Shown: one piece after another, positions 1-64,000 of the stretch
Numbering within the stretch: position 1 is the stretch's first letter
Layout: the number at the start of each line of letters is the position of its first letter
Assembly: GCA_022791945.1 (NCBI GenBank)
Contig: JAAVZY010000021.1
Span: 3,295-67,294, forward strand
Direction of reading: 5' to 3'
Length of the DNA stretch: 64,000 nt
Source: Oscillospiraceae bacterium
GTDB lineage: Bacteria; Bacillota; Clostridia; Oscillospirales; Ruminococcaceae
Translations under genes and position numbers: made by a program
The notes under the pieces: generated by a model
The model's database searches: none
What the model saw: only the letters and a program-made list of their open reading frames with translations
What the model was told of the DNA's origin: nothing

Positions 1-285
1 GACTCTGTCTCGCGTCTCTGCGATGCGCCGCTGGCGGCGCATCGGGGATCTAAATCCCCTTGGAACCCGTAATTTTAAGGGCGGAAAAATGGGGTTAAGT
101 CTGTACAGACTTCCTTGCTCCTGCCACGCAGAGAGTTTGATTCCCGCAGAACATTTTTTCGTAAAGAAAAAAGCTCCTCCCTGCGTGCGGGGTAGTTCCC
201 GCGACGCAGAAATCATGAGCGCAGCAGAACACGCTCGAGACTTTCTGCGTCGTACGGTCTGCGCCGCCTATGGGGATGAATGCCT
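1..285. repeat. Mosaic multi-hairpin repeat, partial copy (cut by window edge, truncated at right)
   Basis: Shares modules gatgcgccgc-tg-gcggcgcatc, ggggatctaaatcccc, aagtctgtacagactt, ttttttcgtaaagaaaaaa and gcagcagaacacgctcga in the same order as the copy at 5065-5695. Confidence 0.85.
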
Positions 286-311
286 TTTTTCATATTTCAT
301 CCGCTCTTTTG

Positions 312-1208
312 TCAGAGATCGTGCGGCTCTCTGGTTTCCTGGAACAGCAGGGAAGCGGCCGGCAGCAGATCTCCTCCAAAGACGGAGGAGATCTGAAAGG
401 AAATCTCTCTGGCGTTGAGGGCCTGGCGGAGCGCGCCGGTGATCAAAGGAAAATCTTCCCAGGCGTGCCCGCCCAAAATCAGCCCGTCCGCCTGGAAACG
501 GAGGCACCAGGGCACCAGCAGTTCTGCCAGCCGCTGGCCAAATTCCTGGCAGAAGATACCTGCCTGAAGATCTCCCTTTCGGGACAGCCGAGCCAGCTCT
601 CCCAGCTCGGGGATGCCCGACAGGGCGGGGAGGGTGTTGGTCAGCCGCCGAATGCCGGAGGCGGAGGCGTACCGCTCCGCTATGGAGTTTCCCAGGGGCT
701 GGCGGTACAGCCATCCGTTCTCCGGCACAAGGGGGCTGTCCTTGACAAGCTGTCCCTCCGCGAAGAAGCCGGCTTCCATTCCTGCATCCAGATAGAGGGT
801 GACCGCCCGTCCCAGCTCCTGACCCTCGCCCCAGACGCATTCCCGCAGGCAGAACAGCTCTCCCAGGCTGGAGAACCGCAGCTCCCGTCCGCCGCCGATC
901 CGCCACTGCAGCTCCTCCCGGATGGATACCCCGTAGACGCCGCTTCCCGGCGTCAGGAGCCGGGAAAGCTCGCCGCCGGATTCAAAGGGGCTGGGGAGGA
1001 TGAAGCTGCTCCCCGCAGGCTCAATCCCCAGGAAACGGCACTGCCGCAGGCTGTCCGAAAGGATCGCGGTCAGACGTGCCAGCAGGCCTTCCGCACCCTG
1101 CCCGAACTCCGCCGGATACTCCTGACGGAGCAGGAAGGCCTCTCCCTGCACAGCGGCAGCGGTGACAGCGGCACTGCTCAGCAGCAGCACCAAATATGCC
1201 TGCTCCAA
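312..1208 (-). CDS. ROK/ASKHA-like sugar-kinase family protein (tentative)
   Basis: 298-aa ORF with even codon usage. LYLDAGMEAGF and LILGGH segments resemble ROK phosphate-2/adenosine motifs. The N-terminal DxGGT motif is not evident, so the call is weak. Confidence 0.4.
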   Translation of the reverse strand: MEQAYLVLLLSSAAVTAAAVQGEAFLLRQEYPAEFGQGAEGLLARLTAILSDSLRQCRFLGIEPAGSSFILPSPFESGGELSRLLTPGSGVYGVSIREELQWRIGGGRELRFSSLGELFCLRECVWGEGQELGRAVTLYLDAGMEAGFFAEGQLVKDSPLVPENGWLYRQPLGNSIAERYASASGIRRLTNTLPALSGIPELGELARLSRKGDLQAGIFCQEFGQRLAELLVPWCLRFQADGLILGGHAWEDFPLITGALRQALNAREISFQISSVFGGDLLPAASLLFQETREPHDL

Positions 1209-1250
1209 GGCACAGTTCTCCTCCTTTGCAGCTGGAGTTTCTGCGTGATC

Positions 1251-1729
1251 GAAGGGCTAAGGCCGCGAGAGCTCTGCTCTCGCGCTCTCGCCAAGGGGAC
1301 GCGTCCCCTTGGATTCCCATCTTTTTAGGGGTTATGGGGGAGCAGAATTTCGGTCCATGCCTCGCTGATACTCCCCGCAGAGACGATCGCCCGCCTACCC
1401 ATTTTTTCGTAAAGAAAAAATTCATCCCCACGAGCGGGGCAAGACCTGCGACGCAGAAAGTTTCGAGCGTGCTCTGCTGCACTCGGAATCCCTTGCGCAA
1501 ACTCTGTGTGGCACAGGGAGTGCCCCGCACGCAGGAGGGAGCTTTTTTCTTTACGAAAAAAGCGTACTGCGGGAATCAGACTGTCTGCGTGGCAGGAATC
1601 GGGAAGTCTGTACAGACTTGACCCCACCCCTTTTCCACCCCTAAAAAAGCCCTTAAAAAAGATGGGAATCCAAGGGGGGCTAGGCCCCCTTGGCAGAGCG
1701 CGAGACAGCGTCTCGCGACCTTGCCCTTC
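1251..1729. repeat. Mosaic multi-hairpin repeat, full copy (479 bp) with ~75-bp terminal inverted repeats
   Basis: The left end gaagggctaaggccgcgaga..tctcgcg..ccaagggga-cgcg-tccccttggattcccatcttttt is the reverse complement of the right end aaaaagatgggaatccaaggggg..cccccttgg..cgcgagacagcgtctcgcgaccttgcccttc. Confidence 0.9.
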
Positions 1730-1748
1730 CGAACGCGCAGAGCGGGCG

Positions 1749-2513
1749 TTAGATTCCTGGAATGACGTTGCCGCCGCAGACGGGGATGTAGCTTCCGGTG
1801 ATGTAGCTGGCCAGATCGGATGCCAGGAAGGCGACTACGTTGGCGATCTCCTGATCGGTGCCCCGGCGCTTCAGGGGGATCCGCTCGTCGGTGGGCTGCT
1901 TTTCGCTGTGGTTCATCCGGTCCCGATCGCTGATGGTCCAGCCGGGGGCTACCTGGTTGACCGTGACCTGATGCTCTCCGACCTCCTTGGCGAGCACCCG
2001 GAGCACACCGTCCATTCCCCGCTTGCCGGAGACGTAGGCCGACTGGCCGGGGAAGCACTGAATGGAGCATTCCGTATTGATTCCGATGAAGCGGCCCCAG
2101 CCCTTTTCCACCATGGCGGGCACGAAGGCCTTGGCCATATGTACATTCTGGAGCACGCAGCTGCGGAACTGGCTTTCGTAGTCCTCCACAGGCTGTTCCA
2201 GAACAGAGGCCCACTGGTACTGGATGACGGCATTATCCACCACAATATCCGGCGCGCCGCCCATGTTCTGGACGATGGCGTCCCGCATGGCGAGCACCTG
2301 GGACAGGTCGCAGACATCCGCCTGAACGCAGAAGGCCCGGCGTCCCATCTGCCGAATCTCCTGGGCCAGCTCCTCCGCCTTGGCGGAGCTTGTGTTGTAG
2401 TGAAGAGCTATGTCGGCGCCGCATCCCGCCAGGGTGCGGGCCATGACCCGTCCGAGCTGTCCAGCGGACCCGGTGATGACAGCCAGTTTTCCGGTAAGAT
2501 CTAAAGTCAGCAC
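1749..2513 (-). CDS. Short-chain dehydrogenase/reductase (SDR) family oxidoreductase
   Basis: N-terminal TGSAGQLG Rossmann motif (TGxxxxxG), a YxxxK-type region (SAYVSGKRG) and a 254-aa length typical of classical SDRs. Confidence 0.85.
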   Translation of the reverse strand: MLTLDLTGKLAVITGSAGQLGRVMARTLAGCGADIALHYNTSSAKAEELAQEIRQMGRRAFCVQADVCDLSQVLAMRDAIVQNMGGAPDIVVDNAVIQYQWASVLEQPVEDYESQFRSCVLQNVHMAKAFVPAMVEKGWGRFIGINTECSIQCFPGQSAYVSGKRGMDGVLRVLAKEVGEHQVTVNQVAPGWTISDRDRMNHSEKQPTDERIPLKRRGTDQEIANVVAFLASDLASYITGSYIPVCGGNVIPGI

Positions 2514-2820
2514 AGTTTATACCATCCTTTTGATTCGCAGAATTGTTTGAGTACGGATTTGAGAGTTCCATCATAGCACCATTCCGCCTGAAAGGCAATA
2601 CCCGGAGTCAGAACCTTGAAGGCTCTGACTCCGCTGCTTTTTTGAAAAAAGGCGGACGAACCGTCATAAGATCTATAGAGGCGGGAGAGATTCCCGGCGC
2701 TTTTCCGGCTGCGCAGAGCTGGCGCTGTGCCCGGAAGGCGAGGGCTTTCCTCGTGACCTCTTTTTATTCGTTTATTTGTCAAACTTTCTTCATATTTCTG
2801 CAAAAAAAGCGGGAATGCCA

Positions 2821-2849
2821 TTGCAAAAGCATATAAAAGCAGGTATAAT
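2821..2849 (+). promoter_or_regulatory. Sigma-A-like promoter upstream of the kinase gene
   Basis: TTGCAA (2821-2826), 17-nt spacer, TATAAT (2844-2849), in an AT-richer intergenic region ~130 nt upstream of the ATG at 2977. Confidence 0.55.
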
Positions 2850-2976
2850 CTTAAAAGACATATATAAATTCGGAAAGCTGTTTCCCTGAAATGATGATAT
2901 TTGTCACAATGGATCCCATTCTCGCCGGAGCCGGGAGCAGAGCGGCCCGGCTTTCTTCTCGGGGGGTGATCGCTCG

Positions 2977-5064
2977 ATGCCTGCCAACGCACTGGAAACG
3001 CTGGCGCTGCTGCTGGGAGAGGACTTTTCCGACCTCCGCCCCTTGGGCGAGGACGGCGGGCTCAGCCGCCTGTTCTCTGCCCATAAGCGCAGTCTTGATC
3101 TGGACGTTGTGATCAAGCGGATGCGGATGGATCCAAACCGTCCGGCGGACGTCCAGCGGGAAGCGCGCGTGATGACCAGCCTCCGCCACCAGTACCTCCC
3201 CAGGATCTTTGACTTCAAAACCGACGGGGATGGGTACTGCTACACCATCATGGAACGGATTCCCGGCTGCACCCTCCGGCAGTATCTGCGCCAGAAGGGC
3301 GCGCTTCCTCAGAAGCAGGCCCTGCTCTGGATGAAGCAGCTGGCCCAGGCGGCGGCTTATATGCACAGCCAGCAGCCGCCCATTATTCACAGCGACATCA
3401 AGCCTGAAAATATCATGATTACGCCTCAGGGCGATATCTGCCTGATTGACTTTAACGCCTCCCTGGAGCTTCGGGACGACGGCGCCGAAGCTGTGGGGGC
3501 CACCATGCGCTACGCCGCCCCAGAGCAGTACAATTTCCCCCTGGAGCGGTTCGGAGATCCGCAGGCTCTTTTCGGGGAGCGCCGGGCGCTTTACGATATG
3601 GCCCTCCAGGCCCAGCCCTACGGAAAGGTGACGGCACGCACCGATCTCTACGCCATCGGCGCCTGTGCCTATTTTATGCTCACCGGATATGATCCGGCCT
3701 GCTGGAATCAGGAGCGGATCCCTCTGGAGCGGTACGACATCCAGCTGGGGGATCCCCTGCGGCTGGTGATTGAACGGTGCATGGAGCTGGAGCCGTCCCG
3801 CCGGTTTTCCGACGCGAAGGAGCTTCTGCGGGCGTTGGGCGGGCTGGCCCGGATGGACGGGCGCTACCGGGCCTGGCGGATCCGCTGTCAGGCCGCGGCC
3901 CTGGCGGTGGGCTCGGCTTTCATTCTGTCAGTCTTTGTAGCCCTGTGGGGCTGGCTCCTGCTCCGGCAGGAGGGCGGCGAGGCATACAACAGCCTCATCC
4001 TTCAGGCCCAGGAAGCGGAGCCGGATTACCTCCAGGCCCAGGAGCTGCTGATGGAGGCCATCGCCTTGGATCGGGAGCGGCCCGAGGCCTATGCCAATCT
4101 GGGGGCGCTTCTCTACCGGATGGGGGATTACCGTCAGGCGGTGGAGCTGCTTGCCCAGGTCAGGCCGGATCAGACCGGCTCCCTGGCCCAGGGGGAGGCG
4201 GCCCAGGTACAGGGGCAGATTCAGTATGTGCTGGGCTCCTGCTATTATCAGCTGGAGGAGTACGACGAGGCGCTGATGTGCTATCAGCTGGCGGTCTCCT
4301 TCTGTCCGGAGGATCCGGCCTGCCGGCGGGAGCTGGCGGTCTGCGCCGCCCGGACCGGGAACGACGCTTTGGCGGATCAGGCATTGTCCGCCCTGGCGGG
4401 CATGAACCGGCCGGAGGAGGATGCAGGGGACATCGAGCTGGTGATGGGGGAAATCGCCTCCGCCCGCGGGGAGTATGAGGAAGCGCTCACGTTCCTGTCT
4501 ACAGTGGTGCGGGCGTCGGACAATCACAGCTTTATCGGGCGGGCGGCCCTTCAGGCCGCCCAGTGCTGCCGCCAGCTGGGAAGCGGCTGGCTGGAGCAGG
4601 AGATAGAGGTGCTGGAGACAGCGGTCCAGCGGCTGGAGATTTCAGAAAACGGGCTTCAGTCCCAGCTTTTGGCGGAGGCGCTGATCCGCCGGGCGTCTGC
4701 CCAGCCGGAGCGGCGGGCGGAGTCTTACGAGCAGGCGCTTGGCCTTTTGCAGGATCTGATGAACCGGGGCCAGCCCACCCTGACCGTGCGGCAGAATACC
4801 GCCCTGGTGCTGGAGTACCTGGACCGGTTCGATGAGGCCGAGGAGCTCCTTCTCCGGCTTCGGGAGGATTTTCCCATGGATTACCGGCCCTCCATGCGGC
4901 TGGCGCTGCTCTGCTTTGACCGGGAGGGTGAGAAGCCTGCGGGCCAGCGGGACTACAGCCTTGCCCTGGAGTACAGCCGGGAGGCTGAGGAGCTCTGTCC
5001 TCCGGGCGTGGCCGACGGCGATATACTCCGCCTTCGTGAGCTCTCCGGCCAGTTCGGCCCATAA
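2977..5064 (+). CDS. Membrane Ser/Thr protein kinase with C-terminal TPR domain
   Basis: Hanks motifs VVIKRM (VAIK Lys), HSDIKPEN (catalytic loop), DFN (DFG variant) and YAAPEQ (APE). One TM segment (AAALAVGSAFILSVFVALWGWLLL) follows, then ~350 aa of TPR-like helical repeats. Confidence 0.9.
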   Translation: MPANALETLALLLGEDFSDLRPLGEDGGLSRLFSAHKRSLDLDVVIKRMRMDPNRPADVQREARVMTSLRHQYLPRIFDFKTDGDGYCYTIMERIPGCTLRQYLRQKGALPQKQALLWMKQLAQAAAYMHSQQPPIIHSDIKPENIMITPQGDICLIDFNASLELRDDGAEAVGATMRYAAPEQYNFPLERFGDPQALFGERRALYDMALQAQPYGKVTARTDLYAIGACAYFMLTGYDPACWNQERIPLERYDIQLGDPLRLVIERCMELEPSRRFSDAKELLRALGGLARMDGRYRAWRIRCQAAALAVGSAFILSVFVALWGWLLLRQEGGEAYNSLILQAQEAEPDYLQAQELLMEAIALDRERPEAYANLGALLYRMGDYRQAVELLAQVRPDQTGSLAQGEAAQVQGQIQYVLGSCYYQLEEYDEALMCYQLAVSFCPEDPACRRELAVCAARTGNDALADQALSALAGMNRPEEDAGDIELVMGEIASARGEYEEALTFLSTVVRASDNHSFIGRAALQAAQCCRQLGSGWLEQEIEVLETAVQRLEISENGLQSQLLAEALIRRASAQPERRAESYEQALGLLQDLMNRGQPTLTVRQNTALVLEYLDRFDEAEELLLRLREDFPMDYRPSMRLALLCFDREGEKPAGQRDYSLALEYSREAEELCPPGVADGDILRLRELSGQFGP

Positions 5065-5695
5065 GAGCCTGTCGAAGGGCAAGGCCGCGAGACTCTGTCT
5101 CGCGCTCTGCGATGCGCCGCTGGCGGCGCATCGGGGATCTAAATCCCCTTGGACCCCGTAATTTTTAAGGGCTTTTGAAGGGCGGAAGGGGTTGGGGGTC
5201 AAGTCTGTAGAGACTTCCGGCTTTCTGCCACGCAGAGAGTCTGATTCCCGCAGTACGCTTTTTTCGTAAAGAAAAAAGCTCCCTCCTGCGTGCGAGGTAC
5301 TTCCTGCACCGCACAAACCCCTTGCCCCCCTTGTTAATGGGGGGAGGGCCAGAAGCGAAGCGGATGGCAGGGGGATTCCGTGCGTGGCACAGCGTCGCTC
5401 CTTGCAGAAAGCATGAGCGCAGCAGAACACGCTCGAAACCTTCTGCGTCGTAGTCTCTGCGTCGCACGTGGGGATGAATTTTTTCTTTACGAAAAAATGG
5501 GTAGGCGGGCGATCGGCCACGCAGGGAGTACCAGTGAGGTAGGGGGCGGGCGCAAGCGCCCGTCCACACCCCCACCCCCAAAAGATGGGAATCCAAGGGG
5601 GGCCTGGCCCCCTTGGCGAGAGCTCGAGAGCAGAGCTCTCGAGGTCTTCCCCTGATACTCAGAGCCTGTTGGGGGATTCTGCGTGGCCGAAGGGG
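5065..5695. repeat. Mosaic multi-hairpin repeat, full copy
   Basis: agagcctgtc-gaagggcaaggccgcgagactctgtctcgcg at the left. ccaaggggggcctggcccccttgg, ctcgagagcagagctctcgag and aacaggctct-type modules at the right. The internal core is identical in order to the other copies. Confidence 0.9.
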
Positions 5696-5905
5696 CGGAG
5701 CGCTTTTGAGTTGCGTAATGTTTGAGTTGGAGGGTGAAGCTGATGAGCTTAGGCGCCATTCTGCTTTGGTGCGGGCTGGGAGGGGCGGCGCTTTCTCTTG
5801 TTGCGGGAGCGGTCTGCTGGCTTCTCCTGCGGCGGAAGGGGCGGGAGCTTCTTCATGCCATCGAACGGGAATATAAATAGAAGTGATTCATTCGGAAAGC
5901 GAGGA

Positions 5906-6454
5906 ATGATTGTGGCAAACTGGAAGGAAAGCATCAGCCGCATGGCCCAGAGCGCAGTGGCCAAAAGCAAGGAGGTGGCGGAGGTCACCCGTCTGAACAT
6001 GGAGCTCAGCGGCCATCAGCAGAAGCTTCGGGAGCAGCACAGCCGGCTGGGGGAATATCTCCTTGCCCATCCCGAGCTTCTGCCGGGCGAGGATGAAACC
6101 GTCTCTCAGATTCAGCAGGCAGCTGCCGAATGCCGGGAGAATATTGCACGGTGCAATCAGCAGATTATGGATATCCGCAGCCTTAACCTTTGTCCCCGCT
6201 GTGGAGCGGAGGTGAGCCGCGCCAGCCGCTTCTGCGATAAATGCGGCATGGAGCTGGAACGTCCCGCGCTCAATTCCCCCGCTGTCCCGGCGGAAGCTTC
6301 TGCCCAGGAGGAAGCCGTTCCTCCGGCGGAGGCAGAGGAAGCGCCGGAGCCGTCCGCCCCGGCCTTCTGCCCGCAGTGCGGAGCACAGGCGGAAGCCGGC
6401 ACTCTTTTTTGCGGGGAATGCGGCGCCAGGCTGGAAGAAGCTCAGCCTTCTTAA
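5906..6454 (+). CDS. Double zinc-ribbon protein with N-terminal coiled coil
   Basis: ATG at 5906 preceded by ggaaagcgagga. Two CxxC-x(10-12)-CxxC ribbons (CPRCG..CDKCG and CPQCG..CGECG). The upstream part of the listed ORF (5798-) lies in repeat/intergenic sequence. Confidence 0.7.
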   Translation: MIVANWKESISRMAQSAVAKSKEVAEVTRLNMELSGHQQKLREQHSRLGEYLLAHPELLPGEDETVSQIQQAAAECRENIARCNQQIMDIRSLNLCPRCGAEVSRASRFCDKCGMELERPALNSPAVPAEASAQEEAVPPAEAEEAPEPSAPAFCPQCGAQAEAGTLFCGECGARLEEAQPS

Positions 6455-6598
6455 AAAGGAGAGCACAGTTCCTGCGGACTTCCATGTAGATACTTTGAAG
6501 CTGTATGCACATAAGGCGCCAGGTGTTCGGGGACAGGGCAGACAGGCGTCTGCCCTTCCACAACGTGGAGATCCTATACGAACGATAGGGGGATCGGG

Positions 6599-7210
6599 AT
6601 GAAACGAATCATTGGGTGGATTTGGCTGGGGATGACGGTTCTGCTGGCCGTGTATTCAGCCGTATCCTGGTATCTTCTCCGGGGCGCGGGAGCCTATCGG
6701 CTGGGAACCCGGCTGGGCGGCTTTTTGGCAGTGAGCTGGCAGATAACCGCCCTGGCCGCGTTGGCGTTTCTGATACCCGGACTGCTCCGATTGGTATGGG
6801 TGATCCGCCGGAAGGGCGCGCCGGCCGCTCCCAAAAAGGAAAAAGCGGCCCGGAAACCCCGCTCCGGGAAGAAGGACCCTCCGCTTCCTCCCACGGAGAA
6901 GCTGTCACCTGCTTCTCCTCAGGACGAAACGGTCCTGCTGGACGAGGAAAAGCTCCCGCCTGCCCCTCCCCAGGACGAGACGGTCCTGCTGGGCGAGGAA
7001 AAGCTCCCGCCTGCCCCTCCCCAGGACAAAACAGTCCTGCTGGACGAAGAGAAGCTCCCGCCTGCTTCTCCCCAGGATGAAGCCATCCCGGCAGAAGAAG
7101 CGTCTGCCGCCGAAAAGCCTCCCGGCTGTCCCAGCTGCGGCGCCGAGGGGAAGGCCGGACAGAAATTCTGCACCAAATGCGGCAAGCCGATGGGAGGTGG
7201 AGAGAGATGA
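6599..7210 (+). CDS. Membrane protein with 17-aa tandem repeats and C-terminal zinc ribbon
   Basis: Two N-terminal hydrophobic helices, a basic linker, 3.5 copies of EKLPPAPPQDETVLLDE and a terminal CPSCG..CTKCG ribbon. Confidence 0.7.
   Translation: MKRIIGWIWLGMTVLLAVYSAVSWYLLRGAGAYRLGTRLGGFLAVSWQITALAALAFLIPGLLRLVWVIRRKGAPAAPKKEKAARKPRSGKKDPPLPPTEKLSPASPQDETVLLDEEKLPPAPPQDETVLLGEEKLPPAPPQDKTVLLDEEKLPPASPQDEAIPAEEASAAEKPPGCPSCGAEGKAGQKFCTKCGKPMGGGER
6896..7085 (+). repeat. Intragenic 51-bp tandem repeat (about 3.5 units)
   Basis: Units start at 6896, 6947, 6998 and 7049 (gaRaagctSYcRcctgcYYctccYcaggacRaRacRgtcctgctggRcgaR). Confidence 0.9.
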
Positions 7211-9903
7211 TTTGGGCGATTCTGCTCCTGTCGCTGGGACTGCTGCTGGCGGTTCTTCCCGTAGTGCTTCTGCGAAAGCGGCTGGGACTGGCCTGGCTCT
7301 CTTCTCTGGCAGCGGGCGGTTTGCTGGTGGCTGCCTGCGGCGGCTGGTTCACCTGGGGCCAGATCCGCCAGAGCCAGGAGCGCCGGGAGATTGTCTACAT
7401 GAGTCTCCAGTATTTGAAGCAGGGCCGGGTGGACGAGGCGGCCTTTTATTTGAAGAAAACCGATTCGGCGGAAACCTTTGCCTCTGCCGGAGCCCGCTCC
7501 CTGCTGGAGCTGCTCCGGGGCAATGAGATCACCGCCCGGCTGAATCTGGACTCTGCCGAGGCTCTGGCCCGTTCCGCCCAGGAACGGGAGCTGCTTCCCA
7601 TACTCAAGGGCGTGGACGTATGGGAGCCGGCCCAGCTTCAAACAGCGGTCGGGCAGCTGGAAAGCGCACTGGGCCTCTCTCAGAAGCGGCGGGAGGCTCT
7701 GGATTTTCATGTCCGGCTGGAGGCCGGCGGTCAGAGCTGGGATCAGGAGCAGGCCCGGTCCGCGGGCCTGGGCGTGAACGAGCTGGAGCGGCTGACCGTC
7801 AGCTCGCAGCTGGGCTTTGGCTCCTATGAAGCGGCGGTCTCCACTGCGGTGGGACTAGCGGATCGGAGCCCCACCGGAGACAACCGCCTCCTTTTGGCGG
7901 AGGCGGTGGCGGAGTGCGCCTACCGGGACATCTCCCTGCCGGACGTCTTGTTCGATTCCAGCGGAAGCCCCTCTGCCGCCAAGGAGCGGGCGCGGCTTGA
8001 CAGGCGCCGGGAAAAGGCGGAACGGGATTTGGCGGCTCTGGAGCTCTCCATGAACGGGATCACCGATGCGGCGGAGCTGGACCGGCTCAACGCCCGGCGG
8101 CTGGAGCTGACCCAGGAGATTCTGGGGCTTCGGCAGCAGTCGGAGAAGATCTATGTCTACCGGGCGCTGAACTCCATTGCGGATCTGCGTTCCTTGGAAG
8201 CCCAGCTGACCAGGGCCCGGCTCTATTTTGCCCTGCAGGAGTATGAGCAGGCGGTGGACACCCTGCTGGGGGCCGCGCGTTCCTTCCAGGGGCGCACCAC
8301 CCCGGACCGCTCCCTGGCCAACGCGCTGCGGATCGTGGAGCAGGCCTACTCCGGCGAGGGGGAATTTTACGACAGCCAGGAGTTTTCCGACTCCATGACC
8401 CAGCTGCTTTCCGCACCCTTTTCGGATCTGCTGCATGTCAGCCAGAGCAGCCTGACCAAGGATTTTGTTCAGCGGATCTTAAGCGATCAGAAAACCTATG
8501 GCCGGAGCCTTTCCGTCTCCGGCCTGGACGCCAGCCAGTATCCCAAAATCAAGGTGACCCTCTCGGGGCGGGAGCCGGTTTTAAGGGAGATAGTCGATCA
8601 GGCGCACATCGTCTCCCGGGACACCCGGAAGGACATCTCCTATACCGCCCAGCTCCAGTCCGGGAACCGATCGGATGTCTGCGTGCTGCTGGATCGCAGC
8701 GGCAGCATGGGCGGCGAACCCATGCTGAACCTGAAAGAGGCCCTGCGGGATTTTGTACAGGGGATCGGGGAGGAAACCTCCCTTTCCCTGGTAGCCTTTG
8801 ACAGCCGGGCGGAGCGGCTGACCGAGCTCACCCAGGATCAGGCGCTGCTTCTTTCCACAGTGGACAGCCTTTCCGCTGGTGGCGGGACGGATATCACCGC
8901 AGGGATCCAGGCCGGGCTGGAGGTGCTGGAGGGCTCTGCCGGCAGCCGGTGCCTTCTGCTGATGACCGACGGTCAGAGCAGCGTGGATACCTCCATAATG
9001 GACGAGGCGGCCCGGCGGGGAATCATCATACATACCATTGGATTCGGCAGCGTCAACGACAGCCTTCTTCAGGAGATCGCCGACCGCACCGGCGGGCAGT
9101 ATGTCCGGGCGGATTCCTCCTCCGAGCTGCGAAATGTCTACGCCAGCCTCCAGCAGCTCATTGGGCATTTTGTCACCCTGGAGTATACGGTTACCGATAC
9201 GGAGACGGCAAACCAGCGGTATTTCTTCCTGGATACCGGAGCCTTCAGCGTCCGCAGGGAGTATGCCCTGGCGGAGGAGGGGGCGGAGCCCTTCCGGGTG
9301 CAGTTCTGCAATCCTGCTCTGACGGACGGGGAGACGTTCGCCCGGCTGGCGGCCCAGGGGAATCCTCTGCGGCTGACGCTCTATGGCGAGGGGCTTGATC
9401 GGGTGGAGCGGGTCACCCTGAACGGCCGGGAAGGCCAGCTTCTCCAGCGGGAGGCGGATTCCCTCCAGGTGGATGTGGTTCCCGATGGGCGGCAGGGCTG
9501 GCAGACCCTCACCCTGATCACCGGCGATGGGGAGGAGTATGCCTTCGACCGGCTCCTTCTCTCCGGAGAGATTCAGAGCTGGCGGGATCTCCGGATAGGG
9601 AATCTGCTGATTCCCTCCGCCAGGGGAATTCTTCCCGGGGACGGCACCCTGGTGGTGGGAGGAAGCGTGGGACTTCAAAACAGCGGGGATGGTTCCCTGG
9701 CTCTCTGGATGAACGGCACCCTGATCCTGCCGGAGCCCTCCGGCGGGGACGGGGATTTGGGCGAGCAGGCCAGCCTGCCCGGCTGGGGGCTGGTGCGGAT
9801 CACGCAGGAGGACGGGGCGTATGATCCCCTGGGGCCTCAGAAGGTGGCCGGCGGCGGATTCACCCTGGACTGCCGGCGGGGACAGGGCTTCCTGATCCGG
9901 TGA
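7207..9903 (+). CDS. Membrane-anchored von Willebrand factor A (vWA) domain protein
   Basis: The ATG at 7207 overlaps the upstream stop (ATGA) and follows ggaggtggagag. Two N-terminal TM helices. MIDAS motif DRSGSMGG with downstream GGTDI and LLMTDGQS. C-terminal beta-rich region. Confidence 0.8.
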   Translation: MIWAILLLSLGLLLAVLPVVLLRKRLGLAWLSSLAAGGLLVAACGGWFTWGQIRQSQERREIVYMSLQYLKQGRVDEAAFYLKKTDSAETFASAGARSLLELLRGNEITARLNLDSAEALARSAQERELLPILKGVDVWEPAQLQTAVGQLESALGLSQKRREALDFHVRLEAGGQSWDQEQARSAGLGVNELERLTVSSQLGFGSYEAAVSTAVGLADRSPTGDNRLLLAEAVAECAYRDISLPDVLFDSSGSPSAAKERARLDRRREKAERDLAALELSMNGITDAAELDRLNARRLELTQEILGLRQQSEKIYVYRALNSIADLRSLEAQLTRARLYFALQEYEQAVDTLLGAARSFQGRTTPDRSLANALRIVEQAYSGEGEFYDSQEFSDSMTQLLSAPFSDLLHVSQSSLTKDFVQRILSDQKTYGRSLSVSGLDASQYPKIKVTLSGREPVLREIVDQAHIVSRDTRKDISYTAQLQSGNRSDVCVLLDRSGSMGGEPMLNLKEALRDFVQGIGEETSLSLVAFDSRAERLTELTQDQALLLSTVDSLSAGGGTDITAGIQAGLEVLEGSAGSRCLLLMTDGQSSVDTSIMDEAARRGIIIHTIGFGSVNDSLLQEIADRTGGQYVRADSSSELRNVYASLQQLIGHFVTLEYTVTDTETANQRYFFLDTGAFSVRREYALAEEGAEPFRVQFCNPALTDGETFARLAAQGNPLRLTLYGEGLDRVERVTLNGREGQLLQREADSLQVDVVPDGRQGWQTLTLITGDGEEYAFDRLLLSGEIQSWRDLRIGNLLIPSARGILPGDGTLVVGGSVGLQNSGDGSLALWMNGTLILPEPSGGDGDLGEQASLPGWGLVRITQEDGAYDPLGPQKVAGGGFTLDCRRGQGFLIR

Positions 9904-9926
9904 TTTCCAGGAAAGGAGCTGAGGCG

Positions 9927-11270
9927 ATGAAGGCGCTGAAGATAAAGAAGGGGCCGATCCTGCTGCCGCTACTTCTGCTGGCGGCGGCGCTGGGGGCCTA
10001 CACCCTGCTGAACTACCAGGGGGTCACCGCGGCGGACAGCCTTTCCCTGGGGGAGCAGCAGCTGAACAATCTGGACTACAGCGGGGCGGTGGCCTCCTTT
10101 ACCCAGGCGATTTCCCTGGATCCCAGCAGCCGGGACGCCCGGATTGGGCTGGCCAAGGCCTACGCCGGCGCGGAGGAATACGACTTTGCCCAGCAGGTGC
10201 TGGATGATCTGGTGGGCGCGGAGAGGCCGGATGAGGACGCGGCCCTGGTGATGGTGGACATTCTCCGGAAGAACGGGCGGCTCTCCCAGGCGGCCCGGAT
10301 GGCGCAGCTCCTGGTGGACGCCACAGACGGGGACGAATACTACGCCCTGCGGGATGAGCTGCTCTCCGGCGTGTATGACGTCCCCTGTCATGGGGCCGCA
10401 GGGAACGGGTATTCTCTCCTTCTGCGGAACGGGCAGGTGTTGGGCAGAGGAAGCAACGACATGGGACAGCTGGGGCTGGATCCGGCGGCGACAGCTTTCA
10501 GCGATTCGTATAGTTCCTGCGGGTTTAATGGTACGGCGGTGAAGGTGGCCTGTGCCGGCCGGACCTCGCTGGTGGTGGATCAGTCCGGCGGGCTCTGGGC
10601 CGCTGGTGAGGATCGCTGGGGGCAGATGGGAGAGGGGTACGGACTGACCTCCTCCCGGAGCGGCTGGCGGCAGCTGGCCTGTCCCGGCCCTGTGGCGGAT
10701 GTGGCAGGCACCACCGGCAGGCTGCTGGTGCTCCTGCGGGACGGTTCCCTCTGGACAGCGGGCGCGGGAGGGGATCAGACCTTCCGGCGGCTGTCCTTTC
10801 CGGTGGTATCCGCCATTGCGGCCAGTCAGGATCGGGCTGCGGTGCTGACCGTGGGCGGGCAGCTGCATGTGAGCCGCGCGGATGCGCCGGAGCAGTGGAC
10901 TCTGGCGGCTTCCAACGTGGTCAGCTTCACCCTTTCGGGCAGCGGGCTCTGCTGGGTGACCGGGGAGAACGGGCTCTGCCTGGAACAGGGACAGCTCAAT
11001 GTCCCTGCCAGCTGGTATAACGGGGATATTTATCCGGACTTCACCCTGGAGCAGGCGGCGGTCCTGGAGAACGGGTCTGCCCTGCTGCTTGGCACCGGCG
11101 ACCGGCTTTACCGGCTTCCGGGCGACGGGACAGTGCAGGAGCTCCAGACCGACAGCCCGGTCCGAACCCTCCGGCCCATGGACGGACTGCTCCTGCTGGA
11201 GCACGCAGACGGCTCCGCCTCCTGGTGGAACCCCGCTTCCGCCTCCCTGGAGCCAACAGACACGCTTTGA
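9927..11270 (+). CDS. Signal-anchored TPR + RCC1-like beta-propeller repeat protein
   Basis: ATG at 9927 after aggaaaggag. N-terminal hydrophobic anchor, TPR-like helices, then RCC1-type signatures GRGSNDMGQLG and AAGEDRWGQMGEG. Confidence 0.65.
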   Translation: MKALKIKKGPILLPLLLLAAALGAYTLLNYQGVTAADSLSLGEQQLNNLDYSGAVASFTQAISLDPSSRDARIGLAKAYAGAEEYDFAQQVLDDLVGAERPDEDAALVMVDILRKNGRLSQAARMAQLLVDATDGDEYYALRDELLSGVYDVPCHGAAGNGYSLLLRNGQVLGRGSNDMGQLGLDPAATAFSDSYSSCGFNGTAVKVACAGRTSLVVDQSGGLWAAGEDRWGQMGEGYGLTSSRSGWRQLACPGPVADVAGTTGRLLVLLRDGSLWTAGAGGDQTFRRLSFPVVSAIAASQDRAAVLTVGGQLHVSRADAPEQWTLAASNVVSFTLSGSGLCWVTGENGLCLEQGQLNVPASWYNGDIYPDFTLEQAAVLENGSALLLGTGDRLYRLPGDGTVQELQTDSPVRTLRPMDGLLLLEHADGSASWWNPASASLEPTDTL

Positions 11271-11272
11271 GG

Positions 11273-11790
11273 CGGGGAAGGCCGCGAGAGCTCTGCTCTC
11301 GCGCTCTCGCCAAGGGGATTAAATCCCCTTGGAACCCGTAATTTTTAAGGGCTTTTTTAGGGGCGGAAAAAGGGGTGGTTGAGTCTGTACAGACTTCCGA
11401 ACGTCTGTCACGCAGACAGTCTGATTCCCGCAGTACGCTTTTTTCGTAAAGAAAAAAGCTCCCCCCTGCGTGCGGGATACTCCCTGTGCCGCACGGGGAT
11501 TTCTGCTCAAACTCTGTTAGACGCAGAAACCTCTTGCCCCCCTTGTATTCCGCTTCTGACGAAGCGGCGGGGGGAGGGCCAGGAGCGAAGCGGATGGCAG
11601 GGGGATTCCGTGCGTGGCACAGTGTTCCCCCTCCGCAGAGAGCATGAGCGTAACAGAACCCGCTCGAAACTTTCTGCGTCGCACCTTCTGCCCCCCAAAC
11701 CCCCCAAAAGACGGGAATCCAAGGGGAGCCAGCTCCCCTTGGCAGAGCGCGAGACAGAGTCTCGCGGCCTTGCCCTTCGACCACGCAGAG
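11273..11790. repeat. Mosaic multi-hairpin repeat, full copy
   Basis: ggggaaggccgcgagagctctgctctcgcg..ccaaggggattaaatccccttgg at the left. ccaaggggagccagctccccttgg..cgcgagacagagtctcgcggccttgcccttc-gaccacgcagag at the right. Confidence 0.9.
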
Positions 11791-11807
11791 ACTAGGAGGA
11801 GAGAGAA

Positions 11808-12059
11808 TTGGCTTCTGATAAGGCAATCATCATGATCAATCTGGTAAAGAGCGGGCGGACCTGCGACCTGGAGACGCCCCTGGACATCTCTGCCAGCGAG
11901 CTGTGCTCTGCGCTGTTTTCCAGGTACTTTCCGGAGCAGTATGGGGACATGAGCCAATATTATCTGCGGGCGGAACGCCCTATCGCCCTGCTCCGGGGGG
12001 AACGCACCCTGCGGGAATACGGCATCCGGGACGGCAGCGTCATCAATCTTGAAAGGTAG
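11808..12059 (+). CDS. esaB: YukD/EsaB-like ubiquitin-fold T7SS protein
   Basis: 83-aa ORF immediately upstream of essC. TTG start 8 nt after AGGAGG (alternative ATG at 11832). Size, position and the IDLxxxLD..xxSELxxAL / GIRDGSVINLER pattern fit YukD. Confidence 0.75.
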   Translation: MASDKAIIMINLVKSGRTCDLETPLDISASELCSALFSRYFPEQYGDMSQYYLRAERPIALLRGERTLREYGIRDGSVINLER

Positions 12060-12067
12060 AAGCCATC

Positions 12068-15000
12068 ATGAACCGTGAACAGCAGTATATTCTTACCATC
12101 CAGAACGGGGACGTCTTCAAAGAGGTGGACGTCTCCGGACAGACGCCCTCCCTGAAAATCGGCACCCTCCAGGACTGCGGGGTGCGGCTGAAAGGGGAGC
12201 TGTTTCCTGTTCCGATCTCCCTGGCGCTTCGGCTGGGGGAGGATGGCTGGCGGCTCTCCTGCGGGCAGGGGCTCTGCCTGAGCTCCTCCTCTGTCCAGGA
12301 CTGCGGCGAAGCCCTCATCGGCCACGGGGACATTCTCCGTCTCTGCCGGCAGGGAGAGCGTCAGGAGCTTCTGACCCTTTCCTTCTCCTACAACTTTACC
12401 GCCGGGTTGGGGGAGTTTGACACCATCCTGGACATTCGCGGCCAGTCCCGGATCCTCATCGGCAATCACCCCGCCGCCCAGATCCAGCTGGCAAGCGGCT
12501 ACATTGGGGAGGAATATCTGATCCTCTCCGCCGCGCAGAACGGCCGGTATGCCCTGGACGTTTCCAACGCTGCAGACGCCACCCTCAACGGCGTCCGCCA
12601 GCTCTCCTCCTGCACGGTGGGAGAGTTTGACTTCATTGGCATCGCGGATTACAGCTTCTACCTAAAAAACCAGCTTTTGTACACCCAGGGCCGAAAGGAT
12701 CTCACCCTCCGGGGCATCCCCTCCCAGCCTCTCCGGGAGGAGACAGCGGCCTTCTGCTACCCCAAGCTCAACCGGAGCCCCCGGATGGAGTATGTGTTTG
12801 ACCGGGAGCCCATCGAGATCCTCAACCCGCCCGGAAAGCCCTCAAAGCCCCGGGACAATCTGGTGCTTCAGCTCTCTCCCGCGCTGGCCATGCTGGCGGT
12901 CACCTTCCTGACCCGGAGCGGGCTCATCGGCGGATCCCGGCCCAGCAATCTGAGCTTCCTGCTCTTCAGCGTGGCGACGATGACGGTTGGCATCTTTACC
13001 ACGGTTCTGAGCTTTGTGCACAACCGGCGGCAGTACAAAAAGGATCTGGCCGCCTGGTATGGGGACTATGAGGCCTACATTGCTGCCAAACGCCTGGAAA
13101 TTCAGGAGGAGCAGCAGCGGGAGCTGGCCGCCCTGGAGGATCTCTCCCCCTCCGGGGAGCAGCTCAGGGACTTTGTGAAAACCTTTTCCAGCCGCCTCTT
13201 TGAGCGTTCTCCCGGGGACGGGGATTTCCTTCACGTCCGGGCAGGGCTGGGCGCGGTTCCCGCCCTGCGGCCGGTCACCAACAGCTGCGAGGAGCATATC
13301 AAGGAGGAAAACGATCTGGCCCATATCCCGGCGGAGCTCTGCAAGGAATACGCCCTGATCCAGCCTGCGCCGGTGATCCTTCACCTTCGGGAGTCGGGCT
13401 GTACCGGCGTGGTGGGCTCCCCGGAGGAGCAGTACGAATTCTTTAAGACCCTCCTGCTGGACGTCTGTGTACAGCAGGACTATGAGGAGCTCCAGGTTGT
13501 GGTATTCATCCCCAGGGGCCAGGAGGAGAAGTACCGGTGGATCCGCTGGTTCCCCCACATCCGGGAATCCGGCGGCGGGGCCAGGGGGATCGTCTGCGAC
13601 GACGAGAGCCGGGACAGCCTGCTGGAATACCTCTACGCCCTGGCAGGGGCCCGGAGTGCCGCGGCGGAGCAGGAGGGCGGCAGCGCGCCCCAGCCCAGCC
13701 CCCATGTATTGGTGCTGGTGCTGGAGGAGTACGGCCTCCGCACGCACCCCCTGTTCAAGTTCGCGGAGCAATGCGGCAGTCTGGGACTGAGCTTTGTCTT
13801 CTTCCAGGAGTACGGGGAGAACCTGCCCCGGTACTGTCAGGAGATCGCGGAGCTCCAGCCCGGCAGCGGGGTCCTTCTCCGGAAGGCGGATAAGGCGTTC
13901 CGCTCCCCCTTCCGGCGGGAAGGGGTGGACGACGCCAGCATCCGCTTTGCGGCGGAGCGTCTGGCCCCGGTCTACAGCGAGAAGATCGCCCTTGCCTCTC
14001 GGCTCACCGCCAAGATCACCCTGTTTGAGCTTTTGAATATCATTGAGCCCAAAAACCTGGATCTCCGCCAGCGGTGGGCCCGATCCAACGTGCAGAAATC
14101 CCTGTCCGCCCCTCTGGGAGTGGACGCCAAGGGCAGCGTGATAGCCCTGGATCTCCATGAGAAGGCCCATGGCCCCCATGGCCTGGTGGCCGGCACTACC
14201 GGCTCCGGCAAGAGCGAAATCATGCAGTCCTACATCCTCTCCGCGGCGGTGAGCTTCCATCCCTATGAGGTGGGGTTTGTGATCATCGACTTTAAGGGCG
14301 GCGGCATGGCCAACCAGTTCGAGCGGCTGCCCCATCTGATCGGCAAGATCACCGATATTGACAGCCAGGAGATCAACCGGTCCCTGCTCTCCATCCGGGC
14401 GGAGCTGGAGAAGCGGAAGCGGCTCTTCGCGGAGCATGAGGTCAACCATATTGACCAGTACATAGCCAAATACCGGGAGGGAGCGGCCCAGGTTCCCCTG
14501 CCCCATCTGATTCTGATTGTGGACGAATTCGCCGAGCTCAAGGCGGAGCAGCCGGAGTTTATGAAGGAGCTCATCAGCACCGCCCGGGTGGGCCGGAGCC
14601 TGGGCATCCACCTGATTCTGGCCACGCAGAAGCCCTCCGGCCAGGTGAACGAGCAAATCTGGAGCAACTCCCGGTTCAAGCTCTGCCTGAAGGTGGCTAC
14701 TCGGGAGGACAGCAACGAGGTGCTCCGCTCCCCGCTGGCGGCGGAGATTCTGGAGCCGGGCCGGGCGTATCTCCAGGTGGGCAACAACGAGGTATTCACC
14801 CTGTTCCAGTCCGCCTACAGCGGCGCCTCTGCCTCCAGCGATAAAAACGGCAGCATGCGGGAGTTTTCTATCCAGGAGGTGGATTTCGCGGGCAGGCGGA
14901 CAGAGGTCTACCAGCGAAGGGCCCCCCGCTCTGACGACGGCAGCCGGATTACGCAGCTGAAAGCCCTGGTGAGCTATATCAACGGCTACTGCCAGCAGGA

Positions 15001-16642
15001 GGGGATCCCCTCTCTGCCGGATATCTGTCTGCCGCCCCTGCCGGAGCTGCTGCCCTATCCCAGCCAGCCCCACAGCGTCCGGGCGCTTCCCGCAGGCGTT
15101 TATGACGCGCCCTCCAGCCAGCTCCAGCCGGAGCTTACCCTAGATCTACTGGAGGCCAATGTGATGATCATCGGCTCCGCCCAGACCGGCAAGACCACCT
15201 TGCTCCAGAGCCTCCTGCGGGGGCTTGCCGAAGCTGCCTCCCCCAAAGAGGTATCGGTCTATATTCTGGACTTTGCCTCCAAGATCATGAAGGTGTTCCA
15301 GGAGCTGAACCATGTGGGCGGGGTCCTTACCGATGGAGACGACGAGAAGCTGAAAAACTTCTTCAAGATGATCCTGTCCGGCATGGCCGAGCGGAAGGAG
15401 GTTTTCTCCCAGCTGGGCGTCAGCTCCTACGAGGCCTATCTGGAGCTTGCCCCGGAGAACCCCCTGCCGCACATTGTCATCATGGTGGATAATCTGGCCA
15501 TGTTCCGGGAGCTGTTCCCGGACTACGAGGAGGCCCTGCTGAACATCTGCCGGGAGGGCCTGGCTTTGGGCATCACCGTGATTGCCACCGCCAAGCAGAC
15601 CAGCGGCCTGAGCTACCGGTATCTGAACAGCTTTGCCCGGCGGCTGGCCTTCAACTGCACGGAAAACAGCGAGTACAGCAGCCTCTTTGACCGGTGTCAG
15701 CTTCGGCCCCGCAGCTTCCAGGGCCGGGGACTGGCGGCGGTGGATAAGGTCGTGTATGAATATCAGGCCTTCCAGCCCTTCCCCGGAGAAAAGGAGAGCC
15801 AGCGGACCGAGGCGATCCGGGCCTTCATTGCTTCTATGGAAGGGATCTGGGGCAGTCTCCGGGCCCGGCCGGTGCCCGGCATTCCCCAGCTGCTGACTGG
15901 GGATTACTGGGATGAGAACGGCCTCCGGTTTGACCCGTATGTAGTGCCAATCGGCCTGACCTACGGGGAGATTGAGCCCCTGACGGTGGATCTGGCTCAC
16001 ATCGGCGGCCTGGGCGTCTATGGACGGAAGGGCTTCGGCAAGAGCAACCTGCTCCGGATCCTGCTGGGATATCTCCAGCGGCACGTGTTCGACTTCCCCT
16101 CCCAGGTCTACCTGATCGACAGCTATGATCATCAGCTGGCGGAATTCCGCACCTTCGGAATCGTGGAGCAGCTCACCATTGACTGCGGGGATTTTGAGGA
16201 TATCCTTCAGACCTTCGCCGACGAGGCGGAGCGGCGGATGGATATCCTCCGGGAGGGAGCGGATCTGGCGGAGGAGCCCCTGCTGCTCTGCGTCCTCCAG
16301 AATCAGGGGATCTACGGGCCGGGGGCGGTGCCTAAGCCGGTCTGCGAGCGTCTTCGGCAGCTGCTCAAGGACGCGCCCCAGCTGAAGCTCTGCTTCCTGT
16401 TCTCCGATGTGGAGAACAACGGGGAGTACGCCCCGCCGGAGCTGCTGAAGGTAGTCCGGGAGCTTGGGCAGCAGCTTCTGCTGGATGATCTGCCCGGGGT
16501 CAAGTTCCTGGGGAGCAATAAGTTCACCCCGGCGGAGCTGAAGCAGAACCGGAAGCCTCTCTCCCTGGGAGACGGTTACTGGTACGACGCCAGAGACGGG
16601 GTGCAGAAGCTCCGGCTGGTCAAATGCGAGGAAGCAATCTGA
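12068..16642 (+). CDS. essC: Type VII secretion FtsK/SpoIIIE-family ATPase EssC/YukB
   Basis: 1524 aa. N-terminal tandem FHA-like region, two TM helices and three P-loop domains (GTTGSGKSE, GSAQTGKTT, GRKGFGKSN). Walker B IVDEFAEL. Confidence 0.95.
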   Translation: MNREQQYILTIQNGDVFKEVDVSGQTPSLKIGTLQDCGVRLKGELFPVPISLALRLGEDGWRLSCGQGLCLSSSSVQDCGEALIGHGDILRLCRQGERQELLTLSFSYNFTAGLGEFDTILDIRGQSRILIGNHPAAQIQLASGYIGEEYLILSAAQNGRYALDVSNAADATLNGVRQLSSCTVGEFDFIGIADYSFYLKNQLLYTQGRKDLTLRGIPSQPLREETAAFCYPKLNRSPRMEYVFDREPIEILNPPGKPSKPRDNLVLQLSPALAMLAVTFLTRSGLIGGSRPSNLSFLLFSVATMTVGIFTTVLSFVHNRRQYKKDLAAWYGDYEAYIAAKRLEIQEEQQRELAALEDLSPSGEQLRDFVKTFSSRLFERSPGDGDFLHVRAGLGAVPALRPVTNSCEEHIKEENDLAHIPAELCKEYALIQPAPVILHLRESGCTGVVGSPEEQYEFFKTLLLDVCVQQDYEELQVVVFIPRGQEEKYRWIRWFPHIRESGGGARGIVCDDESRDSLLEYLYALAGARSAAAEQEGGSAPQPSPHVLVLVLEEYGLRTHPLFKFAEQCGSLGLSFVFFQEYGENLPRYCQEIAELQPGSGVLLRKADKAFRSPFRREGVDDASIRFAAERLAPVYSEKIALASRLTAKITLFELLNIIEPKNLDLRQRWARSNVQKSLSAPLGVDAKGSVIALDLHEKAHGPHGLVAGTTGSGKSEIMQSYILSAAVSFHPYEVGFVIIDFKGGGMANQFERLPHLIGKITDIDSQEINRSLLSIRAELEKRKRLFAEHEVNHIDQYIAKYREGAAQVPLPHLILIVDEFAELKAEQPEFMKELISTARVGRSLGIHLILATQKPSGQVNEQIWSNSRFKLCLKVATREDSNEVLRSPLAAEILEPGRAYLQVGNNEVFTLFQSAYSGASASSDKNGSMREFSIQEVDFAGRRTEVYQRRAPRSDDGSRITQLKALVSYINGYCQQEGIPSLPDICLPPLPELLPYPSQPHSVRALPAGVYDAPSSQLQPELTLDLLEANVMIIGSAQTGKTTLLQSLLRGLAEAASPKEVSVYILDFASKIMKVFQELNHVGGVLTDGDDEKLKNFFKMILSGMAERKEVFSQLGVSSYEAYLELAPENPLPHIVIMVDNLAMFRELFPDYEEALLNICREGLALGITVIATAKQTSGLSYRYLNSFARRLAFNCTENSEYSSLFDRCQLRPRSFQGRGLAAVDKVVYEYQAFQPFPGEKESQRTEAIRAFIASMEGIWGSLRARPVPGIPQLLTGDYWDENGLRFDPYVVPIGLTYGEIEPLTVDLAHIGGLGVYGRKGFGKSNLLRILLGYLQRHVFDFPSQVYLIDSYDHQLAEFRTFGIVEQLTIDCGDFEDILQTFADEAERRMDILREGADLAEEPLLLCVLQNQGIYGPGAVPKPVCERLRQLLKDAPQLKLCFLFSDVENNGEYAPPELLKVVRELGQQLLLDDLPGVKFLGSNKFTPAELKQNRKPLSLGDGYWYDARDGVQKLRLVKCEEAI

Positions 16643-16666
16643 TTTTGATTCCCATGGAAAGGGGGA

Positions 16667-17071
16667 ATGGCTATGGCGGAAACAGCCGCCCGTCCGAACG
16701 CGCAGACAGTCCTGAACCAAACCAAGACCGCTATGGGAGCCGTCGTCGGGTCAGCCATGAGCGGCGCCCTAAACGGCGGCGAGACGGTCGCCCATCTGGA
16801 CACCAAGAGCTTTGAGGATGCCATAACGGCCTTCGGTAGCTACATCACCAGCTTTGAGACAATCGTTAAGGAGGTACGGGCGCTTCAGAAGAAGCTGCTG
16901 GACAACTGGAAGGGGGAGGGCAGCAAGGCCTACGACAAGGATTGCTGTCAGGTGTCTCTCAATCTGCAGGATCTTTCCGATATTATGTATGAGCTCCGGG
17001 ACGGCCTGATCAATGCCCAGGTGGAGTACATCCGAACGGATGCTGCTGTGTCCAAGGGCTTTGACTCATAG
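16667..17071 (+). CDS. WXG100-like small helical protein with N-terminal extension
   Basis: W-K-G motif (LLDNWKGEGSKAY) at the centre of a predicted helix-turn-helix. The start may be the ATG at 16673, 7 nt after ggaaaggggga. Confidence 0.6.
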   Translation: MAMAETAARPNAQTVLNQTKTAMGAVVGSAMSGALNGGETVAHLDTKSFEDAITAFGSYITSFETIVKEVRALQKKLLDNWKGEGSKAYDKDCCQVSLNLQDLSDIMYELRDGLINAQVEYIRTDAAVSKGFDS

Positions 17072-17082
17072 GGGGGATAAGT

Positions 17083-17523
17083 ATGTCTTTGGATTCGCTG
17101 AACCGGGAGCTCGACCGTTGGAATGATCGGGCGGACACTCTGTCCGATCAGGTGAAGAAGCTGAAAAACCGCAAAAGCGCGGTGGAGAAAATCCGGCGGG
17201 CGCTTTCCAGCACAGCCCGCAGCGGGAGCGGAAGCGCCAACAGCGCCCTCCAGGGCTGCCGGAGCGGTCTGGGGATGGGCGTCCGGTTTTCCGGTAAAGA
17301 GGCCCTGCTGGACGGGATTTTTGATCTGGAAAAAAAGGAAAAGTCCCTGGAACAGGACGGGGATCTCTCCCAGGCGGATGAGGCCCTGGGACAGGAGCTG
17401 CGAAGGATCGAACAAGATCTGAAGAGCGCGGAGAGCTCCCTGAAGGAAGCCAAGAGCGCCGTCAGCTCTACCAAAAGCGCCATTCGCAAGGAGAAGCTGA
17501 ACAACATCGCAAAGGGGAGGTGA
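17083..17523 (+). CDS. Small coiled-coil protein (T7SS-associated, function unknown)
   Basis: 146 aa with heptad-rich, K/E/L-rich sequence. Tightly packed between the WXG-like gene and the LXG-like gene. Confidence 0.55.
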   Translation: MSLDSLNRELDRWNDRADTLSDQVKKLKNRKSAVEKIRRALSSTARSGSGSANSALQGCRSGLGMGVRFSGKEALLDGIFDLEKKEKSLEQDGDLSQADEALGQELRRIEQDLKSAESSLKEAKSAVSSTKSAIRKEKLNNIAKGR

Positions 17524-17528
17524 CTGCC

Positions 17529-19328
17529 ATGACGCTGACACTGAGCTATGGGCATCTGGACGAGGTTATCAGATATACCAAAAACCTTTCCAACAGCCTG
17601 AACGAATACTGCGACGACCTGTGCGATAAGGTGCAGAAGAAGCTGTTGGACGTGGAGGGCGGAGGCTCCTCCCATCTGGAAAATGCCGGCTACTATGTGA
17701 AGCGGAAAATGGAGAAGATTCGTCAGCGGAAGGCCAATGCCGACACGATGAATACCTTGGCCCGGAATCTGCTGGACACTGCCAAGCGGGTGGACAGCAG
17801 CGTTAAGTCGATGATTGAGGCCAGACAGGCGGAATTTTTTGAGAAATATCCGGATTTGAAGCCGAGCAATTTCAAGATGATGCAGACCAGCTTTCTGTGC
17901 GATCTCAGGAATGTGCCGGTGCTTGGCTGGATCATCAAGGGAGTTGAAGCAGTCGGAAGAGGCTGGAACGATCTGGGAAAGAACATCCGGCACTGGTGGA
18001 AGTGCGGCGGCGGGCAGGAAATCGTCATGAACGCCGTGGACATTGTGGTGAAGGTCGGACTGGCCGTGGTGGCGGTAGCCGTTGCTGTGTCTGCCGTTGC
18101 GGCGCTCGCAGGCGGGACCGTGATAGCGATAGTGGTGGCAGGCGCCGCTTTAGTAGCGGCAGCGATCGCCTGTGTGAATGCAGTCACAAACACGATCACT
18201 TCTGTTCGGGCCATTGCCGCCGGAGGGGACGATCCCGCCATGGCGAAGATTTACGGGAAACAGGACAGCCTTTCCACAGTTCTGAGAGAAACCAACTTCC
18301 GGGATTGGGGCTTGCGGCCCATCACATTCCAGATCCCGTTCTCCGGAGGAATGACTTACACGCTGGATTTGGGCCGGATTCTTAACCGTAAGAGTATGGA
18401 ATGGGCAACGGAAATTGAGATTGCGGATAACCTTGCCAGCCTGATCCTGATTGCTGACGCTGCATGGAAAGCCGGCGGCACCCTGGTGAACAAGCTGGAT
18501 CGTTTTGCTGCCACCAACGGCATCGACTCCGCTTTTAAGGTGACAGTCCAGGGAAGCAACGGGACCACAGTCCAAAAAGTGACCTTCCAATCCCTAAAGG
18601 ATGGCTTCAAAGCCTTAGTCATGGATAAGCCTCCGACTTCCGGCGCCTCTCAGGGAGTGCGCACCATCCTGCTCGACAATCTGAAGTCCAACGCTGGAAC
18701 CTGGGTCACCCAGGTTAAGAATGACCTGCGGCACCCGATCCCCTGGTTCCGGAGCCAGCAGGCGGCAGGAAAGATTCCTACAGTTCAGAGCATCCGGCAG
18801 AATTTACAGAGTCTTCCTTCCAGCCTCAAACAGAATTTACAGAATATTCCTTCCAAACTCCAGCAGGGCTGGACGCAGTTTGCGAATGCCAGCAGGAGCG
18901 ACAAGCTGCTGAAAGCCGATGCTATTGCCAAGAAGGTAAATATCGGGATCTCATCCGGTCAGAGCTTTGTTGAAGGAATCTATAATGTAGGGGACCGGAA
19001 TCTGATTGATCGGGGCCTGGAGCGCTTCTTCAGGACAAAGGTCTTTTCCAAGAACAGCGCCGTGCAGTTCCTCAATACCAGCGGAATCGGCGGCGTCATA
19101 TTTGGCAATAACCTTAAGAACCTGACAGGCATCAGCCAGGGCGGAGTGATCCAAAAGACATTCGGGATATTCAAGAAAAGCGAGACACCCAGTTATACCA
19201 GCAGCAGCTTAAGTCGGGTGTGGGATCATTACAATGAAATAGAGAACTTCAGATTTACCTTTGATCTGGAAGCACTGCGGCTCCAGCAGAGTAAGCTCCG
19301 TTTGGAGCTTGAAAATATAGGGAGGTAG
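17529..19328 (+). CDS. LXG-like putative T7SS substrate with Ala/Val/Gly-rich TM hairpin
   Basis: ATG at 17529, 8 nt after aaaggggagg. Helical N-terminal ~150 aa (LLDVEGGGSSHLENAGYYVKRKM resembles the LxG region). Hydrophobic stretch VVKVGLAVVAVAVAVSAVAALAGGTVIAIVVAGAALVAAAIACV. Visibly lower GC than its neighbours. Confidence 0.55.
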   Translation: MTLTLSYGHLDEVIRYTKNLSNSLNEYCDDLCDKVQKKLLDVEGGGSSHLENAGYYVKRKMEKIRQRKANADTMNTLARNLLDTAKRVDSSVKSMIEARQAEFFEKYPDLKPSNFKMMQTSFLCDLRNVPVLGWIIKGVEAVGRGWNDLGKNIRHWWKCGGGQEIVMNAVDIVVKVGLAVVAVAVAVSAVAALAGGTVIAIVVAGAALVAAAIACVNAVTNTITSVRAIAAGGDDPAMAKIYGKQDSLSTVLRETNFRDWGLRPITFQIPFSGGMTYTLDLGRILNRKSMEWATEIEIADNLASLILIADAAWKAGGTLVNKLDRFAATNGIDSAFKVTVQGSNGTTVQKVTFQSLKDGFKALVMDKPPTSGASQGVRTILLDNLKSNAGTWVTQVKNDLRHPIPWFRSQQAAGKIPTVQSIRQNLQSLPSSLKQNLQNIPSKLQQGWTQFANASRSDKLLKADAIAKKVNIGISSGQSFVEGIYNVGDRNLIDRGLERFFRTKVFSKNSAVQFLNTSGIGGVIFGNNLKNLTGISQGGVIQKTFGIFKKSETPSYTSSSLSRVWDHYNEIENFRFTFDLEALRLQQSKLRLELENIGR

Positions 19329-19330
19329 CT

Positions 19331-20635
19331 ATGGAAAACATTGATGTGCAGGAATACCTGACCCAAGGGGCCGTCCTCTCCGGGCAGGGCCAGTATGAAG
19401 CGGCCCTTGAGTACTATCGGAAGGCGGAAAAGGCGGATCCCATGGATCCGGAGGTCTATCTCGCCCAGGGCACAGCCCTGGCCAGCCTGGATCGGCTGGA
19501 GGAAGCCAAAACCCAGTTTGAGAAGGCGCTCAAGGTAGATCGCACCTGCGGGCTGGCCTACTTCCACCTGGGAAGCATTGCGATTCTCCAGGGGGACGTG
19601 GCCAAGGGCTTTGAGGACTACAACAAGGCTGTTTCCAACGGCTACGACGACGCCCAGCTCTACTACAGCATGGGCCTGCTTCATGAGGAGATCGGAGAGA
19701 TGGATCTGGCCATCCGCAGCTATTCCAAGGCGGCGCTGCGGGACCCCACCCGGCCGGACGTGCGCCTGCGGAAGGCCCAGCTCCTCCAGCAGTGCGAGCG
19801 GATTCCCGAGGCGCTCCAGGCTTTGGACGAGATGATCCTGGCCTGCCCGGATTACTTTGAGGGCTATCATATGAAATGTGTCATCCTGACGCAGCAGCGC
19901 CGCTGGGCTGAGGCGGAAAAGCTCCTGGCGGACGCGCTGGCCCTCTTCCCGGAGGATCCGGGCTTTGCGCTGGATAAGGCGTCTCTTCTGGTAGAGCGGG
20001 GCCGGACGGAGGAGGGCCTGGCTCTCCTGGATGAGCTGGAGCACCGGGAAAAGACCGACGATCCGGTTCGCCGCCGGATCTATATGGAGCGGGCCCGGAT
20101 CCACGCCTCCGCCAATCAGCTTGACGAGGCCATCACCGCCCTGAACCAGGCCAAGGCCCTTTCGGAAAAGGAGGGCGTCTTTGACCAGCAGGCAGTCTTT
20201 TTGCTGGCAAACTGCTGCCTGTCCAAGGGGAGCTATGAGCAGGTGCTGGACTGCGCCCTCCAGCTGCGGGAGAAGGGAGAGGACGTCTATATTCTGGAGA
20301 CGGCCCGTTACTTCCAGCCTTTGGCCCTGAAGATGATGGGGCGGATGGAAGAGGCCCTGCCTCTTTATCAGGAGGCGGTCAGCGCCTACCGGCAGCAGTC
20401 CCTGGATATGCCGGGCAATCTGGACGCTTATCTGCTGCGGATCATGTGCCTGCGGGACATGGAGCAGTATGAGAAGGCGTTGGAGCTGACGGATTATGTG
20501 CTTCAGCTCAAGCCGGATCGGGCCGAGCCCCGGATGCTCCGGATTTCCGTGCTGGAGGCCATGGGCCGGACAGAGGAGGCCCAGACCGAAGCCAATGCCC
20601 TTCAGGAGCTGCTCCCTCCGGAGCTGCGGAAGTAG
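19331..20635 (+). CDS. Cytoplasmic TPR repeat protein
   Basis: 434 aa of consecutive 34-aa TPR-like units (e.g. YEAALEYYRKAEKADP, AIRSYSKAALRDP). Starts 3 nt after the upstream stop. Confidence 0.8.
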   Translation: MENIDVQEYLTQGAVLSGQGQYEAALEYYRKAEKADPMDPEVYLAQGTALASLDRLEEAKTQFEKALKVDRTCGLAYFHLGSIAILQGDVAKGFEDYNKAVSNGYDDAQLYYSMGLLHEEIGEMDLAIRSYSKAALRDPTRPDVRLRKAQLLQQCERIPEALQALDEMILACPDYFEGYHMKCVILTQQRRWAEAEKLLADALALFPEDPGFALDKASLLVERGRTEEGLALLDELEHREKTDDPVRRRIYMERARIHASANQLDEAITALNQAKALSEKEGVFDQQAVFLLANCCLSKGSYEQVLDCALQLREKGEDVYILETARYFQPLALKMMGRMEEALPLYQEAVSAYRQQSLDMPGNLDAYLLRIMCLRDMEQYEKALELTDYVLQLKPDRAEPRMLRISVLEAMGRTEEAQTEANALQELLPPELRK

Positions 20636-20666
20636 GGCTTGCGCAATGAGAGGATGAGGTGTGGCT

Positions 20667-20969
20667 ATGGCTGTAAACTTACATCTGGATCAGGATGCTT
20701 TTCAGGCAGCCTGCTCCGGACTGGAGGAAAAATGCCGAGATCTGGAGGCGCTCAGCGGCCAGATTCAGAGCTCCTTTGAGCAACTCCGTCAGGATTGGGA
20801 CTCCCAGGCAGGAAAGCTCTTCTTTGAGCGTTTCGAGAACGATCTCATCAAAAATCTGGATCAGTTCACAGTGGTTATGGAGCACATGAACCAGAACCTT
20901 TCTTCTGCCTCCCAGCAGTATGAGGAGGTATTTGAGGCCGCTGAAGCTGTCGCCAACGGACAGTTCTAA
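20667..20969 (+). CDS. WXG100-family protein with degenerate W-x-S motif
   Basis: 100 aa, two predicted helices, central QDWDSQAG in place of WxG. ATG at 20667 after gagaggatgagg. Confidence 0.6.
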   Translation: MAVNLHLDQDAFQAACSGLEEKCRDLEALSGQIQSSFEQLRQDWDSQAGKLFFERFENDLIKNLDQFTVVMEHMNQNLSSASQQYEEVFEAAEAVANGQF

Positions 20970-21447
20970 AGCCTGTTCAGAGTCGAAGGGCAAGGCCGCG
21001 AGACGCTGTCTCGCGCTCTTCCAAAGGGACGCGTCCCTTTGGAATCCCATCTTTTTGAAGGGCTTTTAAGGGCGGAAAAAGGGGTGGGGTTAAGTCTGTA
21101 CAGACTTCCGGCTTTCTGCCACGCAGAGAGTCTGATTCCCGCAGGACGCTTTTTTCGTAAAGAAAAAAGCTCCCTCCTGCGTGCGGGTAGTTCCTGTGCC
21201 GCATTGGGTTCCTGCGCAGAACACGCTTGAAACTTTCTGCGTCGCAGCTTCTGCCCCACTCGTAGAGCTGAATTTTTTCTTTACGAAAAAATGGGTAGGC
21301 GGGCGATCGTCACTGCTAAGAGTATCAGCGAGGCAGGGGGACGAGCGCAAGCGCCCGTCCCCACCCCCCACCCCCAAAAGACGGGAATCCAAGGGGACGC
21401 GTCCCCTTGGCGAGTGCTCGAGAGCAGCGCTCTCGAGGTCTTGACCT
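20969..21447. repeat. Mosaic multi-hairpin repeat, full copy
   Basis: aagcctgttcagagtc-gaagggcaaggccgcgagacgctgtctcgcg at the left. ccaaggggacgcgtccccttgg..ctcgagagcagcgctctcgaggtcttgacc at the right. Confidence 0.9.
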
Positions 21448-21585
21448 TAGGAACAATGATGAAGTCTGCCGTAAGGCTGCTTTGGCGGCTTCCGCAGCCT
21501 GCTGCGGGCCTGAAGGGAATCACCGTTTCCTTCAGGTACGGAGACAATAGAAAAGCCCATTGAAAATTGAAAGGAGAAAAACGAC

Positions 21586-21885
21586 ATGGCAGAAAGAATT
21601 ATGATGACCCCTCAGGAGCTCAACGACGGCGCAGGATTTCTGCGCGATCGCCTGGAGGCTATCAACAGCGAGGTACAGTCCCTGAAAGCGAAGATCGACG
21701 ACATCGTTTCCCGGTGGGAGGGTGCCGCTCAGCAGTCCTTCGTAGCGCAGTTTGAAGAGCAGCTGTTCCCCATCCTGCGGGATGATATGCCCCAGGTCAT
21801 TACAGGCATAGCGGAGGAGCTGGATGCTGCGGCCAACGCCATCCGTGATACGGACGAGAGCCTTTCCAGCGCGTTTAAGGGCTAA
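21586..21885 (+). CDS. esxA: WXG100 family protein EsxA-like
   Basis: 99 aa. Canonical central W-E-G (SRWEGAAQQSF). Strong RBS aaaggag 9 nt upstream. Confidence 0.85.
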   Translation: MAERIMMTPQELNDGAGFLRDRLEAINSEVQSLKAKIDDIVSRWEGAAQQSFVAQFEEQLFPILRDDMPQVITGIAEELDAAANAIRDTDESLSSAFKG

Positions 21886-21960
21886 GTGAGAAGGCTGCGG
21901 CGGCCTGCCTTTGGCGGGCCGCCGCGGCTGCGCTTTCATCAATTTCAAGGAGGTTTCCCC

Positions 21961-23475
21961 ATGTCTGTCAAACGACTGCTGGCTCTATTCAATGTGCTGA
22001 TCCTCATTGTCCTTCTGTCCGGAAGGAGCCTGGGAGCGGACAGCGTCTCCCTGGTCCAGGCCTATGCCTGGGAGGACACCCTGGACGTCTTTACACAGGG
22101 CGCTTTCAGCCCCGACAGCCTTTCCTGCCGGATCTCCAATCAGGAGGCGGAGATTGTCCGGAGCGGTTCCCTGGCGGATATGGGGGTAACCGTTCAGACC
22201 CAGCTGCTGGTGGATGTGTCCACCTCCATGCCCGCGCCCCTGCGGGATAAGGTACTGGCTGTGATGGACGCCCTGATTGCCTCCATCCCTCCGGGAGAGC
22301 AGTACCAGCTTGCGGCCATCGGGGAGCAGGTTTCCGTGCTCCAGCCCTTCACCTCTGATCGGTATGATTTGGCTGTGGGAGCATCCAAGATCGCTTTCAA
22401 CGGCCAGGAAAGCCGGATCTACGACGCTGTTTACAACACCCTTCCCCAGATCGCGCCTTTGGAAGAGGGAAAGCCCTGCTTCTACCGCACGGTCATTTTG
22501 ACGGACGGAGTGGATCTGACCGATACCGGCGTGACGGTAGAGGAGCTCTACCTGAAGCTCCAGTCCAGCACCTATCCCATTGACGTTGTGGATGTCGGCG
22601 AAAAATCCGCGCCGGATCGGGAGCTGTCCGCCCTTGCGCGGATCAGCGGCGGACGGTACTTCTCCCTGAACGGGACGACGGATCCGGCGGCTCTGGCCGC
22701 CTCCCTGGGCGTGGGAGACGTATACTGGACCCGGCTGAAAGCCCCGGAGGCGCTCCTGGACGGTTCCACCCGGCAGGTCAACCTGTCCGACGGCAGTCTC
22801 TCCCTGGAGTTTGACTGCAAATTCCCCGTGTTCGGCACGCCGGAGACATCTTCGGCGCCCCCGGAGCCGCCCCCTGTATCTTCTGCGGTTCCGGTGATCC
22901 TGCCGGAGCCTGCGCCGGAGCCGGAGAAGAGCCTCCTTCCGGTGCTGCTGATTGCCGGCGCTGCGGTCATCGCCGTCAGTGCCGCAGTGCTGACGGTGCT
23001 CCTGCTCCGGAAGCGGGGCAAACAGGCGAAGCCTGGTGCCGGCGGATTGATTCCGCCCGCGCAGGGAGGGCAGGGAACAGAGCTGCTGTCAGCGGATGGG
23101 CGCACCCAGCTGATTTCCTCCACGGCCCCTTCTGTCCGGCTCCGGAGCACCGCAGATGCTTCTCAGGTGTGGGAGCTGGTTTTGGGCGCGCAGGGCCAGG
23201 AGGTGCGGATCGGCCGAAGCCCCGACTGCCGGATCTGCCTGCCGGAGGCCAGCGTCTCCCGGGAGCAGTGCAGGCTTTACTATGACGGGGGAATCTATGC
23301 GGAGAACATCAGCGGCTCCAACGTCACCCAGCTCAACGGAGAGCCGCTCAAGGCTCCTGCCCTCCTGGCAGAGGGGGATCTGCTGAAATGCGGCCGGATC
23401 TCTCTGATTGTAGAGGCGGTCACCATCTCCGGTGGAGGAAACCTGAACAAGAAAACCGCTTTCATCAATATATAG
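21961..23475 (+). CDS. Signal peptide - vWA - TM - FHA domain protein
   Basis: ATG at 21961 after caaggagg. N-terminal signal-like helix. MIDAS DVSTSM with TDGVD. TM LLPVLLIAGAAVIAVSAAVLTVLLL. C-terminal FHA signature RIGRSPDCRICL..SVSREQCRL..NGEPL. Confidence 0.8.
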   Translation: MSVKRLLALFNVLILIVLLSGRSLGADSVSLVQAYAWEDTLDVFTQGAFSPDSLSCRISNQEAEIVRSGSLADMGVTVQTQLLVDVSTSMPAPLRDKVLAVMDALIASIPPGEQYQLAAIGEQVSVLQPFTSDRYDLAVGASKIAFNGQESRIYDAVYNTLPQIAPLEEGKPCFYRTVILTDGVDLTDTGVTVEELYLKLQSSTYPIDVVDVGEKSAPDRELSALARISGGRYFSLNGTTDPAALAASLGVGDVYWTRLKAPEALLDGSTRQVNLSDGSLSLEFDCKFPVFGTPETSSAPPEPPPVSSAVPVILPEPAPEPEKSLLPVLLIAGAAVIAVSAAVLTVLLLRKRGKQAKPGAGGLIPPAQGGQGTELLSADGRTQLISSTAPSVRLRSTADASQVWELVLGAQGQEVRIGRSPDCRICLPEASVSREQCRLYYDGGIYAENISGSNVTQLNGEPLKAPALLAEGDLLKCGRISLIVEAVTISGGGNLNKKTAFINI

Positions 23476-23477
23476 GC

Positions 23478-24024
23478 GAGCCTGTTTTGGATCTCTGCGC
23501 ACTGGAAGGGCAAGACCTCGAGGCTCTGCCTCGAGCTCCGCCAAGGGGAAGGGATTCCCCTTGGATTCCCGTCTTTTTAAGGGCGGGAAAGGGTGGGGTG
23601 GAGTCTGCACAGACTTCCTTCCTCCTGCCGCGCAGACAGTCTGATTCCCGCAGACCGCTTTTTTCGTAAAGAAAAAAGCTCCCCTGTGGGTGCAGGATAC
23701 TTCCTGCACCCACAGGGGTTTTTATGCGCTTTGTTGAACGCTTAACCTGCTCCTTGATTCCGAGCGTAGCATAGCGTTTCACTCCGCAGAGAGTGTGAGC
23801 GTAACAGAGCACGCTCGAAATATTCTGCGTCGTAGTCTCTGCGCCGCACACGGGGCTGAATTTTTTCTTTACGGAAAAATGGGTAGGCGGGCGCTCGACC
23901 CTGCGGAGAGTATCAGCGAGGCAGGGACTGAAATTCTGCCCCCCCATAACCCCAAAAAGACTGGAATCCAAGGGGACGCATCCCCTTGGCGAGAGCGCGA
24001 GAGCAGAGCTCTCGCGGCCTTCCC
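23478..24024. repeat. Mosaic multi-hairpin repeat, full copy
   Basis: gagcctgtt..ggaagggcaagacctcgaggctctgcctcgag at the left. ccaaggggacgcatccccttgg..cgcgagagcagagctctcgcggccttccc at the right. Confidence 0.9.
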
Positions 24025-24032
24025 ATACCCAC

Positions 24033-25184
24033 CTACCCCTTCGCCAACTCCTCCAGAGACTGCCCACGGAGAGCGCGTTCCAGGAGAAGAGGGAGCTTTT
24101 CCGGGGCGCAGGCGAAGCAGGGGATTCCCATAGCGGCTACCTTCTGGGCGGTCTGCTGGTCATAATAGGGCTTGCCGCCGTCAGCAATGGCCAGCAGCAC
24201 CACCACGGTCACGCCAGAGGCCTTCATCTCCTCCAGCCGCCGGAGCAGCGCCGCCCGGTTGCCCCCCTCGTCCAGATCGGAAATCAGGAAAAACAGGCTC
24301 CGGGCCGGGGCCTCCACCAGCCCCTGACAGTAGGCGATGGACCTGGCAATGTCCGTCCCTCCGCCCATCTGGAACCCAAACAGCAGATCCACCGGATCGG
24401 CGCATAAAGGGGTCAGATCCATGATCTGGGTGTCAAAGGCAACCACGCTGGTCTGCACGGCGGACATGGAGGCCAGCACACAGGCCATCACCGACGAATA
24501 CAGCACGGAAGGCCCCATGGACCCGCTCTGGTCAATGTCCAGAATCACATGCCAGCGGTTGATCCGGCTGGAGCGATCGAAAAAGAGCACCCGCTCCGGA
24601 ATGATGGTCTGAAGCTCCGGGTTGTAGTGGCGCAGGTTCCGCCGGATGGTACCGGGAAAATCAATGGCGGCGGCAGAGGGGAGGGGAGAGTGGGCGCGCC
24701 GGTTCAGGGCGGCGGTCACTGCCCGCCGGACGTCGTTCTCCAACAGTCGGTTGATCTCCTCCACGATTTTCCGGATGAACTTCCGGGCCGCTTCCTTGGA
24801 TTTCTTGGGAATCTGATCCTTGAGCATGAGCAGGGTGGAGGCCAGATTCAGATCCGGCTCCAGCCCCTCCAGCAGCTCCGGCTCCAGCAGAAGCCGCTTC
24901 AGCCCCTTGCGCTCAATGGCGTCGTTTTGCACCACCGCCACGATCTCCGGGTCAAACAGAGACCGGAGATCCCCCAGCCACTTGGAAATGTGGGGGGCGG
25001 AGGGCCCCTTTCCCGCGCCGCCGGCGGACATGCTTTCTCCCGGCCCGCCGTAAATGGCAGACAGCGCGCTGTCCATCAGCAGCTCCTCCTGAGACAAAGG
25101 GGAGCCCCCCATCCGCTGGAAGGATTCCTGGGCCTCCGAGCCCAGAATCAGCCGCCAGCGAGCCATTTGTTCCTGCTGTGTCAC
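24033..25184 (-). CDS. vWA (CoxE-like) domain protein, YehP-like
   Basis: 383 aa. MIDAS DIDQSGSM with GGGTDI and ISDLDEG. Last gene of the SWIM/AAA+/vWA operon. Confidence 0.8.
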   Translation of the reverse strand: MTQQEQMARWRLILGSEAQESFQRMGGSPLSQEELLMDSALSAIYGGPGESMSAGGAGKGPSAPHISKWLGDLRSLFDPEIVAVVQNDAIERKGLKRLLLEPELLEGLEPDLNLASTLLMLKDQIPKKSKEAARKFIRKIVEEINRLLENDVRRAVTAALNRRAHSPLPSAAAIDFPGTIRRNLRHYNPELQTIIPERVLFFDRSSRINRWHVILDIDQSGSMGPSVLYSSVMACVLASMSAVQTSVVAFDTQIMDLTPLCADPVDLLFGFQMGGGTDIARSIAYCQGLVEAPARSLFFLISDLDEGGNRAALLRRLEEMKASGVTVVVLLAIADGGKPYYDQQTAQKVAAMGIPCFACAPEKLPLLLERALRGQSLEELAKG

Positions 25185-25196
25185 AGGCTCGCCTCC

Positions 25197-27476
25197 TTAA
25201 ATATCATCAAAGTTGAATTCCTCCAGATCGCTCAGCAGCGCCTGCTCCGCCTGGGTGGGCTCCTGCATAAGCAGCTCCGCCGCCTGGGCTGGATTCACGC
25301 CCCAGATCTCCCCAAGATTCTCTGCAATGTCGTTCTTTTCACTGGGGGAGAAGTCCGCAAAGGCCCGGCGCAGGAATACCAGCGCCCGCCTGAAAGCGTC
25401 CTCGTCCAGCCCGTCCAGATAGCCGCTCAGCTGCCGCCACAGGGACAGCCGGGCAATCAGGGCGTACCGGTTTTTCCCGGCCAGACCCTCGAACCATCCG
25501 GCCCCCAGATCCGCAGGCACGCCTGGGGAGAGCCTGCGGGAAACCTCCCGGGCCAGCAGCTCCTCGGAAACAGCTCCCCGCTCCAGCAGAATCGCCATAG
25601 CAAAGCCGGAGCATCGGGTGTTCAGATCGTCCCGGTCGGAAACCCCCTCCAGCAGCCGGATCCAGCGATCTTCCTCCAGGAAATCGTGACTGAGCTGGAG
25701 CGCGTTCAGCTGCTCCATGGCCTTGGTCACAGCGGCAGCGGACTTTGTGTCGCAGAGGCAGGCGTCCTCCAGAGTCAGGCAGGCCCGGAGATACAGCTGC
25801 TTCACCAGGGGCACCACCGGCTCCGGATCGAACCGGCGGAGATCCCCGTACCGCACCACCAGGGAAAGCCGCTGGGCGGTTTCCGCCACATCCGCCAGAG
25901 CCGCCGCATCCACAGACAGCCCCTGGAGCACCGAAAGCGCGTGAGCCGCGGCGGCGGGCATCCCGCAGAGGAAGGCGTCCTGGAAAATGGCTGCCGCCTG
26001 GGCGATGGTGGCGCTGGATTCGGCCCGTTCCTTCAAGGCAAAGGCGGCGGCGCCTTCGATGGTGTCCCCCATCAGGGCAGACTCCACCACCTCGATTTCC
26101 ACCTCCGGCGTCCAGCGGAGCTCCCAGTATTCGCCCCAGTTGGCCCCCTCCTGGCGGGAGGGAAGCTGGGAGGCAAAGTGAATATTCAGCACCCGCAGCC
26201 GATGGAGGAAGAAGGAACGCCGCAGATCCCCCAGCGCTGCCTTTTCCGACTGAACGGACAGCTTTTCCCGAAGATCCAGATCCAGCCGCTGAAGCTCGGC
26301 GGTGCGGAACTTCTCCAGCCGCAGCTCCTTCAGCTGACGGTAGAAATCCTCCTGGACGGAGGTGCGGCTGACCCCCTCGGGGAGAAACCCAATCTTCCGG
26401 CTGATCTCCGTCTCCGCCGCAGCCAGGGCCAGCTCGGAGAAATTTCCGTGGCCCATGGTGGTGACGGAGGCGTCCCGAAGATCCGCTAAGGTGGGATACC
26501 GGCTTCCCCGCATAGAGGCCAGAGTGTGGGCCAGCCGGACTCCCTCAATCACCTCCGCTGAGGAAACCAGGTTCCCGGCCTTCCGGTGGGCGGCGGCCAG
26601 GCGGGTCAGGTAGAGATAGGGCGCGTCTCCCAGATCCCCCCGGTTGAGGGCGTCCCAGAGAAGCTCAAAGTAGGCGGGGGCCTTGTTCCCGGCCCCATAG
26701 CCGGAGCGGGAGGTGAGCCGGTAGTAGGAGTAGGGCATCAGGGTAGCTGTAGAATCCGCCCTGGGAAGAGCGGCCTCCTCACGGTCGGTCATGGGCTGAT
26801 TTTCCTCCAGCCCTGCCACATGGAAGGCGCCGCAGACGCAGAAAATCCGCTCCTCCGGGATGCCGCTGTCCACCGCCTGGCGGATAACCCGCTTCATGTA
26901 GGCTTCCCGGACGATGGTTTCCGCCTGGCGGCGGTCATCCTCCCGGGAGGCTTCCCGGAGCTGCCTTCCGAAGGCGCCGCAGGCGTCCCGGTATTCCGCC
27001 GGCCCTGGGAGCTGCTCAAAGCGCCGCTCCCAGAAGGTGTCATGCTCCTCTCCGGTGAGATCCTCCAGCCGACGGTAGACGCTTTCGGTCGTGCTGGCGC
27101 AGTCCTCCTCCGGAGCAGAGGCATCCTCCGCCGGGGGCGGGGGGCTCTTCGGCTCCAGGGCCAGGAACACGGAGGAGGGGAGATCCATAAACCGGCATTC
27201 CGCCCCATGCTCATGGGCCCAGAGAATGGCCTGGATCTCTGGGGAATAGATGGCAAAGGGATAGAGCAGGGTGCGGACCGGCGGCGTTTTGGTATAGGCC
27301 AGGATGGCGACGGGGAATTGGGCGGCGGGATGGGAGAGCCACTGAAGCTGATCGTTCAGATCGCTGGGCCCCTCCACCAGCACCAGCCTGGGCCTGGCCT
27401 CATCCAGGGCCTGCCGCAGCCGGAAGGCGGCGGCGGGGGAAAGGTGGCGCACCCCGAACAGAATCGGCCCGCCCAT
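25197..27476 (-). CDS. Large conserved hypothetical protein, YehM/DUF5682-like by size and context
   Basis: 759-aa ORF. Its ATG shares one base with the upstream AAA+ stop (TGATG). I recognise no motif; the call rests on gene order only. Confidence 0.6.
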   Translation of the reverse strand: MGGPILFGVRHLSPAAAFRLRQALDEARPRLVLVEGPSDLNDQLQWLSHPAAQFPVAILAYTKTPPVRTLLYPFAIYSPEIQAILWAHEHGAECRFMDLPSSVFLALEPKSPPPPAEDASAPEEDCASTTESVYRRLEDLTGEEHDTFWERRFEQLPGPAEYRDACGAFGRQLREASREDDRRQAETIVREAYMKRVIRQAVDSGIPEERIFCVCGAFHVAGLEENQPMTDREEAALPRADSTATLMPYSYYRLTSRSGYGAGNKAPAYFELLWDALNRGDLGDAPYLYLTRLAAAHRKAGNLVSSAEVIEGVRLAHTLASMRGSRYPTLADLRDASVTTMGHGNFSELALAAAETEISRKIGFLPEGVSRTSVQEDFYRQLKELRLEKFRTAELQRLDLDLREKLSVQSEKAALGDLRRSFFLHRLRVLNIHFASQLPSRQEGANWGEYWELRWTPEVEIEVVESALMGDTIEGAAAFALKERAESSATIAQAAAIFQDAFLCGMPAAAAHALSVLQGLSVDAAALADVAETAQRLSLVVRYGDLRRFDPEPVVPLVKQLYLRACLTLEDACLCDTKSAAAVTKAMEQLNALQLSHDFLEEDRWIRLLEGVSDRDDLNTRCSGFAMAILLERGAVSEELLAREVSRRLSPGVPADLGAGWFEGLAGKNRYALIARLSLWRQLSGYLDGLDEDAFRRALVFLRRAFADFSPSEKNDIAENLGEIWGVNPAQAAELLMQEPTQAEQALLSDLEEFNFDDI

Positions 27477-28567
27477 CAGTCATTCAGCTCCCGGCAGGCC
27501 TTGTAGAGGGGAAGCCAGTGGCTGCCCCGCTTTTTCATCACATTCTCCAGGTATTCCTTCCAGGAAATTTTGTCCTTGTCTTCGTCCTTGACCACAGCGC
27601 CCTGGAGGGCAGCGGCCAGATCCGCGGGCGTGATCCCGCCGTCCCCGAAGCTTCCGGCCAGGGCCATGGAATTGGCCAGCAGGGAGATGGCCTCTGCGGT
27701 GGAAAGCACCCCGGAGGTGGTTTTCAGCTTCTGCTTTCCGTCCAGAGTTGCGCCGGCCCGGAGCTCCCGGAAGATGGTGACCACCCGTTCCACCGTGTCC
27801 TCATCCGGCTGGCGGGCGTTGAGATCCAGCCCTGCGGAGAGTTGGGCCACCCGGGTGCGGACGATTTCCATTTCCGTTTCCATGTCGGAAGGGGTGGGGA
27901 GCACCACAATGTTGAACCGCCGTTTCAGCGCGGCGGACATATCGTTGACCCCTTTATCCCGGGTGTTGGCGGTGGCGATGACCGAGAAGCCCTTCTGGGC
28001 GGGAAGCTCCAGCCCCAGCTCCGGAACGCTGATCCGCTTTTCCGAGAGAAGGGAGATCAGGGCGTCCTGCACCTCGCTGGCACAGCGGGAGATCTCCTCC
28101 ACCCGGGCGATGGAGCCGGTTTCCATGGCCCGGTAGACCGGGCTTTTCACCATGGCCTCCAGGCTGGGGCCCTTGGCGATGAGCATGGCGTAGTTCCAGG
28201 AGTAGCGGATCTGTTCCTCAGTCGTGCCGGCAGTGCCCTGCACGACCTTGGTGGAGTCCCCATTGACCGCTGCGGAAAGGTGCTCGCTGAGCCAGGATTT
28301 GGCAGTGCCCGGCTCCCCGATGAGCAGAAGCGCCCGATCGGTGACAAGAGTGGCGATGGCGATCTCCACCAGCCGCTGGTTTCCCATGTATTTGGGCGTG
28401 ATCTCCACGCCCTTTACCTTCACGTTTCCGGTGAGATAGGTGAGGACGGAGCGGGGAGACATCCGCCACCCGGTGGGGATGCTGTCTTTCTCCGCGCTGA
28501 TCAGCGCCTCCAGCTCTCTCTGATACAGCTCCTCCGCCGGAAGCCTTTGCACGTTTTTCTCAGACAT
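27476..28567 (-). CDS. MoxR/AAA_5-type AAA+ ATPase, YehL-like
   Basis: 363 aa. Walker A GEPGTAKS, a Walker B/sensor region ARVEEISRCASEVQDALISLLSEKRISV and an arginine-finger region KRRF. RBS gaaggag. Confidence 0.85.
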   Translation of the reverse strand: MSEKNVQRLPAEELYQRELEALISAEKDSIPTGWRMSPRSVLTYLTGNVKVKGVEITPKYMGNQRLVEIAIATLVTDRALLLIGEPGTAKSWLSEHLSAAVNGDSTKVVQGTAGTTEEQIRYSWNYAMLIAKGPSLEAMVKSPVYRAMETGSIARVEEISRCASEVQDALISLLSEKRISVPELGLELPAQKGFSVIATANTRDKGVNDMSAALKRRFNIVVLPTPSDMETEMEIVRTRVAQLSAGLDLNARQPDEDTVERVVTIFRELRAGATLDGKQKLKTTSGVLSTAEAISLLANSMALAGSFGDGGITPADLAAALQGAVVKDEDKDKISWKEYLENVMKKRGSHWLPLYKACRELND

Positions 28568-28588
28568 TGGCGTTCACTCCTTCAAAGT

Positions 28589-29253
28589 TATTCAGGCTCT
28601 CTGGGTATCAGGGGAAGACCTCGAGGGCGCCGCCCTCGAGCACCTGCCAAGGGGACGCGTCCCCTTGGATTCCCGTCTTTTTTTTGGGGGGTGGGGACGG
28701 GCGCTTGCGCCCGCCCCCTGCCTCGCTGGTACTTTCTGCCTCGCTGCTGCTCCCTTCGTGGGCGATCGCCCGCCTACCCATTTTTTCGTAAAGAAAAAAT
28801 TCAGCCCTACAGGCGGCGCAGAGGCTGCGACGCAGAAAGTCCCGAGCGTGTTCTGTTACGCTCATGCTTTCTGCAAGGAGCGACGCTGTGCCACGCTCGG
28901 AATCCCCCTGCCATCCGCTTCGCTCCTGGCCCTCCCCCCTTTAACAAGGGGGCAAGGGGTTTGTGCGGCGCAGGACGAGTCCCACACGCAGGAGGGAGCT
29001 TTTTTCTTTACGAAAAAAGCGTACTGCGTGAATCAGACTCTCTCTGTGGCAGAAAGCCGGAAGTCTGTACAGACTTGACCCCACCCCTTTTTCCGCCCTT
29101 AAAAAGCCCTTGAAATAATGGGAATCCAAGGGGAATCCCTTCCCGATGCGCCGCCAGCGGCGCATCTCAGAATTCGGCGAAGCCGAATTCCTAGGTGCGT
29201 CGTTTCACGACGCACCGCAGAGCGCGAGACAGCGTCTCGCGGCCTTGCCCTTC
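28589..29253. repeat. Mosaic multi-hairpin repeat, long copy (665 bp) with extra triple-hairpin cassette, inside an operon
   Basis: ttattcaggctctctgggtatcaggggaagacctcgagggcgccgccctcgag at the left. gatgcgccgccagcggcgcatc + gaattcggcgaagccgaattc + gtgcgtcgtttcacgacgcac + cgcgagacagcgtctcgcggccttgcccttc at the right. Confidence 0.9.
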
Positions 29254-29268
29254 GAGGCCGTCGGAGCC

Positions 29269-31131
29269 TCAATCCTTCTCCCAGGCGTCCAGCTGCCGCT
29301 GAACCTGCTGGGGGGCCCAGCGGGGACGGGAGCTGCTCTGGGCCTTGACGATCTCCTCCAGTGCCCGGAGCTCCGCGGCCTTTTCCGGGCCGGTCAGGGG
29401 CGTTTCGTCCAGCAGGCGGGTGACCGTGTACAGATTCATGGCGCTGTCCCGCTTCACCCGCTTGGAGAGCAGCCCCTTCCACTCTGTCCAGCCGCATTCC
29501 TTTAAAAAGGCCACATCCTGCCAAAGGGAAGCGGAACCGCCATCATGGACAGCCTTGTAAACGCAGGCGCCGATCTTTTGACAGATCCGGGGATCGTCCG
29601 GACGAAGCAGATGCCGGAGAATCCCGGACATATCCGGATTTTCCGTCAGCAGATCGTACCACCGGGGATCCAGGGGCTGGAGGACAGGCCAACAGCGGCT
29701 GTATACAGGGACGTATCTGCTGTAAATCGTATGATAGGAGATTTCGTACCGGCTCCGTTCCCGGTTCCAGAAGACCCGGGACAGGCCCTCCAGGGCGGCC
29801 CGGTTGAAAATCTGCTCGCGGGCGTTGTTCATGAGGGTTTTATGGATCACCAGATAGGAGGAAAACGCCTCAAAAACCTCCTCGGCCGAACGGGTAAGCA
29901 GGGAGGCGACCATCCCGTGAGGGAGATACCGGGCCTGATCCTGATGCCGGCTCCACAGCTCCAGGGCAAGGCCGCACAGAGGCCCCGGCCCGGTCTGGCA
30001 CAGGCTCTCCAGCAGCCAGGCGGGCAGCGTCTCGCCCAGCTTGCTGTGCGGCGCGCCGGAGGCAGACTTCAGCTTCCCCAGGGCGTTCAGATGCCCGTCA
30101 ATCCATCGCCAGCAGTCCAGCATGGCAGGGGAGGATTTCCCTGAGATGGCGGCGTGGCAGCTGTCCAGCAGAGCCAGCGTCTCCTTGGCGGCCTGCCCGT
30201 CTCCGGCCAGAAGCCCCTCCAGCTGGGAGCGGAAGGCGGCAGCGGCCAGATCCGACGCCCAATCCGTCCCGCTGAGAGCCAGGTACTTCACCGAATCGGC
30301 GTTTTTGCCGATCTCCTCCTTCCAGAAGGCGGAAACCGCTTCACCGTCCTGCCTGGCCAGAGCCTCCAGCACGGCCTCCCGGTTTCTGCCCCGCTCGGTC
30401 CTGGAGAGATCCAGCAGAATTCCGTTGTTCTCACTGTCCAGTCCCAGGGCTGTGATCACCGCTGTCCGCACATCCTTCTTGGACTTTGGCAGCAGATCCC
30501 GGAGCCAGGCCCCGGCCCCTTCCCCGGACAGAGCGGCGATCACCTCCACCCGGCGGGCCATCTCCCGCTTTCCCTCCGGATCAAAGCCCTCCCGCAGCAG
30601 GGGAAGGAGAGAGGGCCCCTGCCGCTTCAGGATCTCCACATAGAGATCCGCCAGTTCGGCATAGCTCTCGTCCAGGTGCTCTACCAGGACGGGAAGCACC
30701 CGGTAGTCCCCGAAAAACTCCGGATGCGCCTCCCAGATTTCCCGGATCTGTCCGATCCGGCCGCCGCCGGAGCCGGTAACCGCCTCAAGCAGAGGATGAA
30801 GCTGGATGTAGGAAAGCTCCAGGCAGGCCCCGCATCCTTTGGGGGAAAGGGGCGCCAGCTCCCCGGAGGCGCCGGCGCTGCCCTGGGTGTATGCCACCGC
30901 GTCCACCAGGGCTAGTACATCCAGCAGGAGCAGGGCCCGCTCCTCTGCGGGGGCGGAGAGGAGAGACTGGAGGCTTCCGTCAATTTTGGCAAATACCGGG
31001 CTGGCGGCTGCCAAAGGCCGGAGCCCCTCTGCCGCCCGCTGAAGGCGGAAATCCTCGCTGAGCAGACCGGTGCCCGCGATGGCGGCGGATTCCAGCCGTT
31101 CCTTTACGTCATAAAGAGGTTGCAGATTCAC
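29269..31131 (-). CDS. All-helical 620-aa hypothetical protein of the SWIM/AAA+/vWA operon
   Basis: GTG start 8 nt after agggagg. Leu/Ala-rich repeats suggest a HEAT/ARM-like solenoid. No catalytic motif recognised. Confidence 0.6.
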   Translation of the reverse strand: MNLQPLYDVKERLESAAIAGTGLLSEDFRLQRAAEGLRPLAAASPVFAKIDGSLQSLLSAPAEERALLLLDVLALVDAVAYTQGSAGASGELAPLSPKGCGACLELSYIQLHPLLEAVTGSGGGRIGQIREIWEAHPEFFGDYRVLPVLVEHLDESYAELADLYVEILKRQGPSLLPLLREGFDPEGKREMARRVEVIAALSGEGAGAWLRDLLPKSKKDVRTAVITALGLDSENNGILLDLSRTERGRNREAVLEALARQDGEAVSAFWKEEIGKNADSVKYLALSGTDWASDLAAAAFRSQLEGLLAGDGQAAKETLALLDSCHAAISGKSSPAMLDCWRWIDGHLNALGKLKSASGAPHSKLGETLPAWLLESLCQTGPGPLCGLALELWSRHQDQARYLPHGMVASLLTRSAEEVFEAFSSYLVIHKTLMNNAREQIFNRAALEGLSRVFWNRERSRYEISYHTIYSRYVPVYSRCWPVLQPLDPRWYDLLTENPDMSGILRHLLRPDDPRICQKIGACVYKAVHDGGSASLWQDVAFLKECGWTEWKGLLSKRVKRDSAMNLYTVTRLLDETPLTGPEKAAELRALEEIVKAQSSSRPRWAPQQVQRQLDAWEKD

Positions 31132-31146
31132 TTAAGATACCTCCCT

Positions 31147-32577
31147 TCAGTATTGCAGCCGGAGAATCCGGGACGGAGTAACCAGGCTGTAGGGATGCAG
31201 ACAGAGGGAGCGATCCCGCCCGTCGTAAAACATCAGCCCGAACAGGGCGCTCCCGGCGGGGATTTCCTCCGGCAGGGCGAAGAGACGGCCAACGGAAGCG
31301 TGATCCGGTCCGTCCTCGGGCCGATCCCGCAGAAGGATCCGCCCGCCCTTGGGATCCTCCAGCACCAGCTCCTTCCCCGCTGCTCCAATCTGTCCTACGG
31401 GAACCAGCACGGCCAGAAACTTCGGGGCAAGGGTGTTTTTAATCTGCCCTTTGACCAGCTTTACCGCTGCGGCCAGATCCGGCTGCGCCAAGGCGGCGAG
31501 GGCGGCCAGATCCGGGGAGGACACAGGACGGGAGGAGAATTCCTCCCAGCGGATACGGCGGTTGCCCTCGCCGGGATATATGTACAGAGCGGGGATCTCC
31601 AGCAGATCGAAGCGGCTGTCTTCTCCCTTGACGTACTTCAGGGCCTTGATAGGCCGCAGATTCAGGGTCTGGCTGATCTCGCCGGTGTCCAAATCGATCC
31701 AGAAGCCCCGTTCCGCCAGCTCCTGTTTGGCCTCGTCGCAGGTGACCTCAAAGGAGAGCTGAATCAGCCGGGCGTGCTCCCGGAAGGCTCCCACGGCTCG
31801 GAGATCCTCCAGCTTCCAGATGCCGCCCAGGGATTCAAAGAGGAAGGAATCCTCGGCGGAGAAGTTCCCGGCGTCCAGCTTTTCCTGCAGGAATCCCCGC
31901 GCCCGTTTCAGCGTGGAGCGGAGGGCAATCAGGATTCGGAGGGCCTCTCCGTAGAGCTGATCCGCCTGGGAGGGATCCTTCTGCACAGTGCGGACCGTGA
32001 GGGCGATGCGGGAAAAAGCGGTCTGCGGGCCGGTGAGATAGTAGCCTCCCAGATCCTTTGCCAGCTTATCGAAGGTCTGAGCGGAGCTGCCAGCCAGAGT
32101 CCCCAGGCCGGAGGTGAGCAGATCCTTGACCATCCGCTCCGCCATGTCGAGGCCCTCCAGCTGCCGGGAGAGCTTTTTCTTCTGAGCGGCGGCGTTGGGC
32201 TTTTTAGGTTTGGCAGGGGCGTCGGCCTTAGCGGCTTTAGCGGCCTGCTTGGCACGTTTTTCAGCCAGCTCTGGAGGAATTTCGGCGACTTCAAAGGACT
32301 TTCCGGAGAGCTGTTCAAACATCAGGCCCAGAGCATGCTTGCAGGGAAACTGCCTGCTTGGGCAGGAGCAGCGGCAAACCGGCGCGTCGGGATTGGTCCA
32401 GTCAATGGAGGTGTGGTAGGGATTTTTGCCGCTCCCGGCGCAGTCCGCCCAGTAGAGGGAGTCATCCTGGGTTTTGCGGAGATCGGAGAAGCTGCCCTTC
32501 TTGGAGAGCTTGCGTCCGTTTTCCGCCGCTGCGGCATTGGGAGCCTGAAGGAGGATAAACTGTTCCGTCAGCTGCAT
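31147..32577 (-). CDS. SWIM zinc-finger protein
   Basis: CRCSCPSRQFPCKH matches the SWIM pattern CxCx(n)CxH. A Lys/Ala-rich linker and a ~300-aa C-terminal domain follow. First gene of the operon. Confidence 0.8.
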   Translation of the reverse strand: MQLTEQFILLQAPNAAAAENGRKLSKKGSFSDLRKTQDDSLYWADCAGSGKNPYHTSIDWTNPDAPVCRCSCPSRQFPCKHALGLMFEQLSGKSFEVAEIPPELAEKRAKQAAKAAKADAPAKPKKPNAAAQKKKLSRQLEGLDMAERMVKDLLTSGLGTLAGSSAQTFDKLAKDLGGYYLTGPQTAFSRIALTVRTVQKDPSQADQLYGEALRILIALRSTLKRARGFLQEKLDAGNFSAEDSFLFESLGGIWKLEDLRAVGAFREHARLIQLSFEVTCDEAKQELAERGFWIDLDTGEISQTLNLRPIKALKYVKGEDSRFDLLEIPALYIYPGEGNRRIRWEEFSSRPVSSPDLAALAALAQPDLAAAVKLVKGQIKNTLAPKFLAVLVPVGQIGAAGKELVLEDPKGGRILLRDRPEDGPDHASVGRLFALPEEIPAGSALFGLMFYDGRDRSLCLHPYSLVTPSRILRLQY

Positions 32578-32684
32578 AGGAACGCCTTCTTTCGTAATGG
32601 ATAGGGAAAATATTTGCTACTATCATAGCACGTTTGCCCCGGAAAATCAATTTCCGCAGAGCTAAGAAGTGTCGTATTCACAAG

Positions 32685-33144
32685 GGGGAAGACCTCGAGA
32701 GCTCTGCGCTCGAGCACTCGCCAAGGGGAAGGGATTCCCCTTGGATGGGGGTTATGGGGGTGGGGACGGGCGCTTGCGCCCGTCCTCTTGCCTCGCTGAT
32801 ACTCCCTTCGTGGCCGATCGCCCGCCTACCCATTTTTTTGTAAAGAAAAAATTCATCCCCACGTGCGGCGCAGGGGCTGCGACACAGAAAGGTTCGAGCG
32901 GGTTCTGCTGCGCAGGAACCCTTGTACGGCGCAGGGAGTACCCCGTACCCGGGGGGAAGCTTTTTTCTTTACGAAAAAAGCGTACTGCGTGAATCAGACC
33001 ATCTGCGTGGCAGGGAGAGGCAAGTCTGTACAGACTTGCCCCACCCCTTTTCCGCCCTTAAAAAAAGCCCTTAAAATAATGGGAATCCAAGGGGAATCCT
33101 TTCCCCTTGGCAGGTGCTCGAGGGCAGAGCCCTCGAGGTCTTCC
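32685..33144. repeat. Mosaic multi-hairpin repeat, full copy
   Basis: ggggaagacctcgagagctctgcgctcgag..ccaaggggaagggattccccttgg at the left. ccaaggggaatcctttccccttgg..ctcgagggcagagccctcgaggtcttcc at the right. Confidence 0.9.
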
Positions 33145-33162
33145 TGCTATGCATACAGTTTC

Positions 33163-33205
33163 TAAGAAAAGGAGAACCGCCGCTCAGTCGGACTGGCGGC
33201 GGTTC
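33163..33205 (-). terminator. Rho-independent terminator downstream of fucI
   Basis: 10-bp GC-rich stem gaaccgccgc / gcggcggttc (33174-33183 and 33196-33205), followed on the - strand by TCCTTTTCTT. Confidence 0.6.
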
Positions 33206-33233
33206 TTCGGAAGGGCAGAGCCTGTACTGGTTC

Positions 33234-35018
33234 TCAGCGGTAGAGGGGGCCGTACTGGGCGCAGGCACGGTAATCGGCGTCCTCCAGGCCCTTGGTGCCA
33301 AAGGAGGCCCAGGCGTGAGGACGGTAGATCTTTTCATCAGGCACGTTGTGGAGGGCAACCGGAATCCGGAGCATACTGGCAAGGGTAATCAGGTCGGCGC
33401 CTACATGGCCGTAGACCCAGGCGCCGTGGTTGGCGCCCCAGTTGGCCATGACGGAGTACACATCCTTGAAGGCGCCCTCGCCGGTGAGCCGGGGAACAAA
33501 CCAAGTGGTGGGCCAGGTGGGATCCGTCCGCTGATCCAGAATGGCGTGAACCTCCGGATCCAGCACGGCGGTGCTGCCCTCGGCAATCTGGAGCACCGGG
33601 CCGATGCCGTCCACCAGATTCAGCCGGATCATGGTGACAGGCATTTCCGCCTCGGTCTTAAAGTGGGAGGAGAAACCGCCCCCGCGGAAATACTGGTAGT
33701 TGGCGTGGCACCAGTCGGTGGCCTTGACGCAGGACTGAATGTCCTCGTCGGTCATATCCCACCATTTCTTCATGCAGCCGTTCCCGGCGGCATCCTTGGC
33801 AGCACCGGAACCATCCAAGGCGGAAGCGCCAGAGTTGATCAGGTGCATGAACCCGTTGGCGGCAGTGCCTGTGGGCCGCTTGCCGGCCACCCGCTCCACG
33901 GCCTCCGGGCTCCAGTAGGTGCGCACGTCGGAGAAAACAGCCGCCTGCCCGGTGACCAGCTTGCCCAGCAGCATAGCGGCTCCGTTGCAGTTGTCGTTCT
34001 CTGTGGCAAAGATCAGAGGCTCCCGTTTGCCGCTCCAATCGAAGGTGGAGTTGAGGATCGCTTCGGTGAAGTCCCCGTTGGGAAGCCAGTCGGTCCACAT
34101 CCGCTGGCCCTGGAAGCCGCCCGCAATGGCGTTCCGGCCCAGAGCCTCCTCATGCCAGCCCATCTCACCCAGCTTGGAATTGCCCAGCATCACGTCCCGG
34201 CAGATCAGGGTCATCTTCACGATAAACTCCCAATCCTTTTCCGGAGGAACGACCTTGGATTTGGTGACAATCTCCGCCAGATCCTTCCCGGCATTGCAGT
34301 CGAAGCCCTCGGGGCAGTTGGCCTTTACCCAGGTAAGCGCCCGCTCGTATTCATCGTGATCATAAATCTCCAGCTTCTGGCGGCGGAGGATTTCGGTCAT
34401 GTCTACCCACTCCGCCCGGATGCCCAAGTACTTCTGGAAGAAGTCCGCATCGCAGTAGGAACCGGCAATGCCCATGGCGATGGAGCCGAAGTTTACATAT
34501 GCCTTGCCCCGCATTTGGCCGACAGCGGCAGCGCACCGGGCGAACCGGAGGATTTTTTCCTCTACGTCAGCGGGAATGGAGGTGTCGGTCATGTCCTGCA
34601 CGTCATGACCGTAGATGGAGAAGGCGGGCAGGCCCCGCTGGGCATGGGCGGCCATGACCGCGGCCAGATAGACCGCGCCGGGACGCTCGGTGCCGTTGAA
34701 GCCCCAGACCGCCTTGATGGTCAGGGGATCCAGATCCATTGTCTCGCTGCCGTAGCACCAGCAGGGCGTCACGGAGAGGGTGGCGCACACGTTCTGACCG
34801 GCGAAGAACTCCGCGCAGCGGGCTGCCTCCGCGCCGCCGCCGATGGTGCAGGGGGAGATCACGCACTGGACCGGGGTACCGTCGGTGTAGGTGATCCGGG
34901 ATTCAATCAGGGCCTTGGCAGCGTTGGCCATGCCCATGGTCTGAACCTCCAGCCCCTCCCGGATGCCGCCCCAGCGGCCGTCGATGACCGGACGAATGCC
35001 GATTTTCGGATAGGTCAT
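33234..35018 (-). CDS. fucI: L-fucose isomerase
   Basis: N-terminus [26 protein letters not shown] closely parallels E. coli FucI ([12 protein letters not shown]..). About 594 aa. ATG at 35018, 8 nt after gaaaggaag. Confidence 0.9.
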
Positions 35019-35104
35019 TTGCAAATCTTCCTTTCTGTATGTAGAATGTCGTTGCGATCTCTGGGTGGTTGAAGGACAAAACCTCCGGACCAGACACTGA
35101 GGAA

Positions 35105-35788
35105 TCAGCCGTTGTACTTCTTGTAGCCGGGATGTTTGCCGGTTACGTGGTAGTAGTTCTCCCGGAGATCCAGAAGCTTGTCGATCTGATGCTTGGGAAT
35201 CTCCTGGGCGCCGCCCAGGAGATGGGCGTTGAGGCTGATTTTGGCGAACAGTTCCAGAGTTTCCATCCGATAGTAGGCGGTGATCAAATCACAGCCTACG
35301 GTCAGGGCCCCGTGATTTTGCAGGAGCATCACATCATGCTCTGCCAGATAGGGAGCAATGGCGTCGGGTACCTCCTGGGTGGAGGGGGTGCCATAGGGGG
35401 TGAGCGGGATGGAGCCGATGGCGATCACCGTTTCAATCATGGAGTACTCGTCCAGGCTCTTGCCGGCCACCGCATAGCCGGTCGCCGTGGGGGGGTGGGC
35501 GTGAACCACGGCGCCCACATCAGAGCGCTCCTGGTAGCACCGCAGGTGCATTTTGATTTCGGAGGAGGGCTTGTAGCCGGGCAGTCCCTCCAGAACAGCG
35601 CCGGTTCCGTCAATCCGCACCAGCTTTTCGGGAGTAATAAAGCTCTTGCTGATGCCGGTGGGAGTGGCGAGGAAGGTCCCGTCGTCCAGCTTGACGCTGA
35701 CGTTGCCGTCATTGGCGGCGACCCAGCCCAGCTGCCACATCTTGTGGCAGACGTCGCACATCTGCTCTCTCAGTTCATCGTGCGCCAT
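35105..35788 (-). CDS. fucA: Class II aldolase, probable L-fuculose-1-phosphate aldolase
   Basis: [12 protein letters not shown] and [13 protein letters not shown] are class II aldolase/adducin motifs. Adjacent to fucI. The start is uncertain (35788, 35800 or 35809). Confidence 0.75.
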
Positions 35789-35956
35789 AGAATGCATCAT
35801 TCCTTTCATCGATAAGAGAAATCCGAAAGGGCGCGCCTCCTGGAGGGAGCCGCCTTCCCCTGAAAACGGATTTCCGAGGCAAAGCCGGTTCGGCTCTGTC
35901 CTGATTGATCTCATCATAGCTCACCTAAAAGGGTTCGTCCAGAGGCGGCGGTACAC

Positions 35957-35985
35957 TTGATAAAATGAGTGAAATATGCTACAAT
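35957..35985 (+). promoter_or_regulatory. Sigma-A-like promoter of the DeoR-family regulator gene
   Basis: TTGATA (35957-35962), 17-nt spacer, TACAAT (35980-35985). Confidence 0.55.
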
Positions 35986-36034
35986 TTCAATCAGTTTCAA
36001 TCACTTTCGTTCATCTGCAAAAGGAGGAATCCGC

Positions 36035-36799
36035 ATGCTTACCGAAGAACGCCAGCGGCAGATCCTGGAGCTTCTGAAGGTTCGTCAATCTGTTACGGTG
36101 GCCTTTCTGAGCAGGAACCTGTACGCCAGTGAAGCCACCATCCGCCGGGATCTTAATCAGATGAGCCAGCGGGGACTGCTCCGGCGGCTCCGCGGCGGCG
36201 CCGCCCTGCTGGAGGGGATTAATAACGACGCGCCGCTGCTGGTGCGGGCGGCGCTGAACCGGGAACGCAAGGAGCGGATTGCCTGTCTGGCTCTGGAGCT
36301 GATCCGGAATTCCTCGGCCATCTTCATGGACTCCAGCTCCACGGTCACCGCTCTGGCGGAAAAGCTGGATCGGTTCCACAATCTGACCGTAGTAACCAAC
36401 GGATTGGTTACCCTGAACACCCTGAACGAGTTTCCAGCCGTCAAGCTGATCTGCAGCGGCGGTCTGCTGCAGAATAACGCTTCCTTTGTAGGGCAGCTGG
36501 CAGAGGAGGCCTTCCGGAGCCGGCGGGCGGAGCTGGCCTTTTTCTCCTGCTGCGGCCTCAGCGGGGAATTCGGCGCTTCCGAGGCCCGGGAGGAAACCGC
36601 TTCTTTGAAGCGGGCCATGCTGCGGGGCGCAAAAAAGCGAGTCCTCCTCTGTGACAGAACCAAGGTGGGGGAGGACTACTTCTGCCGCTCCTGCGGCCTG
36701 GAGGAAATCGACGTACTGGTGACCGATCAGGCGCCGCCCCCGGAGCTGGAGCAGGCTTTTCGGGAGAAATCCCCCCAGGGACAGATTATCTGGCGGTAG
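36035..36799 (+). CDS. DeoR-family transcriptional regulator (sugar operon repressor)
   Basis: ATG at 36035 after aaaggagga. N-terminal HTH RQRQILELLK..VTVAFLSRNLYASEATIRRDL. C-terminal DeoR sugar-binding-type domain. Divergent from fucA-fucI. Confidence 0.85.
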   Translation: MLTEERQRQILELLKVRQSVTVAFLSRNLYASEATIRRDLNQMSQRGLLRRLRGGAALLEGINNDAPLLVRAALNRERKERIACLALELIRNSSAIFMDSSSTVTALAEKLDRFHNLTVVTNGLVTLNTLNEFPAVKLICSGGLLQNNASFVGQLAEEAFRSRRAELAFFSCCGLSGEFGASEAREETASLKRAMLRGAKKRVLLCDRTKVGEDYFCRSCGLEEIDVLVTDQAPPPELEQAFREKSPQGQIIWR

Positions 36800-37160
36800 G
36801 CTCCTCCTGGGAATGATCGAAGTTTGGCGTTTCCAGGCTGGAGGCCAGGATGGCCAGCAGCTGGGAGCTGTTTGGCTTTTTGGAGAGGGGTCTGCGGGCC
36901 AGCTGCTCCAGAAGAGCCACATTCTCCCGCCAGATTACTTTTCCGACGGTACGGATATTCCGCTCAACAGCCTTCCAATTCGTGTTGAAATACCGGGCCA
37001 CTTCCGGATAGACGAATTTGGTGACTGTCCGCAGCCGTTCCGGGTGCCCCATGCACAGCTGCAGAGCATATGCGGTATGGGCAAACCCGGTGTAATTGGA
37101 GGTAACACCCAGGCGATACAAAAGATCGTAGATGTTTTCAGATATTATGATTTCTTCCAT
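36786..37160 (-). CDS. Stand-alone Spo0A C-terminal (DNA-binding) domain-like protein
   Basis: 124 aa. IYDLLYRLGVTSNYTGFAHTAYAL..VTKFVYPEVARYFNTNWKAVERNIR resembles the Spo0A effector domain (GxxYL..AI..vTK.lYp.iA...tt...VERaIR). Confidence 0.7.
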   Translation of the reverse strand: MEEIIISENIYDLLYRLGVTSNYTGFAHTAYALQLCMGHPERLRTVTKFVYPEVARYFNTNWKAVERNIRTVGKVIWRENVALLEQLARRPLSKKPNSSQLLAILASSLETPNFDHSQEEPTAR

Positions 37161-37198
37161 TTGAGAATACTCCTTAATAAGCAGTTGTAGTCATTGCA

Positions 37199-37728
37199 GG
37201 GAAGACCTCGAGGACGCTGTCCTCGAGCACCTGCCAAGGGGACGCGTCCCCTTGGATTCCCGTCTTTTTGGGGGAGGGGGTGGGGACGGGCGTTTGCGCC
37301 CGTCCCCCTGCCTCGCTGGTACTCCCCTCAGGGACGATGGCCCGCCTACCCACTTTTTCGTAAAGAAAAAGATTCATCCCTGCGTGCGGGGCAATCGGTA
37401 CGACGCATTCCCTGTCTGCCGAAGGTCAAGGGCCGACGCTCGATAGGGTGTACAGACTTGGGGTTCCCCACAGGGGAGCTTTTTTCTTTACGAAAAAAGC
37501 GTACTGCGTGAATCAGACTCTCTGCGTGGCAGGAATCAGGAAGTCTGTACAGACCTGACCCAACCCCTTTTTCCGCCATTCAAAAGCCCTTCAAATAATG
37601 GGAATCCAAGGGGAATCCCTTCCCGATGCGCCGCTTGCGGCGCATCTCAGAATTCGGCGGAGCCGAATTCCTAGGTGCGTCGTGAAACGACGCACCGCAG
37701 AGCGCGAGACAGCGCCTCGCGGCCTTAC
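37199..37728. repeat. Mosaic multi-hairpin repeat, full copy with triple-hairpin cassette
   Basis: gggaagacctcgaggacgctgtcctcgag..ccaaggggacgcgtccccttgg at the left. gatgcgccgcttgcggcgcatc, gaattcggcggagccgaattc, gtgcgtcgtgaaacgacgcac and cgcgagacagcgcctcgcgg at the right. Confidence 0.9.
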
Positions 37729-37844
37729 GGCTTCTAACTGTTTATTATAGCCGAATTGTCTGAAAAACGCCAGGAGATATCCCAGCGTTTGAGGAAAAGA
37801 ACAGAGGATAGGGGAGGGCGTTCATAGCGGAGCCTGATGGGAGG

Positions 37845-37881
37845 CAACAAAATATCCGGCCCCGTGAGAAACGGGGCCGGA
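37845..37881 (-). terminator. Rho-independent terminator of the ABC transporter operon
   Basis: 11-bp stem tccggccccgt / acggggccgga (37855-37865 and 37871-37881), followed on the - strand by TATTTTGTTG. Located 20 nt after the stop at 37901. Confidence 0.75.
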
Positions 37882-37900
37882 TAAAGGGGAGTCTTACAAT

Positions 37901-39583
37901 TTACCAGTTCTGCTCCTGAGCGATTTCGTTGATCCGCTTAGTAGCAGCCTCATAGCCGCTGGACATGGCGCGGGCTTTCATATCCGCAAACATATCTGCA
38001 ACAGGCTGGGTGCCGGTGATGATGGACCAGTACTCGGAGCTCAGCGCAAAGGCGGTAGCGTCGGTAACGGTAGAATCGTCAACCAGCATGGGAGCGATCT
38101 CAGGCCATACAGGATCCTGGTTCCGGATTGCGCAGGCCTGGGTGTTCAGAGCCTTTGTCTCGTCGTTGTACTGATCAAAGTACTCAACGTTCTCGTAGGC
38201 GGCCAGCTCAAAGCCCCAGCTGGGCCAATGGGTGACGGCGATGCAGGGGTACTTCTTGGCCAGATCGGGAGCAACGCTCTCGGCGTCGCGGATCTTCACG
38301 ATCTTGTCGCCTTCCTTGGTGTAGTCCTCGCCCTCGATGCCCATACGCATATACTTGCCTTCGTCGGACAGCAGGAACTCATAGAAATTCAGGTAACGAT
38401 CCATCTCTTCCTCGGTGATGTCCGGCCCAAACATGGTAGCAACCATGCAGCTGGTGTAGCCTTCCATCCGGGGAGTCTCGCCCTTCTTCAGAGACAGGGC
38501 AGGGATCAGGTCAATGCGATCAAAGGGATTTACGTCGGGGTTGGCAGCGCCGTAGTATTTGGTCGCCATGCCGTTGATCCAGTCGGCGTCCGCATTCCGC
38601 AGGCAGATGCCGAAGGTGTTGGAGGAGAACTTCTGAAGGCCGGTTTCCCAGGTGGAAGCGCCGAAGTCAGGATCGATGGAGCCGTCTTCCCACATCTTCC
38701 GCAGCCACTCCAGAACCTCAATATTGCTGTCGTCCAGACCGCCGTAGAAGTAGTTGCCTTCAGCGTCCTTGTTCCAGTAACGGTTGGAAACGCCGGTGCT
38801 GGAGAAGAAGTAACGGAGCGTGCCCATACCGTCGCCGGTCAGAGCGTAGGTGTCCTGCTGGCCGTTGCCATCGGGATCTTCATGACGGAATGCATGGCTG
38901 ACGTCGTACAGCTCTTCCCAGCTCAGGGGGAGCTCCTTGTTCACAGCTTCCAGCCAGTCCTTCCGGATGAACATACCCTTCCGCTCTGCCTTGTAGATGC
39001 TGGGGTCAGCAGAGTCAGGCTTCGGCAGGAAGTAGTAGCCGTCGTACATGCCCTTAACAGTCTGAGCAACCGCGTCGTTCTCCAGCAGCTGCTTCGTCAG
39101 GGGATACTTGGCAAGCAGATCGTCAGGAATCTCGGATACCAGCTCCTCGGGGATGAACTGAGTGATCATCTGAGGATAGTACAGAATGTCCGCCGCAAAT
39201 ACGCTGGGCAGGGTTCCGTCGACAGCAGCCAGCTGGGTTACGGTGAACTCGTTTTGATAATAGTTGGTTTCACTCTGCTGGAAAGCAATGCCGAAGTTGT
39301 CCTCGATATACTTGGCCATGGGATCGTTGGCGGGATCCCAGCTGAAGGGGTTGTCATCGCTGTCGGCAGTGATGGTGATCACATCATCGAAGCCGCCCAT
39401 CTGGTAGCCTTCAGCTGCGTCGCCGCCGGCAGAACCGGTGGTGTTTTCATCGCCGCCTGTGGATGCGGCAGAGCTGGTGCCGCTGCTGGTGGTAGAGCTG
39501 GTGTTGCTGCCGCTGTTGCCGGAGCAGGCAGTCAGACCCGCTGCCAGGCTCAGCGCCAGAACAAGGGTAATCAGTCTTTTCAT
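37901..39583 (-). CDS. Extracellular solute-binding lipoprotein of a carbohydrate ABC importer
   Basis: ATG at 39583 after aaggagg. Lipobox LAAGLTAC, a Ser/Thr/Gly-rich linker and a ~560-aa size typical of LplA-type sugar-binding proteins. Confidence 0.8.
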   Translation of the reverse strand: MKRLITLVLALSLAAGLTACSGNSGSNTSSTTSSGTSSAASTGGDENTTGSAGGDAAEGYQMGGFDDVITITADSDDNPFSWDPANDPMAKYIEDNFGIAFQQSETNYYQNEFTVTQLAAVDGTLPSVFAADILYYPQMITQFIPEELVSEIPDDLLAKYPLTKQLLENDAVAQTVKGMYDGYYFLPKPDSADPSIYKAERKGMFIRKDWLEAVNKELPLSWEELYDVSHAFRHEDPDGNGQQDTYALTGDGMGTLRYFFSSTGVSNRYWNKDAEGNYFYGGLDDSNIEVLEWLRKMWEDGSIDPDFGASTWETGLQKFSSNTFGICLRNADADWINGMATKYYGAANPDVNPFDRIDLIPALSLKKGETPRMEGYTSCMVATMFGPDITEEEMDRYLNFYEFLLSDEGKYMRMGIEGEDYTKEGDKIVKIRDAESVAPDLAKKYPCIAVTHWPSWGFELAAYENVEYFDQYNDETKALNTQACAIRNQDPVWPEIAPMLVDDSTVTDATAFALSSEYWSIITGTQPVADMFADMKARAMSSGYEAATKRINEIAQEQNW

Positions 39584-39650
39584 AAGTGCCTCCTTAAAAT
39601 TCTGAATGAAACATTGTAAACATTGCACGCCTTTCGGCGGAGCAAACAGC

Positions 39651-40583
39651 TTAGCCCTTCACAGCGCCCAAGGTGACGCCTTTTTCAAAGTACTTCTGAA
39701 TGAAGGGGTAGATCAGAAGCATGGGAACGGTGGAAGCCACCGCGCAGGCCATTTTCAGGCCGGTTTCGTTGAACTGAAGGATTCGTCCGGCCGCGTCCCG
39801 CATACCTTCGACCCGGGTCATTTCCGCGGGCTTGGTGGAGCGGACAATGTAGTTCCGGATGATCAGCTGGAGGGTGTACAGCCGCTCGTCCCGCATATAA
39901 AGCTGGGCGCCAAACCAGCTGTTCCAAAGGCCCACCGCCACAAACATGGCGATTGTCGCCAGGGTGGGAATGGAGAGGGGATAGATGATCCGGAACAGGA
40001 TGGTGAACTCATTGGCGCCGTCAATTTTCGCAGACTCCTCCAGAGAGGGGGGGAGCTGGCGGAAGAAGGAGCGGATAATAATGAAGTTGAACACGCTGAC
40101 CGCTCCGGGCAGAATCAGGGCAAGCAGATTGTTGCTCAGATTCAGGGTCTTGGTCATATTGTAGTAGCTGGGGATCAGACCGCCGGAGAAAAACATGGTG
40201 ATCAGCAGGTAAATCATAAAGAATCTGTACCCGCGCATCCTGGGCTTAGATAGGCCATAGGCCAGCATGGAGGTAACCAGAACGGAAAGCGCGGTGCCGC
40301 AGACGGTCACCAGGAAGGTAATGCCGTAGGCGCGGGGGAACAGGGGGCTTCCAAAGATATATTTATAAGCCTCCAGTGTGGGCGCCTCAGGGAAGATAAT
40401 AAAGGGCCGCCGCATAAATTCCGCATTGCCTGTCAGGGAAATCGCAATCACGTTCCAGAAGGGCAGGAGCATGATCAGCGCAATGATTACAAAGAGCGTT
40501 ACGTTAAAGATATCAAAGACCCATTCGCCAGCAGTCCGCTTAATGCGGTTGCTCCGACGGCCCGCTTTGCTGTCAGCTGCCAT
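39651..40583 (-). CDS. Carbohydrate ABC transporter permease
   Basis: Six hydrophobic helices and the EAA loop LEESAKIDGANEFTILFRIIYPLSIP. Confidence 0.85.
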   Translation of the reverse strand: MAADSKAGRRSNRIKRTAGEWVFDIFNVTLFVIIALIMLLPFWNVIAISLTGNAEFMRRPFIIFPEAPTLEAYKYIFGSPLFPRAYGITFLVTVCGTALSVLVTSMLAYGLSKPRMRGYRFFMIYLLITMFFSGGLIPSYYNMTKTLNLSNNLLALILPGAVSVFNFIIIRSFFRQLPPSLEESAKIDGANEFTILFRIIYPLSIPTLATIAMFVAVGLWNSWFGAQLYMRDERLYTLQLIIRNYIVRSTKPAEMTRVEGMRDAAGRILQFNETGLKMACAVASTVPMLLIYPFIQKYFEKGVTLGAVKG

Positions 40584-40616
40584 AAAACAGCGCCTCCTTT
40601 TCCTTGTGTGATGGTA

Positions 40617-41777
40617 TTAGAAGAAGCCCTCGCCGGACATCTTCTTGACGACAAAGTTACTGCTGAACAGGAGGATACAGTTGACGACCTGCTGGAACAG
40701 GCCGATGGCAGTAGAAAGATCATACTCGCCCTTGTCAACGCCCATATCATAGATATAGGTGTCGATGACCTGCGCCACTGTGCTCCTGGTGGCATCAGTC
40801 CGCAGGTTCATAATCTGATCAAAGTTCGCGCCCAGAACGGAGCCTACGCTCAGGATCAGCATGGTGGTCACCGCAAACGCGATGGCGGGAAGCGTTATGT
40901 AAATGCATTGCTGCCACTTGGTGGCGCCGTCCAGGTGGGCGGCCTCATACATCTCCTGATCCACGCCGGCAATGGCCGCCATGTAGATAATGGTGCCCCA
41001 GCCAGCCTCCTTCCAGATACTGGTGCCGTAAAGCATCCCATAGAAGTTATCCGGGTTGGACAGCAAATCAATGGTAGGCAGGCCCACAGACATCAGCAGA
41101 CGGTTCACCGCGCCGCTGGTGATTGAGAACAGGGAGAACAGAAGGGAAAACATGATGATCCAGCTGATAAAGTGAGGCAGGTAGATGATGGACTGGGTCA
41201 CCCGGCGGAACTTGTTGCTCTTGAGCTCGTTCAGCAGCAAGGCCAGGATGATGGGCACCGGGAAGGTGATCAGCAGCTGGGTCACGCCAATGAACAGGGT
41301 GTTCAGAATAACGTCCTTTGCTACGCTCCGCTGAAAGAACCGGCTGAAATTTTCCAGTCCGCACCACTGGGAGAACATGATGCCGCTTTTGATCTTATAG
41401 TCCTTGAAGGCAAGCACAATGCCGTACATGGGCATATAGCTGAACACAAAGACCGTCAGGATTCCGGGAAGAATCATCAGATACAGGAACTTATCCCGCA
41501 GAAGATCCTTTCTGACAGGGACGGATACTGGCTTGAAAACGGGCATGGTAAAGAATGCGATCAGGGCCAGGACAATCACCAGGGCGCCTGCGGCCGCGAG
41601 AACCGCCGAGCCAAGACCGTACTGCATGAAATCCCATTTCTTGCTGCCGACGATGCCGGTGATGGCCACGTACCAGATCCCGCCGCCGACCATCATCAGA
41701 CCGCCCAGGAGCAGCGACATTTTGAATCCGAGCATTGCTGTGCGGGAGCTGCTGTTTGGGGACGCAACTGCCTGCAT
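40617..41777 (-). CDS. Carbohydrate ABC transporter permease (with N-terminal extension)
   Basis: EAA loop YEAAHLDGATKWQQCIYITLPAI. About 70 extra N-terminal residues carry two hydrophobic segments, so the true start is uncertain. Confidence 0.75.
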   Translation of the reverse strand: MQAVASPNSSSRTAMLGFKMSLLLGGLMMVGGGIWYVAITGIVGSKKWDFMQYGLGSAVLAAAGALVIVLALIAFFTMPVFKPVSVPVRKDLLRDKFLYLMILPGILTVFVFSYMPMYGIVLAFKDYKIKSGIMFSQWCGLENFSRFFQRSVAKDVILNTLFIGVTQLLITFPVPIILALLLNELKSNKFRRVTQSIIYLPHFISWIIMFSLLFSLFSITSGAVNRLLMSVGLPTIDLLSNPDNFYGMLYGTSIWKEAGWGTIIYMAAIAGVDQEMYEAAHLDGATKWQQCIYITLPAIAFAVTTMLILSVGSVLGANFDQIMNLRTDATRSTVAQVIDTYIYDMGVDKGEYDLSTAIGLFQQVVNCILLFSSNFVVKKMSGEGFF

Positions 41778-42287
41778 ACAATCATCTCCTCATTGTCAAA
41801 TTTCCCGGGCTGTCCGCAGGACGCGGAGAACTGCCGGGATGCCCGAAACGTTGTCCTCCGGACGAGATCCGCCCGGGAGGTTTGCGAAAACCTATAGGTT
41901 TTCGGATCGGTTCATCCCCCTTTTTGGGGGCTCTTTTTTTGTGGATCTTTTCCCAAAGGGAGAAAGGAACCCCGCCCCCGCCCTGGCAGTCTGCCAGGGC
42001 CTTTCTCATGTGGAACGGCTTCACCAAACCTATACAATTAGAGAAACCGCAGCGCGTGAATGGATTCTGTTTTCCATGCAAGGAATGTCTTTTCTACAGT
42101 ATAGCATCCCATCATGATTTAGTCAATAATTGAGGGATAATTTGTAACAACATTCACAAAGGATTCACCAAAATTCATCGATCCATACAAAAAACGGATA
42201 AAATAATCCTGTTTTTTGATTCCTTCGGTCCTGGGATGTGCGCCATGTAAGGACAATTTTCTTGCTGTTCTAATACAGCCTGTGGAA

Positions 42288-43232
42288 TCAGAAGCGCTTG
42301 CCCCAATCCGCTTTCCGCACCTCCTTAAAGCGGGGATCCTTTTTGCGGATCGTCCTGGCCTCCAGTCCCGCCGGGGTGCAGAGCCGGAGCGTAATCTTCC
42401 CAGGCTCAATGTAAGGCCGCCGGAGAATGCGTCCGGCGCCGGGGGAAGGCGCATGGCGGCATAGGGCCAGATAAGCGAACTTTTCGTCCTCGAAGGGAGC
42501 GTCTCCGCCCTTGAGCTGTTTGTGGAGCCTGCTCCGGGCAACTCTGCATCCGAAGTGGCACCAGTCCTCCTCCGGGAGAAGGCAGTCCCCCTGACAGGGG
42601 CAGGGAGCAGCGATGTAAGCGCCCTGGGACATCAGCAGACCGCGCAGGGCCTTCAGCCGCGCGAATCCGGCGGGAGTGCCCGGCTCCAGAAGGAGGAGCA
42701 GGGAATCGGCGGCCTGCCAGAGCCGGAGCGCGGCAGAGCTGCGCTCCTGATCGGAGAGCTCTCCCAGCACGTAGGAGGCGATCACCAGCTCCGCCCGGCA
42801 GGGAAGCTCCCGGGTCAGATCCCCCTGGAGCCAGCGTGCCTGCTGGAGGGCAGGGGAGCCGTCTTTCATGAGGGCTTTCCCCAGCCTGATCATAGCGGGC
42901 TCCCGTTCCAGGCAGACAGCGGACTCCAGCGGGAGCAGCGCGTCGGAGGCCCAGGAAGCGGCCCCGGTGCCCGCTCCTGCGTCCAGCAGGGAGACGGGGG
43001 ACAGCCCGGAGGCCTCCAATGCCTGTTCCAGGGCGAAGGCGGCCGCGCCGAAGGTTGCGGGCATCCGGGCGGCGGCGTAGGCGGCGGCTTCGCTGTCGGT
43101 GGTCAGCAGCCGGCGTCCGTCCTGATAATCTGCGCGGTAGCGAAGGCTCAGGGCCTGAGCGTCCTGTGCCAGGCTGGGAAAGCTGGCGGCGCGGTTCTCC
43201 AGCGCCTGCCGGAGTGAAGCGGGAAATTCCAT
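42288..43232 (-). CDS. Rsm22-like SAM-dependent methyltransferase
   Basis: SAM motif I LLDAGAGTGAASWA. C-terminal Cys cluster CPCQGDC..WCHFGC, as seen in bacterial Rsm22-family proteins. Confidence 0.6.
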   Translation of the reverse strand: MEFPASLRQALENRAASFPSLAQDAQALSLRYRADYQDGRRLLTTDSEAAAYAAARMPATFGAAAFALEQALEASGLSPVSLLDAGAGTGAASWASDALLPLESAVCLEREPAMIRLGKALMKDGSPALQQARWLQGDLTRELPCRAELVIASYVLGELSDQERSSAALRLWQAADSLLLLLEPGTPAGFARLKALRGLLMSQGAYIAAPCPCQGDCLLPEEDWCHFGCRVARSRLHKQLKGGDAPFEDEKFAYLALCRHAPSPGAGRILRRPYIEPGKITLRLCTPAGLEARTIRKKDPRFKEVRKADWGKRF

Positions 43233-43364
43233 AGACGGTGCTCCTTATATATGTAAGATTTGCAGACGATTGAGGGTGGATCTTCAGTCAGCAGGCTTAG
43301 AAACCGTATTCATAGCGCCAAACTGAGCAGGAAGCAAGAGCGCGATACCCATCTAATACTTGTA

Positions 43365-43580
43365 GAAACAGCTTTTTTCTTTACGAAAAAAGCGTTCCGC
43401 GTGTGTCCTGTACAAACTCGATCCGTGCTGCAAACGGGAAGTCTGTACCGGCTATGTTCCCGATAAAATTCCGGGAATCCAAGGGGAATCCCTTCCCCTT
43501 GGCGGGAGGCTCGCAGGGTCAAAGCCTGTGGCTTTGACCCTTGGATAGCGCCCTCGAGGTCTGGTCAGAGCCTGCTCAGG
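43365..43580. repeat. Mosaic repeat, divergent half copy
   Basis: Retains gcttttttctttacgaaaaaagcg, gggaagtctgtac, ggaatccaaggggaatcccttccccttgg and cctcgaggtctgg-tcagagcctg, but lacks the other half. Confidence 0.75.
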
Positions 43581-43846
43581 GGGAAAGGGAGCCGGCAGTT
43601 GCCTTGCCACCAGTATAGCACTTTTTCATCCCTGCCGCCACTGCTCTCCTGATATTTTTTGGGGGGTCTTCAGTCCTATTTTCAGCGCCTTCCTTTTAAT
43701 ATTCAGCACACAGCCACAAATGGAGCGCCTGAAAAATGAATGGACATTCACTGAAAAAGATGGTAGAATCGTAGCAGAATCCTCTGGGCGCCGGCCTTCC
43801 GCACCCAGAGATCCTGAACAGGCTCTGAGAAAAGGAGGACACGCTC

Positions 43847-45424
43847 ATGCTGATTGTATCTAACCTTCCTCTGGGACTTGAGGAGGACGAAGCGGCGGCG
43901 ATCGGGGCGGCGCTCCGGAAGCTGAGAGCCCGCGAAAGCCAGGTGGCCAGGGCGGCGGTTCACAAGAAATCCCTGGATGCCCGGCGGCAGGATCGGATCC
44001 GTTTTGTAGTCTCCGTGGCGGTGGAGTTGAAAGACCCCCAGGCGGAGCAGGCGCTTGCTTCCCCTCAGGCAGTCTGGAAGCCCCGCCCAGCGCTTTCCCT
44101 TACGCCGGGAACAGCAAAGCTGGAGGGGCCCATCGTGATTGCGGGCTTTGGTCCTGCGGGTATCTTTGCCGCCCATACCCTGGCCCTTCAGGGCTACCGC
44201 CCCCTGGTACTGGAACGGGGCGCGGAGGTTGATCAGCGGACTGCCGCTGTCGAGCGGTTCTGGAAGGAGGGCATCCTGGATCCCCGAACCAACGTCCAGT
44301 TCGGCGAGGGAGGGGCGGGCGCTTTTTCCGACGGAAAGCTGACCACCCGAATTTCCGACAGCCGCTGCGGCTATGTGCTGGAGCAGCTGGTGCGCCATGG
44401 AGCCCCTGGGGAGATTCTCACCGCTGCCAAGCCCCATATCGGCACCGATCTGCTGCGCGGGGTCATTGCCTCCCTCCGGCGGGAGATCATCGCCTGCGGG
44501 GGAGAGGTGCGGTTCTGCTCCGCCCTTGAGGGCATCCGGCTGGAGGGCGGCCGGATGGCCGGCGTACGGGTGAACGGGATGGAGCTGCCCGCCGCCCATT
44601 TGATCCTGGCTGTGGGCCACAGCGCCCGGGATACCTTCCGGCTCCTGCGGGAGCGGGAGATCCCCATGGAGGGAAAGGACTTTTCCGTCGGGGTGCGGAT
44701 TGAGCAGCTGCAGTCCACCATCGATCGGGGGCTCTATGGAAGGTGGGCGGGGCATCCCCGTCTGCCGAAAGGGGAATATCAGCTCTCCCACCGGAGCGGC
44801 GGACGGTGTGTGTATACCTTCTGCATGTGTCCCGGCGGCTATGTGGTGCCCTCCAGCTCGGAGCCGGACACGGTTGTGACCAACGGCATGAGCCGCCATG
44901 CCCGGAATGGGGCAAACGCCAATGCCGCCCTGGTGGTTTCGGTGGGGAAGGGGGACTTCGGGCCGGAGCCTCTGGATGGGGTGCGCTTCCAGGAGGCGTT
45001 GGAGCGCCGGGCCTTTCAGCTGGGCGGCTCCGATTACCATGCCCCGGCCATGACCGTGGGGGGATTTCTGAACGGAGGCGGGCTGAAGCTGGGAGCCGTG
45101 GAACCCAGCTATGCCCTGGGAGTGACCGGCGCGGACTTCGCCCGGCTCTTTCCAGGGGAGATTCTGGAGCAGCTCCGGCTGGGGATCGTGCAGTTCCAGC
45201 GGAAGCTGCCGGGCTTCGGGGCGCCGGAGGGGGTGCTGACCGGCGTGGAAAGCCGCACTTCCTCGCCGGTGCGGATCCTGCGGGATGAGAACTGCATTTC
45301 CTTTGGCGGTCAGGGGCTGTATCCCTGCGGAGAGGGCGCCGGATACGCAGGCGGAATCATGAGTGCGGCTGTGGACGGGATCCGGGTCGCCCAGCAGATC
45401 ATCTCCCAATACGCGCCCTGGTAA
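43847..45424 (+). CDS. FAD-dependent oxidoreductase (COG2509-like NAD(FAD)-utilising dehydrogenase)
   Basis: Dinucleotide-binding motif IVIAGFGPAGIFAA, a second GxG region and C-terminal GEGAGYAGGI, as in this family. Confidence 0.7.
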   Translation: MLIVSNLPLGLEEDEAAAIGAALRKLRARESQVARAAVHKKSLDARRQDRIRFVVSVAVELKDPQAEQALASPQAVWKPRPALSLTPGTAKLEGPIVIAGFGPAGIFAAHTLALQGYRPLVLERGAEVDQRTAAVERFWKEGILDPRTNVQFGEGGAGAFSDGKLTTRISDSRCGYVLEQLVRHGAPGEILTAAKPHIGTDLLRGVIASLRREIIACGGEVRFCSALEGIRLEGGRMAGVRVNGMELPAAHLILAVGHSARDTFRLLREREIPMEGKDFSVGVRIEQLQSTIDRGLYGRWAGHPRLPKGEYQLSHRSGGRCVYTFCMCPGGYVVPSSSEPDTVVTNGMSRHARNGANANAALVVSVGKGDFGPEPLDGVRFQEALERRAFQLGGSDYHAPAMTVGGFLNGGGLKLGAVEPSYALGVTGADFARLFPGEILEQLRLGIVQFQRKLPGFGAPEGVLTGVESRTSSPVRILRDENCISFGGQGLYPCGEGAGYAGGIMSAAVDGIRVAQQIISQYAPW

Positions 45425-45708
45425 GGGAGGCGATTGCATGGATATTCCGATCAGATGCGGGAAGGAACAGGATTCCCGCAGGAAGGAGAAGATCTCCGGT
45501 CCCGGAAGCGTTGAGCACGGGGGATCGGGCATCCTATGAGCATTGGATGGTGCATGAGCTGCGGAAGCGGGACGGTGTTCCCGGTCTGAGCTTGACTGAG
45601 GAAACGAAACAGGCTTTCATTGGGCATATCATTTGCAGCAGGGCAGAGGTGCAGCTCTCCGACAGAGTGATTCCTGTTCCTTTATGGGAGTTTAAGGAGC
45701 GTGGGGTA

Positions 45709-46470
45709 ATGGGTAACTGGTTTACAATAGATGAAATTGACGCAAATACATATATTATCAGTGAATATCGGCATTGGGAGGAAACGCATTGCTATCTGTT
45801 AAATGGGAATATGCGAAGCCTGCTGATTGATACAGGGCTTGGCATTTCCAATATATATGAGGAAGTGCTGAAGCTTACCGATAAACCCATTACGGCGGCA
45901 GCTACGCATATTCACTGGGATCATATTGGAGGACATAAGTATTTCCCGGATTTTTATGCGCACGCTGATGAATTGGAGTGGCTGAATGGTCAATTTCCTT
46001 TATCAATCGAGACGATTAGGGAGATGGTCGCGGATCGCTGTGATTTGCCGGAAGGCTTTTGTATGGATGAATATGAATTTTTTCAGGGTATGCCGACAAA
46101 AGTGATGGCAGACCATGACATCATTGATATTGGCGGCAGGGAAATTGAAGTGCTGCATACGCCCGGACATTCTCCGGGGCACCTATGCTTTTGGGAAACA
46201 AGCAGGGGATATTTATTTACAGGTGATCTGGTTTATAAAGATACTCTGTTTGCTTATTATCCATCTACTGACCCGGACGCATACCTTGATTCCCTGGAAA
46301 AAGTTGCGGCATTGCCAGTAAAGAAAGTGTTTCCGGCACACCATTCATTGGACATAAAGCCGGAAATCCTAATTCGTATGCAGGAAGCATTTAGAAATCT
46401 TAAGGCATATGGGAAGCTTCATCATGGCAGTGGGACGTTTGACTATGGTGATTGGGGAGTATGGTTGTAA
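45709..46470 (+). CDS. MBL-fold metallo-hydrolase
   Basis: ATG at 45709 after aaggag. HxHxDH motif THIHWDHIGG and downstream HTPGHSPGH. Markedly lower GC than surrounding genes. Confidence 0.85.
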   Translation: MGNWFTIDEIDANTYIISEYRHWEETHCYLLNGNMRSLLIDTGLGISNIYEEVLKLTDKPITAAATHIHWDHIGGHKYFPDFYAHADELEWLNGQFPLSIETIREMVADRCDLPEGFCMDEYEFFQGMPTKVMADHDIIDIGGREIEVLHTPGHSPGHLCFWETSRGYLFTGDLVYKDTLFAYYPSTDPDAYLDSLEKVAALPVKKVFPAHHSLDIKPEILIRMQEAFRNLKAYGKLHHGSGTFDYGDWGVWL

Positions 46471-46603
46471 GAAGTAAGCTGCCGCAAAACGCAAATTCCT
46501 TTTGGTAATGATTGACACATGGATCATGAATCCATTAAAAGGAAAAAACAGCTGATGCAAGCCATCCGTCCAGGAGAATTCATAGGAGATTAGGAGAGAC
46601 AAC

Positions 46604-47059
46604 ATGGATGAACAGAATTATCGTTTTCAGCGTCTTGGTGAAAATGAAAGGGAGGCAGTCCGGGAGCTGTTTGTGAGTGTGTTCACAGCATCTCCCTGGA
46701 ACGACGACTGGTCTGACGAGCGTCAGCTCCGGATGTATCTTCAGGATTTGACTGGTCAAAGCAATTCCCTGACCTTCGGCTTGTACGAGGGGGAGGAGCT
46801 GATTGGCCTTTCCATGGGGCACATCCGGCATTGGTATACCGGCACGGAATACTTTATTGACGAGCTGTGCGTCCGAACCTCCAGACAGGGAAAAGGCGCA
46901 GGAACCTTTTTCATCCATCAAATTGAATCTGCCTGCCGGGAGCTGGGAATGCGGCACCTCTTCCTGCTGACGGAGCAAACCGTCCCCGCCTTTGAATTTT
47001 ACAAAAGACAAGGCTTCTACCAGCTCAAAACAAACGTCGCCTTCGCTAAGGAGCTTTAG
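46604..47059 (+). CDS. GNAT family N-acetyltransferase
   Basis: 151 aa. Acetyl-CoA motif A region RQGKGAGTFFI (R/Q-x-x-G-x-G/A) and the typical YKRQGF near the C-terminus. Confidence 0.8.
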   Translation: MDEQNYRFQRLGENEREAVRELFVSVFTASPWNDDWSDERQLRMYLQDLTGQSNSLTFGLYEGEELIGLSMGHIRHWYTGTEYFIDELCVRTSRQGKGAGTFFIHQIESACRELGMRHLFLLTEQTVPAFEFYKRQGFYQLKTNVAFAKEL

Positions 47060-47060
47060 T

Positions 47061-47693
47061 CTCTGCGTGTTCGGAAGGGCAAGGCTGCGAGACTCTGTCT
47101 CGCGGCTCTGCGGTGCGTCGTGAAACGACGCATCGGGGAGGGATTCCCATTATTTGAAGGACTTTTTAAGGGCGGAAAAAGGGGTGGGTCAAGTCTGTAC
47201 AGACTTTCGGCTTTCTGTCACGCAGAGAGTCTGATTCACGCAGGACGCTTCCTGCGCCGCACAGGAGTTTCTGCGCAAGCTCTGTACGGCGCAGAAACCC
47301 CTCCCTCACAGCGCGTCATAGACGCGCTGTGGGGGAGGGGCAGGAGCGAAGCGAACTTGGCAGAGGGGATTCCGGGCGTAGCACAGCGTTTTTTACCCCG
47401 CAGAGAGTATAAGCGCAGCAGAACACGCTCAAAACGCTCTGCGTCGTAGCCTCTGCGCCGCACGCAGGGATGAACTTTTTCTTTACGAAAAAGTGGGTAG
47501 GCGGGTGGTCGTCTCTGCGGGGAGTATCAGCGAGGCAGGCCCCCACCCCCAAAAAATTTACGGGAATCCAAGAGGATTTAGATCCCCGATGCGCCGCCAG
47601 CGGCGCATCTCAGAATTCGGCGAAGCCGAATTCCTAGGTGCGTCGTTTCACGACGCACCGCGGAGACTCGAGGACAGCGTCCTCGAGGTCTTA
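47061..47693. repeat. Mosaic multi-hairpin repeat, full copy with accessory hairpins at both ends
   Basis: tctctgcgtgttcg-gaagggcaaggctgcgagactctgtctcgcgg, gtgcgtcgtgaaacgacgcat at the left. gatgcgccgccagcggcgcatc, gaattcggcgaagccgaattc, gtgcgtcgtttcacgacgcac and ctcgaggacagcgtcctcgag at the right. Confidence 0.9.
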
Positions 47694-47705
47694 GAGGCCT
47701 TCGGG

Positions 47706-47888
47706 TCAGAAGCCACCGTGAAGCAGGATATGGGTATAGCTCTCCAGTTCGCTCCGGGAGCGGATGCTGTCGGCACGCTGGCAGATGCTGTCCTTGATAT
47801 ATTCAGGCAGGGCGTCGAAGTATTCTTCGGCGGCGTCATCCTGTTCCATCAGGCTGTAAAGGCCGTCATACTGCTTACCGCTTTTCAT
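47706..47888 (-). CDS. Small acidic hypothetical protein (60 aa)
   Basis: ATG at 47888 preceded by ggaaaggag at 8-nt spacing. The longer 216-aa ORF upstream has no RBS and odd composition. Confidence 0.5.
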   Translation of the reverse strand: MKSGKQYDGLYSLMEQDDAAEEYFDALPEYIKDSICQRADSIRSRSELESYTHILLHGGF

Positions 47889-48099
47889 TGACAGATTCTC
47901 CTTTCCGGGAACGGATGATTCCGCGCCCTTTGTCCATAGTAGTGTAGTCCCGGAACGGAAAATCATACGGCCTGCCGGCTGCTGTTCCGCTGCGAGTTTT
48001 TGCCATGAAAAACGGAACGGTAATGGGCGTTTCTGTCTGTTGGATGCGGCGCTGACGGTTTTCTGCAGAATGTACTGGTTACAGTATATGACGGAGCGA

Positions 48100-49182
48100 T
48101 CAAACGGATGCGGAGATTTTTTCCAGCAGGCGGACGTTTCCTTCCAGCCTGGAATTGGAGGGCTCCAGCTCCAGGGCCAGCCGCGCTTCTGCCAGGGCTT
48201 CTTTGAGGCGGCCGGTACGGTAAAAGGCAATGGAGCGCAGATCGTGCGGCAGGCTTCCCCATGCTTCAGCTTCGCAAATATAGCTGCGGGGACGATTGGT
48301 GATGGACAGGGCACAGCCTGTGAAGTAGAGGACGCCCTCCCATTCCTCATTTTCATACAGGAATCGGGCTAAGTCCAGATACGGCTCCCGGAGATGGGGC
48401 GCCTGGGCGATGGCGCGGAGATACCAGTCCCGGGCGGCCTGCCGCCTTCCCAGCATGGCGCTGGACAGGGCAATATACCGCATGGACGCCGCCCGTTCAT
48501 CCGCCCAGAGGGCAGTCGGCATGGAGAGATGCCGTTCCAGTGTGCGGATACAGTCCTCCCAGCGCCCCTTGTACATGTACTCCCGTCCCAGATAGTGAAC
48601 ATTCCGATCATCCTCCGGCGCTTCCGCCACCGACAGCTCCAGCAGGGGCAGATACTGTCCGCGGGATTTGGAGGGATCCGGGTGATGATCGACCTGGACG
48701 CCCTCCACTGTGATTCGGCGGGGCGACGCTTCTTCTGTCCATTCCAGCACCTCATGTACAGGGTGGATCCAGCGCCAGCCATGCCTGGAATGAATCTTTT
48801 CACTCCAGAATATCACCCCCTCCGATCCATCCGGCTTGAAGCTCCAGGTATATCTGTAGGAGGCCTGGGCGGTATCCGCTTTCCAGGCGTTTTCCAGCGC
48901 TTTCCGCCATCCGGGATGGAACACCTCGTCCAGATCAATGCAGACACAGATATCTGCGTCTTCTGGCACCAGCTCCAGAGAACGGTTCCGGGCCGTATCG
49001 AACCGCCAGGGGGAAATCTGCTCCTCGACCACCAAAGCGCCCCGTCGCTGAAGGCGATCAGCTGTATCGTCCGTGGAGCCGGTATCCAATACAACGACCT
49101 GATCCGCCTCCTGTACGGAATCCATCCATCGATCTGCAAACTGGGCTTCATTTCTGCAAATGGCGTAGACGACAACTTTCAT
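48100..49182 (-). CDS. Glycosyltransferase (GT2-like N-terminal domain) with C-terminal TPR repeats
   Basis: ATG at 49182 after ggagga. VVVYAICRNE..VVVLDTGSTDDT and CIDLDE (DxD-like) are typical of family-2-like GTs. The C-terminal ~150 aa are TPR-like. Confidence 0.7.
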   Translation of the reverse strand: MKVVVYAICRNEAQFADRWMDSVQEADQVVVLDTGSTDDTADRLQRRGALVVEEQISPWRFDTARNRSLELVPEDADICVCIDLDEVFHPGWRKALENAWKADTAQASYRYTWSFKPDGSEGVIFWSEKIHSRHGWRWIHPVHEVLEWTEEASPRRITVEGVQVDHHPDPSKSRGQYLPLLELSVAEAPEDDRNVHYLGREYMYKGRWEDCIRTLERHLSMPTALWADERAASMRYIALSSAMLGRRQAARDWYLRAIAQAPHLREPYLDLARFLYENEEWEGVLYFTGCALSITNRPRSYICEAEAWGSLPHDLRSIAFYRTGRLKEALAEARLALELEPSNSRLEGNVRLLEKISASV

Positions 49183-49270
49183 CTGAATGCATTCCTCCGA
49201 TTCCTGGAAAATCCCGGGATAAGAACAGAGGCGGACGGCGCTGTGCCGTCCGCCTCTGTGTTCCGGCCTG

Positions 49271-49996
49271 TCAGGTGGCCAGCAGTCCGGCTGCGCGCAG
49301 ATTGGCCAGAAGCTGGTTGAACTGGGTAACCACGTCGTTCTCGCCGGTAGCATCCGCAACAGCAGCTGCAGGCGTGACAGTTCCGGCAGGCCCGGTCGGT
49401 CCGGTAGGCCCTTCCGCGCCAGGAGCACCGGCAGCGCCGGGAGTACCGGCAGGCCCAGTCGGCCCGGTAGGCCCTTCCGCACCAGGAGCGCCAGCAGCGC
49501 CGGGAGCACCGGCAGGCCCAGTCGGCCCGGTAGGCCCTTCCGCGCCAGGAGCACCGGCAGGCCCGGTCGGCCCGGTAGGCCCTTCCGCGCCAGGAGCGCC
49601 AGCAGCGCCGGGAGCACCGGCAGGCCCGGTCGGTCCGGTAGGCCCTTCCGCGCCAGGAGCGCCAGCAGCGCCGGGAGCACCGGCAGGCCCAGTCGGCCCG
49701 GTAGGCCCTTCCGCACCGGGAACACCAGCGGGTCCGGTAGGACCGGTCGCACCAGGAGCGCCTGCCGGCCCGGTGGGACCAGCAGCGCCGGCAGGACCAG
49801 CAGGTCCGGTTGCGCCGATAGCGCCGGTGGTTCCTGTTGCGCCGTTTGCACCGGCAGGGCCGGTCGGTCCGGCAGGCCCAGCGGGACCCGCTGCACCGGC
49901 AGGGCCGGTCGGTCCGGTGGGGCCAGGGCAGCAGGCGCCGCAGCAGCAGGTAAGGCAGGCAGGAGGAACCGGCTTATCACAGCAATCGCATACATT
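49271..49996 (-). CDS. Collagen-like (G-X-Y) triple-helix repeat protein with Cys-rich N-terminus; start codon unresolved
   Basis: This - strand frame reads [25 protein letters not shown], then ~190 aa of strict G-X-Y ([21 protein letters not shown]..), then [36 protein letters not shown]. It is bounded upstream by TGA at 49997-49999 and has no ATG/GTG/TTG before the last 20 codons. Confidence 0.6.
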
Positions 49997-50130
49997 TCAG
50001 TAATGTATTTCCTCCAAATTCTTTATAGCCCCTCTCAACCCTGCAAATCCCCATGTATACTGCCTTTAAGCGGAATTGCAATTTCTTAGAAGCACACGCA
50101 TCTTTCTGTATTTCTACATAAGTTTCCGGC

Positions 50131-50154
50131 TAAATGGTGTAGTAAATGGTGTAG
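50131..50154. promoter_or_regulatory. Perfect 12-bp tandem direct repeat, candidate integrase arm-type binding sites
   Basis: taaatggtgtag occurs twice in tandem (50131-50142 and 50143-50154), ~70 bp beyond the 3' end of int. Confidence 0.45.
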
Positions 50155-50225
50155 CAGAATGGAATGAAACGGATGTAACCTGGTACTGCCCCATTTAGCG
50201 AAGCAAGAGCAGCACCAACCGGCCT

Positions 50226-51431
50226 TCAGCTTGACTTTTTCCGGCTCATTTGCTTGTCCAGTTCCTTAAAGTCCATAATTCGGAACATCTGCTCGGCAGC
50301 ATGGTCGAAGCTGGCGTGGGTGTAGACATTCAGAGTGACTCCCACATTGGAATGTCCCATAATATACTGAAGCGTCTTCACGTCCATTCCGGCATTGGCC
50401 ATATTCGTGCAAAAGGTATGACGAAACACATGAGGGGATACATGGGGCAGGGGATGCTCTGGATATCGCTTTTTGTAGGCGTCTCTTGCGAAACGAACGA
50501 TGTTCTCAATATCCATAGCCACTCTGGGCCTTCCGTCTTTGCCAATCAAAAGGAACCCGGTATATCCGTCCACGGGAACTTCGATTTTGACTTTTCTGCG
50601 GTCTGCAAGGATATTTTGCAGGCTTTGACATACATCGTTGGTCATGGGAATAAACCGCAGTCCACATTGGGTTTTGGTTTTTTCAATATACAGCTTACCG
50701 GAACCACCGCGTTCACGCAAAAGCTGATGGTCTACGCAAATCCTTCGATGCTCAAAATCCAGATCCTTTTTCGTCAGCCCGCAAAACTCACTGACACGCA
50801 TTCCGGTTCCCAGGAGCACAACGAAGATATCATAATGCTTTGAAAAGCGGTTGTCTTCCCGGATAAAATCCATCCAGACTTTTTGCTGTTCCGGCGTCAG
50901 GGCGGCACGCTGTTTGGAATCGTTCGGAATAATATCAGCCAAATTGAAATCAAAAGGATTCCTTTGGATTGCATCTTCATTACAGGCCATTTGAAAGGCG
51001 GATTTGACCATGCTGCGGATATGACTGATGGTGTTGAACCCTTTTCCGGATTCATTGAGATCGATCATCCATTTCTGCGCGTCGGACATTTTTATATCCC
51101 GGATGCTGCGCAGGCTGAATTCATCGCTGCGCAGCAGCTTCAGCGTACACTGATAGACATACTTTGTACCCTGACGAACCCCCTTTTTTAGGCCGATGTA
51201 CCGCTCTACAAGAGCGCGCACCGTTATTTCTCCGGCAGCATAGTCAATCCCTTCGTCCAGATTTTTTTGAATCACCTTTTCCTTTTCCCGCAGCTCCTTC
51301 AAATCAGAGGAGTACACTGTCTGTCGTTTTCCATGAACATCCATGTAGCGGTATTGGTAAATCAGATCTTTTCTTTGACTCTCTCCTGTCCGTAAGACCC
51401 GTCCTTTGCTGTCTTTACGGTTTTGGCTCAT
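50226..51431 (-). CDS. int: Tyrosine site-specific recombinase (Tn916-family integrase)
   Basis: ATG at 51431 after ggaaaggag. C-terminal catalytic region HVFRHTFCTNMANAGMDVKTLQYIMGHSNVGVTLNVYTH (R..HxxR..Y). The N-terminus KDSKGRVLRTGESQRKDLIYQYRY resembles an arm-binding domain. Confidence 0.9.
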   Translation of the reverse strand: MSQNRKDSKGRVLRTGESQRKDLIYQYRYMDVHGKRQTVYSSDLKELREKEKVIQKNLDEGIDYAAGEITVRALVERYIGLKKGVRQGTKYVYQCTLKLLRSDEFSLRSIRDIKMSDAQKWMIDLNESGKGFNTISHIRSMVKSAFQMACNEDAIQRNPFDFNLADIIPNDSKQRAALTPEQQKVWMDFIREDNRFSKHYDIFVVLLGTGMRVSEFCGLTKKDLDFEHRRICVDHQLLRERGGSGKLYIEKTKTQCGLRFIPMTNDVCQSLQNILADRRKVKIEVPVDGYTGFLLIGKDGRPRVAMDIENIVRFARDAYKKRYPEHPLPHVSPHVFRHTFCTNMANAGMDVKTLQYIMGHSNVGVTLNVYTHASFDHAAEQMFRIMDFKELDKQMSRKKSS

Positions 51432-51515
51432 GCTGTAACTCCTTTCCTGTATGGAAAGAGCCCTGATATGACACCTTTGTTGTACCATATCAGGGCTCAT
51501 GTTGAAAACCGAATT

Positions 51516-51710
51516 TTAGATGGAATACTCCCGTTCTATGTACTGGTCCAATAAACGGCGCTTAATCAGCCGCTTATTGCCAACCCACAGAACGAACCGA
51601 CAGTTTTTTTCGTTTGAGAGCTCACGCAGTTTATTGATGCCGATTCCGGAATAGGCGGCGGCCTCCTCCAGGGTTAAATTGCTCTTTTCCCAAATAGGGA
51701 CTTCTTTCAT
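51516..51710 (-). CDS. xis: Excisionase / MerR-like HTH (Tn916 Xis-like)
   Basis: 64 aa. IWEKSNLTLEEAAAYSGIGINKLRELS parallels Tn916 Xis ([27 protein letters not shown]). Lies directly upstream of int. Confidence 0.85.
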   Translation of the reverse strand: MKEVPIWEKSNLTLEEAAAYSGIGINKLRELSNEKNCRFVLWVGNKRLIKRRLLDQYIEREYSI

Positions 51711-51874
51711 AAGCGCCTCCTCCTTTTCAAATTCGTTCCAGCCTTGACAATGTACAGGAGATCAGCTTCTGCCCATACCGGTCGAAGATAATAGTAGCCA
51801 TCCAATCCCTGTCAAGGGCTTGGCTTCGCACCCGATCTCCGGGGGATGAACAGGGGGGCGTGCCCACCACGGTA

Positions 51875-52480
51875 TTACTGATCGAACGTGGAAGCTTTTC
51901 TGGCCCTCTGGGCCGCCTGATTCAGGGTGAGATCTCGAAAAGCATCAGGGATCTCTTCGATGAACTGAGAAGGCCCCCGAAGAAGGATTTGCCGGCCAGC
52001 ATCTGGCAGGGGATAGGGCCTTCATCATACCGCGCTCCAGCACCTGGGACTGAGCGTTCGTCCAGCTCATCCTCCGCTTATAGCAATCTTCAAAAATAGC
52101 CTCTCTACAAGCCGCAGAAGGCTTTGGTATAATGGGCTTCTGCGGCGTATTGAAATATTGCTATTTTTGAAGATTGCTATAATATAAATGGATTTTGACG
52201 CCCTGGCTGTTGTCGGTCCAGAGGGTCTTGCCTTGGCGGGTCCGATTCTTGGCGATCACGGCATTGGCCGCATTCAGAATGGTAGACGTGCTCCGATAGT
52301 TCTGCTCCAGACGGAAAACACGGGTCCCTTGGTATCCTGGTATTCATCTACCATTATATATTGGCAGCGTTCCTGATATGTCTCCAGTACCTTTGGGCAC
52401 TGGAGGAACAGGGTGACGGTATGCACAATGAGATCGTCAAAATCCAGGGCATTGGAAAGAATGAGCCGTTCCCCGAAAAG
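51875..52480 (-). pseudogene. UvrD/PcrA-like helicase remnant (multiple frameshifts and internal deletions)
   Basis: - strand fragments in different frames: [17 protein letters not shown]; [36 protein letters not shown]; WTNAQSQVLE; IPCQMLAGKSFF; PSQFIEEIPDAF..*. Confidence 0.8.
52079..52181. repeat. 103-bp nested inverted-repeat element inside the helicase remnant
   Basis: 22-bp perfect arms tatagcaatcttcaaaaatagc (52079-52100) and gctatttttgaagattgctata (52160-52181). They enclose a second hairpin gccgcagaag (52111-52120) / cttctgcggc (52137-52146) whose loop contains tggtataat. Confidence 0.85.
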
Positions 52481-52537
52481 CGGAGAGAAAAATAGGAGAA
52501 ACCCTGGAATGATTGGTGTGGTATATGATACCAGTGG

Positions 52538-52960
52538 TTAGGCAACGGAGTGGCAAAGTTCCGCCTCGAAACGAGAGGGAGGAATCCAACCCAGAGCAGA
52601 GTGAGGGCGGCGGGTATTGTAGAAAGACTCCAAATAGGCAAACACATCGCACTGCGCCGCAGACCTGGTGGGATACTGCCTCAGGTGAATCCGCTCACAC
52701 TTAAGACAGCTGAAGAAGTTTTCGGCAACGGCGTTATCGTAGGGATCACCTCTGCGGGACATGCTCTGGCGGATACCATAGGCCACCAGCCGTTCCCGAC
52801 AGGCCCTGGACGCATACTGCACACCCCGGTCACTGTGGAAGATAAGCCCATTTGGAGGCTTGCGGCCGCGGTATGCTATTTCCGGGGCCGTAAGCGCCAG
52901 CTGCGTGTCGATCCGCTCTGAGGGCCTGTTCAAAATCTCCGGGCGCAGCGTCTGAAAGGC
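52538..52960 (-). pseudogene. IS3-family transposase C-terminal (rve/DDE) fragment
   Basis: HSDRGVQYAS..RRGDPYDNAVAENFF..LK.E..Y.TR..A...VF.YLE.FYN.RRPHSALG is the IS3 integrase-core signature. The N-terminal half and orfA are absent. Confidence 0.85.
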
Positions 52961-53189
52961 GCTTTTTCCGCACAGACGGCGTCAAAAATGCTCGGAATCC
53001 ACAAAGGATTCCTCCGCTTTTTTCCTTGCTGTGCAAAAAACTCCCCTTCCCTTCGCCCCACCCGGAGCTCTTAAACAGGCTCTGAGAATGCGTACCACAC
53101 AATGTTTTTTGCCCCTTTCCTTTCCAGCTTACAATTCATTTCTCTGTCCGTCAATATGGCTATGGGGGCAGATCGTATAGCCGTATACA

Positions 53190-53700
53190 ACCTCTGAGTC
53201 GCTGGAGCTTCTCTATCAGGCGATTCGTCTGACAATCCCATCTTTTCAAATTGAGACTATAGCAATGAATTTCCTTTACACGGAGGAATTGACCGTAATC
53301 ATTGATATTGCGGCAACCTATTCCGAACAGAAAAATTATGAAATGTCCCTGATGATCTATGCACAGCTAATGGAATATGTTGAGCAACATTGCATCTCCA
53401 TGGAAGAGACAACCCGAATAGTCCCACTGATTACATATAACTATTGAAATGATCTGGAAGAAATCGGTGATTATGCAAAAGCGATCGAAATCTGTGAACT
53501 TGGGTGGAACTATTGCGTATCATATGGAAAAATACAGCTTTTAAACATAACTTATGGCGACTGAGGGAAGTGCGCTACATAAACTGGGGAATAAGGAAGA
53601 AGCATATCAGGTTTTGTCAGATGCCTGTTCATTTCTCCGTATGGTAGGCAAGACGGAAAAATGGGAGTTCCTCAAAAAGTATACTCAACATCTATTTTAA
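53190..53700 (+). pseudogene. RNPP/XRE-TPR-type regulator 3' fragment interrupted by stops
   Basis: TPR-like segments LELLYQAIRL..IIDIAATYSEQKNYEMSLMIYAQLMEYV, then GDYAKAIEICELGW and NKEEAYQVLSDACSFL, lie in shifted frames separated by stop codons. Low-GC region. Confidence 0.55.
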
Positions 53701-53959
53701 GAAAGGAATATTATTGTGTTTCTTTTTCGGGCGGAAATGGTCCCTGAGGCCGAGCACCTTCTTCCTTAGGATCGGGATCAATTGGATCAAGTGGCGTATC
53801 AGGATCTTTGGGAGCGGGAGCTTCTGGGTCAACTGGTTCGCTTATCCCAGTTGATGTTGTGCATGCTCCTTCACCAGAAGGAGGGATGTCATCCGAAGAA
53901 GATGCGAATACGCTTCCTGTGATTCCGCTAGACGCAATTGCAAGCGTCAACACTATCAC

Positions 53960-54120
53960 ATGAAAAAGGCAAAGGAGCTGGATGACAACAGCCAGACGAA
54001 GTCAGACAAAAAAGACGCACTGACGATAGTGAGACTGGTGAAAGATGAAAGATACTCCGAGGAGCGATTGCCTATATTGAAAAAGACGGGGGCGGTCCCG
54101 AAAATAATCACACCCACAGC
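53960..54120 (+). pseudogene. IS110-family transposase N-terminal fragment
   Basis: KSDKKDALTIVRLVKDERYSE resembles the conserved KTDKxDAxxIAxLxxxG segment of IS110 transposases. It continues into unrelated sequence. Confidence 0.5.
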
Positions 54121-54126
54121 GACAAT

Positions 54127-54291
54127 CACATTTTTGTTGTTGCCGATGGTGAGGTGAAGATTATTTCCGGTGATCAGGAAATTATCGCGGGTAAGGATCA
54201 ATCCATGTTTGTAGACGGAATGATCCCTCACTCCATTTGGAATAACGGCGACAAAACCGCTGTGGTTATCAAAATTTCAACTGAGCGATGA
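54127..54291 (+). pseudogene. Cupin-domain C-terminal fragment
   Basis: HIFVVADGEVKIISGDQEIIAGKDQSMFVDGMIPHSIWNNGDKTAVVIKISTER* matches cupin motif 2. There is no start and no motif 1 upstream. Confidence 0.55.

Positions 54292-64000: not shown

What the first reader, a model, noticed from the sequence alone, without database searches (positions are those of the whole stretch)
2977..23475. Atypical type VIIb-like secretion locus lacking recognisable EssA/EssB/EsaA but embedded in kinase/FHA/vWA/zinc-ribbon genes
All 15 genes in this 20.5-kb block are on the + strand, and many have overlapping or nearly abutting stops and starts. Recognisable T7SSb parts are YukD/EsaB (11808), a three-P-loop EssC with an FHA-type N-terminus (12068) and WXG100-like genes (16667, 20667, 21586). 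I see no ORF with the expected features of EssA (small TM protein), EssB/YukC (~400-aa pseudokinase-TM protein) or EsaA/YueB (~1000-aa polytopic protein). The block instead encodes a kinase-TM-TPR protein, two zinc-ribbon proteins, a 898-aa TM-vWA protein, a TPR/RCC1 propeller protein, a TPR protein and a vWA-TM-FHA protein. This may be a divergent T7SS membrane apparatus and regulatory module in a high-GC clostridial lineage. As far as I know, such systems are poorly described in that lineage.
Basis: partly seen in the sequence, partly recalled or inferred. Interest (0 to 1): 0.8.

Follow-up and report, generated by a model that had tools for sequence, protein, structure and literature searches.

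The report
Kinase-gated type VII secretion variant
This is a real but non-canonical type VII protein-secretion gene cluster from a gut Oscillospiraceae bacterium: the usual membrane partners are replaced by a kinase, phosphothreonine-binding (FHA) and vWA proteins. Variants of this general kind were described in 2024, but this gene set is not among those catalogued.

Summary
They include YukD, a three-P-loop EssC (TIGR03928, 1080 bits) and three WXG100-like genes. No EssA, EssB or EsaA was found by Pfam or NCBIfam.

Comparative genomics changes the picture. The conserved core of this EssC clade (11 loci, EssC about 60-66% identical to the window's where tblastn values exist) is YukD-EssC-WXG-helical protein-'p602'-TPR-WXG-WXG-[vWA-TM-FHA]-Ser/Thr kinase. 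The p602 protein is a two-TM, LXG-like family without a Pfam model. PP2C follows in 4 of the 11 loci.

The kinase/zinc-ribbon/898-aa vWA/TPR-RCC1 genes form a separate conserved cassette. It lies next to T7SS genes or T7SS-associated genes in every related locus with enough flank.

Garrett et al. 2024 already described T7SS variants c-j with kinases, phosphatases, FHA and vWA proteins. The general idea is therefore known. This architecture matches none of them, and RefSeq EssC proteins of two cultured clade members are absent from that paper's lists.

Most likely mechanism (inferred): secretion is gated by threonine phosphorylation, as in the T6SS threonine-phosphorylation pathway, and the system exports a membrane-inserting LXG-like substrate.

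Verdict: new variant of a known kind, moderate interest.

The parts
2977..5064 (+). Ser/Thr kinase - one TM (residues 302-330) - extracytoplasmic TPR domain (695 aa). Catalytic residues are intact: K46, HSD140IKPEN, D158FN, APE.
   Evidence: Pfam Pkinase 8e-30 plus TPR families. TM and motifs. Closest solved structures are StkP/PknB, not EssB. Homologues are present in 11 of 11 clade loci.
5065..5660 (.). MITE-like repeat copy filling the intergenic gap.
5743..5880 (+). 45-aa single-TM protein that follows the kinase. It is conserved: 46% identical to the 43-aa gene in L087, and the 60-aa gene after the kinase in L002 has a similar TM-plus-basic-tail layout by eye (tblastn found no match to it).
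   Evidence: Gene call in L081/L082; tblastn 8e-10.
5906..6454 (+). Soluble coiled-coil protein with two zinc ribbons (182 aa).
   Evidence: Pfam DZR 6e-16. Conserved in the cassette.
6599..7210 (+). Protein with two TM helices, a Pro-rich linker carrying a 51-nt tandem repeat (6908-7081) and a C-terminal zinc ribbon. The repeats encode D-E-T-V-L-L, a candidate pT-x-x-L docking site for FHA domains.
7207..9903 (+). 898-aa protein: two N-terminal TM helices, a TPR-like helical solenoid, a beta-sandwich, a vWA domain with a MIDAS motif, and C-terminal beta-sandwiches. Its start overlaps the stop of the preceding zinc-ribbon gene.
   Evidence: Pfam VWA 4e-22. 59 full-length homologues. AF2 model with pLDDT 85. 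Foldseek matches only vWA proteins, including ArnAB 8s05.
9927..11270 (+). Signal-anchored TPR plus RCC1-like beta-propeller protein (447 aa).
   Evidence: It always follows the 898-aa vWA gene in related loci.
11263..11790 (.). MITE-like repeat copy.
11808..12059 (+). YukD/EsaB ubiquitin-like protein.
   Evidence: Pfam YukD 1.5e-8.
12068..16642 (+). EssC ATPase: degenerate tandem FHA-like N-terminus, two TM helices, three P-loop domains.
   Evidence: TIGR03928 1080 bits. It matches B. subtilis YukB 9qks only from residue 230 onward. Walker A motifs. The N-terminus lacks GR/S.
16673..17071 (+). WXG100-like small helical protein, Lap-like partner 1.
   Evidence: Pfam WXG100 9e-8. Conserved directly after EssC in the related loci that carry the p602 cassette; the WXG profiles cross-hit one another, so it was not tallied separately.
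17083..17523 (+). 146-aa helical protein, Lap-like partner 2. It has a marginal hit to the YwqH-like family.
   Evidence: PF16888 E=0.022, below threshold. Conserved in 11 of 11 clade loci.
17529..19328 (+). 'p602': conserved N-terminal helical hairpin, a WWKCGGG motif, a two-TM Ala/Gly-rich hairpin (residues 167-229) and a variable C-terminal half. Predicted T7SS substrate that inserts into membranes.
   Evidence: No Pfam, NCBIfam or PDB hit. 603 representative relatives. N-terminus conserved and C-terminus variable. The AF2 model is confident only for the N-terminal hairpin.
19331..20635 (+). Cytoplasmic all-TPR protein (434 aa). Candidate chaperone for p602.
   Evidence: Pfam TPR families. 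NCBIfam LcrH/SycD 7.5e-17, below cutoff. Weak hit to T7SS_EccA1_N. Co-occurs with p602 in 11 of 11 Group II loci; Group I has 12 loci with each, and at least 10 carry both (L031 and L080 end before the TPR position).
20667..20969 (+). Divergent WXG100-like protein.
   Evidence: Pfam WXG100 2.5e-5, below cutoff; TIGR03930 6e-8.
20976..21455 (.). MITE-like repeat copy.
21586..21885 (+). Canonical WXG100 protein (EsxA-like, 99 aa).
   Evidence: Pfam 1e-14; TIGR03930 59 bits, above cutoff.
21961..23475 (+). Signal peptide - extracytoplasmic vWA with MIDAS - TM - cytoplasmic canonical FHA domain (504 aa).
   Evidence: Pfam FHA 7e-13 and VWA_2. Topology. MIDAS DxSxS and FHA GR/SR/N residues are at least 90% conserved across 81 family members. 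Present in 10 of 11 clade loci.

Best explanation
The block is one functional locus for a non-canonical type VII secretion system.

Shown:
- The motor and core are EssC, YukD and an EsxA-like WXG100 protein.
- The T7SSb membrane partners EssA, EssB and EsaA are absent.
- The clade instead always carries a membrane Ser/Thr kinase with an extracytoplasmic TPR domain and a bitopic vWA(out)-TM-FHA(in) protein.
- In the window it also carries a cassette made of a small TM protein, a double-zinc-ribbon protein, a TM zinc-ribbon protein, an 898-aa vWA protein and a TPR-RCC1 propeller.

Inferred mechanism:
1. Extracytoplasmic TPR, vWA and propeller domains sense an envelope or cell-contact cue and activate the kinase.
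2. The kinase phosphorylates threonines. The best candidates are the repeated T-x-x-L/M motifs in the cytoplasmic linker of the TM zinc-ribbon protein.
3. The canonical FHA domain of the vWA-TM-FHA protein binds the phosphothreonines. This nucleates or licenses EssC assembly, in the way the PpkA/Fha/PppA pathway gates the T6SS.
4. In this scheme the kinase and FHA proteins take over the membrane-scaffold role that EssB and EsaA play in T7SSb.
5. EssC's own FHA-like domains are degenerate and probably serve as phospho-independent docking modules.

Inferred cargo: a conserved cassette directly downstream of essC. It consists of two small helical Lap-like partners, the p602 protein (LXG-like N-terminus plus a two-TM hairpin) and a cytoplasmic TPR chaperone. 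p602 is most likely a secreted pore-former or translocator-type effector that inserts into membranes.
For: Core identity.

Absence of EssA/EssB/EsaA on every ORF. The kinase resembles StkP/PknB, not EssB.

Linkage in 11 loci of the EssC clade, drawn from Lachnospiraceae, Oscillospiraceae, Gracilibacteraceae and Thermoclostridium:
- Kinase, p602, TPR protein and helical protein are present in 11 of 11. vWA-TM-FHA is present in 10 of 11.
- DUF6382-FHA, the TsfV-like ATPase and the large Ig-like protein are present in 0 of 11.
- Among 71 loci with more distant EssC (about 40% identity) those three are present in 59, 66 and 44.
- One vWA-TM-FHA homologue was seen on 335 contigs. 22 of the 23 contigs read had the same neighbourhood.

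Cassette linkage:
- The order kinase, small TM, zinc ribbon(s), ~900-aa vWA, TPR-RCC1 recurs in L085-L091. The cassette tail (TPR-RCC1 directly upstream of yukD-essC) recurs in L093, whose contig also carries a vWA908 homologue (inferred from matching contig lengths).
- It is adjacent to essC/yukD (L087, L093), to WXG genes plus vWA-TM-FHA (L091), or to genes homologous to those upstream of essC in L039, L014 and L064.

Competence of the parts:
- The kinase has intact catalytic motifs.
- FHA residues GR, SR and N and the MIDAS motif are at least 90% conserved in 81 sequences.
- PP2C lies next to the kinase in relatives L002, L087, L093 and L094.

Docking motif: T-x-x-[LM] is enriched in the linker of 7 of 8 TM zinc-ribbon homologues even though their repeat units differ. 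In 4 of them at most 1 of 2000 shuffles reached the observed count.

Cargo:
- p602's N-terminus aligns in 2672 of 2701 pairs and its C-terminus in 217 of 2701.
- A few members carry nuclease or SseC hits.
- In loci that lack the cassette, the same slot holds a WXG gene followed by LXG toxins.
- The TPR protein hits LcrH/SycD.

Precedents: phospho-gated T6SS (PMC3953482), the PpkA vWA sensor domain (PMC3224232), and the suggestion of phospho-regulated T7SS variants (PMC11217815).
Against: - No experiment exists. Every mechanistic step beyond gene content, domains and synteny is inference.
- The window has no PP2C phosphatase anywhere in its 64 kb.
- The 898-aa vWA, zinc-ribbon and RCC1 genes were not seen within 10 kb of essC in most clade members. 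They are accessory, and in L085 no T7SS motor gene is visible.
- The topology of the 898-aa vWA protein is ambiguous. With two TM helices its bulk could face either side.
- The T-x-x-L/M counts are inflated by tandem repetition.
- The p602 model is poor (pLDDT 50).
- p602 has no LXG Pfam hit.
- I could not locate the nuclease-bearing members among the 20 proteins I scanned individually.
- EssA/EssB/EsaA genes elsewhere in the genome cannot be excluded with a 64-kb window.
Confidence: 0.6

Rival explanations
1. Two independent systems sit side by side. The kinase, zinc-ribbon, 898-aa vWA and TPR-RCC1 cassette, and perhaps vWA-TM-FHA, would be a general envelope-signalling module like ArnA/ArnB or the PASTA kinases. 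It would control something else, such as Tad pili or the cell wall, and would only happen to neighbour a T7SS.
For: - The cassette is missing within 10 kb of essC in most clade relatives.
- In L085 it is followed by a second kinase, a zinc-ribbon-vWA-YARHG protein and an amidase, with no essC in view.
- In L086, L089 and L090 it follows a DUF5702 protein.
- Foldseek links the vWA protein to ArnAB, a regulator of a different machine.
Against: - The kinase and vWA-TM-FHA are present in 11 of 11 and 10 of 11 clade loci.
- The cassette is adjacent to essC/yukD in three independent arrangements: the window, L093 and L087 (opposite strand). In L091 it is adjacent to a WXG cluster.
- Homologues of the DUF5702, p200 and long DUF6382-FHA neighbours are themselves found upstream of essC in L039, L014 and L064.
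- Tight spacing and overlapping stop/start codons suggest co-transcription.
Confidence: 0.2
2. p602, with its helical partners and the TPR protein, is not cargo. It would be the missing membrane apparatus, a functional replacement for EssB/EsaA that forms the channel together with EssC.
For: - It is invariably present and collinear directly after essC in 11 of 11 clade loci.
- It has a conserved two-TM hairpin and the invariant motif WWKCGGG.
- No other polytopic membrane protein is conserved in the locus.
- The window lacks the small two-TM putative immunity gene that follows p602 in 5 relatives.
Against: - The cassette is optional in the sister group: 12 of 71 loci carry it, and their essC/yukD genes otherwise look complete.
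- The gene order WXG, small helical protein, large protein with a helical N-terminus is that of Lap-LXG substrate cassettes (PMC11217815).
- The C-terminal half is hypervariable.
- A few family members give Pfam nuclease hits (AHH, NucA/NucB), though I could not locate those members or confirm where the domains sit.
Confidence: 0.15
3. It is an ordinary T7SSb whose essA, essB and esaA genes lie elsewhere in the genome or are too divergent to detect.
For: NCBIfam names the ATPase with the Firmicutes EssC equivalog model. The degenerate FHA-like N-terminus resembles T7SSb EssC (PMC11217815). Only 64 kb of the genome is visible.
Against: - No hit on any ORF in two HMM libraries.
- None of the family lists printed for the gene calls at the four related loci (L081/L082, L093-L095) names a YukC, EssA or EsaA family; those lists are capped at 8 entries per gene.
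- The EssC N-terminus does not align with YukB, whose FHA domains bind YukC.
- The 898-aa protein's fold is not EsaA-like.
- The locus has its own conserved membrane proteins.
Confidence: 0.05

Closest known systems
T7SSj and T7SSe of Garrett, Higginson & Palmer 2024 (PMC11217815)
   Same: WXG100, YukD-like protein and EssC. A membrane Ser/Thr kinase, whose extracytoplasmic domain is TPR in T7SSj. A separate FHA protein. A small zinc-ribbon/TM protein (TseK/TsjK). EssA, EssB and EsaA are absent. Regulation by phosphorylation was proposed.
   Different: - The window has no large Ig-like TsxI, no DUF6382-FHA TsxJ and no PP2C.
- Its FHA protein is a vWA-TM-FHA fusion.
- The EssC FHA-like domains lack the phosphothreonine motif that TsjC keeps.
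- Extra components are p602, the TPR chaperone, the 898-aa vWA protein and the TPR-RCC1 protein.
- EssC accessions of cultured clade members (WP_103238884, WP_149679316) are not in that paper's TsxC lists.
T7SSf (same paper) and the R. torques-type loci found here (Group I)
   Same: These are the nearest EssC relatives outside the clade, at about 40% identity. The YukD-EssC-WXG order is shared, and the FHA motif in EssC is only partly conserved. 12 of the 71 loci carry the same p602/TPR cassette.
   Different: Group I nearly always has DUF6382-FHA (59 of 71) and a TadZ/ParA-like ATPase (66 of 71) directly upstream of yukD. The window clade has neither (0 of 11) and uses vWA-TM-FHA instead.
T7SSb (B. 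subtilis Yuk, S. aureus Ess)
   Same: EssC matches the TIGR03928 model. It is the best PDB match to YukB over residues 230-991 (4 further PDB chains match the C-terminal ATPase region). Also shared are YukD/EsaB, a single EsxA-like WXG100 protein, and small Lap-like partner genes upstream of a large helical-N-terminus substrate.
   Different: No EssA, EssB or EsaA. The EssC N-terminus (residues 1-229) is unrelated in sequence to YukB's. A catalytically intact kinase occupies the EssB-like topology of kinase fold, TM and outside domain.
T6SS threonine-phosphorylation pathway (PpkA, PppA, Fha; PMC3953482, PMC3224232)
   Same: A membrane Hanks kinase with an extracytoplasmic sensor, which is a vWA domain in PpkA. 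An FHA protein binds a phosphothreonine on a membrane component to license a secretion machine. A PP2C phosphatase is present (in relatives of the window).
   Different: The machine is different and the proteins are not orthologous. Here the vWA and FHA domains are fused across the membrane. This is a functional analogy only.
Archaeal ArnA (zinc ribbon plus FHA) and ArnB (vWA plus beta-sandwich) module (PMC6509490; PDB 8s05)
   Same: The same domain toolkit of zinc ribbon, FHA, vWA with beta-sandwich, Hanks kinase and phosphatase, forming a phosphorylation-dependent complex. 8s05 is among the top Foldseek hits of the 898-aa protein (2e-8).
   Different: ArnAB is cytosolic and regulates archaellum expression. 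Here the domains are distributed over membrane proteins, and the similarity is confined to the vWA/beta-sandwich part (TM-score about 0.4 on the target).

Membership tests
Type VII secretion system (any subtype) | Membrane FtsK/SpoIIIE-family ATPase (EccC/EssC) with three P-loop domains. | tested here: met
   TIGR03928 1080 bits, above the cutoff of 778. Walker A at residues 709, 1036 and 1319. Two TM helices.
Type VII secretion system (any subtype) | WXG100 (EsxA-like) protein encoded in the locus. | tested here: met
   21586-21885: Pfam WXG100 1e-14; TIGR03930 58.9 bits, above the cutoff of 44.85.
Type VII secretion system (any subtype) | YukD/EsaB ubiquitin-like protein (present in most subtypes). 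| tested here: met
   PF08817 35.7 bits, above the cutoff of 27.
T7SSb | EssB/YukC pseudokinase membrane protein. | tested here: not met
   No PF10140 or TIGR03926 hit on any ORF. The only kinase-fold protein has intact catalytic residues and resembles StkP/PknB.
T7SSb | EssA and EsaA/YueB membrane proteins. | tested here: not met
   No Pfam or NCBIfam hit. The AF2 model of the 898-aa protein matches only vWA proteins. This was tested in the window and in the gene calls of related loci only, not genome-wide.
T7SSf (Garrett 2024) | TsfJ (DUF6382 plus FHA) and TsfV (TadZ-like AAA/ParA ATPase) next to yukD-essC. | tested here: not met
   Profiles built from L065 proteins find them in 59 and 66 of the 71 Group I loci and in 0 of the 11 loci of the window clade. 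There is no tblastn hit in the window.
T7SSj (Garrett 2024) | TsjD membrane kinase with a C-terminal TPR domain. | tested here: met
   2977-5064: Pkinase, TM, TPR.
T7SSj (Garrett 2024) | TsjI large Ig-like envelope protein, TsjJ DUF6382-FHA, TsjF PP2C. | tested here: not met
   None is present in the window. PP2C is present in some relatives.
T7SSj (Garrett 2024) | TsjC FHA domains with a conserved phosphothreonine-recognition motif. | tested here: not met
   EssC has G-T and G-N where GR is expected and lacks the SxxH serine. The canonical pattern is seen in the L087 EssC for comparison.
T7SSc (Garrett 2024) | EssC without FHA domains, a cytoplasmic vWA protein (TscE) and an EspG-like TscG. 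| tested here: not met
   EssC has a ~230-residue N-terminal FHA-like region. Both vWA proteins are membrane-anchored. No EspG-like hit.
LXG polymorphic toxins (for p602) | N-terminal LXG domain (PF04740), small Lap partner genes upstream, and a variable C-terminal toxin domain. | tested here: inconclusive
   No PF04740 hit. A helical N-terminal hairpin is modelled at pLDDT 70-77. Two small helical genes lie upstream. The C-terminus is hypervariable. Rare AHH and NucA hits occur in the family.
FHA phosphothreonine-binding domains (for vWA-TM-FHA) | Conserved GR, S-R/SxxH and N residues in the binding loops. | tested here: met
   G418, R419, S433, R434 and N454 are at least 90% conserved across 81 family members. 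His is replaced by Gln.

The most novel reading that the evidence does not exclude
The window clade is an uncatalogued T7SS subtype, effectively a 'T7SSk', common in gut Oscillospiraceae and Lachnospiraceae.
- Assembly would be licensed by a trans-membrane vWA-FHA receptor reading kinase-written phosphothreonine repeats (T-x-x-L/M) on a zinc-ribbon membrane scaffold. This would be an ArnAB- or T6SS-TPP-like switch wired to a Gram-positive secretion motor.
- Its dedicated conserved substrate, p602, would be a translocon-like two-TM protein kept soluble by a TPR chaperone resembling T3SS class II chaperones.
- This would imply contact-dependent delivery through a secreted pore.
Probability: 0.3. 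Interest if true: 0.75.

Novelty: new variant of a known kind. Interest (0 to 1): 0.55.

Why it matters
- T7SS mechanisms are known almost only from mycobacteria (T7SSa) and from Staphylococcus and Bacillus (T7SSb). How the many EssB/EsaA-less variants build a channel is an open question.
- This architecture is abundant in gut Clostridia. One FHA-protein homologue alone was seen on 335 contigs. Cultured members exist (Acetatifactor muris DSM 23669, Thermoclostridium caenicola DSM 19027), so the hypotheses can be tested.
- The locus offers a concrete, mutable phospho-switch: intact kinase motifs, the FHA GR/SR residues, and the T-x-x-L/M repeats.
- It also offers a new, Pfam-less substrate family (603 representative clusters) that may be a pore-former relevant to competition between gut commensals.

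Tried and rejected
- AF2 of p602 with a 17-sequence alignment gave pLDDT 49.8. Only the N-terminal hairpin is usable, so I ran no fold search on it.
- A profile of p602 against PDB sequences found nothing, even at E up to 10.
- A Pfam scan of 74 p602 relatives showed single AHH and NucA/NucB hits and two SseC hits. I could not identify which proteins carry the nucleases among 20 scanned individually or by motif search. The 'polymorphic toxin' support is therefore weak.
- The metagenome scan with the vWA alignment returned only 5 loci.
- A look-up of a downstream window ORF (33114-35072) failed, probably because the ORF is spurious.
- Rfam found no family in the window, including over the repeat element.
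- Searching the Garrett 2024 supplements by organism name found nothing. The T7SSj sheet of Supplementary Data 3 is truncated in the held copy.
- I considered EssB-like ancestry for the kinase and rejected it on catalytic-motif integrity and PDB neighbours.
- I considered EsaA-like ancestry for the 898-aa protein and rejected it on fold.
- I looked for a PP2C gene and for the 125-aa and ~160-aa membrane genes of relatives in the window. They are absent.

Full report
OBSERVATION

Window 2977-23475 is a same-strand block. ORF listing and translation agree with independent gene calls on identical metagenome contigs (L081-L084). GenBank proteins MCI8405770-80 from a 'MAG: Oscillospiraceae bacterium' cover the same genes.

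Domain assignments from Pfam and NCBIfam:
- A Hanks Ser/Thr kinase with one TM helix and an outside TPR domain (2977-5064).
- A soluble double-zinc-ribbon protein (5906-6454).
- A two-TM protein ending in a zinc ribbon (6599-7210).
- An 898-aa two-TM vWA protein (7207-9903).
- A signal-anchored TPR plus RCC1-like propeller (9927-11270).
- YukD (11808-12059).
- EssC (12068-16642; TIGR03928 1080 bits; Walker A at residues 709, 1036 and 1319).
- A WXG100-like gene (16673-17071).
- A 146-aa helical protein (17083-17523).
- A 599-aa protein with no family hit (17529-19328, called 'p602' here).
- A 434-aa all-TPR protein (19331-20635).
- A weak WXG100 (20667-20969).
- A strong WXG100 (21586-21885).
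- A signal peptide-vWA-TM-FHA protein (21961-23475).

No ORF hits EssA, EssB/YukC or EsaA/YueB in either library.

1. There is a sixteenth gene, a conserved 45-aa TM protein at 5743-5880.
2. The three large intergenic gaps each hold a copy of a MITE-like repeat.
3. The EssC N-terminus is only marginally FHA-like (E=0.011). It lacks the GR and S phosphothreonine-binding residues and does not align with B. subtilis YukB before residue 230.

WHAT IS CONSERVED

A genome scan with EssC returned 80 loci. Profile searches built from the window's proteins, together with Pfam on representative neighbours, split them into two groups.

Group I:
- 71 loci with EssC about 40% identical to the window's. [Ruminococcus] torques ATCC 27756 is an example.
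- DUF6382-FHA is present in 59 of 71. A ParA/TadZ-like ATPase directly upstream of yukD is present in 66 of 71.
- A large Ig-like protein is present in 44 of 71, and a kinase in 36 of 71.
- This is a mix of what Garrett et al. call T7SSf and T7SSj.

Group II:
- The window plus L001-L006, L077 and L093-L095, with EssC about 60-66% identical to the window's where tblastn values exist (L001-L006, L077).
- Members come from Acetatifactor muris, Thermoclostridium caenicola, Gracilibacteraceae and Oscillospiraceae.
- None of the three Group I markers is present (0 of 11).
- All carry, in the same order: YukD, EssC, WXG, a helical ~150-aa protein, p602, a ~160-aa two-TM protein (in 5 loci), the TPR protein, WXG, WXG, vWA-TM-FHA (10 of 11) and a kinase (11 of 11).
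- PP2C follows in 4 loci.

In most relatives the kinase follows the FHA gene. In the window, and probably in L093, the kinase cassette has moved upstream of yukD. One vWA-TM-FHA homologue (P0157) is on 335 contigs, and 22 of the 23 contigs read had the same neighbourhood. The architecture is therefore common.

THE KINASE / ZINC-RIBBON / vWA / RCC1 CASSETTE

The 898-aa vWA protein has 59 full-length homologues at 34-72% identity. In every locus with context the gene order is as follows:
- [vWA-TM-FHA or DUF6382-FHA], PP2C, kinase-TPR, a ~45-aa TM protein, (a 125-aa membrane protein), double zinc ribbon, TM zinc ribbon, ~900-aa vWA, TPR-RCC1.

Neighbours of the cassette:
- yukD-essC in the window, in L093 and, on the opposite strand, in L087. 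The L087 EssC has a canonical FHA domain.
- A cluster of five WXG genes plus vWA-TM-FHA in L091.
- DUF5702, a 200-aa protein and a long DUF6382-FHA in L086, L089 and L090. Homologues of these lie upstream of essC in the Group I loci L039, L014 and L064.
- L085 starts at a contig edge.

The 898-aa vWA, zinc-ribbon and RCC1 genes are nonetheless accessory within the clade. Other members carry different extracytoplasmic proteins after the kinase:
- L094: a TPR-LRR protein and a 715-aa vWA protein.
- L093: WG-repeat proteins.
- L095 and L006: plain TPR proteins.

PROPERTIES OF THE PARTS

- Kinase. The catalytic motifs are intact (K46, HSD140, KPEN, D158FN, APE). Its nearest solved relatives are StkP and PknB.
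- vWA-TM-FHA. The MIDAS DxSxS residues and the FHA residues G418, R419, S433, R434 and N454 are at least 90% conserved in 81 sequences.
- TM zinc-ribbon protein. The charge distribution puts its linker and zinc ribbon in the cytoplasm. This is inference from the sequence. A 51-nt tandem repeat encodes D-E-T-V-L-L three times.
- Homologues of that protein have unrelated repeat units (DETVPM, TELLPE, TMPMP), but all keep T-x-x-L/M. The motif is enriched over shuffles in 7 of 8 homologues. FHA domains commonly prefer this pT+3 hydrophobic pattern; that statement rests on established knowledge of FHA specificity.
- 898-aa vWA protein. The AF2 model is confident (pLDDT 85). It shows two TM helices, a TPR-like solenoid, a beta-sandwich, the vWA domain and further beta-sandwiches. 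Foldseek finds only vWA proteins, with the archaeal ArnAB complex among the top hits, and nothing like EsaA.

p602
- The N-terminal ~270 residues are conserved: a helical hairpin, the WWKCGGG motif and an Ala/Gly-rich two-TM hairpin.
- The C-terminal half is hypervariable. N-termini align in 2672 of 2701 pairs and C-termini in 217 of 2701.
- There are 603 representative relatives and no Pfam model.
- Rare members give SseC, AHH or NucA hits.
- The TPR protein, which accompanies p602 in all 11 Group II loci and in at least 10 Group I loci, hits the T3SS class II chaperone model LcrH/SycD below its cutoff.
- In Group I loci that lack this cassette, the same slot holds a WXG gene followed by LXG toxins.

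MECHANISM

Shown: gene content, domains, conserved residues and synteny.

Inferred: a threonine-phosphorylation switch.
1. Outside TPR, vWA and propeller domains sense a cue.
2. The kinase phosphorylates cytoplasmic threonines. The T-x-x-L/M repeats are the best candidates.
3. The canonical FHA domain of vWA-TM-FHA binds them and licenses EssC assembly.
4. PP2C reverses the signal in relatives. It is absent from the window.

EssC's own degenerate FHA-like domains would act as phospho-independent docking modules, as proposed for T7SSb (PMC11217815). The cargo would be p602 with two Lap-like partners and a TPR chaperone.

The closest working analogy is the T6SS PpkA/Fha/PppA pathway (PMC3953482), in which PpkA has a vWA sensor domain (PMC3224232). 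The ArnA/ArnB module uses the same domain kit (PMC6509490).

COMPARISON WITH WHAT IS KNOWN, AND NOVELTY

Garrett, Higginson & Palmer 2024 (PMC11217815) defined T7SSc-j. They noted kinases, PP2C phosphatases, FHA proteins, a vWA protein (TscE), zinc-ribbon/TM proteins (TseK) and a TPR-tailed kinase (TsjD). They also proposed regulation by phosphorylation. The concept is therefore published.

The window's gene set fits none of their subtypes (see the membership table). The RefSeq EssC accessions of cultured clade members (WP_103238884 and WP_149679316) and of R. torques (WP_004848270) are absent from their complete TsxC accession lists. Literature searches found no later subtype or description.

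I rate this a new variant of a known kind, of moderate interest.

LIMITS

- Flanks were capped at 10 kb and no whole genomes could be searched.
- No EssC phylogeny with the reference subtypes could be built.
- The p602 model is poor.
- The topology of the 898-aa protein is unresolved.

Noticed in passing
window ~1-280, 1240-1740, 5065-5660, 11263-11790, 20976-21455, 23493-24024, 28605-29255, 32685-33144, 37199-37726, 47061-47614, 58290-58764, 61859-62393: A GC-rich, ~480-600-nt MITE-like element with ~50-nt terminal inverted repeats (GTCGAAGGGCAAGGCCGCGAGAC...) occurs at least 12 times in 64 kb, about one copy per 5 kb. Three copies sit inside the T7SS block, where they create the large intergenic gaps and spurious ORFs (5380-5655, 11379-11795, 21291-21563). 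No Rfam family matches it.
   Followed up: partly
window 24033-28567 (- strand): Directly downstream and convergent lies an unrelated three-gene set: VWA_CoxE (383 aa), DUF5682 (759 aa, E=3e-151) and an AAA_5/MoxR-like ATPase (363 aa). This looks like a MoxR-vWA type system and is not part of the T7SS block in relatives.
   Followed up: no
window 6908-7081: A 51-nt tandem repeat (3.4 copies, 87% matches) lies inside the TM zinc-ribbon gene. Homologues carry different repeat units, but all keep a T-x-x-L/M(P) core. This suggests selection on a short linear motif in a fast-evolving linker.
   Followed up: yes
window 46000-56000 (integrase at 50226-51500, - strand): A low-GC island (0.48-0.54 against about 0.60 elsewhere) contains a Tn916-type integrase (Phage_integrase 2e-32 plus Integrase_DNA 3e-22). 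It is probably an integrated mobile element next to ligA/gatA/gatB.
   Followed up: no
L087:15826-20487 (- strand): The EssC next to the vWA/RCC1 cassette in this contig is a different type (8e-144 to the window's EssC). It has a canonical FHA domain (GR...SRTHA...STNGT). The same kinase cassette therefore serves at least two EssC lineages, one with a phosphothreonine-competent FHA on EssC itself.
   Followed up: partly
L001:16346-16852, L094:7512-7982 and homologues in L002-L004: A ~160-aa protein with N- and C-terminal TM helices lies between p602 and the TPR gene in 5 clade members but is missing from the window. It is a candidate immunity protein for a membrane-active p602.
   Followed up: partly
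L020, L021, L028, L063 (record titles): Several clostridial-type T7SS contigs are deposited in bins labelled Phascolarctobacterium, Escherichia coli, Muribaculaceae or Bacteroides. These are probably mis-binned MAG contigs.
   Followed up: no

Follow-up and report, generated by a model that had tools for sequence, protein, structure and literature searches.

The window analysed here, a 64-kb stretch of DNA from an Oscillospiraceae bacterium, carries a type VII secretion locus in which a gene for an 83-aa YukD/EsaB-like ubiquitin-fold protein (11808..12059, +; PF08817 YukD, E 1.5e-8), a machine component found 5' of essC in all related loci, precedes essC itself (12068..16642, +). The latter encodes an FtsK/SpoIIIE-type type VII ATPase of 1524 aa, which scored 1080 bits on TIGR03928 (T7_EssCb_Firm; cut-off 778) and bears two hydrophobic segments at residues 264-317. 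The EssC-proximal block 3' of essC consists of four tightly packed genes, all on the + strand. They encode (i) a 134-aa WXG100-family protein with a WKG motif, a candidate Lap-type co-secretion partner (16667..17071), (ii) a 146-aa protein of helix, Gly-Ser loop and helix, a candidate second partner (YwqH-like/Lap-like; 17083..17523), (iii) a 599-aa protein combining a WXG100-type N-terminal hairpin with a hydrophobic Ala/Val hairpin (17529..19328), and (iv) a 434-aa cytoplasmic TPR protein, the proposed chaperone or adaptor of the module (19331..20635). The spacers, from essC through to the TPR gene, are 24, 11, 5 and 2 nt. The 599-aa gene starts at ATG 17529, not at GTG 17520; the ATG comes with a GGAGG ribosome-binding site, and homologues of the protein begin at the same residue. 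The sequence-only reading had placed four genes of these sizes directly after essC, and its ORF coordinates hold. The genes are real beyond chance: all examined loci reached via relatives of the 599-aa protein (32-47% identity) show this gene order.

Downstream lies the gene for a 102-aa WXG100-like protein without a WXG motif (20661..20969, +; TIGR03930, E 6e-8, below the cut-off). This third small helical protein is linked to the module: its gene accompanies the module in almost every locus with DNA there, and is also present in three module-less loci. Further along are genes for the 99-aa EsxA-like protein (21586..21885, +; WEG at residues 44-46; PF06013, E 1e-14), the core WXG100 protein of the system, and for a 529-aa protein with VWA and FHA domains (21886..23475, +; PF00498 FHA, E 7e-13; VWA_2). 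In module-less loci the EsxA-like WXG100 type comes straight after essC. The VWA-FHA protein, conserved downstream in the clade and carrying hydrophobic segments at residues 23-52 and 346-377, is probably a machine or regulatory component.

The 599-aa gene had been described as AT-richer than its neighbours and horizontally exchanged. Its lower G+C content is real though modest (0.534, with a GC3 of 0.67, against 0.62 and 0.83 for essC and 0.62 and 0.80 for the TPR gene), which puts the gene at the 10th percentile among windows of 1800 bp; lower values are found in several other parts of the 64-kb window. Recent exchange of the module was not supported, given the small size of the dip and a divergence of the module within the clade that roughly keeps pace with EssC.

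In the AlphaFold2 model of the 599-aa protein, computed with a 134-sequence alignment, residues 1-106 (17529..17846, +) form a helix-turn-helix of WXG100 type, presumed to be the type VII targeting domain, with helices at residues 7-40 and 48-106 and a loop at 41-47 (VEGGGSS; nt 17649-17669, +). The pLDDT of 10-residue blocks over residues 1-110 was about 87-98. This hairpin superposes on the EsxA/EsxB crystal structures 3zbh, 4j7k and 3gvm with target TM-scores of 0.64-0.84 and rmsd of 2-4 A, the Foldseek E-values being all non-significant, and the N-terminal profile of the family bears a weak similarity to WXG100 families over the whole hairpin (hhalign 37%, E 3.5e-4). The N-terminus thus modelled appears to be a WXG100-type helical hairpin. 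The helical N-terminus proposed earlier is retained in the model, but the conserved turn is V-x-G-G and not the L-x-G that had been suggested. K60 and D89 are invariant among 134 relatives. Linker helices are predicted at residues 114-126 and 130-158, within a segment (residues 107-161; 17847..18011, +) leading to a conserved W-x-x-C-G-G-G motif; W156, G161 and G162 are nearly invariant.

As a module, the N-terminal ~125 residues are also found joined to other C-terminal domains. One relative, P0098, shares the N-terminal domain but lacks the hairpin and ends in a different, soluble region (a Cys/His domain); its gene fills the equivalent slot of the same system, with a coiled-coil gene on one side and a TPR gene on the other. 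Another, P0066, joins the domain to an HExxH-containing C-terminus; its gene lies at an orphan site and has a 263-aa gene after it. Membership of the 599-aa protein in the LXG family was rejected, as none of 90 relatives matched PF04740 and the comparison of the family with the LXG profile yielded 5% in hhalign. No Pfam toxin domain was found among the 90 family members either, and the family, comprising at least 604 cluster representatives, is unannotated. What survives of the proposed LXG-type effector cassette is an essC-proximal, substrate-like cassette in the position of LXG cassettes, with a helical hairpin and partners upstream; LXG membership does not survive the profile searches run. 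The 599-aa protein founds an undescribed family and is most likely exported by the type VII system, as part of a probable LXG-like substrate module.

Residues 162-232 (18012..18224, +) make up a very hydrophobic, Ala/Val-rich helical hairpin, predicted to be a membrane hairpin, with AlphaFold2 helices at 162-195 and 198-232. The hydrophobic block itself spans residues 164-226 (~65 residues), the Kyte-Doolittle maximum across residues 164-221 is 2.88, and the 70 residues from 163 to 232 include 21 Ala, 18 Val and 5 Gly. Such a block is found in 138 of 141 full-length family representatives (median length 56 aa). The hairpin had been called glycine-zipper-like; it is so only loosely, as the strict GxxxGxxxG motif is absent and six small-xxx-small-xxx-small motifs occur instead. 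Across the family, 136 of 146 members have a small-xxx-small zipper and 7 of 146 a strict glycine zipper. The segment after the hairpin (residues 233-260; 18225..18308, +) carries a conserved motif, GDPAMAKIYG..D..S.VLRE.NF, in which Y242, D246, N256 and F257 are invariant in 18 relatives and which is kept in the consensus of the 134-sequence alignment. Two properties of the hairpin speak against a secreted substrate: it is central, not C-terminal, and, because its hydrophobicity matches that of ordinary integral membrane segments, it could enter the producer's own membrane.

The hairpin is also the best-conserved region of the protein (53-62% identity to clade relatives), flanked by near-invariant motifs, W-x-x-C-G-G before and N-A-x-x-N-x-x-T-S after. 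This conservation, together with a Kyte-Doolittle value of 2.9 typical of true membrane anchors, favours an alternative which we regard as unlikely, namely that the 599-aa protein serves this type VII variant as an accessory subunit embedded in the membrane. Both of its ends would lie in the cytoplasm, the N-terminal hairpin and its partners would dock on EssC, the TPR protein would serve as an assembly factor, and the subunit would replace the missing EssA, EssB and EsaA, domains of which were detected in none of the ORFs scanned. Nevertheless, the other membrane proteins encoded at the locus (a kinase, the VWA-FHA protein and a 908-aa VWA protein) could build the machine.

The distribution of the module bears on the same alternative. 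The sequence-only reading had noted that a core gene, invariant in all loci, would suggest an apparatus subunit, and here the outcome is mixed: within the window's EssC clade, all loci with downstream DNA carry the module, as would fit a subunit, but of 80 related EssC loci about 50 lack it, and it is patchy on the EssC tree. Many of the loci without it have LXG cassettes there, which argues against a subunit; in 18 related loci a canonical LXG cassette lies within 10 kb downstream of essC instead of the module. In [Ruminococcus] torques ATCC 27756, for instance, the order is essC, esxA, DUF4176, YwqH-like, DUF5344, a 174-aa gene and LXG (E 7.5e-40). The module and the canonical DUF4176–YwqH–DUF5344–LXG cassette never occurred together in the related loci compared, and the module is the positional equivalent of LXG cassettes. 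Also against a subunit is locus L089 of the same clade (EssC 62% identical), in which the TPR, WXG and FHA proteins and the kinase are all retained while the slot protein has no hairpin at all.

The remainder of the 599-aa protein (residues 261-599; 18309..19328, +) is a mostly helical C-terminal region of low AlphaFold2 confidence. It diverges fastest, being 26-34% identical to clade relatives or undetectable. Between the window and L094, a contig of the same species, residues 351-480 (nt 18579-18968, +) form a within-species hotspot with 95.1% nucleotide identity and 11 non-synonymous against 3 synonymous codon differences, versus 11 against 28 in the rest of the locus (Fisher p = 0.0016), the hotspot resting on one sequence pair and 14 codon differences. 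Judged from these sequences, the rapid divergence and the non-synonymous excess may be signs of conflict, and we counted them for the substrate reading; such an amino-acid excess would be unexpected for the cytoplasmic C-terminal domain of an accessory subunit. Of 131 C-terminal regions in the family, 114 fall into a single homologous cluster, alongside 14 minor types. That these 114 share one full-length architecture is unlike highly polymorphic toxin domains, a point against a substrate.

Turning to the small helical partners, the 134-aa protein matches PF06013 WXG100 at 32.8 bits (cut-off 27.3), with WKG at residues 81-83, and its family aligned with the EsxA-like family at 97% in hhalign. 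A WXG100 partner comes directly after essC in all module-bearing loci, where it is 94-103 aa long; the window copy has an extra N-terminal extension of roughly 35 residues. The 146-aa protein has only a weak Pfam match, YwqH-like (E 0.022), and evolves fast (33-41% identity in the clade, or undetectable). Its family resembles the YwqH-like proteins of sister loci weakly but along the whole length (hhalign 50%, E 1.6e-4, 118 columns). The earlier comparison of these partners with Lap1 and Lap2 found no support in that neither DUF3130 (the Lap1 type) nor DUF3958 was among the Pfam matches. Some Laps are WXG100 proteins (PMC11217815). The modest YwqH-like similarity, just 50% by hhalign, and the lack of LXG sequence membership also speak against a substrate.

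The 434-aa protein matches many Pfam TPR models, lacks any hydrophobic segment, and found only generic TPR structures in the PDB. Most loci of the window's EssC clade encode a version of 434-435 aa; those in L085 and L089 measure 415-421 aa and those in distant loci 429-450 aa. Across the clade it is 55-65% identical, and EssC 62-66%; so slow an evolution would also suit the partner of an accessory subunit. It is kept beside a hairpin-less cargo. The protein had been proposed as a chaperone or an immunity factor. As it is conserved like EssC and retained when the cargo lacks the hairpin, the immunity role was rejected, and the protein would instead be a dedicated chaperone or adaptor of this substrate class.

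A second alternative, which we consider somewhat less likely still than the accessory subunit, is that the 599-aa protein is an exported translocator, forming a pore or conduit in a target or envelope membrane for other substrates, with the TPR protein as its chaperone, in parallel to type III translocators and their TPR class II chaperones. The central hydrophobic hairpin with helical flanks and the always-adjacent cytoplasmic TPR protein fit this, and full-length conservation across Clostridia families suits a structural role better than that of a polymorphic toxin. Two family members match the SseC family PF04888 weakly (one precomputed, one with E 4.4e-4), but such matches are rare and probably compositional. 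Likewise, the 61 bits of the TPR protein on the LcrH/SycD chaperone model fall below the cut-off of 104.8 and are typical of any TPR protein, and, because it is retained beside hairpin-less cargo, the TPR protein is not a hairpin-specific chaperone. No second substrate depending on the 599-aa protein for its delivery was identified.

We estimate at roughly 55% the probability that the four genes and the 102-aa gene constitute a conserved substrate module within a non-canonical type VII system of a Clostridia bacterium, the proposed toxin-like mechanism included. In this mechanism, the helix-turn-helix of the 599-aa protein would bundle with the 134-aa and 146-aa proteins into a composite export signal for EssC, as in LXG-Lap complexes, with the TPR protein acting in the cytoplasm. 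After export, the Ala/Val hairpin would insert into a membrane, most probably a neighbouring bacterium's, and disturb its barrier or potential, the fast-evolving C-terminal third giving specificity; the 599-aa protein would then be a membrane-depolarising toxin. In many loci the slot after the 599-aa-type gene holds either of two unrelated families of small membrane proteins, as expected of immunity genes. The cassette of the window has no small membrane gene, and no homologue of either family was found in the whole 64 kb. The absence is awkward for a toxin that would also strike sister cells, and suits a translocator.

Among known systems, T7SSc to T7SSj (Garrett, Higginson and Palmer 2024; PMC11217815) likewise comprise YukD-like, EssC-like ATPase and WXG100 components, FHA and vWA proteins, a membrane Ser/Thr kinase with a TPR C-terminus (as TsjD), and candidate substrates flanked by small WXG100-related genes. 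Their gene sets as described include neither a VWA-FHA membrane fusion nor a TPR protein of constant 435-aa length, nor the hairpin protein seen here, and the named cultured carriers Acetatifactor muris and Thermoclostridium caenicola were not found in the text supplementary files of that paper. The 599-aa family appears undescribed, albeit the cassette plan itself seems to resemble known LXG toxin cassettes. In the LXG/Lap1/Lap2 cassettes of the Firmicute type VIIb system, such as those of Streptococcus intermedius TelA and TelC (PMC10801868, 10.1101/2022.07.06.499029), too, two small helical genes precede a large substrate whose N-terminus is a long helical hairpin, the cassette adjoins essC, and the N-terminal domain is reused with different C-termini; the module fills the slot that canonical LXG cassettes take in sister loci. 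The differences are that the 599-aa family lacks PF04740 (0/90) and has a V-x-G-G turn, that the partners are WXG100 and weakly YwqH-like proteins rather than DUF3130/DUF3958, that a large TPR protein replaces DUF4176, and that most members share one C-terminal architecture.

In TspA, EsxX and TelE, all of them type VII substrates, a helical N-terminus is combined with a domain that depolarises membranes or forms pores (PMC7456083, PMC12744356, 10.64898/2026.03.12.711312). TspA of S. aureus, compared by its description (PMC7456083), resembles the 599-aa protein in its helical N-terminus joined to a membrane-active part, its occurrence in many strains and genera, and its polymorphic C-terminus. 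Adjacent membrane proteins act as its immunity, and candidate counterparts lie beside 599-aa relatives in many loci; its published model was likened to the type III translocator YopB, similar to the weak SseC matches here. The 599-aa gene is inside the secretion cluster; that of TspA lies apart from the secretion locus, and repeated DUF443 immunity genes come after it, whereas the window lacks a membrane immunity candidate. The 599-aa protein also differs in its hairpin, which is central and much more strongly hydrophobic. EsxX with ExiAB and ExiCD (S. aureus ST398; PMC12744356) and TelE with six partners (Streptococcus gallolyticus; 10.64898/2026.03.12.711312) have true LXG domains and C-terminal glycine zippers, unlike the 599-aa protein with no strict zipper, and neither ExiAB nor any TelE partner is a TPR protein; the TPR protein here stays with hairpin-less cargo. 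They are alike in that always co-encoded soluble proteins keep a membrane-damaging substrate harmless and soluble (for EsxX, a cytoplasmic neutraliser), that the membrane immunity proteins are variable, and that several small proteins bind the N-terminal domain.

The + strand between 11.8 and 23.5 kb of the window is tightly packed with genes. A YukD-like protein (11808-12059; PF08817) and EssC (12068-16642; TIGR03928, 1080 bits) are followed by a 134-aa WXG100 protein (16667-17071), a 146-aa protein made of a helix, a Gly-Ser loop and a second helix (17083-17523), a 599-aa protein (17529-19328) and a 434-aa protein matched by many TPR models (19331-20635). The spacers around these four genes are 24, 11, 5 and 2 nt. 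The 599-aa gene starts from the ATG at 17529, for which a GGAGG site is present. A 102-aa WXG-like protein scoring below the cut-off (20661-20969), a 99-aa EsxA-like WXG100 protein with a WEG motif (21586-21885) and a VWA-FHA protein with two hydrophobic segments (21886-23475) complete the row. The sequence-only reading had placed four genes directly after essC, and this description of the sequence was correct. Our best reading of the module is a type VII substrate cassette that is LXG-like without belonging to LXG. In it, an N-terminal helical export domain would be joined by two or three small helical partners, the conserved TPR protein would serve as chaperone or adaptor, and the cargo would be a membrane-inserting hairpin with a variable tail. 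The closest functional precedents are TspA, EsxX and TelE (PMC7456083, PMC12744356, 10.64898/2026.03.12.711312), and it is a toxin mechanism that we infer for the hairpin protein.

No Pfam or NCBIfam family was matched by the 599-aa protein. An AlphaFold2 model built with 134 relatives, which superseded an unusable prediction from 18 sequences (mean pLDDT 46.5), showed a confident helix-turn-helix at the N-terminus (helices 7-40 and 48-106, loop VEGGGSS; block-mean pLDDT ~87-98 over residues 1-110). Linker helices end at a conserved W-x-x-C-G-G-G motif. They are followed by a helical hairpin (residues 162-232) with a conserved motif immediately C-terminal to it, and by a C-terminal region of 340 residues modelled as mostly helical at low confidence. 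The Foldseek search against the PDB returned nothing at E <= 0.001. Only the simple N-terminal hairpin superposed on WXG100 proteins, namely the EsxA and EsxB crystal structures (2-4 Å), and no solved LXG complex was among the top 50 matches. The sequence profile of the protein likewise found no relevant match in the PDB. Of the helical N-terminus with an LxG-like turn proposed from the sequence, the fold is borne out by the model and the superposition, but the hinge is V-E-G-G (V42 and G45 at least 90% conserved) and not L-x-G.

The hairpin itself is extremely hydrophobic, with 21 Ala and 18 Val among the 70 residues 163-232 and a hydropathy maximum of 2.88. It had been described as glycine-zipper-like, a description that holds only loosely; the strict GxxxGxxxG motif does not occur in the 599-aa protein and was detected in only 7 of 146 relatives, and what the protein does contain is the small-residue zipper [GAS]xxx[GAS]xxx[GAS], six times. 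Glycine-zipper type VII toxins of the TelE and EsxX type carry GxxxGxxxG at the C-terminus, whereas the hairpin studied here is central and devoid of the strict motif.

The family of the 599-aa protein proved large and nameless. A word-indexed search yielded 17 relatives, all without a name, and running HMMER in full over 1.84 billion cluster representatives recovered at least 604 at E <= 0.001 (434 at E <= 1e-10). In a cluster look-up, all ten proteins were unnamed or 'hypothetical', and a profile search with the N-terminal domain against a 5.8-billion-protein set collected only 948 candidates and returned three fragments. A Pfam scan of 90 members found no common family, only five unrelated singleton matches with no toxin domain among them. 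The central hydrophobic block is present in 138 of 141 full-length representatives, and the C-terminal regions are mutually homologous in 114 of 131. For the most part, the family has a single conserved architecture whose tail evolves fast, unlike the classic toxin families with their high polymorphism.

Membership of the LXG family, as initially suggested, was not supported. LXG (PF04740) was absent from the window protein at E <= 0.1 and from all 90 family members at E <= 0.001, and the same search did pick up LXG in one of the sister loci (E 7.5e-40). In hhalign comparisons, the N-terminal profile of the large protein reached 30-37% with WXG100 families and 5% with the LXG domains of sister loci, although a control of LXG against WXG100 gave just 6%, indicating that the method is weak for these helices.

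Among the small proteins, the 134-aa product had been called WXG-like, and it is indeed a WXG100 protein by PF06013 (32.8 bits, gathering cut-off 27.3), with WKG at residues 81-83 as the W-x-G hinge; its score against TIGR03930 was below the cut-off (34.5 versus 44.85), and its family aligned with EsxA-like proteins at 97% in hhalign. The 146-aa protein scored below the cut-off of the YwqH-like family (PF16888; 15.5 bits versus 33.7, E 0.022). The profile of its family aligned with YwqH-like proteins over nearly the full length (118 columns; 50%, E 1.6e-4), and remote homology is possible from this profile comparison. Lap1 and Lap2 families (DUF3130 and DUF3958), to which the two proteins had been likened, were matched by neither in Pfam at E <= 0.1. 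The Lap-like arrangement itself fared better: a WXG100 gene and a helix-loop-helix gene lie directly upstream of the large-protein gene throughout the clade of loci with EssC close to that of the window. In more distant loci, the WXG100 gene alone was found by similarity, and most have an unassigned gap of ~400 nt before the hairpin gene.

All examined loci that were reached via relatives of the 599-aa protein share the order YukD, EssC, WXG100 (98-103 aa), coiled coil (141-158 aa), hairpin protein, an optional small membrane gene, TPR (435 aa), WXG, WXG, VWA/FHA and Ser/Thr kinase. We also conducted an unbiased survey of 80 loci fetched by EssC alone (one genome per species), of which the ORFs were searched for the module. 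The module was present in every surveyed locus with downstream DNA and an EssC at least 60% identical to that of the window; at 38-44% identity, it was found in ~12 loci and absent in ~50. The hairpin and TPR genes always occurred together. When mapped on a rough tree of EssC, the module forms a monophyletic group around the window but is patchy elsewhere, interleaved with other cassette types. One of these is seen in [Ruminococcus] torques ATCC 27756, in which essC and esxA are followed by DUF4176, YwqH-like and DUF5344 genes, a 174-aa gene and the true LXG protein (E 7.5e-40). LXG cassettes were found in 18 loci lacking the module and in no module-bearing locus, so that the two are positionally equivalent. 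A third type of cassette near essC was seen in two further sister loci (L065, 14518-18550; L078, 14598-18365). It comprises EsxA, a 162-178-aa coiled coil (in L065 a true YwqH-like match), a pair of helical proteins (91-132 aa), a 411-435-aa protein of no family and a 345-354-aa TPR-like protein. In one Oscillospiraceae genome (L013, 4646-7612), the module lies upstream of yukD-essC rather than downstream, and its hairpin-protein ORF is just 232 aa, which suggests rearrangement or decay.

The N-terminal domain also occurs with other C-termini. Two representatives, P0098 and P0066, have only their N-terminal ~125-160 residues in common with the family. P0098 (locus L089, 5754-7103) lacks the hairpin and has a soluble C-terminus, yet occupies the identical slot: EssC, WXG, coiled coil, P0098, TPR (415 aa), WXG, WXG, FHA and kinase. 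P0066 (locus L092, 1927-3642) is encoded at an orphan site, and the 263-aa gene after it could encode immunity. Motifs spotted by eye suggest a papain-like enzyme in P0098 (Cys and His motifs) and a zinc peptidase in P0066 (HExxH, as HEVGH); the Pfam scan of both C-termini found no family. Further cargo swaps were seen in the P0043 group. This reuse shows the N-terminal domain as a predicted movable targeting module and the hairpin as putative cargo, not an obligatory machine part. On the variability around essC that the effector interpretation predicted, the picture is mixed: it is seen in the cargo swaps, the patchy distribution and the ~50 loci without the module, but every locus of the clade with downstream DNA has the module, and the C-termini are mostly homologous.

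The TPR protein had been proposed as either a chaperone or an immunity factor. Its persistence beside the hairpin-less P0098 ties it to the export domain or to the system as a whole, not to the hairpin. Within the clade, its identity (55-65%) is similar to that of EssC (62-66%); the corresponding values for the large protein are 45-51% in the N-terminal domain, 53-62% in the hairpin region and 26-34%, or not alignable, in the C-terminal tail. On both grounds, we rejected the immunity role as unlikely, and chaperone or adaptor is the better reading. Its PDB matches are generic TPR proteins. In two other loci, a shorter TPR-like protein stands alongside a different, putative substrate with a true YwqH-like partner, and TPR proteins may repeatedly assist type VII substrates in these bacteria.

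Signs of possible conflict surround the hairpin protein. Many loci carry a small membrane protein gene between the hairpin and TPR genes (e.g., L003, 8305-8811; L009 of A. muris, 16346-16852, encoding a two-segment protein; L017, 16774-17409). The products are of two unrelated types, one of 159-183 aa whose two ends each hold a segment and the other of 190-250 aa with an N-terminal hairpin; both are candidate immunity proteins, and their ORFs matched no family in a Pfam scan. Neither type is present in the window, at the slot or across the 64 kb. Between the window and a contig of the same species (essC 99.6% identical), most differences fall in residues 351-480 of the hairpin protein. There, nucleotide identity is 95.1%, and 11 codon differences are non-synonymous versus 3 synonymous, against 11 versus 28 in the rest of the locus (Fisher p = 0.0016; one sequence pair). 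Such a hotspot of amino-acid change within a species, seen in this one pair, is suggestive of conflict.

Two rivals to a toxin stay alive because the window has no immunity gene, the hairpin is extremely hydrophobic and the protein is conserved over its full length. The hairpin protein might be a machine subunit residing in the producer's own membrane, a reading that the hairpin-less P0098 in the same slot speaks against. Alternatively, it might be a translocator or conduit, exported by the type VII system with a dedicated TPR chaperone and inserted into a membrane to let other substrates through. The SseC-like translocator family (PF04888) was matched by one of 90 relatives (E 4.4e-4), and another relative carries a precomputed match; nevertheless, the window protein has no match to it, and the TPR protein falls short of the LcrH/SycD class II chaperones of type III systems (TIGR02552; 61.3 bits, cut-off 104.8). 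We consider a translocator improbable. If genuine, it would parallel the type III translocators in Gram-positive bacteria and could explain how type VII substrates get across a target membrane.

The 599-aa gene is lower in G+C (0.534; GC3 0.67) than its large neighbours, as the sequence-only reading had noted, but the horizontal exchange deduced from this found no support. The value reaches only the window's 10th percentile, lower G+C is common to small WXG and secreted-protein genes as well, and the module diverges within the clade roughly in step with EssC; recent transfer is therefore not supported. Two other stretches of the window (~44800-46400 and 49500-53700) are lower still (0.46-0.52, window mean 0.59) and may be foreign islands.

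With regard to the secretion system, EssA, EssB (YukC) and EsaA (YueB) had no match among the + strand ORFs of at least 60 aa scanned at 270-29113; by its membrane components, the cluster does not classify as a classical Firmicute type VIIb system. The cluster encodes instead a Ser/Thr kinase (2977-5064) that has a single membrane segment and ends in a TPR tail, a pair of zinc-ribbon proteins (5798-6454 and 6599-7210), a 908-aa VWA protein (7177-9903) and a TPR/RCC1-like protein (9900-11270), in addition to the VWA-FHA protein (21886-23475), whose two hydrophobic segments are membrane segments. None of the published variants T7SSc to T7SSj (PMC11217815) is an obvious match for the cluster.

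In gut and environmental Clostridia, type VII secretion has hardly been studied. The predicted export domain is new and LXG-like in its working; because the LXG profile does not detect it, it escapes current toxin surveys. The TPR protein, accompanying this domain whatever the cargo, may represent a new class of chaperones or adaptors for type VII secretion, and the widely conserved membrane-hairpin cargo could be a toxin, a translocator or a machine part. These questions are testable in cultured carriers of the module, Acetatifactor muris DSM 23669 and Thermoclostridium caenicola DSM 19027, neither species being mentioned in the text supplementary files of the type VII variant paper (PMC11217815).

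Elsewhere in the window, a minus-strand row (25197-32577) resembles a MoxR-type multi-gene system and encodes a DUF5682 protein (759 aa, E 3e-151), a MoxR-like AAA_5 ATPase (27476-28567), a 620-aa protein of no family and a SWIM zinc-finger protein (31147-32577). A long + strand ORF at 24549-26489 is probably spurious, as it overlies the DUF5682 gene. The NAD-dependent DNA ligase LigA (55429-57876) is listed as an 815-aa ORF with a GTG start, which lies ~160 residues ahead of the first ligase domain, and the true start is therefore probably further downstream.

Follow-up and report, generated by a model that had tools for sequence, protein, structure and literature searches.

The minus-strand operon of five genes described here, found in a 64,000-nucleotide stretch of Oscillospiraceae DNA (the window), can be assigned by sequence comparison as the Oscillospiraceae member of a cross-phylum module of which yehLMPQ from Escherichia coli is the named example. 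The operon type is widespread, known and uncharacterized, and the copy in the window adds to this known type; new here are a predicted TIKI-like domain in the DUF5682 protein, a HEAT-repeat protein made up of one conserved and one hypervariable module that can occur as several tandem paralogues, and, in this genome, a lineage-specific dispersed repeat that splits the operon. The features of the locus are as follows.

32622..32650, minus strand: promoter-like site, TTGATT-17 nt-TATGAT with an extended -10 TG (consensus scan)
31147..32577, minus strand: gene 1, SWIM zinc-finger protein, 476 aa (Pfam SWIM, 4.4e-6)
29269..31131, minus strand: gene 2, HEAT-repeat protein, 620 aa (HEAT_2, best in the family 5.6e-8)
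~28612-29254, no strand assigned: copy of a dispersed, lineage-specific intergenic repeat, ~640 nt, at the HEAT/AAA junction
27476..28567, minus strand: gene 3, MoxR-type AAA+ ATPase of the YehL subfamily, 363 aa (AAA_5, 9e-39)
25197..27476, minus strand: gene 4, DUF5682 (YehM-like) protein, 759 aa (Pfam DUF5682, 3e-151)
26673..27476, minus strand: N-domain of gene 4, residues 1-268, predicted divergent domain of the TIKI/TraB/ChaN/erythromycin-esterase superfamily
24033..25184, minus strand: gene 5, CoxE-type VWA protein with an intact MIDAS, 383 aa (VWA_CoxE, 2e-45)
23681..23718, no strand assigned: bidirectional terminator-like hairpin, GC-rich, with a 17-bp stem and T-runs on both sides

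Operon organization and distribution

An ORF check reproduced the coordinates and lengths of the five minus-strand reading frames between positions 24033 and 32577 of the window, and all of those listed in the initial annotation were found, together with the motifs that it had singled out: CRCSCPSRQFPCKH in the SWIM protein, GEPGTAKS in the AAA+ protein and DIDQSGSM in the vWA protein. Hundreds of homologues exist for every one of them, and relatives contain the same five-gene block, so that they are judged to be real genes and not chance ORFs. The two coupled junctions pointed out earlier are also present, namely the TGATG stop-start overlap at 27476 between the AAA and DUF5682 genes and the 12-nt gap before the VWA gene, which contains GGAGG; the SWIM and HEAT genes are separated by 15 nt with GGGAGG inside. 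The operon genes are translationally coupled, with overlapping or 12-15-nt junctions that carry ribosome-binding sites. The promoter-like site precedes the start codon of the SWIM gene by 45 nt and comes from a scan that returned four sites against 1.1 expected in shuffled sequences, and the terminator-like hairpin is located downstream of the VWA gene, within another copy of the dispersed repeat (23504-24034). The operon is flanked in the window by fucose-utilization genes and by T7SS-like genes. The term 'T7SS block' given to the latter could be verified only in part, by an EssC/EccC-type FtsK-SpoIIIE ATPase of 1524 aa (12068-16642), a TPR protein and a VWA+FHA protein (21886-23475) convergent to the operon.

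Comparison of 80 species-level Oscillospiraceae genome loci revealed a complete SWIM-HEAT-AAA-DUF5682-VWA block in ~55, the incomplete ones being mostly short contigs cut inside the block. All five genes are intact and stay together as a block, and their motifs (ATPase, MIDAS, zinc finger and His/Glu/Arg/His) do not vary. The core proteins of relatives are 71-93% identical to those of the window, with 78-87% identity for the VWA protein across Oscillospiraceae. The order SWIM, repeat protein, AAA, DUF5682, VWA is also found in Rhizobium and Deinococcus, while other lineages display the permuted order AAA-DUF5682-VWA-SWIM-repeat and the AAA-DUF5682-VWA triad also occurs on soil metagenome contigs.

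The SWIM, AAA_5, DUF5682 and VWA_CoxE families were confirmed by Pfam HMM searches, and the kinship with yehLMPQ, first suggested in the initial annotation, is borne out by full-length similarity to YehL, YehM and YehP and by matching Pfam architectures (AAA_5, DUF5682, VWA_CoxE and an N-terminal SWIM). The E. coli features given with that suggestion were right (yehL, 362 aa, AAA+; yehM, 759 aa; yehP, 378 aa, VWA; yehQ, 614 aa, SWIM). The two operons have the AAA_5, DUF5682 and VWA genes in the same order, translationally coupled and with common catalytic and ligand motifs, a SWIM finger at the same N-terminal position and a DUF5682 protein of identical length (759 aa). In E. coli, however, the SWIM gene comes last and encodes a protein of 614 aa, against 476 aa in the window, that cannot be aligned outside the finger; a homologue of the 620-aa HEAT protein is lacking, and DUF4132 genes (yehH and yehI), a WGR gene (yehF) and yehK lie upstream. 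The window's operon also differs in being broken by a repeat element. The clusters of Rhizobium etli pRetIE4771d and Deinococcus taeanensis (SWIM, DUF5691, AAA, DUF5682, VWA) have the same order and orientation as the window, identical AAA, DUF5682 and VWA motifs and a homologous SWIM protein (hhalign 99.4%), whereas their second slot is occupied by a DUF5691 protein of ~470 aa without detectable similarity to the HEAT protein profile (E 0.29). YehL constitutes a subfamily of the MoxR AAA+ ATPases (Snider & Houry, 2006, as cited in PMC3893208), and yehL and yehM are silenced by H-NS in E. coli (PMC3686432), which suggests conditional use of the system.

The five proteins and a predicted TIKI-like domain

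Gene 3 is 41% identical to E. coli YehL over its full length (residues 1-361; BLASTP E 9e-87), and its Walker A motif GxPGTAK(S/T), Walker B residues EE157-158, sensor-1 residue N201 and arginines R203, R216 and R217 are invariant across phyla; among solved structures the midasin AAA ring comes closest to it (1.5e-12), and NorQ is a further relative. Gene 5 aligns with YehP over its full length (34% identity, E 2e-72). Besides the VWA domain it has only a helical N-terminal part, and across phyla its MIDAS residues D218-x-S220-x-S222 and D303 are invariant and GGGT277 nearly so.

Gene 4 shares 26% identity with YehM over the full length of both 759-aa proteins (E 6e-35) and belongs to a family of 3126 representative clusters at 50% identity; a literature search returned no paper mentioning DUF5682 or DUF5691. 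Its AlphaFold2 model (pLDDT 92.9, pTM 0.89) predicts an α/β N-domain followed by a long α-solenoid formed by the C-terminal 490 residues. The full-length fold search retrieved helical-repeat scaffolds only, with E > 0.01. The N-domain, modelled with a pLDDT of 87, is predicted to adopt an α/β fold with a parallel β-sheet core. Across 99-100 sequences, including E. coli YehM, the residues R10-H11, E35, E80, D98, E154, R190-E191 and G216-x-x-H219 of this domain are invariant.

This N-domain looks like a divergent hydrolase of the TIKI/TraB/erythromycin-esterase type, a prediction drawn from four independent, weak-to-moderate lines: the invariant residues, the Foldseek matches, weak Pfam matches and a residue order and spacing resembling, when compared along the sequence only, the catalytic set of RRSP and Ere. 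Foldseek retrieved a TraB family protein from a viral library (E 1.1e-4, probability 1.00) and, from the PDB, EreC at rank 1 (E 9e-3) and HopBA1 at rank 4; the structural support is moderate because the TM-scores are low (0.30-0.38). The only recurrent weak Pfam matches, each in 3 of 23 members and below the gathering score, were to ChaN (5e-4) and TraB (1.2e-3), and no TIKI-superfamily family in Pfam was matched at the curated threshold; a PDB sequence match was not obtained either. Some members of the superfamily, such as ChaN and PMT, are non-catalytic binders. The catalytic set of the superfamily comprises two His and two Glu plus a conserved basic residue (PMC6254334), and the His-Glu and Arg-His spacings of 24 and 29 in the N-domain compare with 28 and 29 in RRSP (PMC6254334). 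The predicted domain has the α/β fold in common with the superfamily and resembles it in the order and spacing of two invariant His, several Glu and an Arg; it differs in being very divergent, in a ~75-residue helical insertion, in its junction to the 490-residue solenoid and in its constant linkage to a MoxR-VWA pair, an association absent from the literature searched.

The SWIM protein (gene 1) is organized as an N-terminal CxCx6CxH domain, a Lys/Ala/Pro-rich linker (approximately residues 100-135), a helical region and a β-rich C-terminal region. Fifteen orthologues all retain C70, C72, C79 and H81, and the linker, which is conserved, resembles histone-like DNA-binding tails. Homology with the SWIM protein encoded in the Rhizobium cluster extends over residues 1-187 (hhalign probability 99.4%, E 5e-21). 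YehQ is a possible orthologue: an N-terminal Pfam SWIM domain occurs in both proteins, and beyond the zinc finger alignable similarity is restricted to one weak motif (BLASTP E 1.4; hhalign, 38 columns, probability 3%).

The HEAT protein (gene 2) is the variable component. HEAT_2 is matched by 20 of 26 family members, and the protein is divided into a conserved N-terminal module (residues ~1-260) and a hypervariable C-terminal module, with mean pairwise identities within the family of 60 and 28%, respectively. Its 81 sequences fall into 28 types, relatives carry one to four divergent tandem paralogues per locus, and in Treponema an N-terminal 85-aa module is joined to leucine-rich repeats in place of the HEAT part. 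This variability is consistent with a client-selecting adaptor or sensor subunit. An initial description of the protein as DUF4132-like was not sustained: Pfam detects HEAT repeats only, PF13569 is matched neither by the window protein nor by any of the 26 family members, and BLASTP and hhalign comparisons with E. coli YehI were negative. DUF5691 was likewise rejected, with no PF18944 match in the same set and an hhalign E value of 0.29 against the Rhizobium DUF5691 protein, so that the equivalence of the two is positional only.

A possible remodelling machine and competing readings

The system is read here as chromosomal and vertically maintained, a dedicated cellular remodelling or processing machine and not mobile defence. 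The explanation that best accommodates the data, still held tentatively, is that of an ATP-driven MoxR/MIDAS remodelling machine in which an adaptor selects the clients and a TIKI-like hydrolase receives them. The hexameric MoxR ring and its VWA partner would act as in other MoxR-VWA pairs (literature summarized in PMC7159879 and PMC3893208), the MIDAS gripping an acidic residue or peptide of the client and ATP hydrolysis by the ring remodelling it. The DUF5682 α-solenoid would be a large scaffold bridging the partners, and its N-terminal domain the catalytic end-point, cleaving a peptide or ester bond of the presented client. The SWIM and HEAT proteins may dock through their conserved N-terminal modules, leaving the variable C-terminal repeats of the latter to choose the client. 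Assembly of the five proteins into one complex is suggested by gene linkage. No conserved neighbour hinting at the client was found across the 80 loci. A bolder version, which is possible and rather doubtful, would make the module a class of ATP-dependent processing machine not recognized before. A cryptic TIKI-family hydrolase would receive its clients from a MoxR ring with a MIDAS adaptor, and the choice of target would fall to a swappable, fast-diversifying repeat subunit (HEAT, leucine-rich-repeat, DUF5691 or DUF4132), several of which may stand in tandem. If true, this would amount to a bacterial receptor-plus-protease system for foreign-protein surveillance or conditional host proteolysis.

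The initial annotation had raised NTP-dependent conflict or immunity. Spelled out here, the variable HEAT, leucine-rich-repeat or DUF5691 protein would sense invader proteins, the MoxR-VWA pair would serve as a threshold switch and the TIKI-like domain would be a protease acting as effector, through death or arrest of the cell or through cleavage of the invader. TIKI-fold toxins do exist (HopBA1 and RRSP), H-NS silencing in E. coli is what is seen for foreign DNA, almost every species has the operon in a different genomic context, and the divergent, duplicated C-terminal HEAT module, set against the highly identical core and swapped for leucine-rich repeats in Treponema, fits conflict no less well than housekeeping. 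The logic of a MoxR, a vWA and a third protein also parallels the four ternary conflict systems of the VMAP, iSTAND, FtsH and β-propeller types (Kaur et al., 2020, PMC7159879), which share with the window type a MoxR AAA+ protein, a CoxE-derived vWA, an obligatory large third protein, possibly peptidase-bearing, and one variable subunit. Against this, the window type has a highly conserved chromosomal core outside defence islands. Membership in the four described types was rejected, the third component being DUF5682: Pfam detects no VMAP, inactive STAND, FtsH or β-propeller family in the five proteins, gene 3 scores 29 bits for bpMoxR versus 133 for AAA_5, and PMC7159879 mentions neither YehL nor SWIM. 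No variable C-terminal effector domain was found on the VWA protein by Pfam or in the Oscillospiraceae comparison. A scan against PADLOC-DB v2 gave no significant component match (best E 8e-4), and only ~5-7 of the 124 nearest neighbours match defence models, the neighbours in the 80 loci being variable and mostly housekeeping (Hsp33, chorismate synthase, transporters). The family occurs on 44 of 72,556 plasmid records, mostly megaplasmids, and on 1 of 50,697 phage records. In E. coli, yehLMPQ is present in 5353 of 5426 complete genomes (98.7%) as a single chromosomal copy, which in prevalence comes close to the universal housekeeping conservation that had been named as evidence against a conflict role. 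The suggestion is unsupported by PADLOC, by the neighbourhoods, by the plasmid and phage counts and by the E. coli prevalence, and it is the fast-evolving tandem HEAT subunit that still lends it a low probability.

A cofactor- or metal-insertion chaperone in the manner of CoxD/CoxE, NorQ/NorD or the chelatases is likewise unlikely. The MoxR-VWA pair would here open an apo-enzyme for cofactor delivery, and the DUF5682 N-domain would be a ChaN-like ligand or metal binder with His and Glu as ligands and not a hydrolase. The strong CoxE-type VWA match, the presence of NorQ among the solved ATPase relatives and the haem-binding ChaN as best weak Pfam match of the N-domains are in its favour, as is the fact that most characterized MoxR-VWA pairs mature metalloenzymes; the E. 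coli cluster, moreover, adjoins molR/yehH, historically named as a molybdate-metabolism regulator. The genes for CoxDE, NorQD and CbbQO adjoin their clients, and metalloenzyme structural genes are unlinked to the operon in the 80 loci, in Rhizobium and in Deinococcus; the linked client that marks CoxD/CoxE-type metallocentre maturation was not found, nor was any conserved neighbour in the 80 loci. A hypervariable multi-copy adaptor is also ill-suited to one fixed enzyme client, and residues resembling the complete 2His/Glu/Arg set of catalytic TIKI members are invariant. Midasin/Rea1, CoxD-CoxE, NorQ-NorD and RavA-ViaA all resemble the window type in pairing an AAA_5/MoxR ring with a MIDAS-containing VWA partner that remodels a client, and differ from it in having a known, genetically linked client and in lacking TIKI-like, SWIM or variable repeat subunits.

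Least probable is a 'split midasin', with the AAA_5 ring, the DUF5682 solenoid linker and the MIDAS on separate chains stripping or loading ribosome- or DNA-bound factors and the Lys-rich SWIM protein as nucleic-acid contact; the midasin ring as closest solved ATPase relative, the predicted solenoid, the intact MIDAS, the histone-like linker and E. coli neighbours that include WGR and DUF4132 proteins, with relatives induced by DNA damage in Deinococcus, would fit, but midasin resembles the ATPase only in the generic AAA_5 module, nucleic-acid binding is no more than a guess based on composition, and the invariant TIKI-type residues and variable HEAT subunit are left unexplained.

The repeat between genes 2 and 3

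The HEAT and AAA genes, which in most relatives are ~15 nt apart, are separated in the window by 701 nt (28568-29268). The insertion of a repeat at this position had been recognized earlier; its size, then given as 665 bp, is roughly 640 nt. The repeat motif is absent from the 80 related loci, whereas 22 copies are found within the window against none expected. The copy at 28612..29254 contains several hairpins and TTTTTCGTAAAGAAAAA as an inverted pair; weak terminator-like hairpins lie on the minus strand at 29139-29121 and 28823-28805. With this element lying between genes 2 and 3, expression of the three core genes in this genome would depend on read-through or on a promoter within the inserted repeat.

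Layout of the operon and the repeat that splits it

Five open reading frames occupy the minus strand at the positions and with the lengths reported in the initial annotation, and the motifs quoted there are present in the five proteins.

31147-32577, minus strand: gene 1, SWIM protein
29269-31131, minus strand: gene 2, HEAT protein (620 residues; family HEAT620)
27476-28567, minus strand: gene 3, AAA ATPase
25197-27476, minus strand: gene 4, DUF5682 protein
24033-25184, minus strand: gene 5, VWA protein
45 nt upstream of the SWIM start: promoter-like TTGATT-17-TATGAT with an extended -10 (consensus scan and sequence)
3' of the VWA gene: hairpin with a 17-bp stem (window scan)

The TGATG overlap of the AAA and DUF5682 genes and the 12-nt gap between the DUF5682 and VWA genes were both confirmed, the latter containing GGAGG; the 15-nt gap between the SWIM gene and gene 2 contains GGGAGG. 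Searches with Pfam upheld the proposed SWIM (4e-6), AAA_5 (9e-39), DUF5682 (3e-151) and VWA_CoxE (2e-45) assignments, but not the DUF4132-like guess for gene 2, for which a DUF4132/YehI identity was ruled out by Pfam, BLASTP and hhalign. The sole Pfam match of gene 2 is a sub-threshold HEAT_2; taken over the whole family, this match is convincing (20 of 26 members, best 5.6e-8). [quoted passage not shown] Scanning the window for Rfam families and tRNAs gave no matches. From Oscillospiraceae to E. coli, Rhizobium and Deinococcus, the ATPase has invariant Walker A and Walker B (EE) motifs, an invariant sensor-1 Asn and three invariant Arg, and the MIDAS motif DxSxS...T...D of the VWA protein is likewise unchanged; the Cys/His ligands of the SWIM finger are also invariant.

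A repeat insertion of 665 bp had been described between genes 2 and 3; the repeat is indeed present, but its size is about 640 nt, within a 701-nt gap, at a junction that measures about 15 nt in most relatives. It belongs to a dispersed, non-coding repeat of 500-650 nt with at least 12 copies in the 64-kb window, always intergenic and in either orientation, which takes up most of the intergenic regions.

Copies of the dispersed repeat in the window
Copy 1: about 1-300
Copy 2: about 1240-1730
Copy 3: about 5073-5660
Copy 4: about 11275-11780
Copy 5: 20984-21455
Copy 6: 23504-24034 (flanks the operon)
Copy 7: 28612-29254 (between genes 2 and 3)
Copy 8: 32686-33207 (flanks the operon)
Copy 9: 37199-37730
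Copy 10: 47073-47693
Copy 11: 58296-58757
Copy 12: 61870-62402

The copies are 60-93% identical. Each has GC-rich hairpins nested within one another, as well as two TTTTTCGTAAAGAAAAA motifs that are inverted relative to each other and separated by 120-220 nt. This motif has 22 matches in the window against none expected, and none in about 1.4 Mb of related sequence from 80 Oscillospiraceae loci; the repeat itself has no Rfam match. Scanning the minus strand of the insert at 28612-29254 revealed no promoter and only weak terminator-like hairpins. In most cases the 'GGGAAGACCTCGAG' end of the repeat points towards the beginning of the following gene, an orientation that suggests a function as an outward promoter or 5'-UTR. 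The operon is an ordinary member of the yehLMPQ-type family, split by a genome-specific repeat.

A conserved core and its distribution

The analogy with E. coli yehLMPQ drawn in the initial annotation is supported for the core of the system. The window ATPase and YehL are 41% identical over their full length (9e-87), the DUF5682 protein and YehM, each of 759 residues, are 26% identical over their full length (6e-35), and the VWA protein and YehP are 34% identical (2e-72). The window SWIM protein and YehQ have the N-terminal finger in common and, outside it, a single weak motif of 38 columns, seen with hhalign; HEAT620 showed no similarity to YehQ. In E. coli K-12, the region reads yehF (WGR), yehH (pseudogene), yehI (DUF4132), yehK, yehL (AAA+ MoxR), yehM, yehP (VWA) and yehQ (SWIM). 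YehL gives its name to a MoxR subfamily (PMC3893208), and yehLMPQ is silenced by H-NS in E. coli (PMC3686432).

The closest DUF5682 homologues, 77-81% identical, come from Oscillospiraceae of the mouse, chicken and human gut (Lawsonibacter, Flavonifractor, Oscillibacter and Colidextribacter). Across 80 species-level genome loci the order SWIM, HEAT, AAA, DUF5682, VWA was found wherever the contig was long enough, with the full five-gene set in about 55, and a few distant lineages display AAA, DUF5682, VWA, SWIM, HEAT, which is the E. coli order. The Rhizobium etli and Deinococcus taeanensis clusters are annotated SWIM, DUF5691, AAA, DUF5682, VWA, and homology between the Rhizobium SWIM protein and the SWIM family of the window is clear (hhalign 99.4%, E 5e-21, residues 1-187). 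Soil metagenome contigs carry DUF5691-AAA-DUF5682-VWA or the AAA-DUF5682-VWA triad alone. The DUF5682 family comprises 3126 representative clusters at 50% identity and covers at least seven phyla, with tblastn matches in Fusobacterium, Hymenobacter, Rhizobium, Streptomyces, Nocardia, Deinococcus and Escherichia. From this distribution and these architectures, the invariant core is AAA_5, DUF5682 and VWA_CoxE, and the SWIM protein and the repeat protein in the gene 2 position (slot 2) are its near-constant companions.

Two types of unusual cluster were also observed. On a soil or aquatic metagenome contig (L085:678-2817), the AAA_5 gene is in two ORFs of 164 and 189 residues and a Fic/RhuM-domain gene lies between it and DUF5682, so that this cluster may be a degraded or toxin-invaded copy. 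Long DUF5682 proteins of 1049-1097 residues are represented by P0183, P0192 and the protein at L083:3317-6610; the last follows an AAA_5 gene with no separate VWA gene downstream, and may be a DUF5682-VWA fusion.

A predicted hydrolase domain and a variable subunit

In an alignment of 99 DUF5682 sequences, R10, H11, E35, P55, P73, S78, E80, D98, E154, R190, M194, G216, H219, G363, E449 and G664 are invariant, and they are conserved in E. coli YehM too. The confident AlphaFold2 model (pLDDT 92.9, pTM 0.89) displays an alpha/beta N-terminal domain (residues 1-260) followed by an alpha-solenoid. A fold search with the full-length model gave generic helical-repeat matches only, all with E > 0.01, and was informative only with the N-terminal domain modelled on its own (pLDDT 87). 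The best match of this domain in the viral library was a Marseillevirus TraB family protein (E 1.1e-4, prob 1.00) and its best PDB matches were the erythromycin esterase EreC (E 9e-3) and the effector HopBA1, with low TM-scores of 0.30-0.38. The weak Pfam matches that recur among 23 N-terminal domains are ChaN (5e-4) and TraB (1.2e-3), and no others. HopBA1, ChaN and Bcr135, an Ere-family protein like EreC, are members of the TIKI superfamily, the catalytic set of which is 2His/2Glu plus a conserved Arg (PMC6254334). The order His, Glu, Arg, His is alike in RRSP and in the DUF5682 domain, with spacings of 28 and 29 residues in the former and of 24 and 29 in the latter. From the model and these matches we infer a divergent TIKI-superfamily domain, which probably retains hydrolase chemistry, with a predicted active site formed by H11, E35, R190 and H219 in YehM/DUF5682.

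The slot-2 protein is the most variable subunit. Among the Oscillospiraceae loci, identity to the window copies is 85-93% for AAA, 78-87% for VWA, 69-81% for DUF5682, 57-76% for SWIM and 36-57% for HEAT, with lower values in the most distant lineages. Mean pairwise identity within the HEAT family is 60% over residues 1-260 and 28% over residues 261-620, and clustering of its 81 sequences at 55% identity gives 28 types. In nine relatives, two to four mutually divergent HEAT620 paralogues of differing types stand in tandem between the SWIM and AAA genes.

Loci with tandem HEAT620 paralogues
L013, L025, L032, L041, L054, L071
L055 (three paralogues)
L035, L040 (four paralogues each)

Some of the paralogue types are common to different genomes, pointing to an ancient repertoire from which members were lost differentially. 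In a Treponema MAG (L079:1122-2285), with the order repeat protein, SWIM, AAA, DUF5682, VWA, the slot-2 protein begins with the N-terminal ~85 residues typical of HEAT620 proteins (49% identity) and continues as BspA-type leucine-rich repeats (LRR_5, 1.5e-35). Slot 2 is DUF5691 in other phyla, and in E. coli two DUF4132 proteins adjoin the cluster; similarity of gene 2 to DUF5691 was not detectable. Judged from sequence, such variability is what would be expected if a docking module were linked to a recognition module that can be exchanged.

Proposed cellular role of the system

In MoxR-VWA pairs a client peptide is captured by the MIDAS site and the AAA+ ring remodels the client. Because of this established behaviour and of the anatomy seen here, the best reading is that the DUF5682 protein would act both as a scaffold and as a TIKI-type hydrolase on the remodelled client, that the SWIM and HEAT proteins would dock via their conserved N-terminal modules, and that the C-terminal HEAT repeats would select the client. 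A rival reading of the VWA_CoxE and ChaN matches would be a chaperone of the CoxDE kind that inserts a cofactor and has a binding domain like ChaN; another would be a split midasin that remodels nucleoproteins. Among solved structures, the midasin AAA ring (1.5e-12) and NorQ are the closest to the ATPase. A conserved-synteny search for a linked client gene found none, the largest flank family occurring in six of the 80 loci.

The third rival, a conflict sensor-effector system, follows the conflict/immunity role proposed in the initial annotation, which found no support in any test run (PADLOC, flanks, plasmid and phage records, E. coli census). PADLOC was negative on the five operon proteins and nearly so on 124 neighbours, a handful of which match defence models. 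Flanking genes are overwhelmingly housekeeping in relatives and show no conservation between species across the 80 loci, in a census that is approximate, as the greedy ORF caller takes some antisense ORFs in GC-rich DNA. The operon in the window is bordered on one side by genes for a fucose isomerase, an aldolase and a DeoR regulator, and on the other by a gene for a VWA+FHA protein and an EssC-like ATPase block. Of 72,556 plasmid records, 44 contain a member of the DUF5682 family, and most of these 44 are megaplasmids or chromids. A single phage record contains one as well, and this record is doubtful: MT835988.1 (10530-12770, 50% identity), a 14-kb human faecal contig labelled 'Bacteriophage sp.' and lacking annotation, is probably bacterial DNA binned in error. 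In published MoxR-vWA conflict systems the third component differs from that of the window system, and the vWA protein is fused to variable effectors (PMC7159879), fusions that the window system does not have. The evidence is that the system is chromosomal and not associated with defence islands; the only feature reminiscent of conflict systems is the variability and amplification of its slot-2 protein.

Seven subfamilies of MoxR are recognised, among them YehL. Almost all E. coli genomes carry yehLMPQ: 5353 of the 5426 complete ones have it as a single copy on the chromosome. A literature search for DUF5682, DUF5691, yehLMPQ and MoxR with vWA and SWIM found no functional study, no mention of DUF5682 or DUF5691 and no YehL-subfamily experiment. 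To this known, functionally uncharacterised family the present analysis adds a predicted TIKI-type hydrolase domain and a modular, diversifying adaptor, with three testable handles: the predicted YehM/DUF5682 active site, the slot-2 protein as a conserved docking module with a hypervariable recognition module, and the evidence for a chromosomal system outside defence islands. If the hydrolase prediction is true, it would represent a new way to couple a MoxR-VWA chaperone with an enzyme and provide a biochemical role for four E. coli y-genes.

Elsewhere in the window, the block at 12068-23475, the genes of which have no counterpart beside the operon in relatives, encodes an EssC/EccC-like triple-P-loop FtsK-SpoIIIE ATPase (1524 residues), a 602-residue protein without a Pfam match, a TPR protein that weakly matches EccA1_N and, convergent with the VWA gene of the operon, a VWA_2+FHA protein (21886-23475). 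At 6895-7080, a 51-nt unit in three and a half tandem copies, 83-88% identical, sits in a plus-strand ORF of the T7SS-like block. A long imperfect array of 9-nt period (49320-49958, 28 overlapping register copies) sits in a 631-residue ORF on the minus strand (48100-49995) and would encode a segment of three-residue period. The stretch at 50001-54000 has a GC content of 0.48, compared with about 0.60 elsewhere, few long ORFs are found at 51500-54500, and the low-GC stretch may be a foreign or non-coding island.
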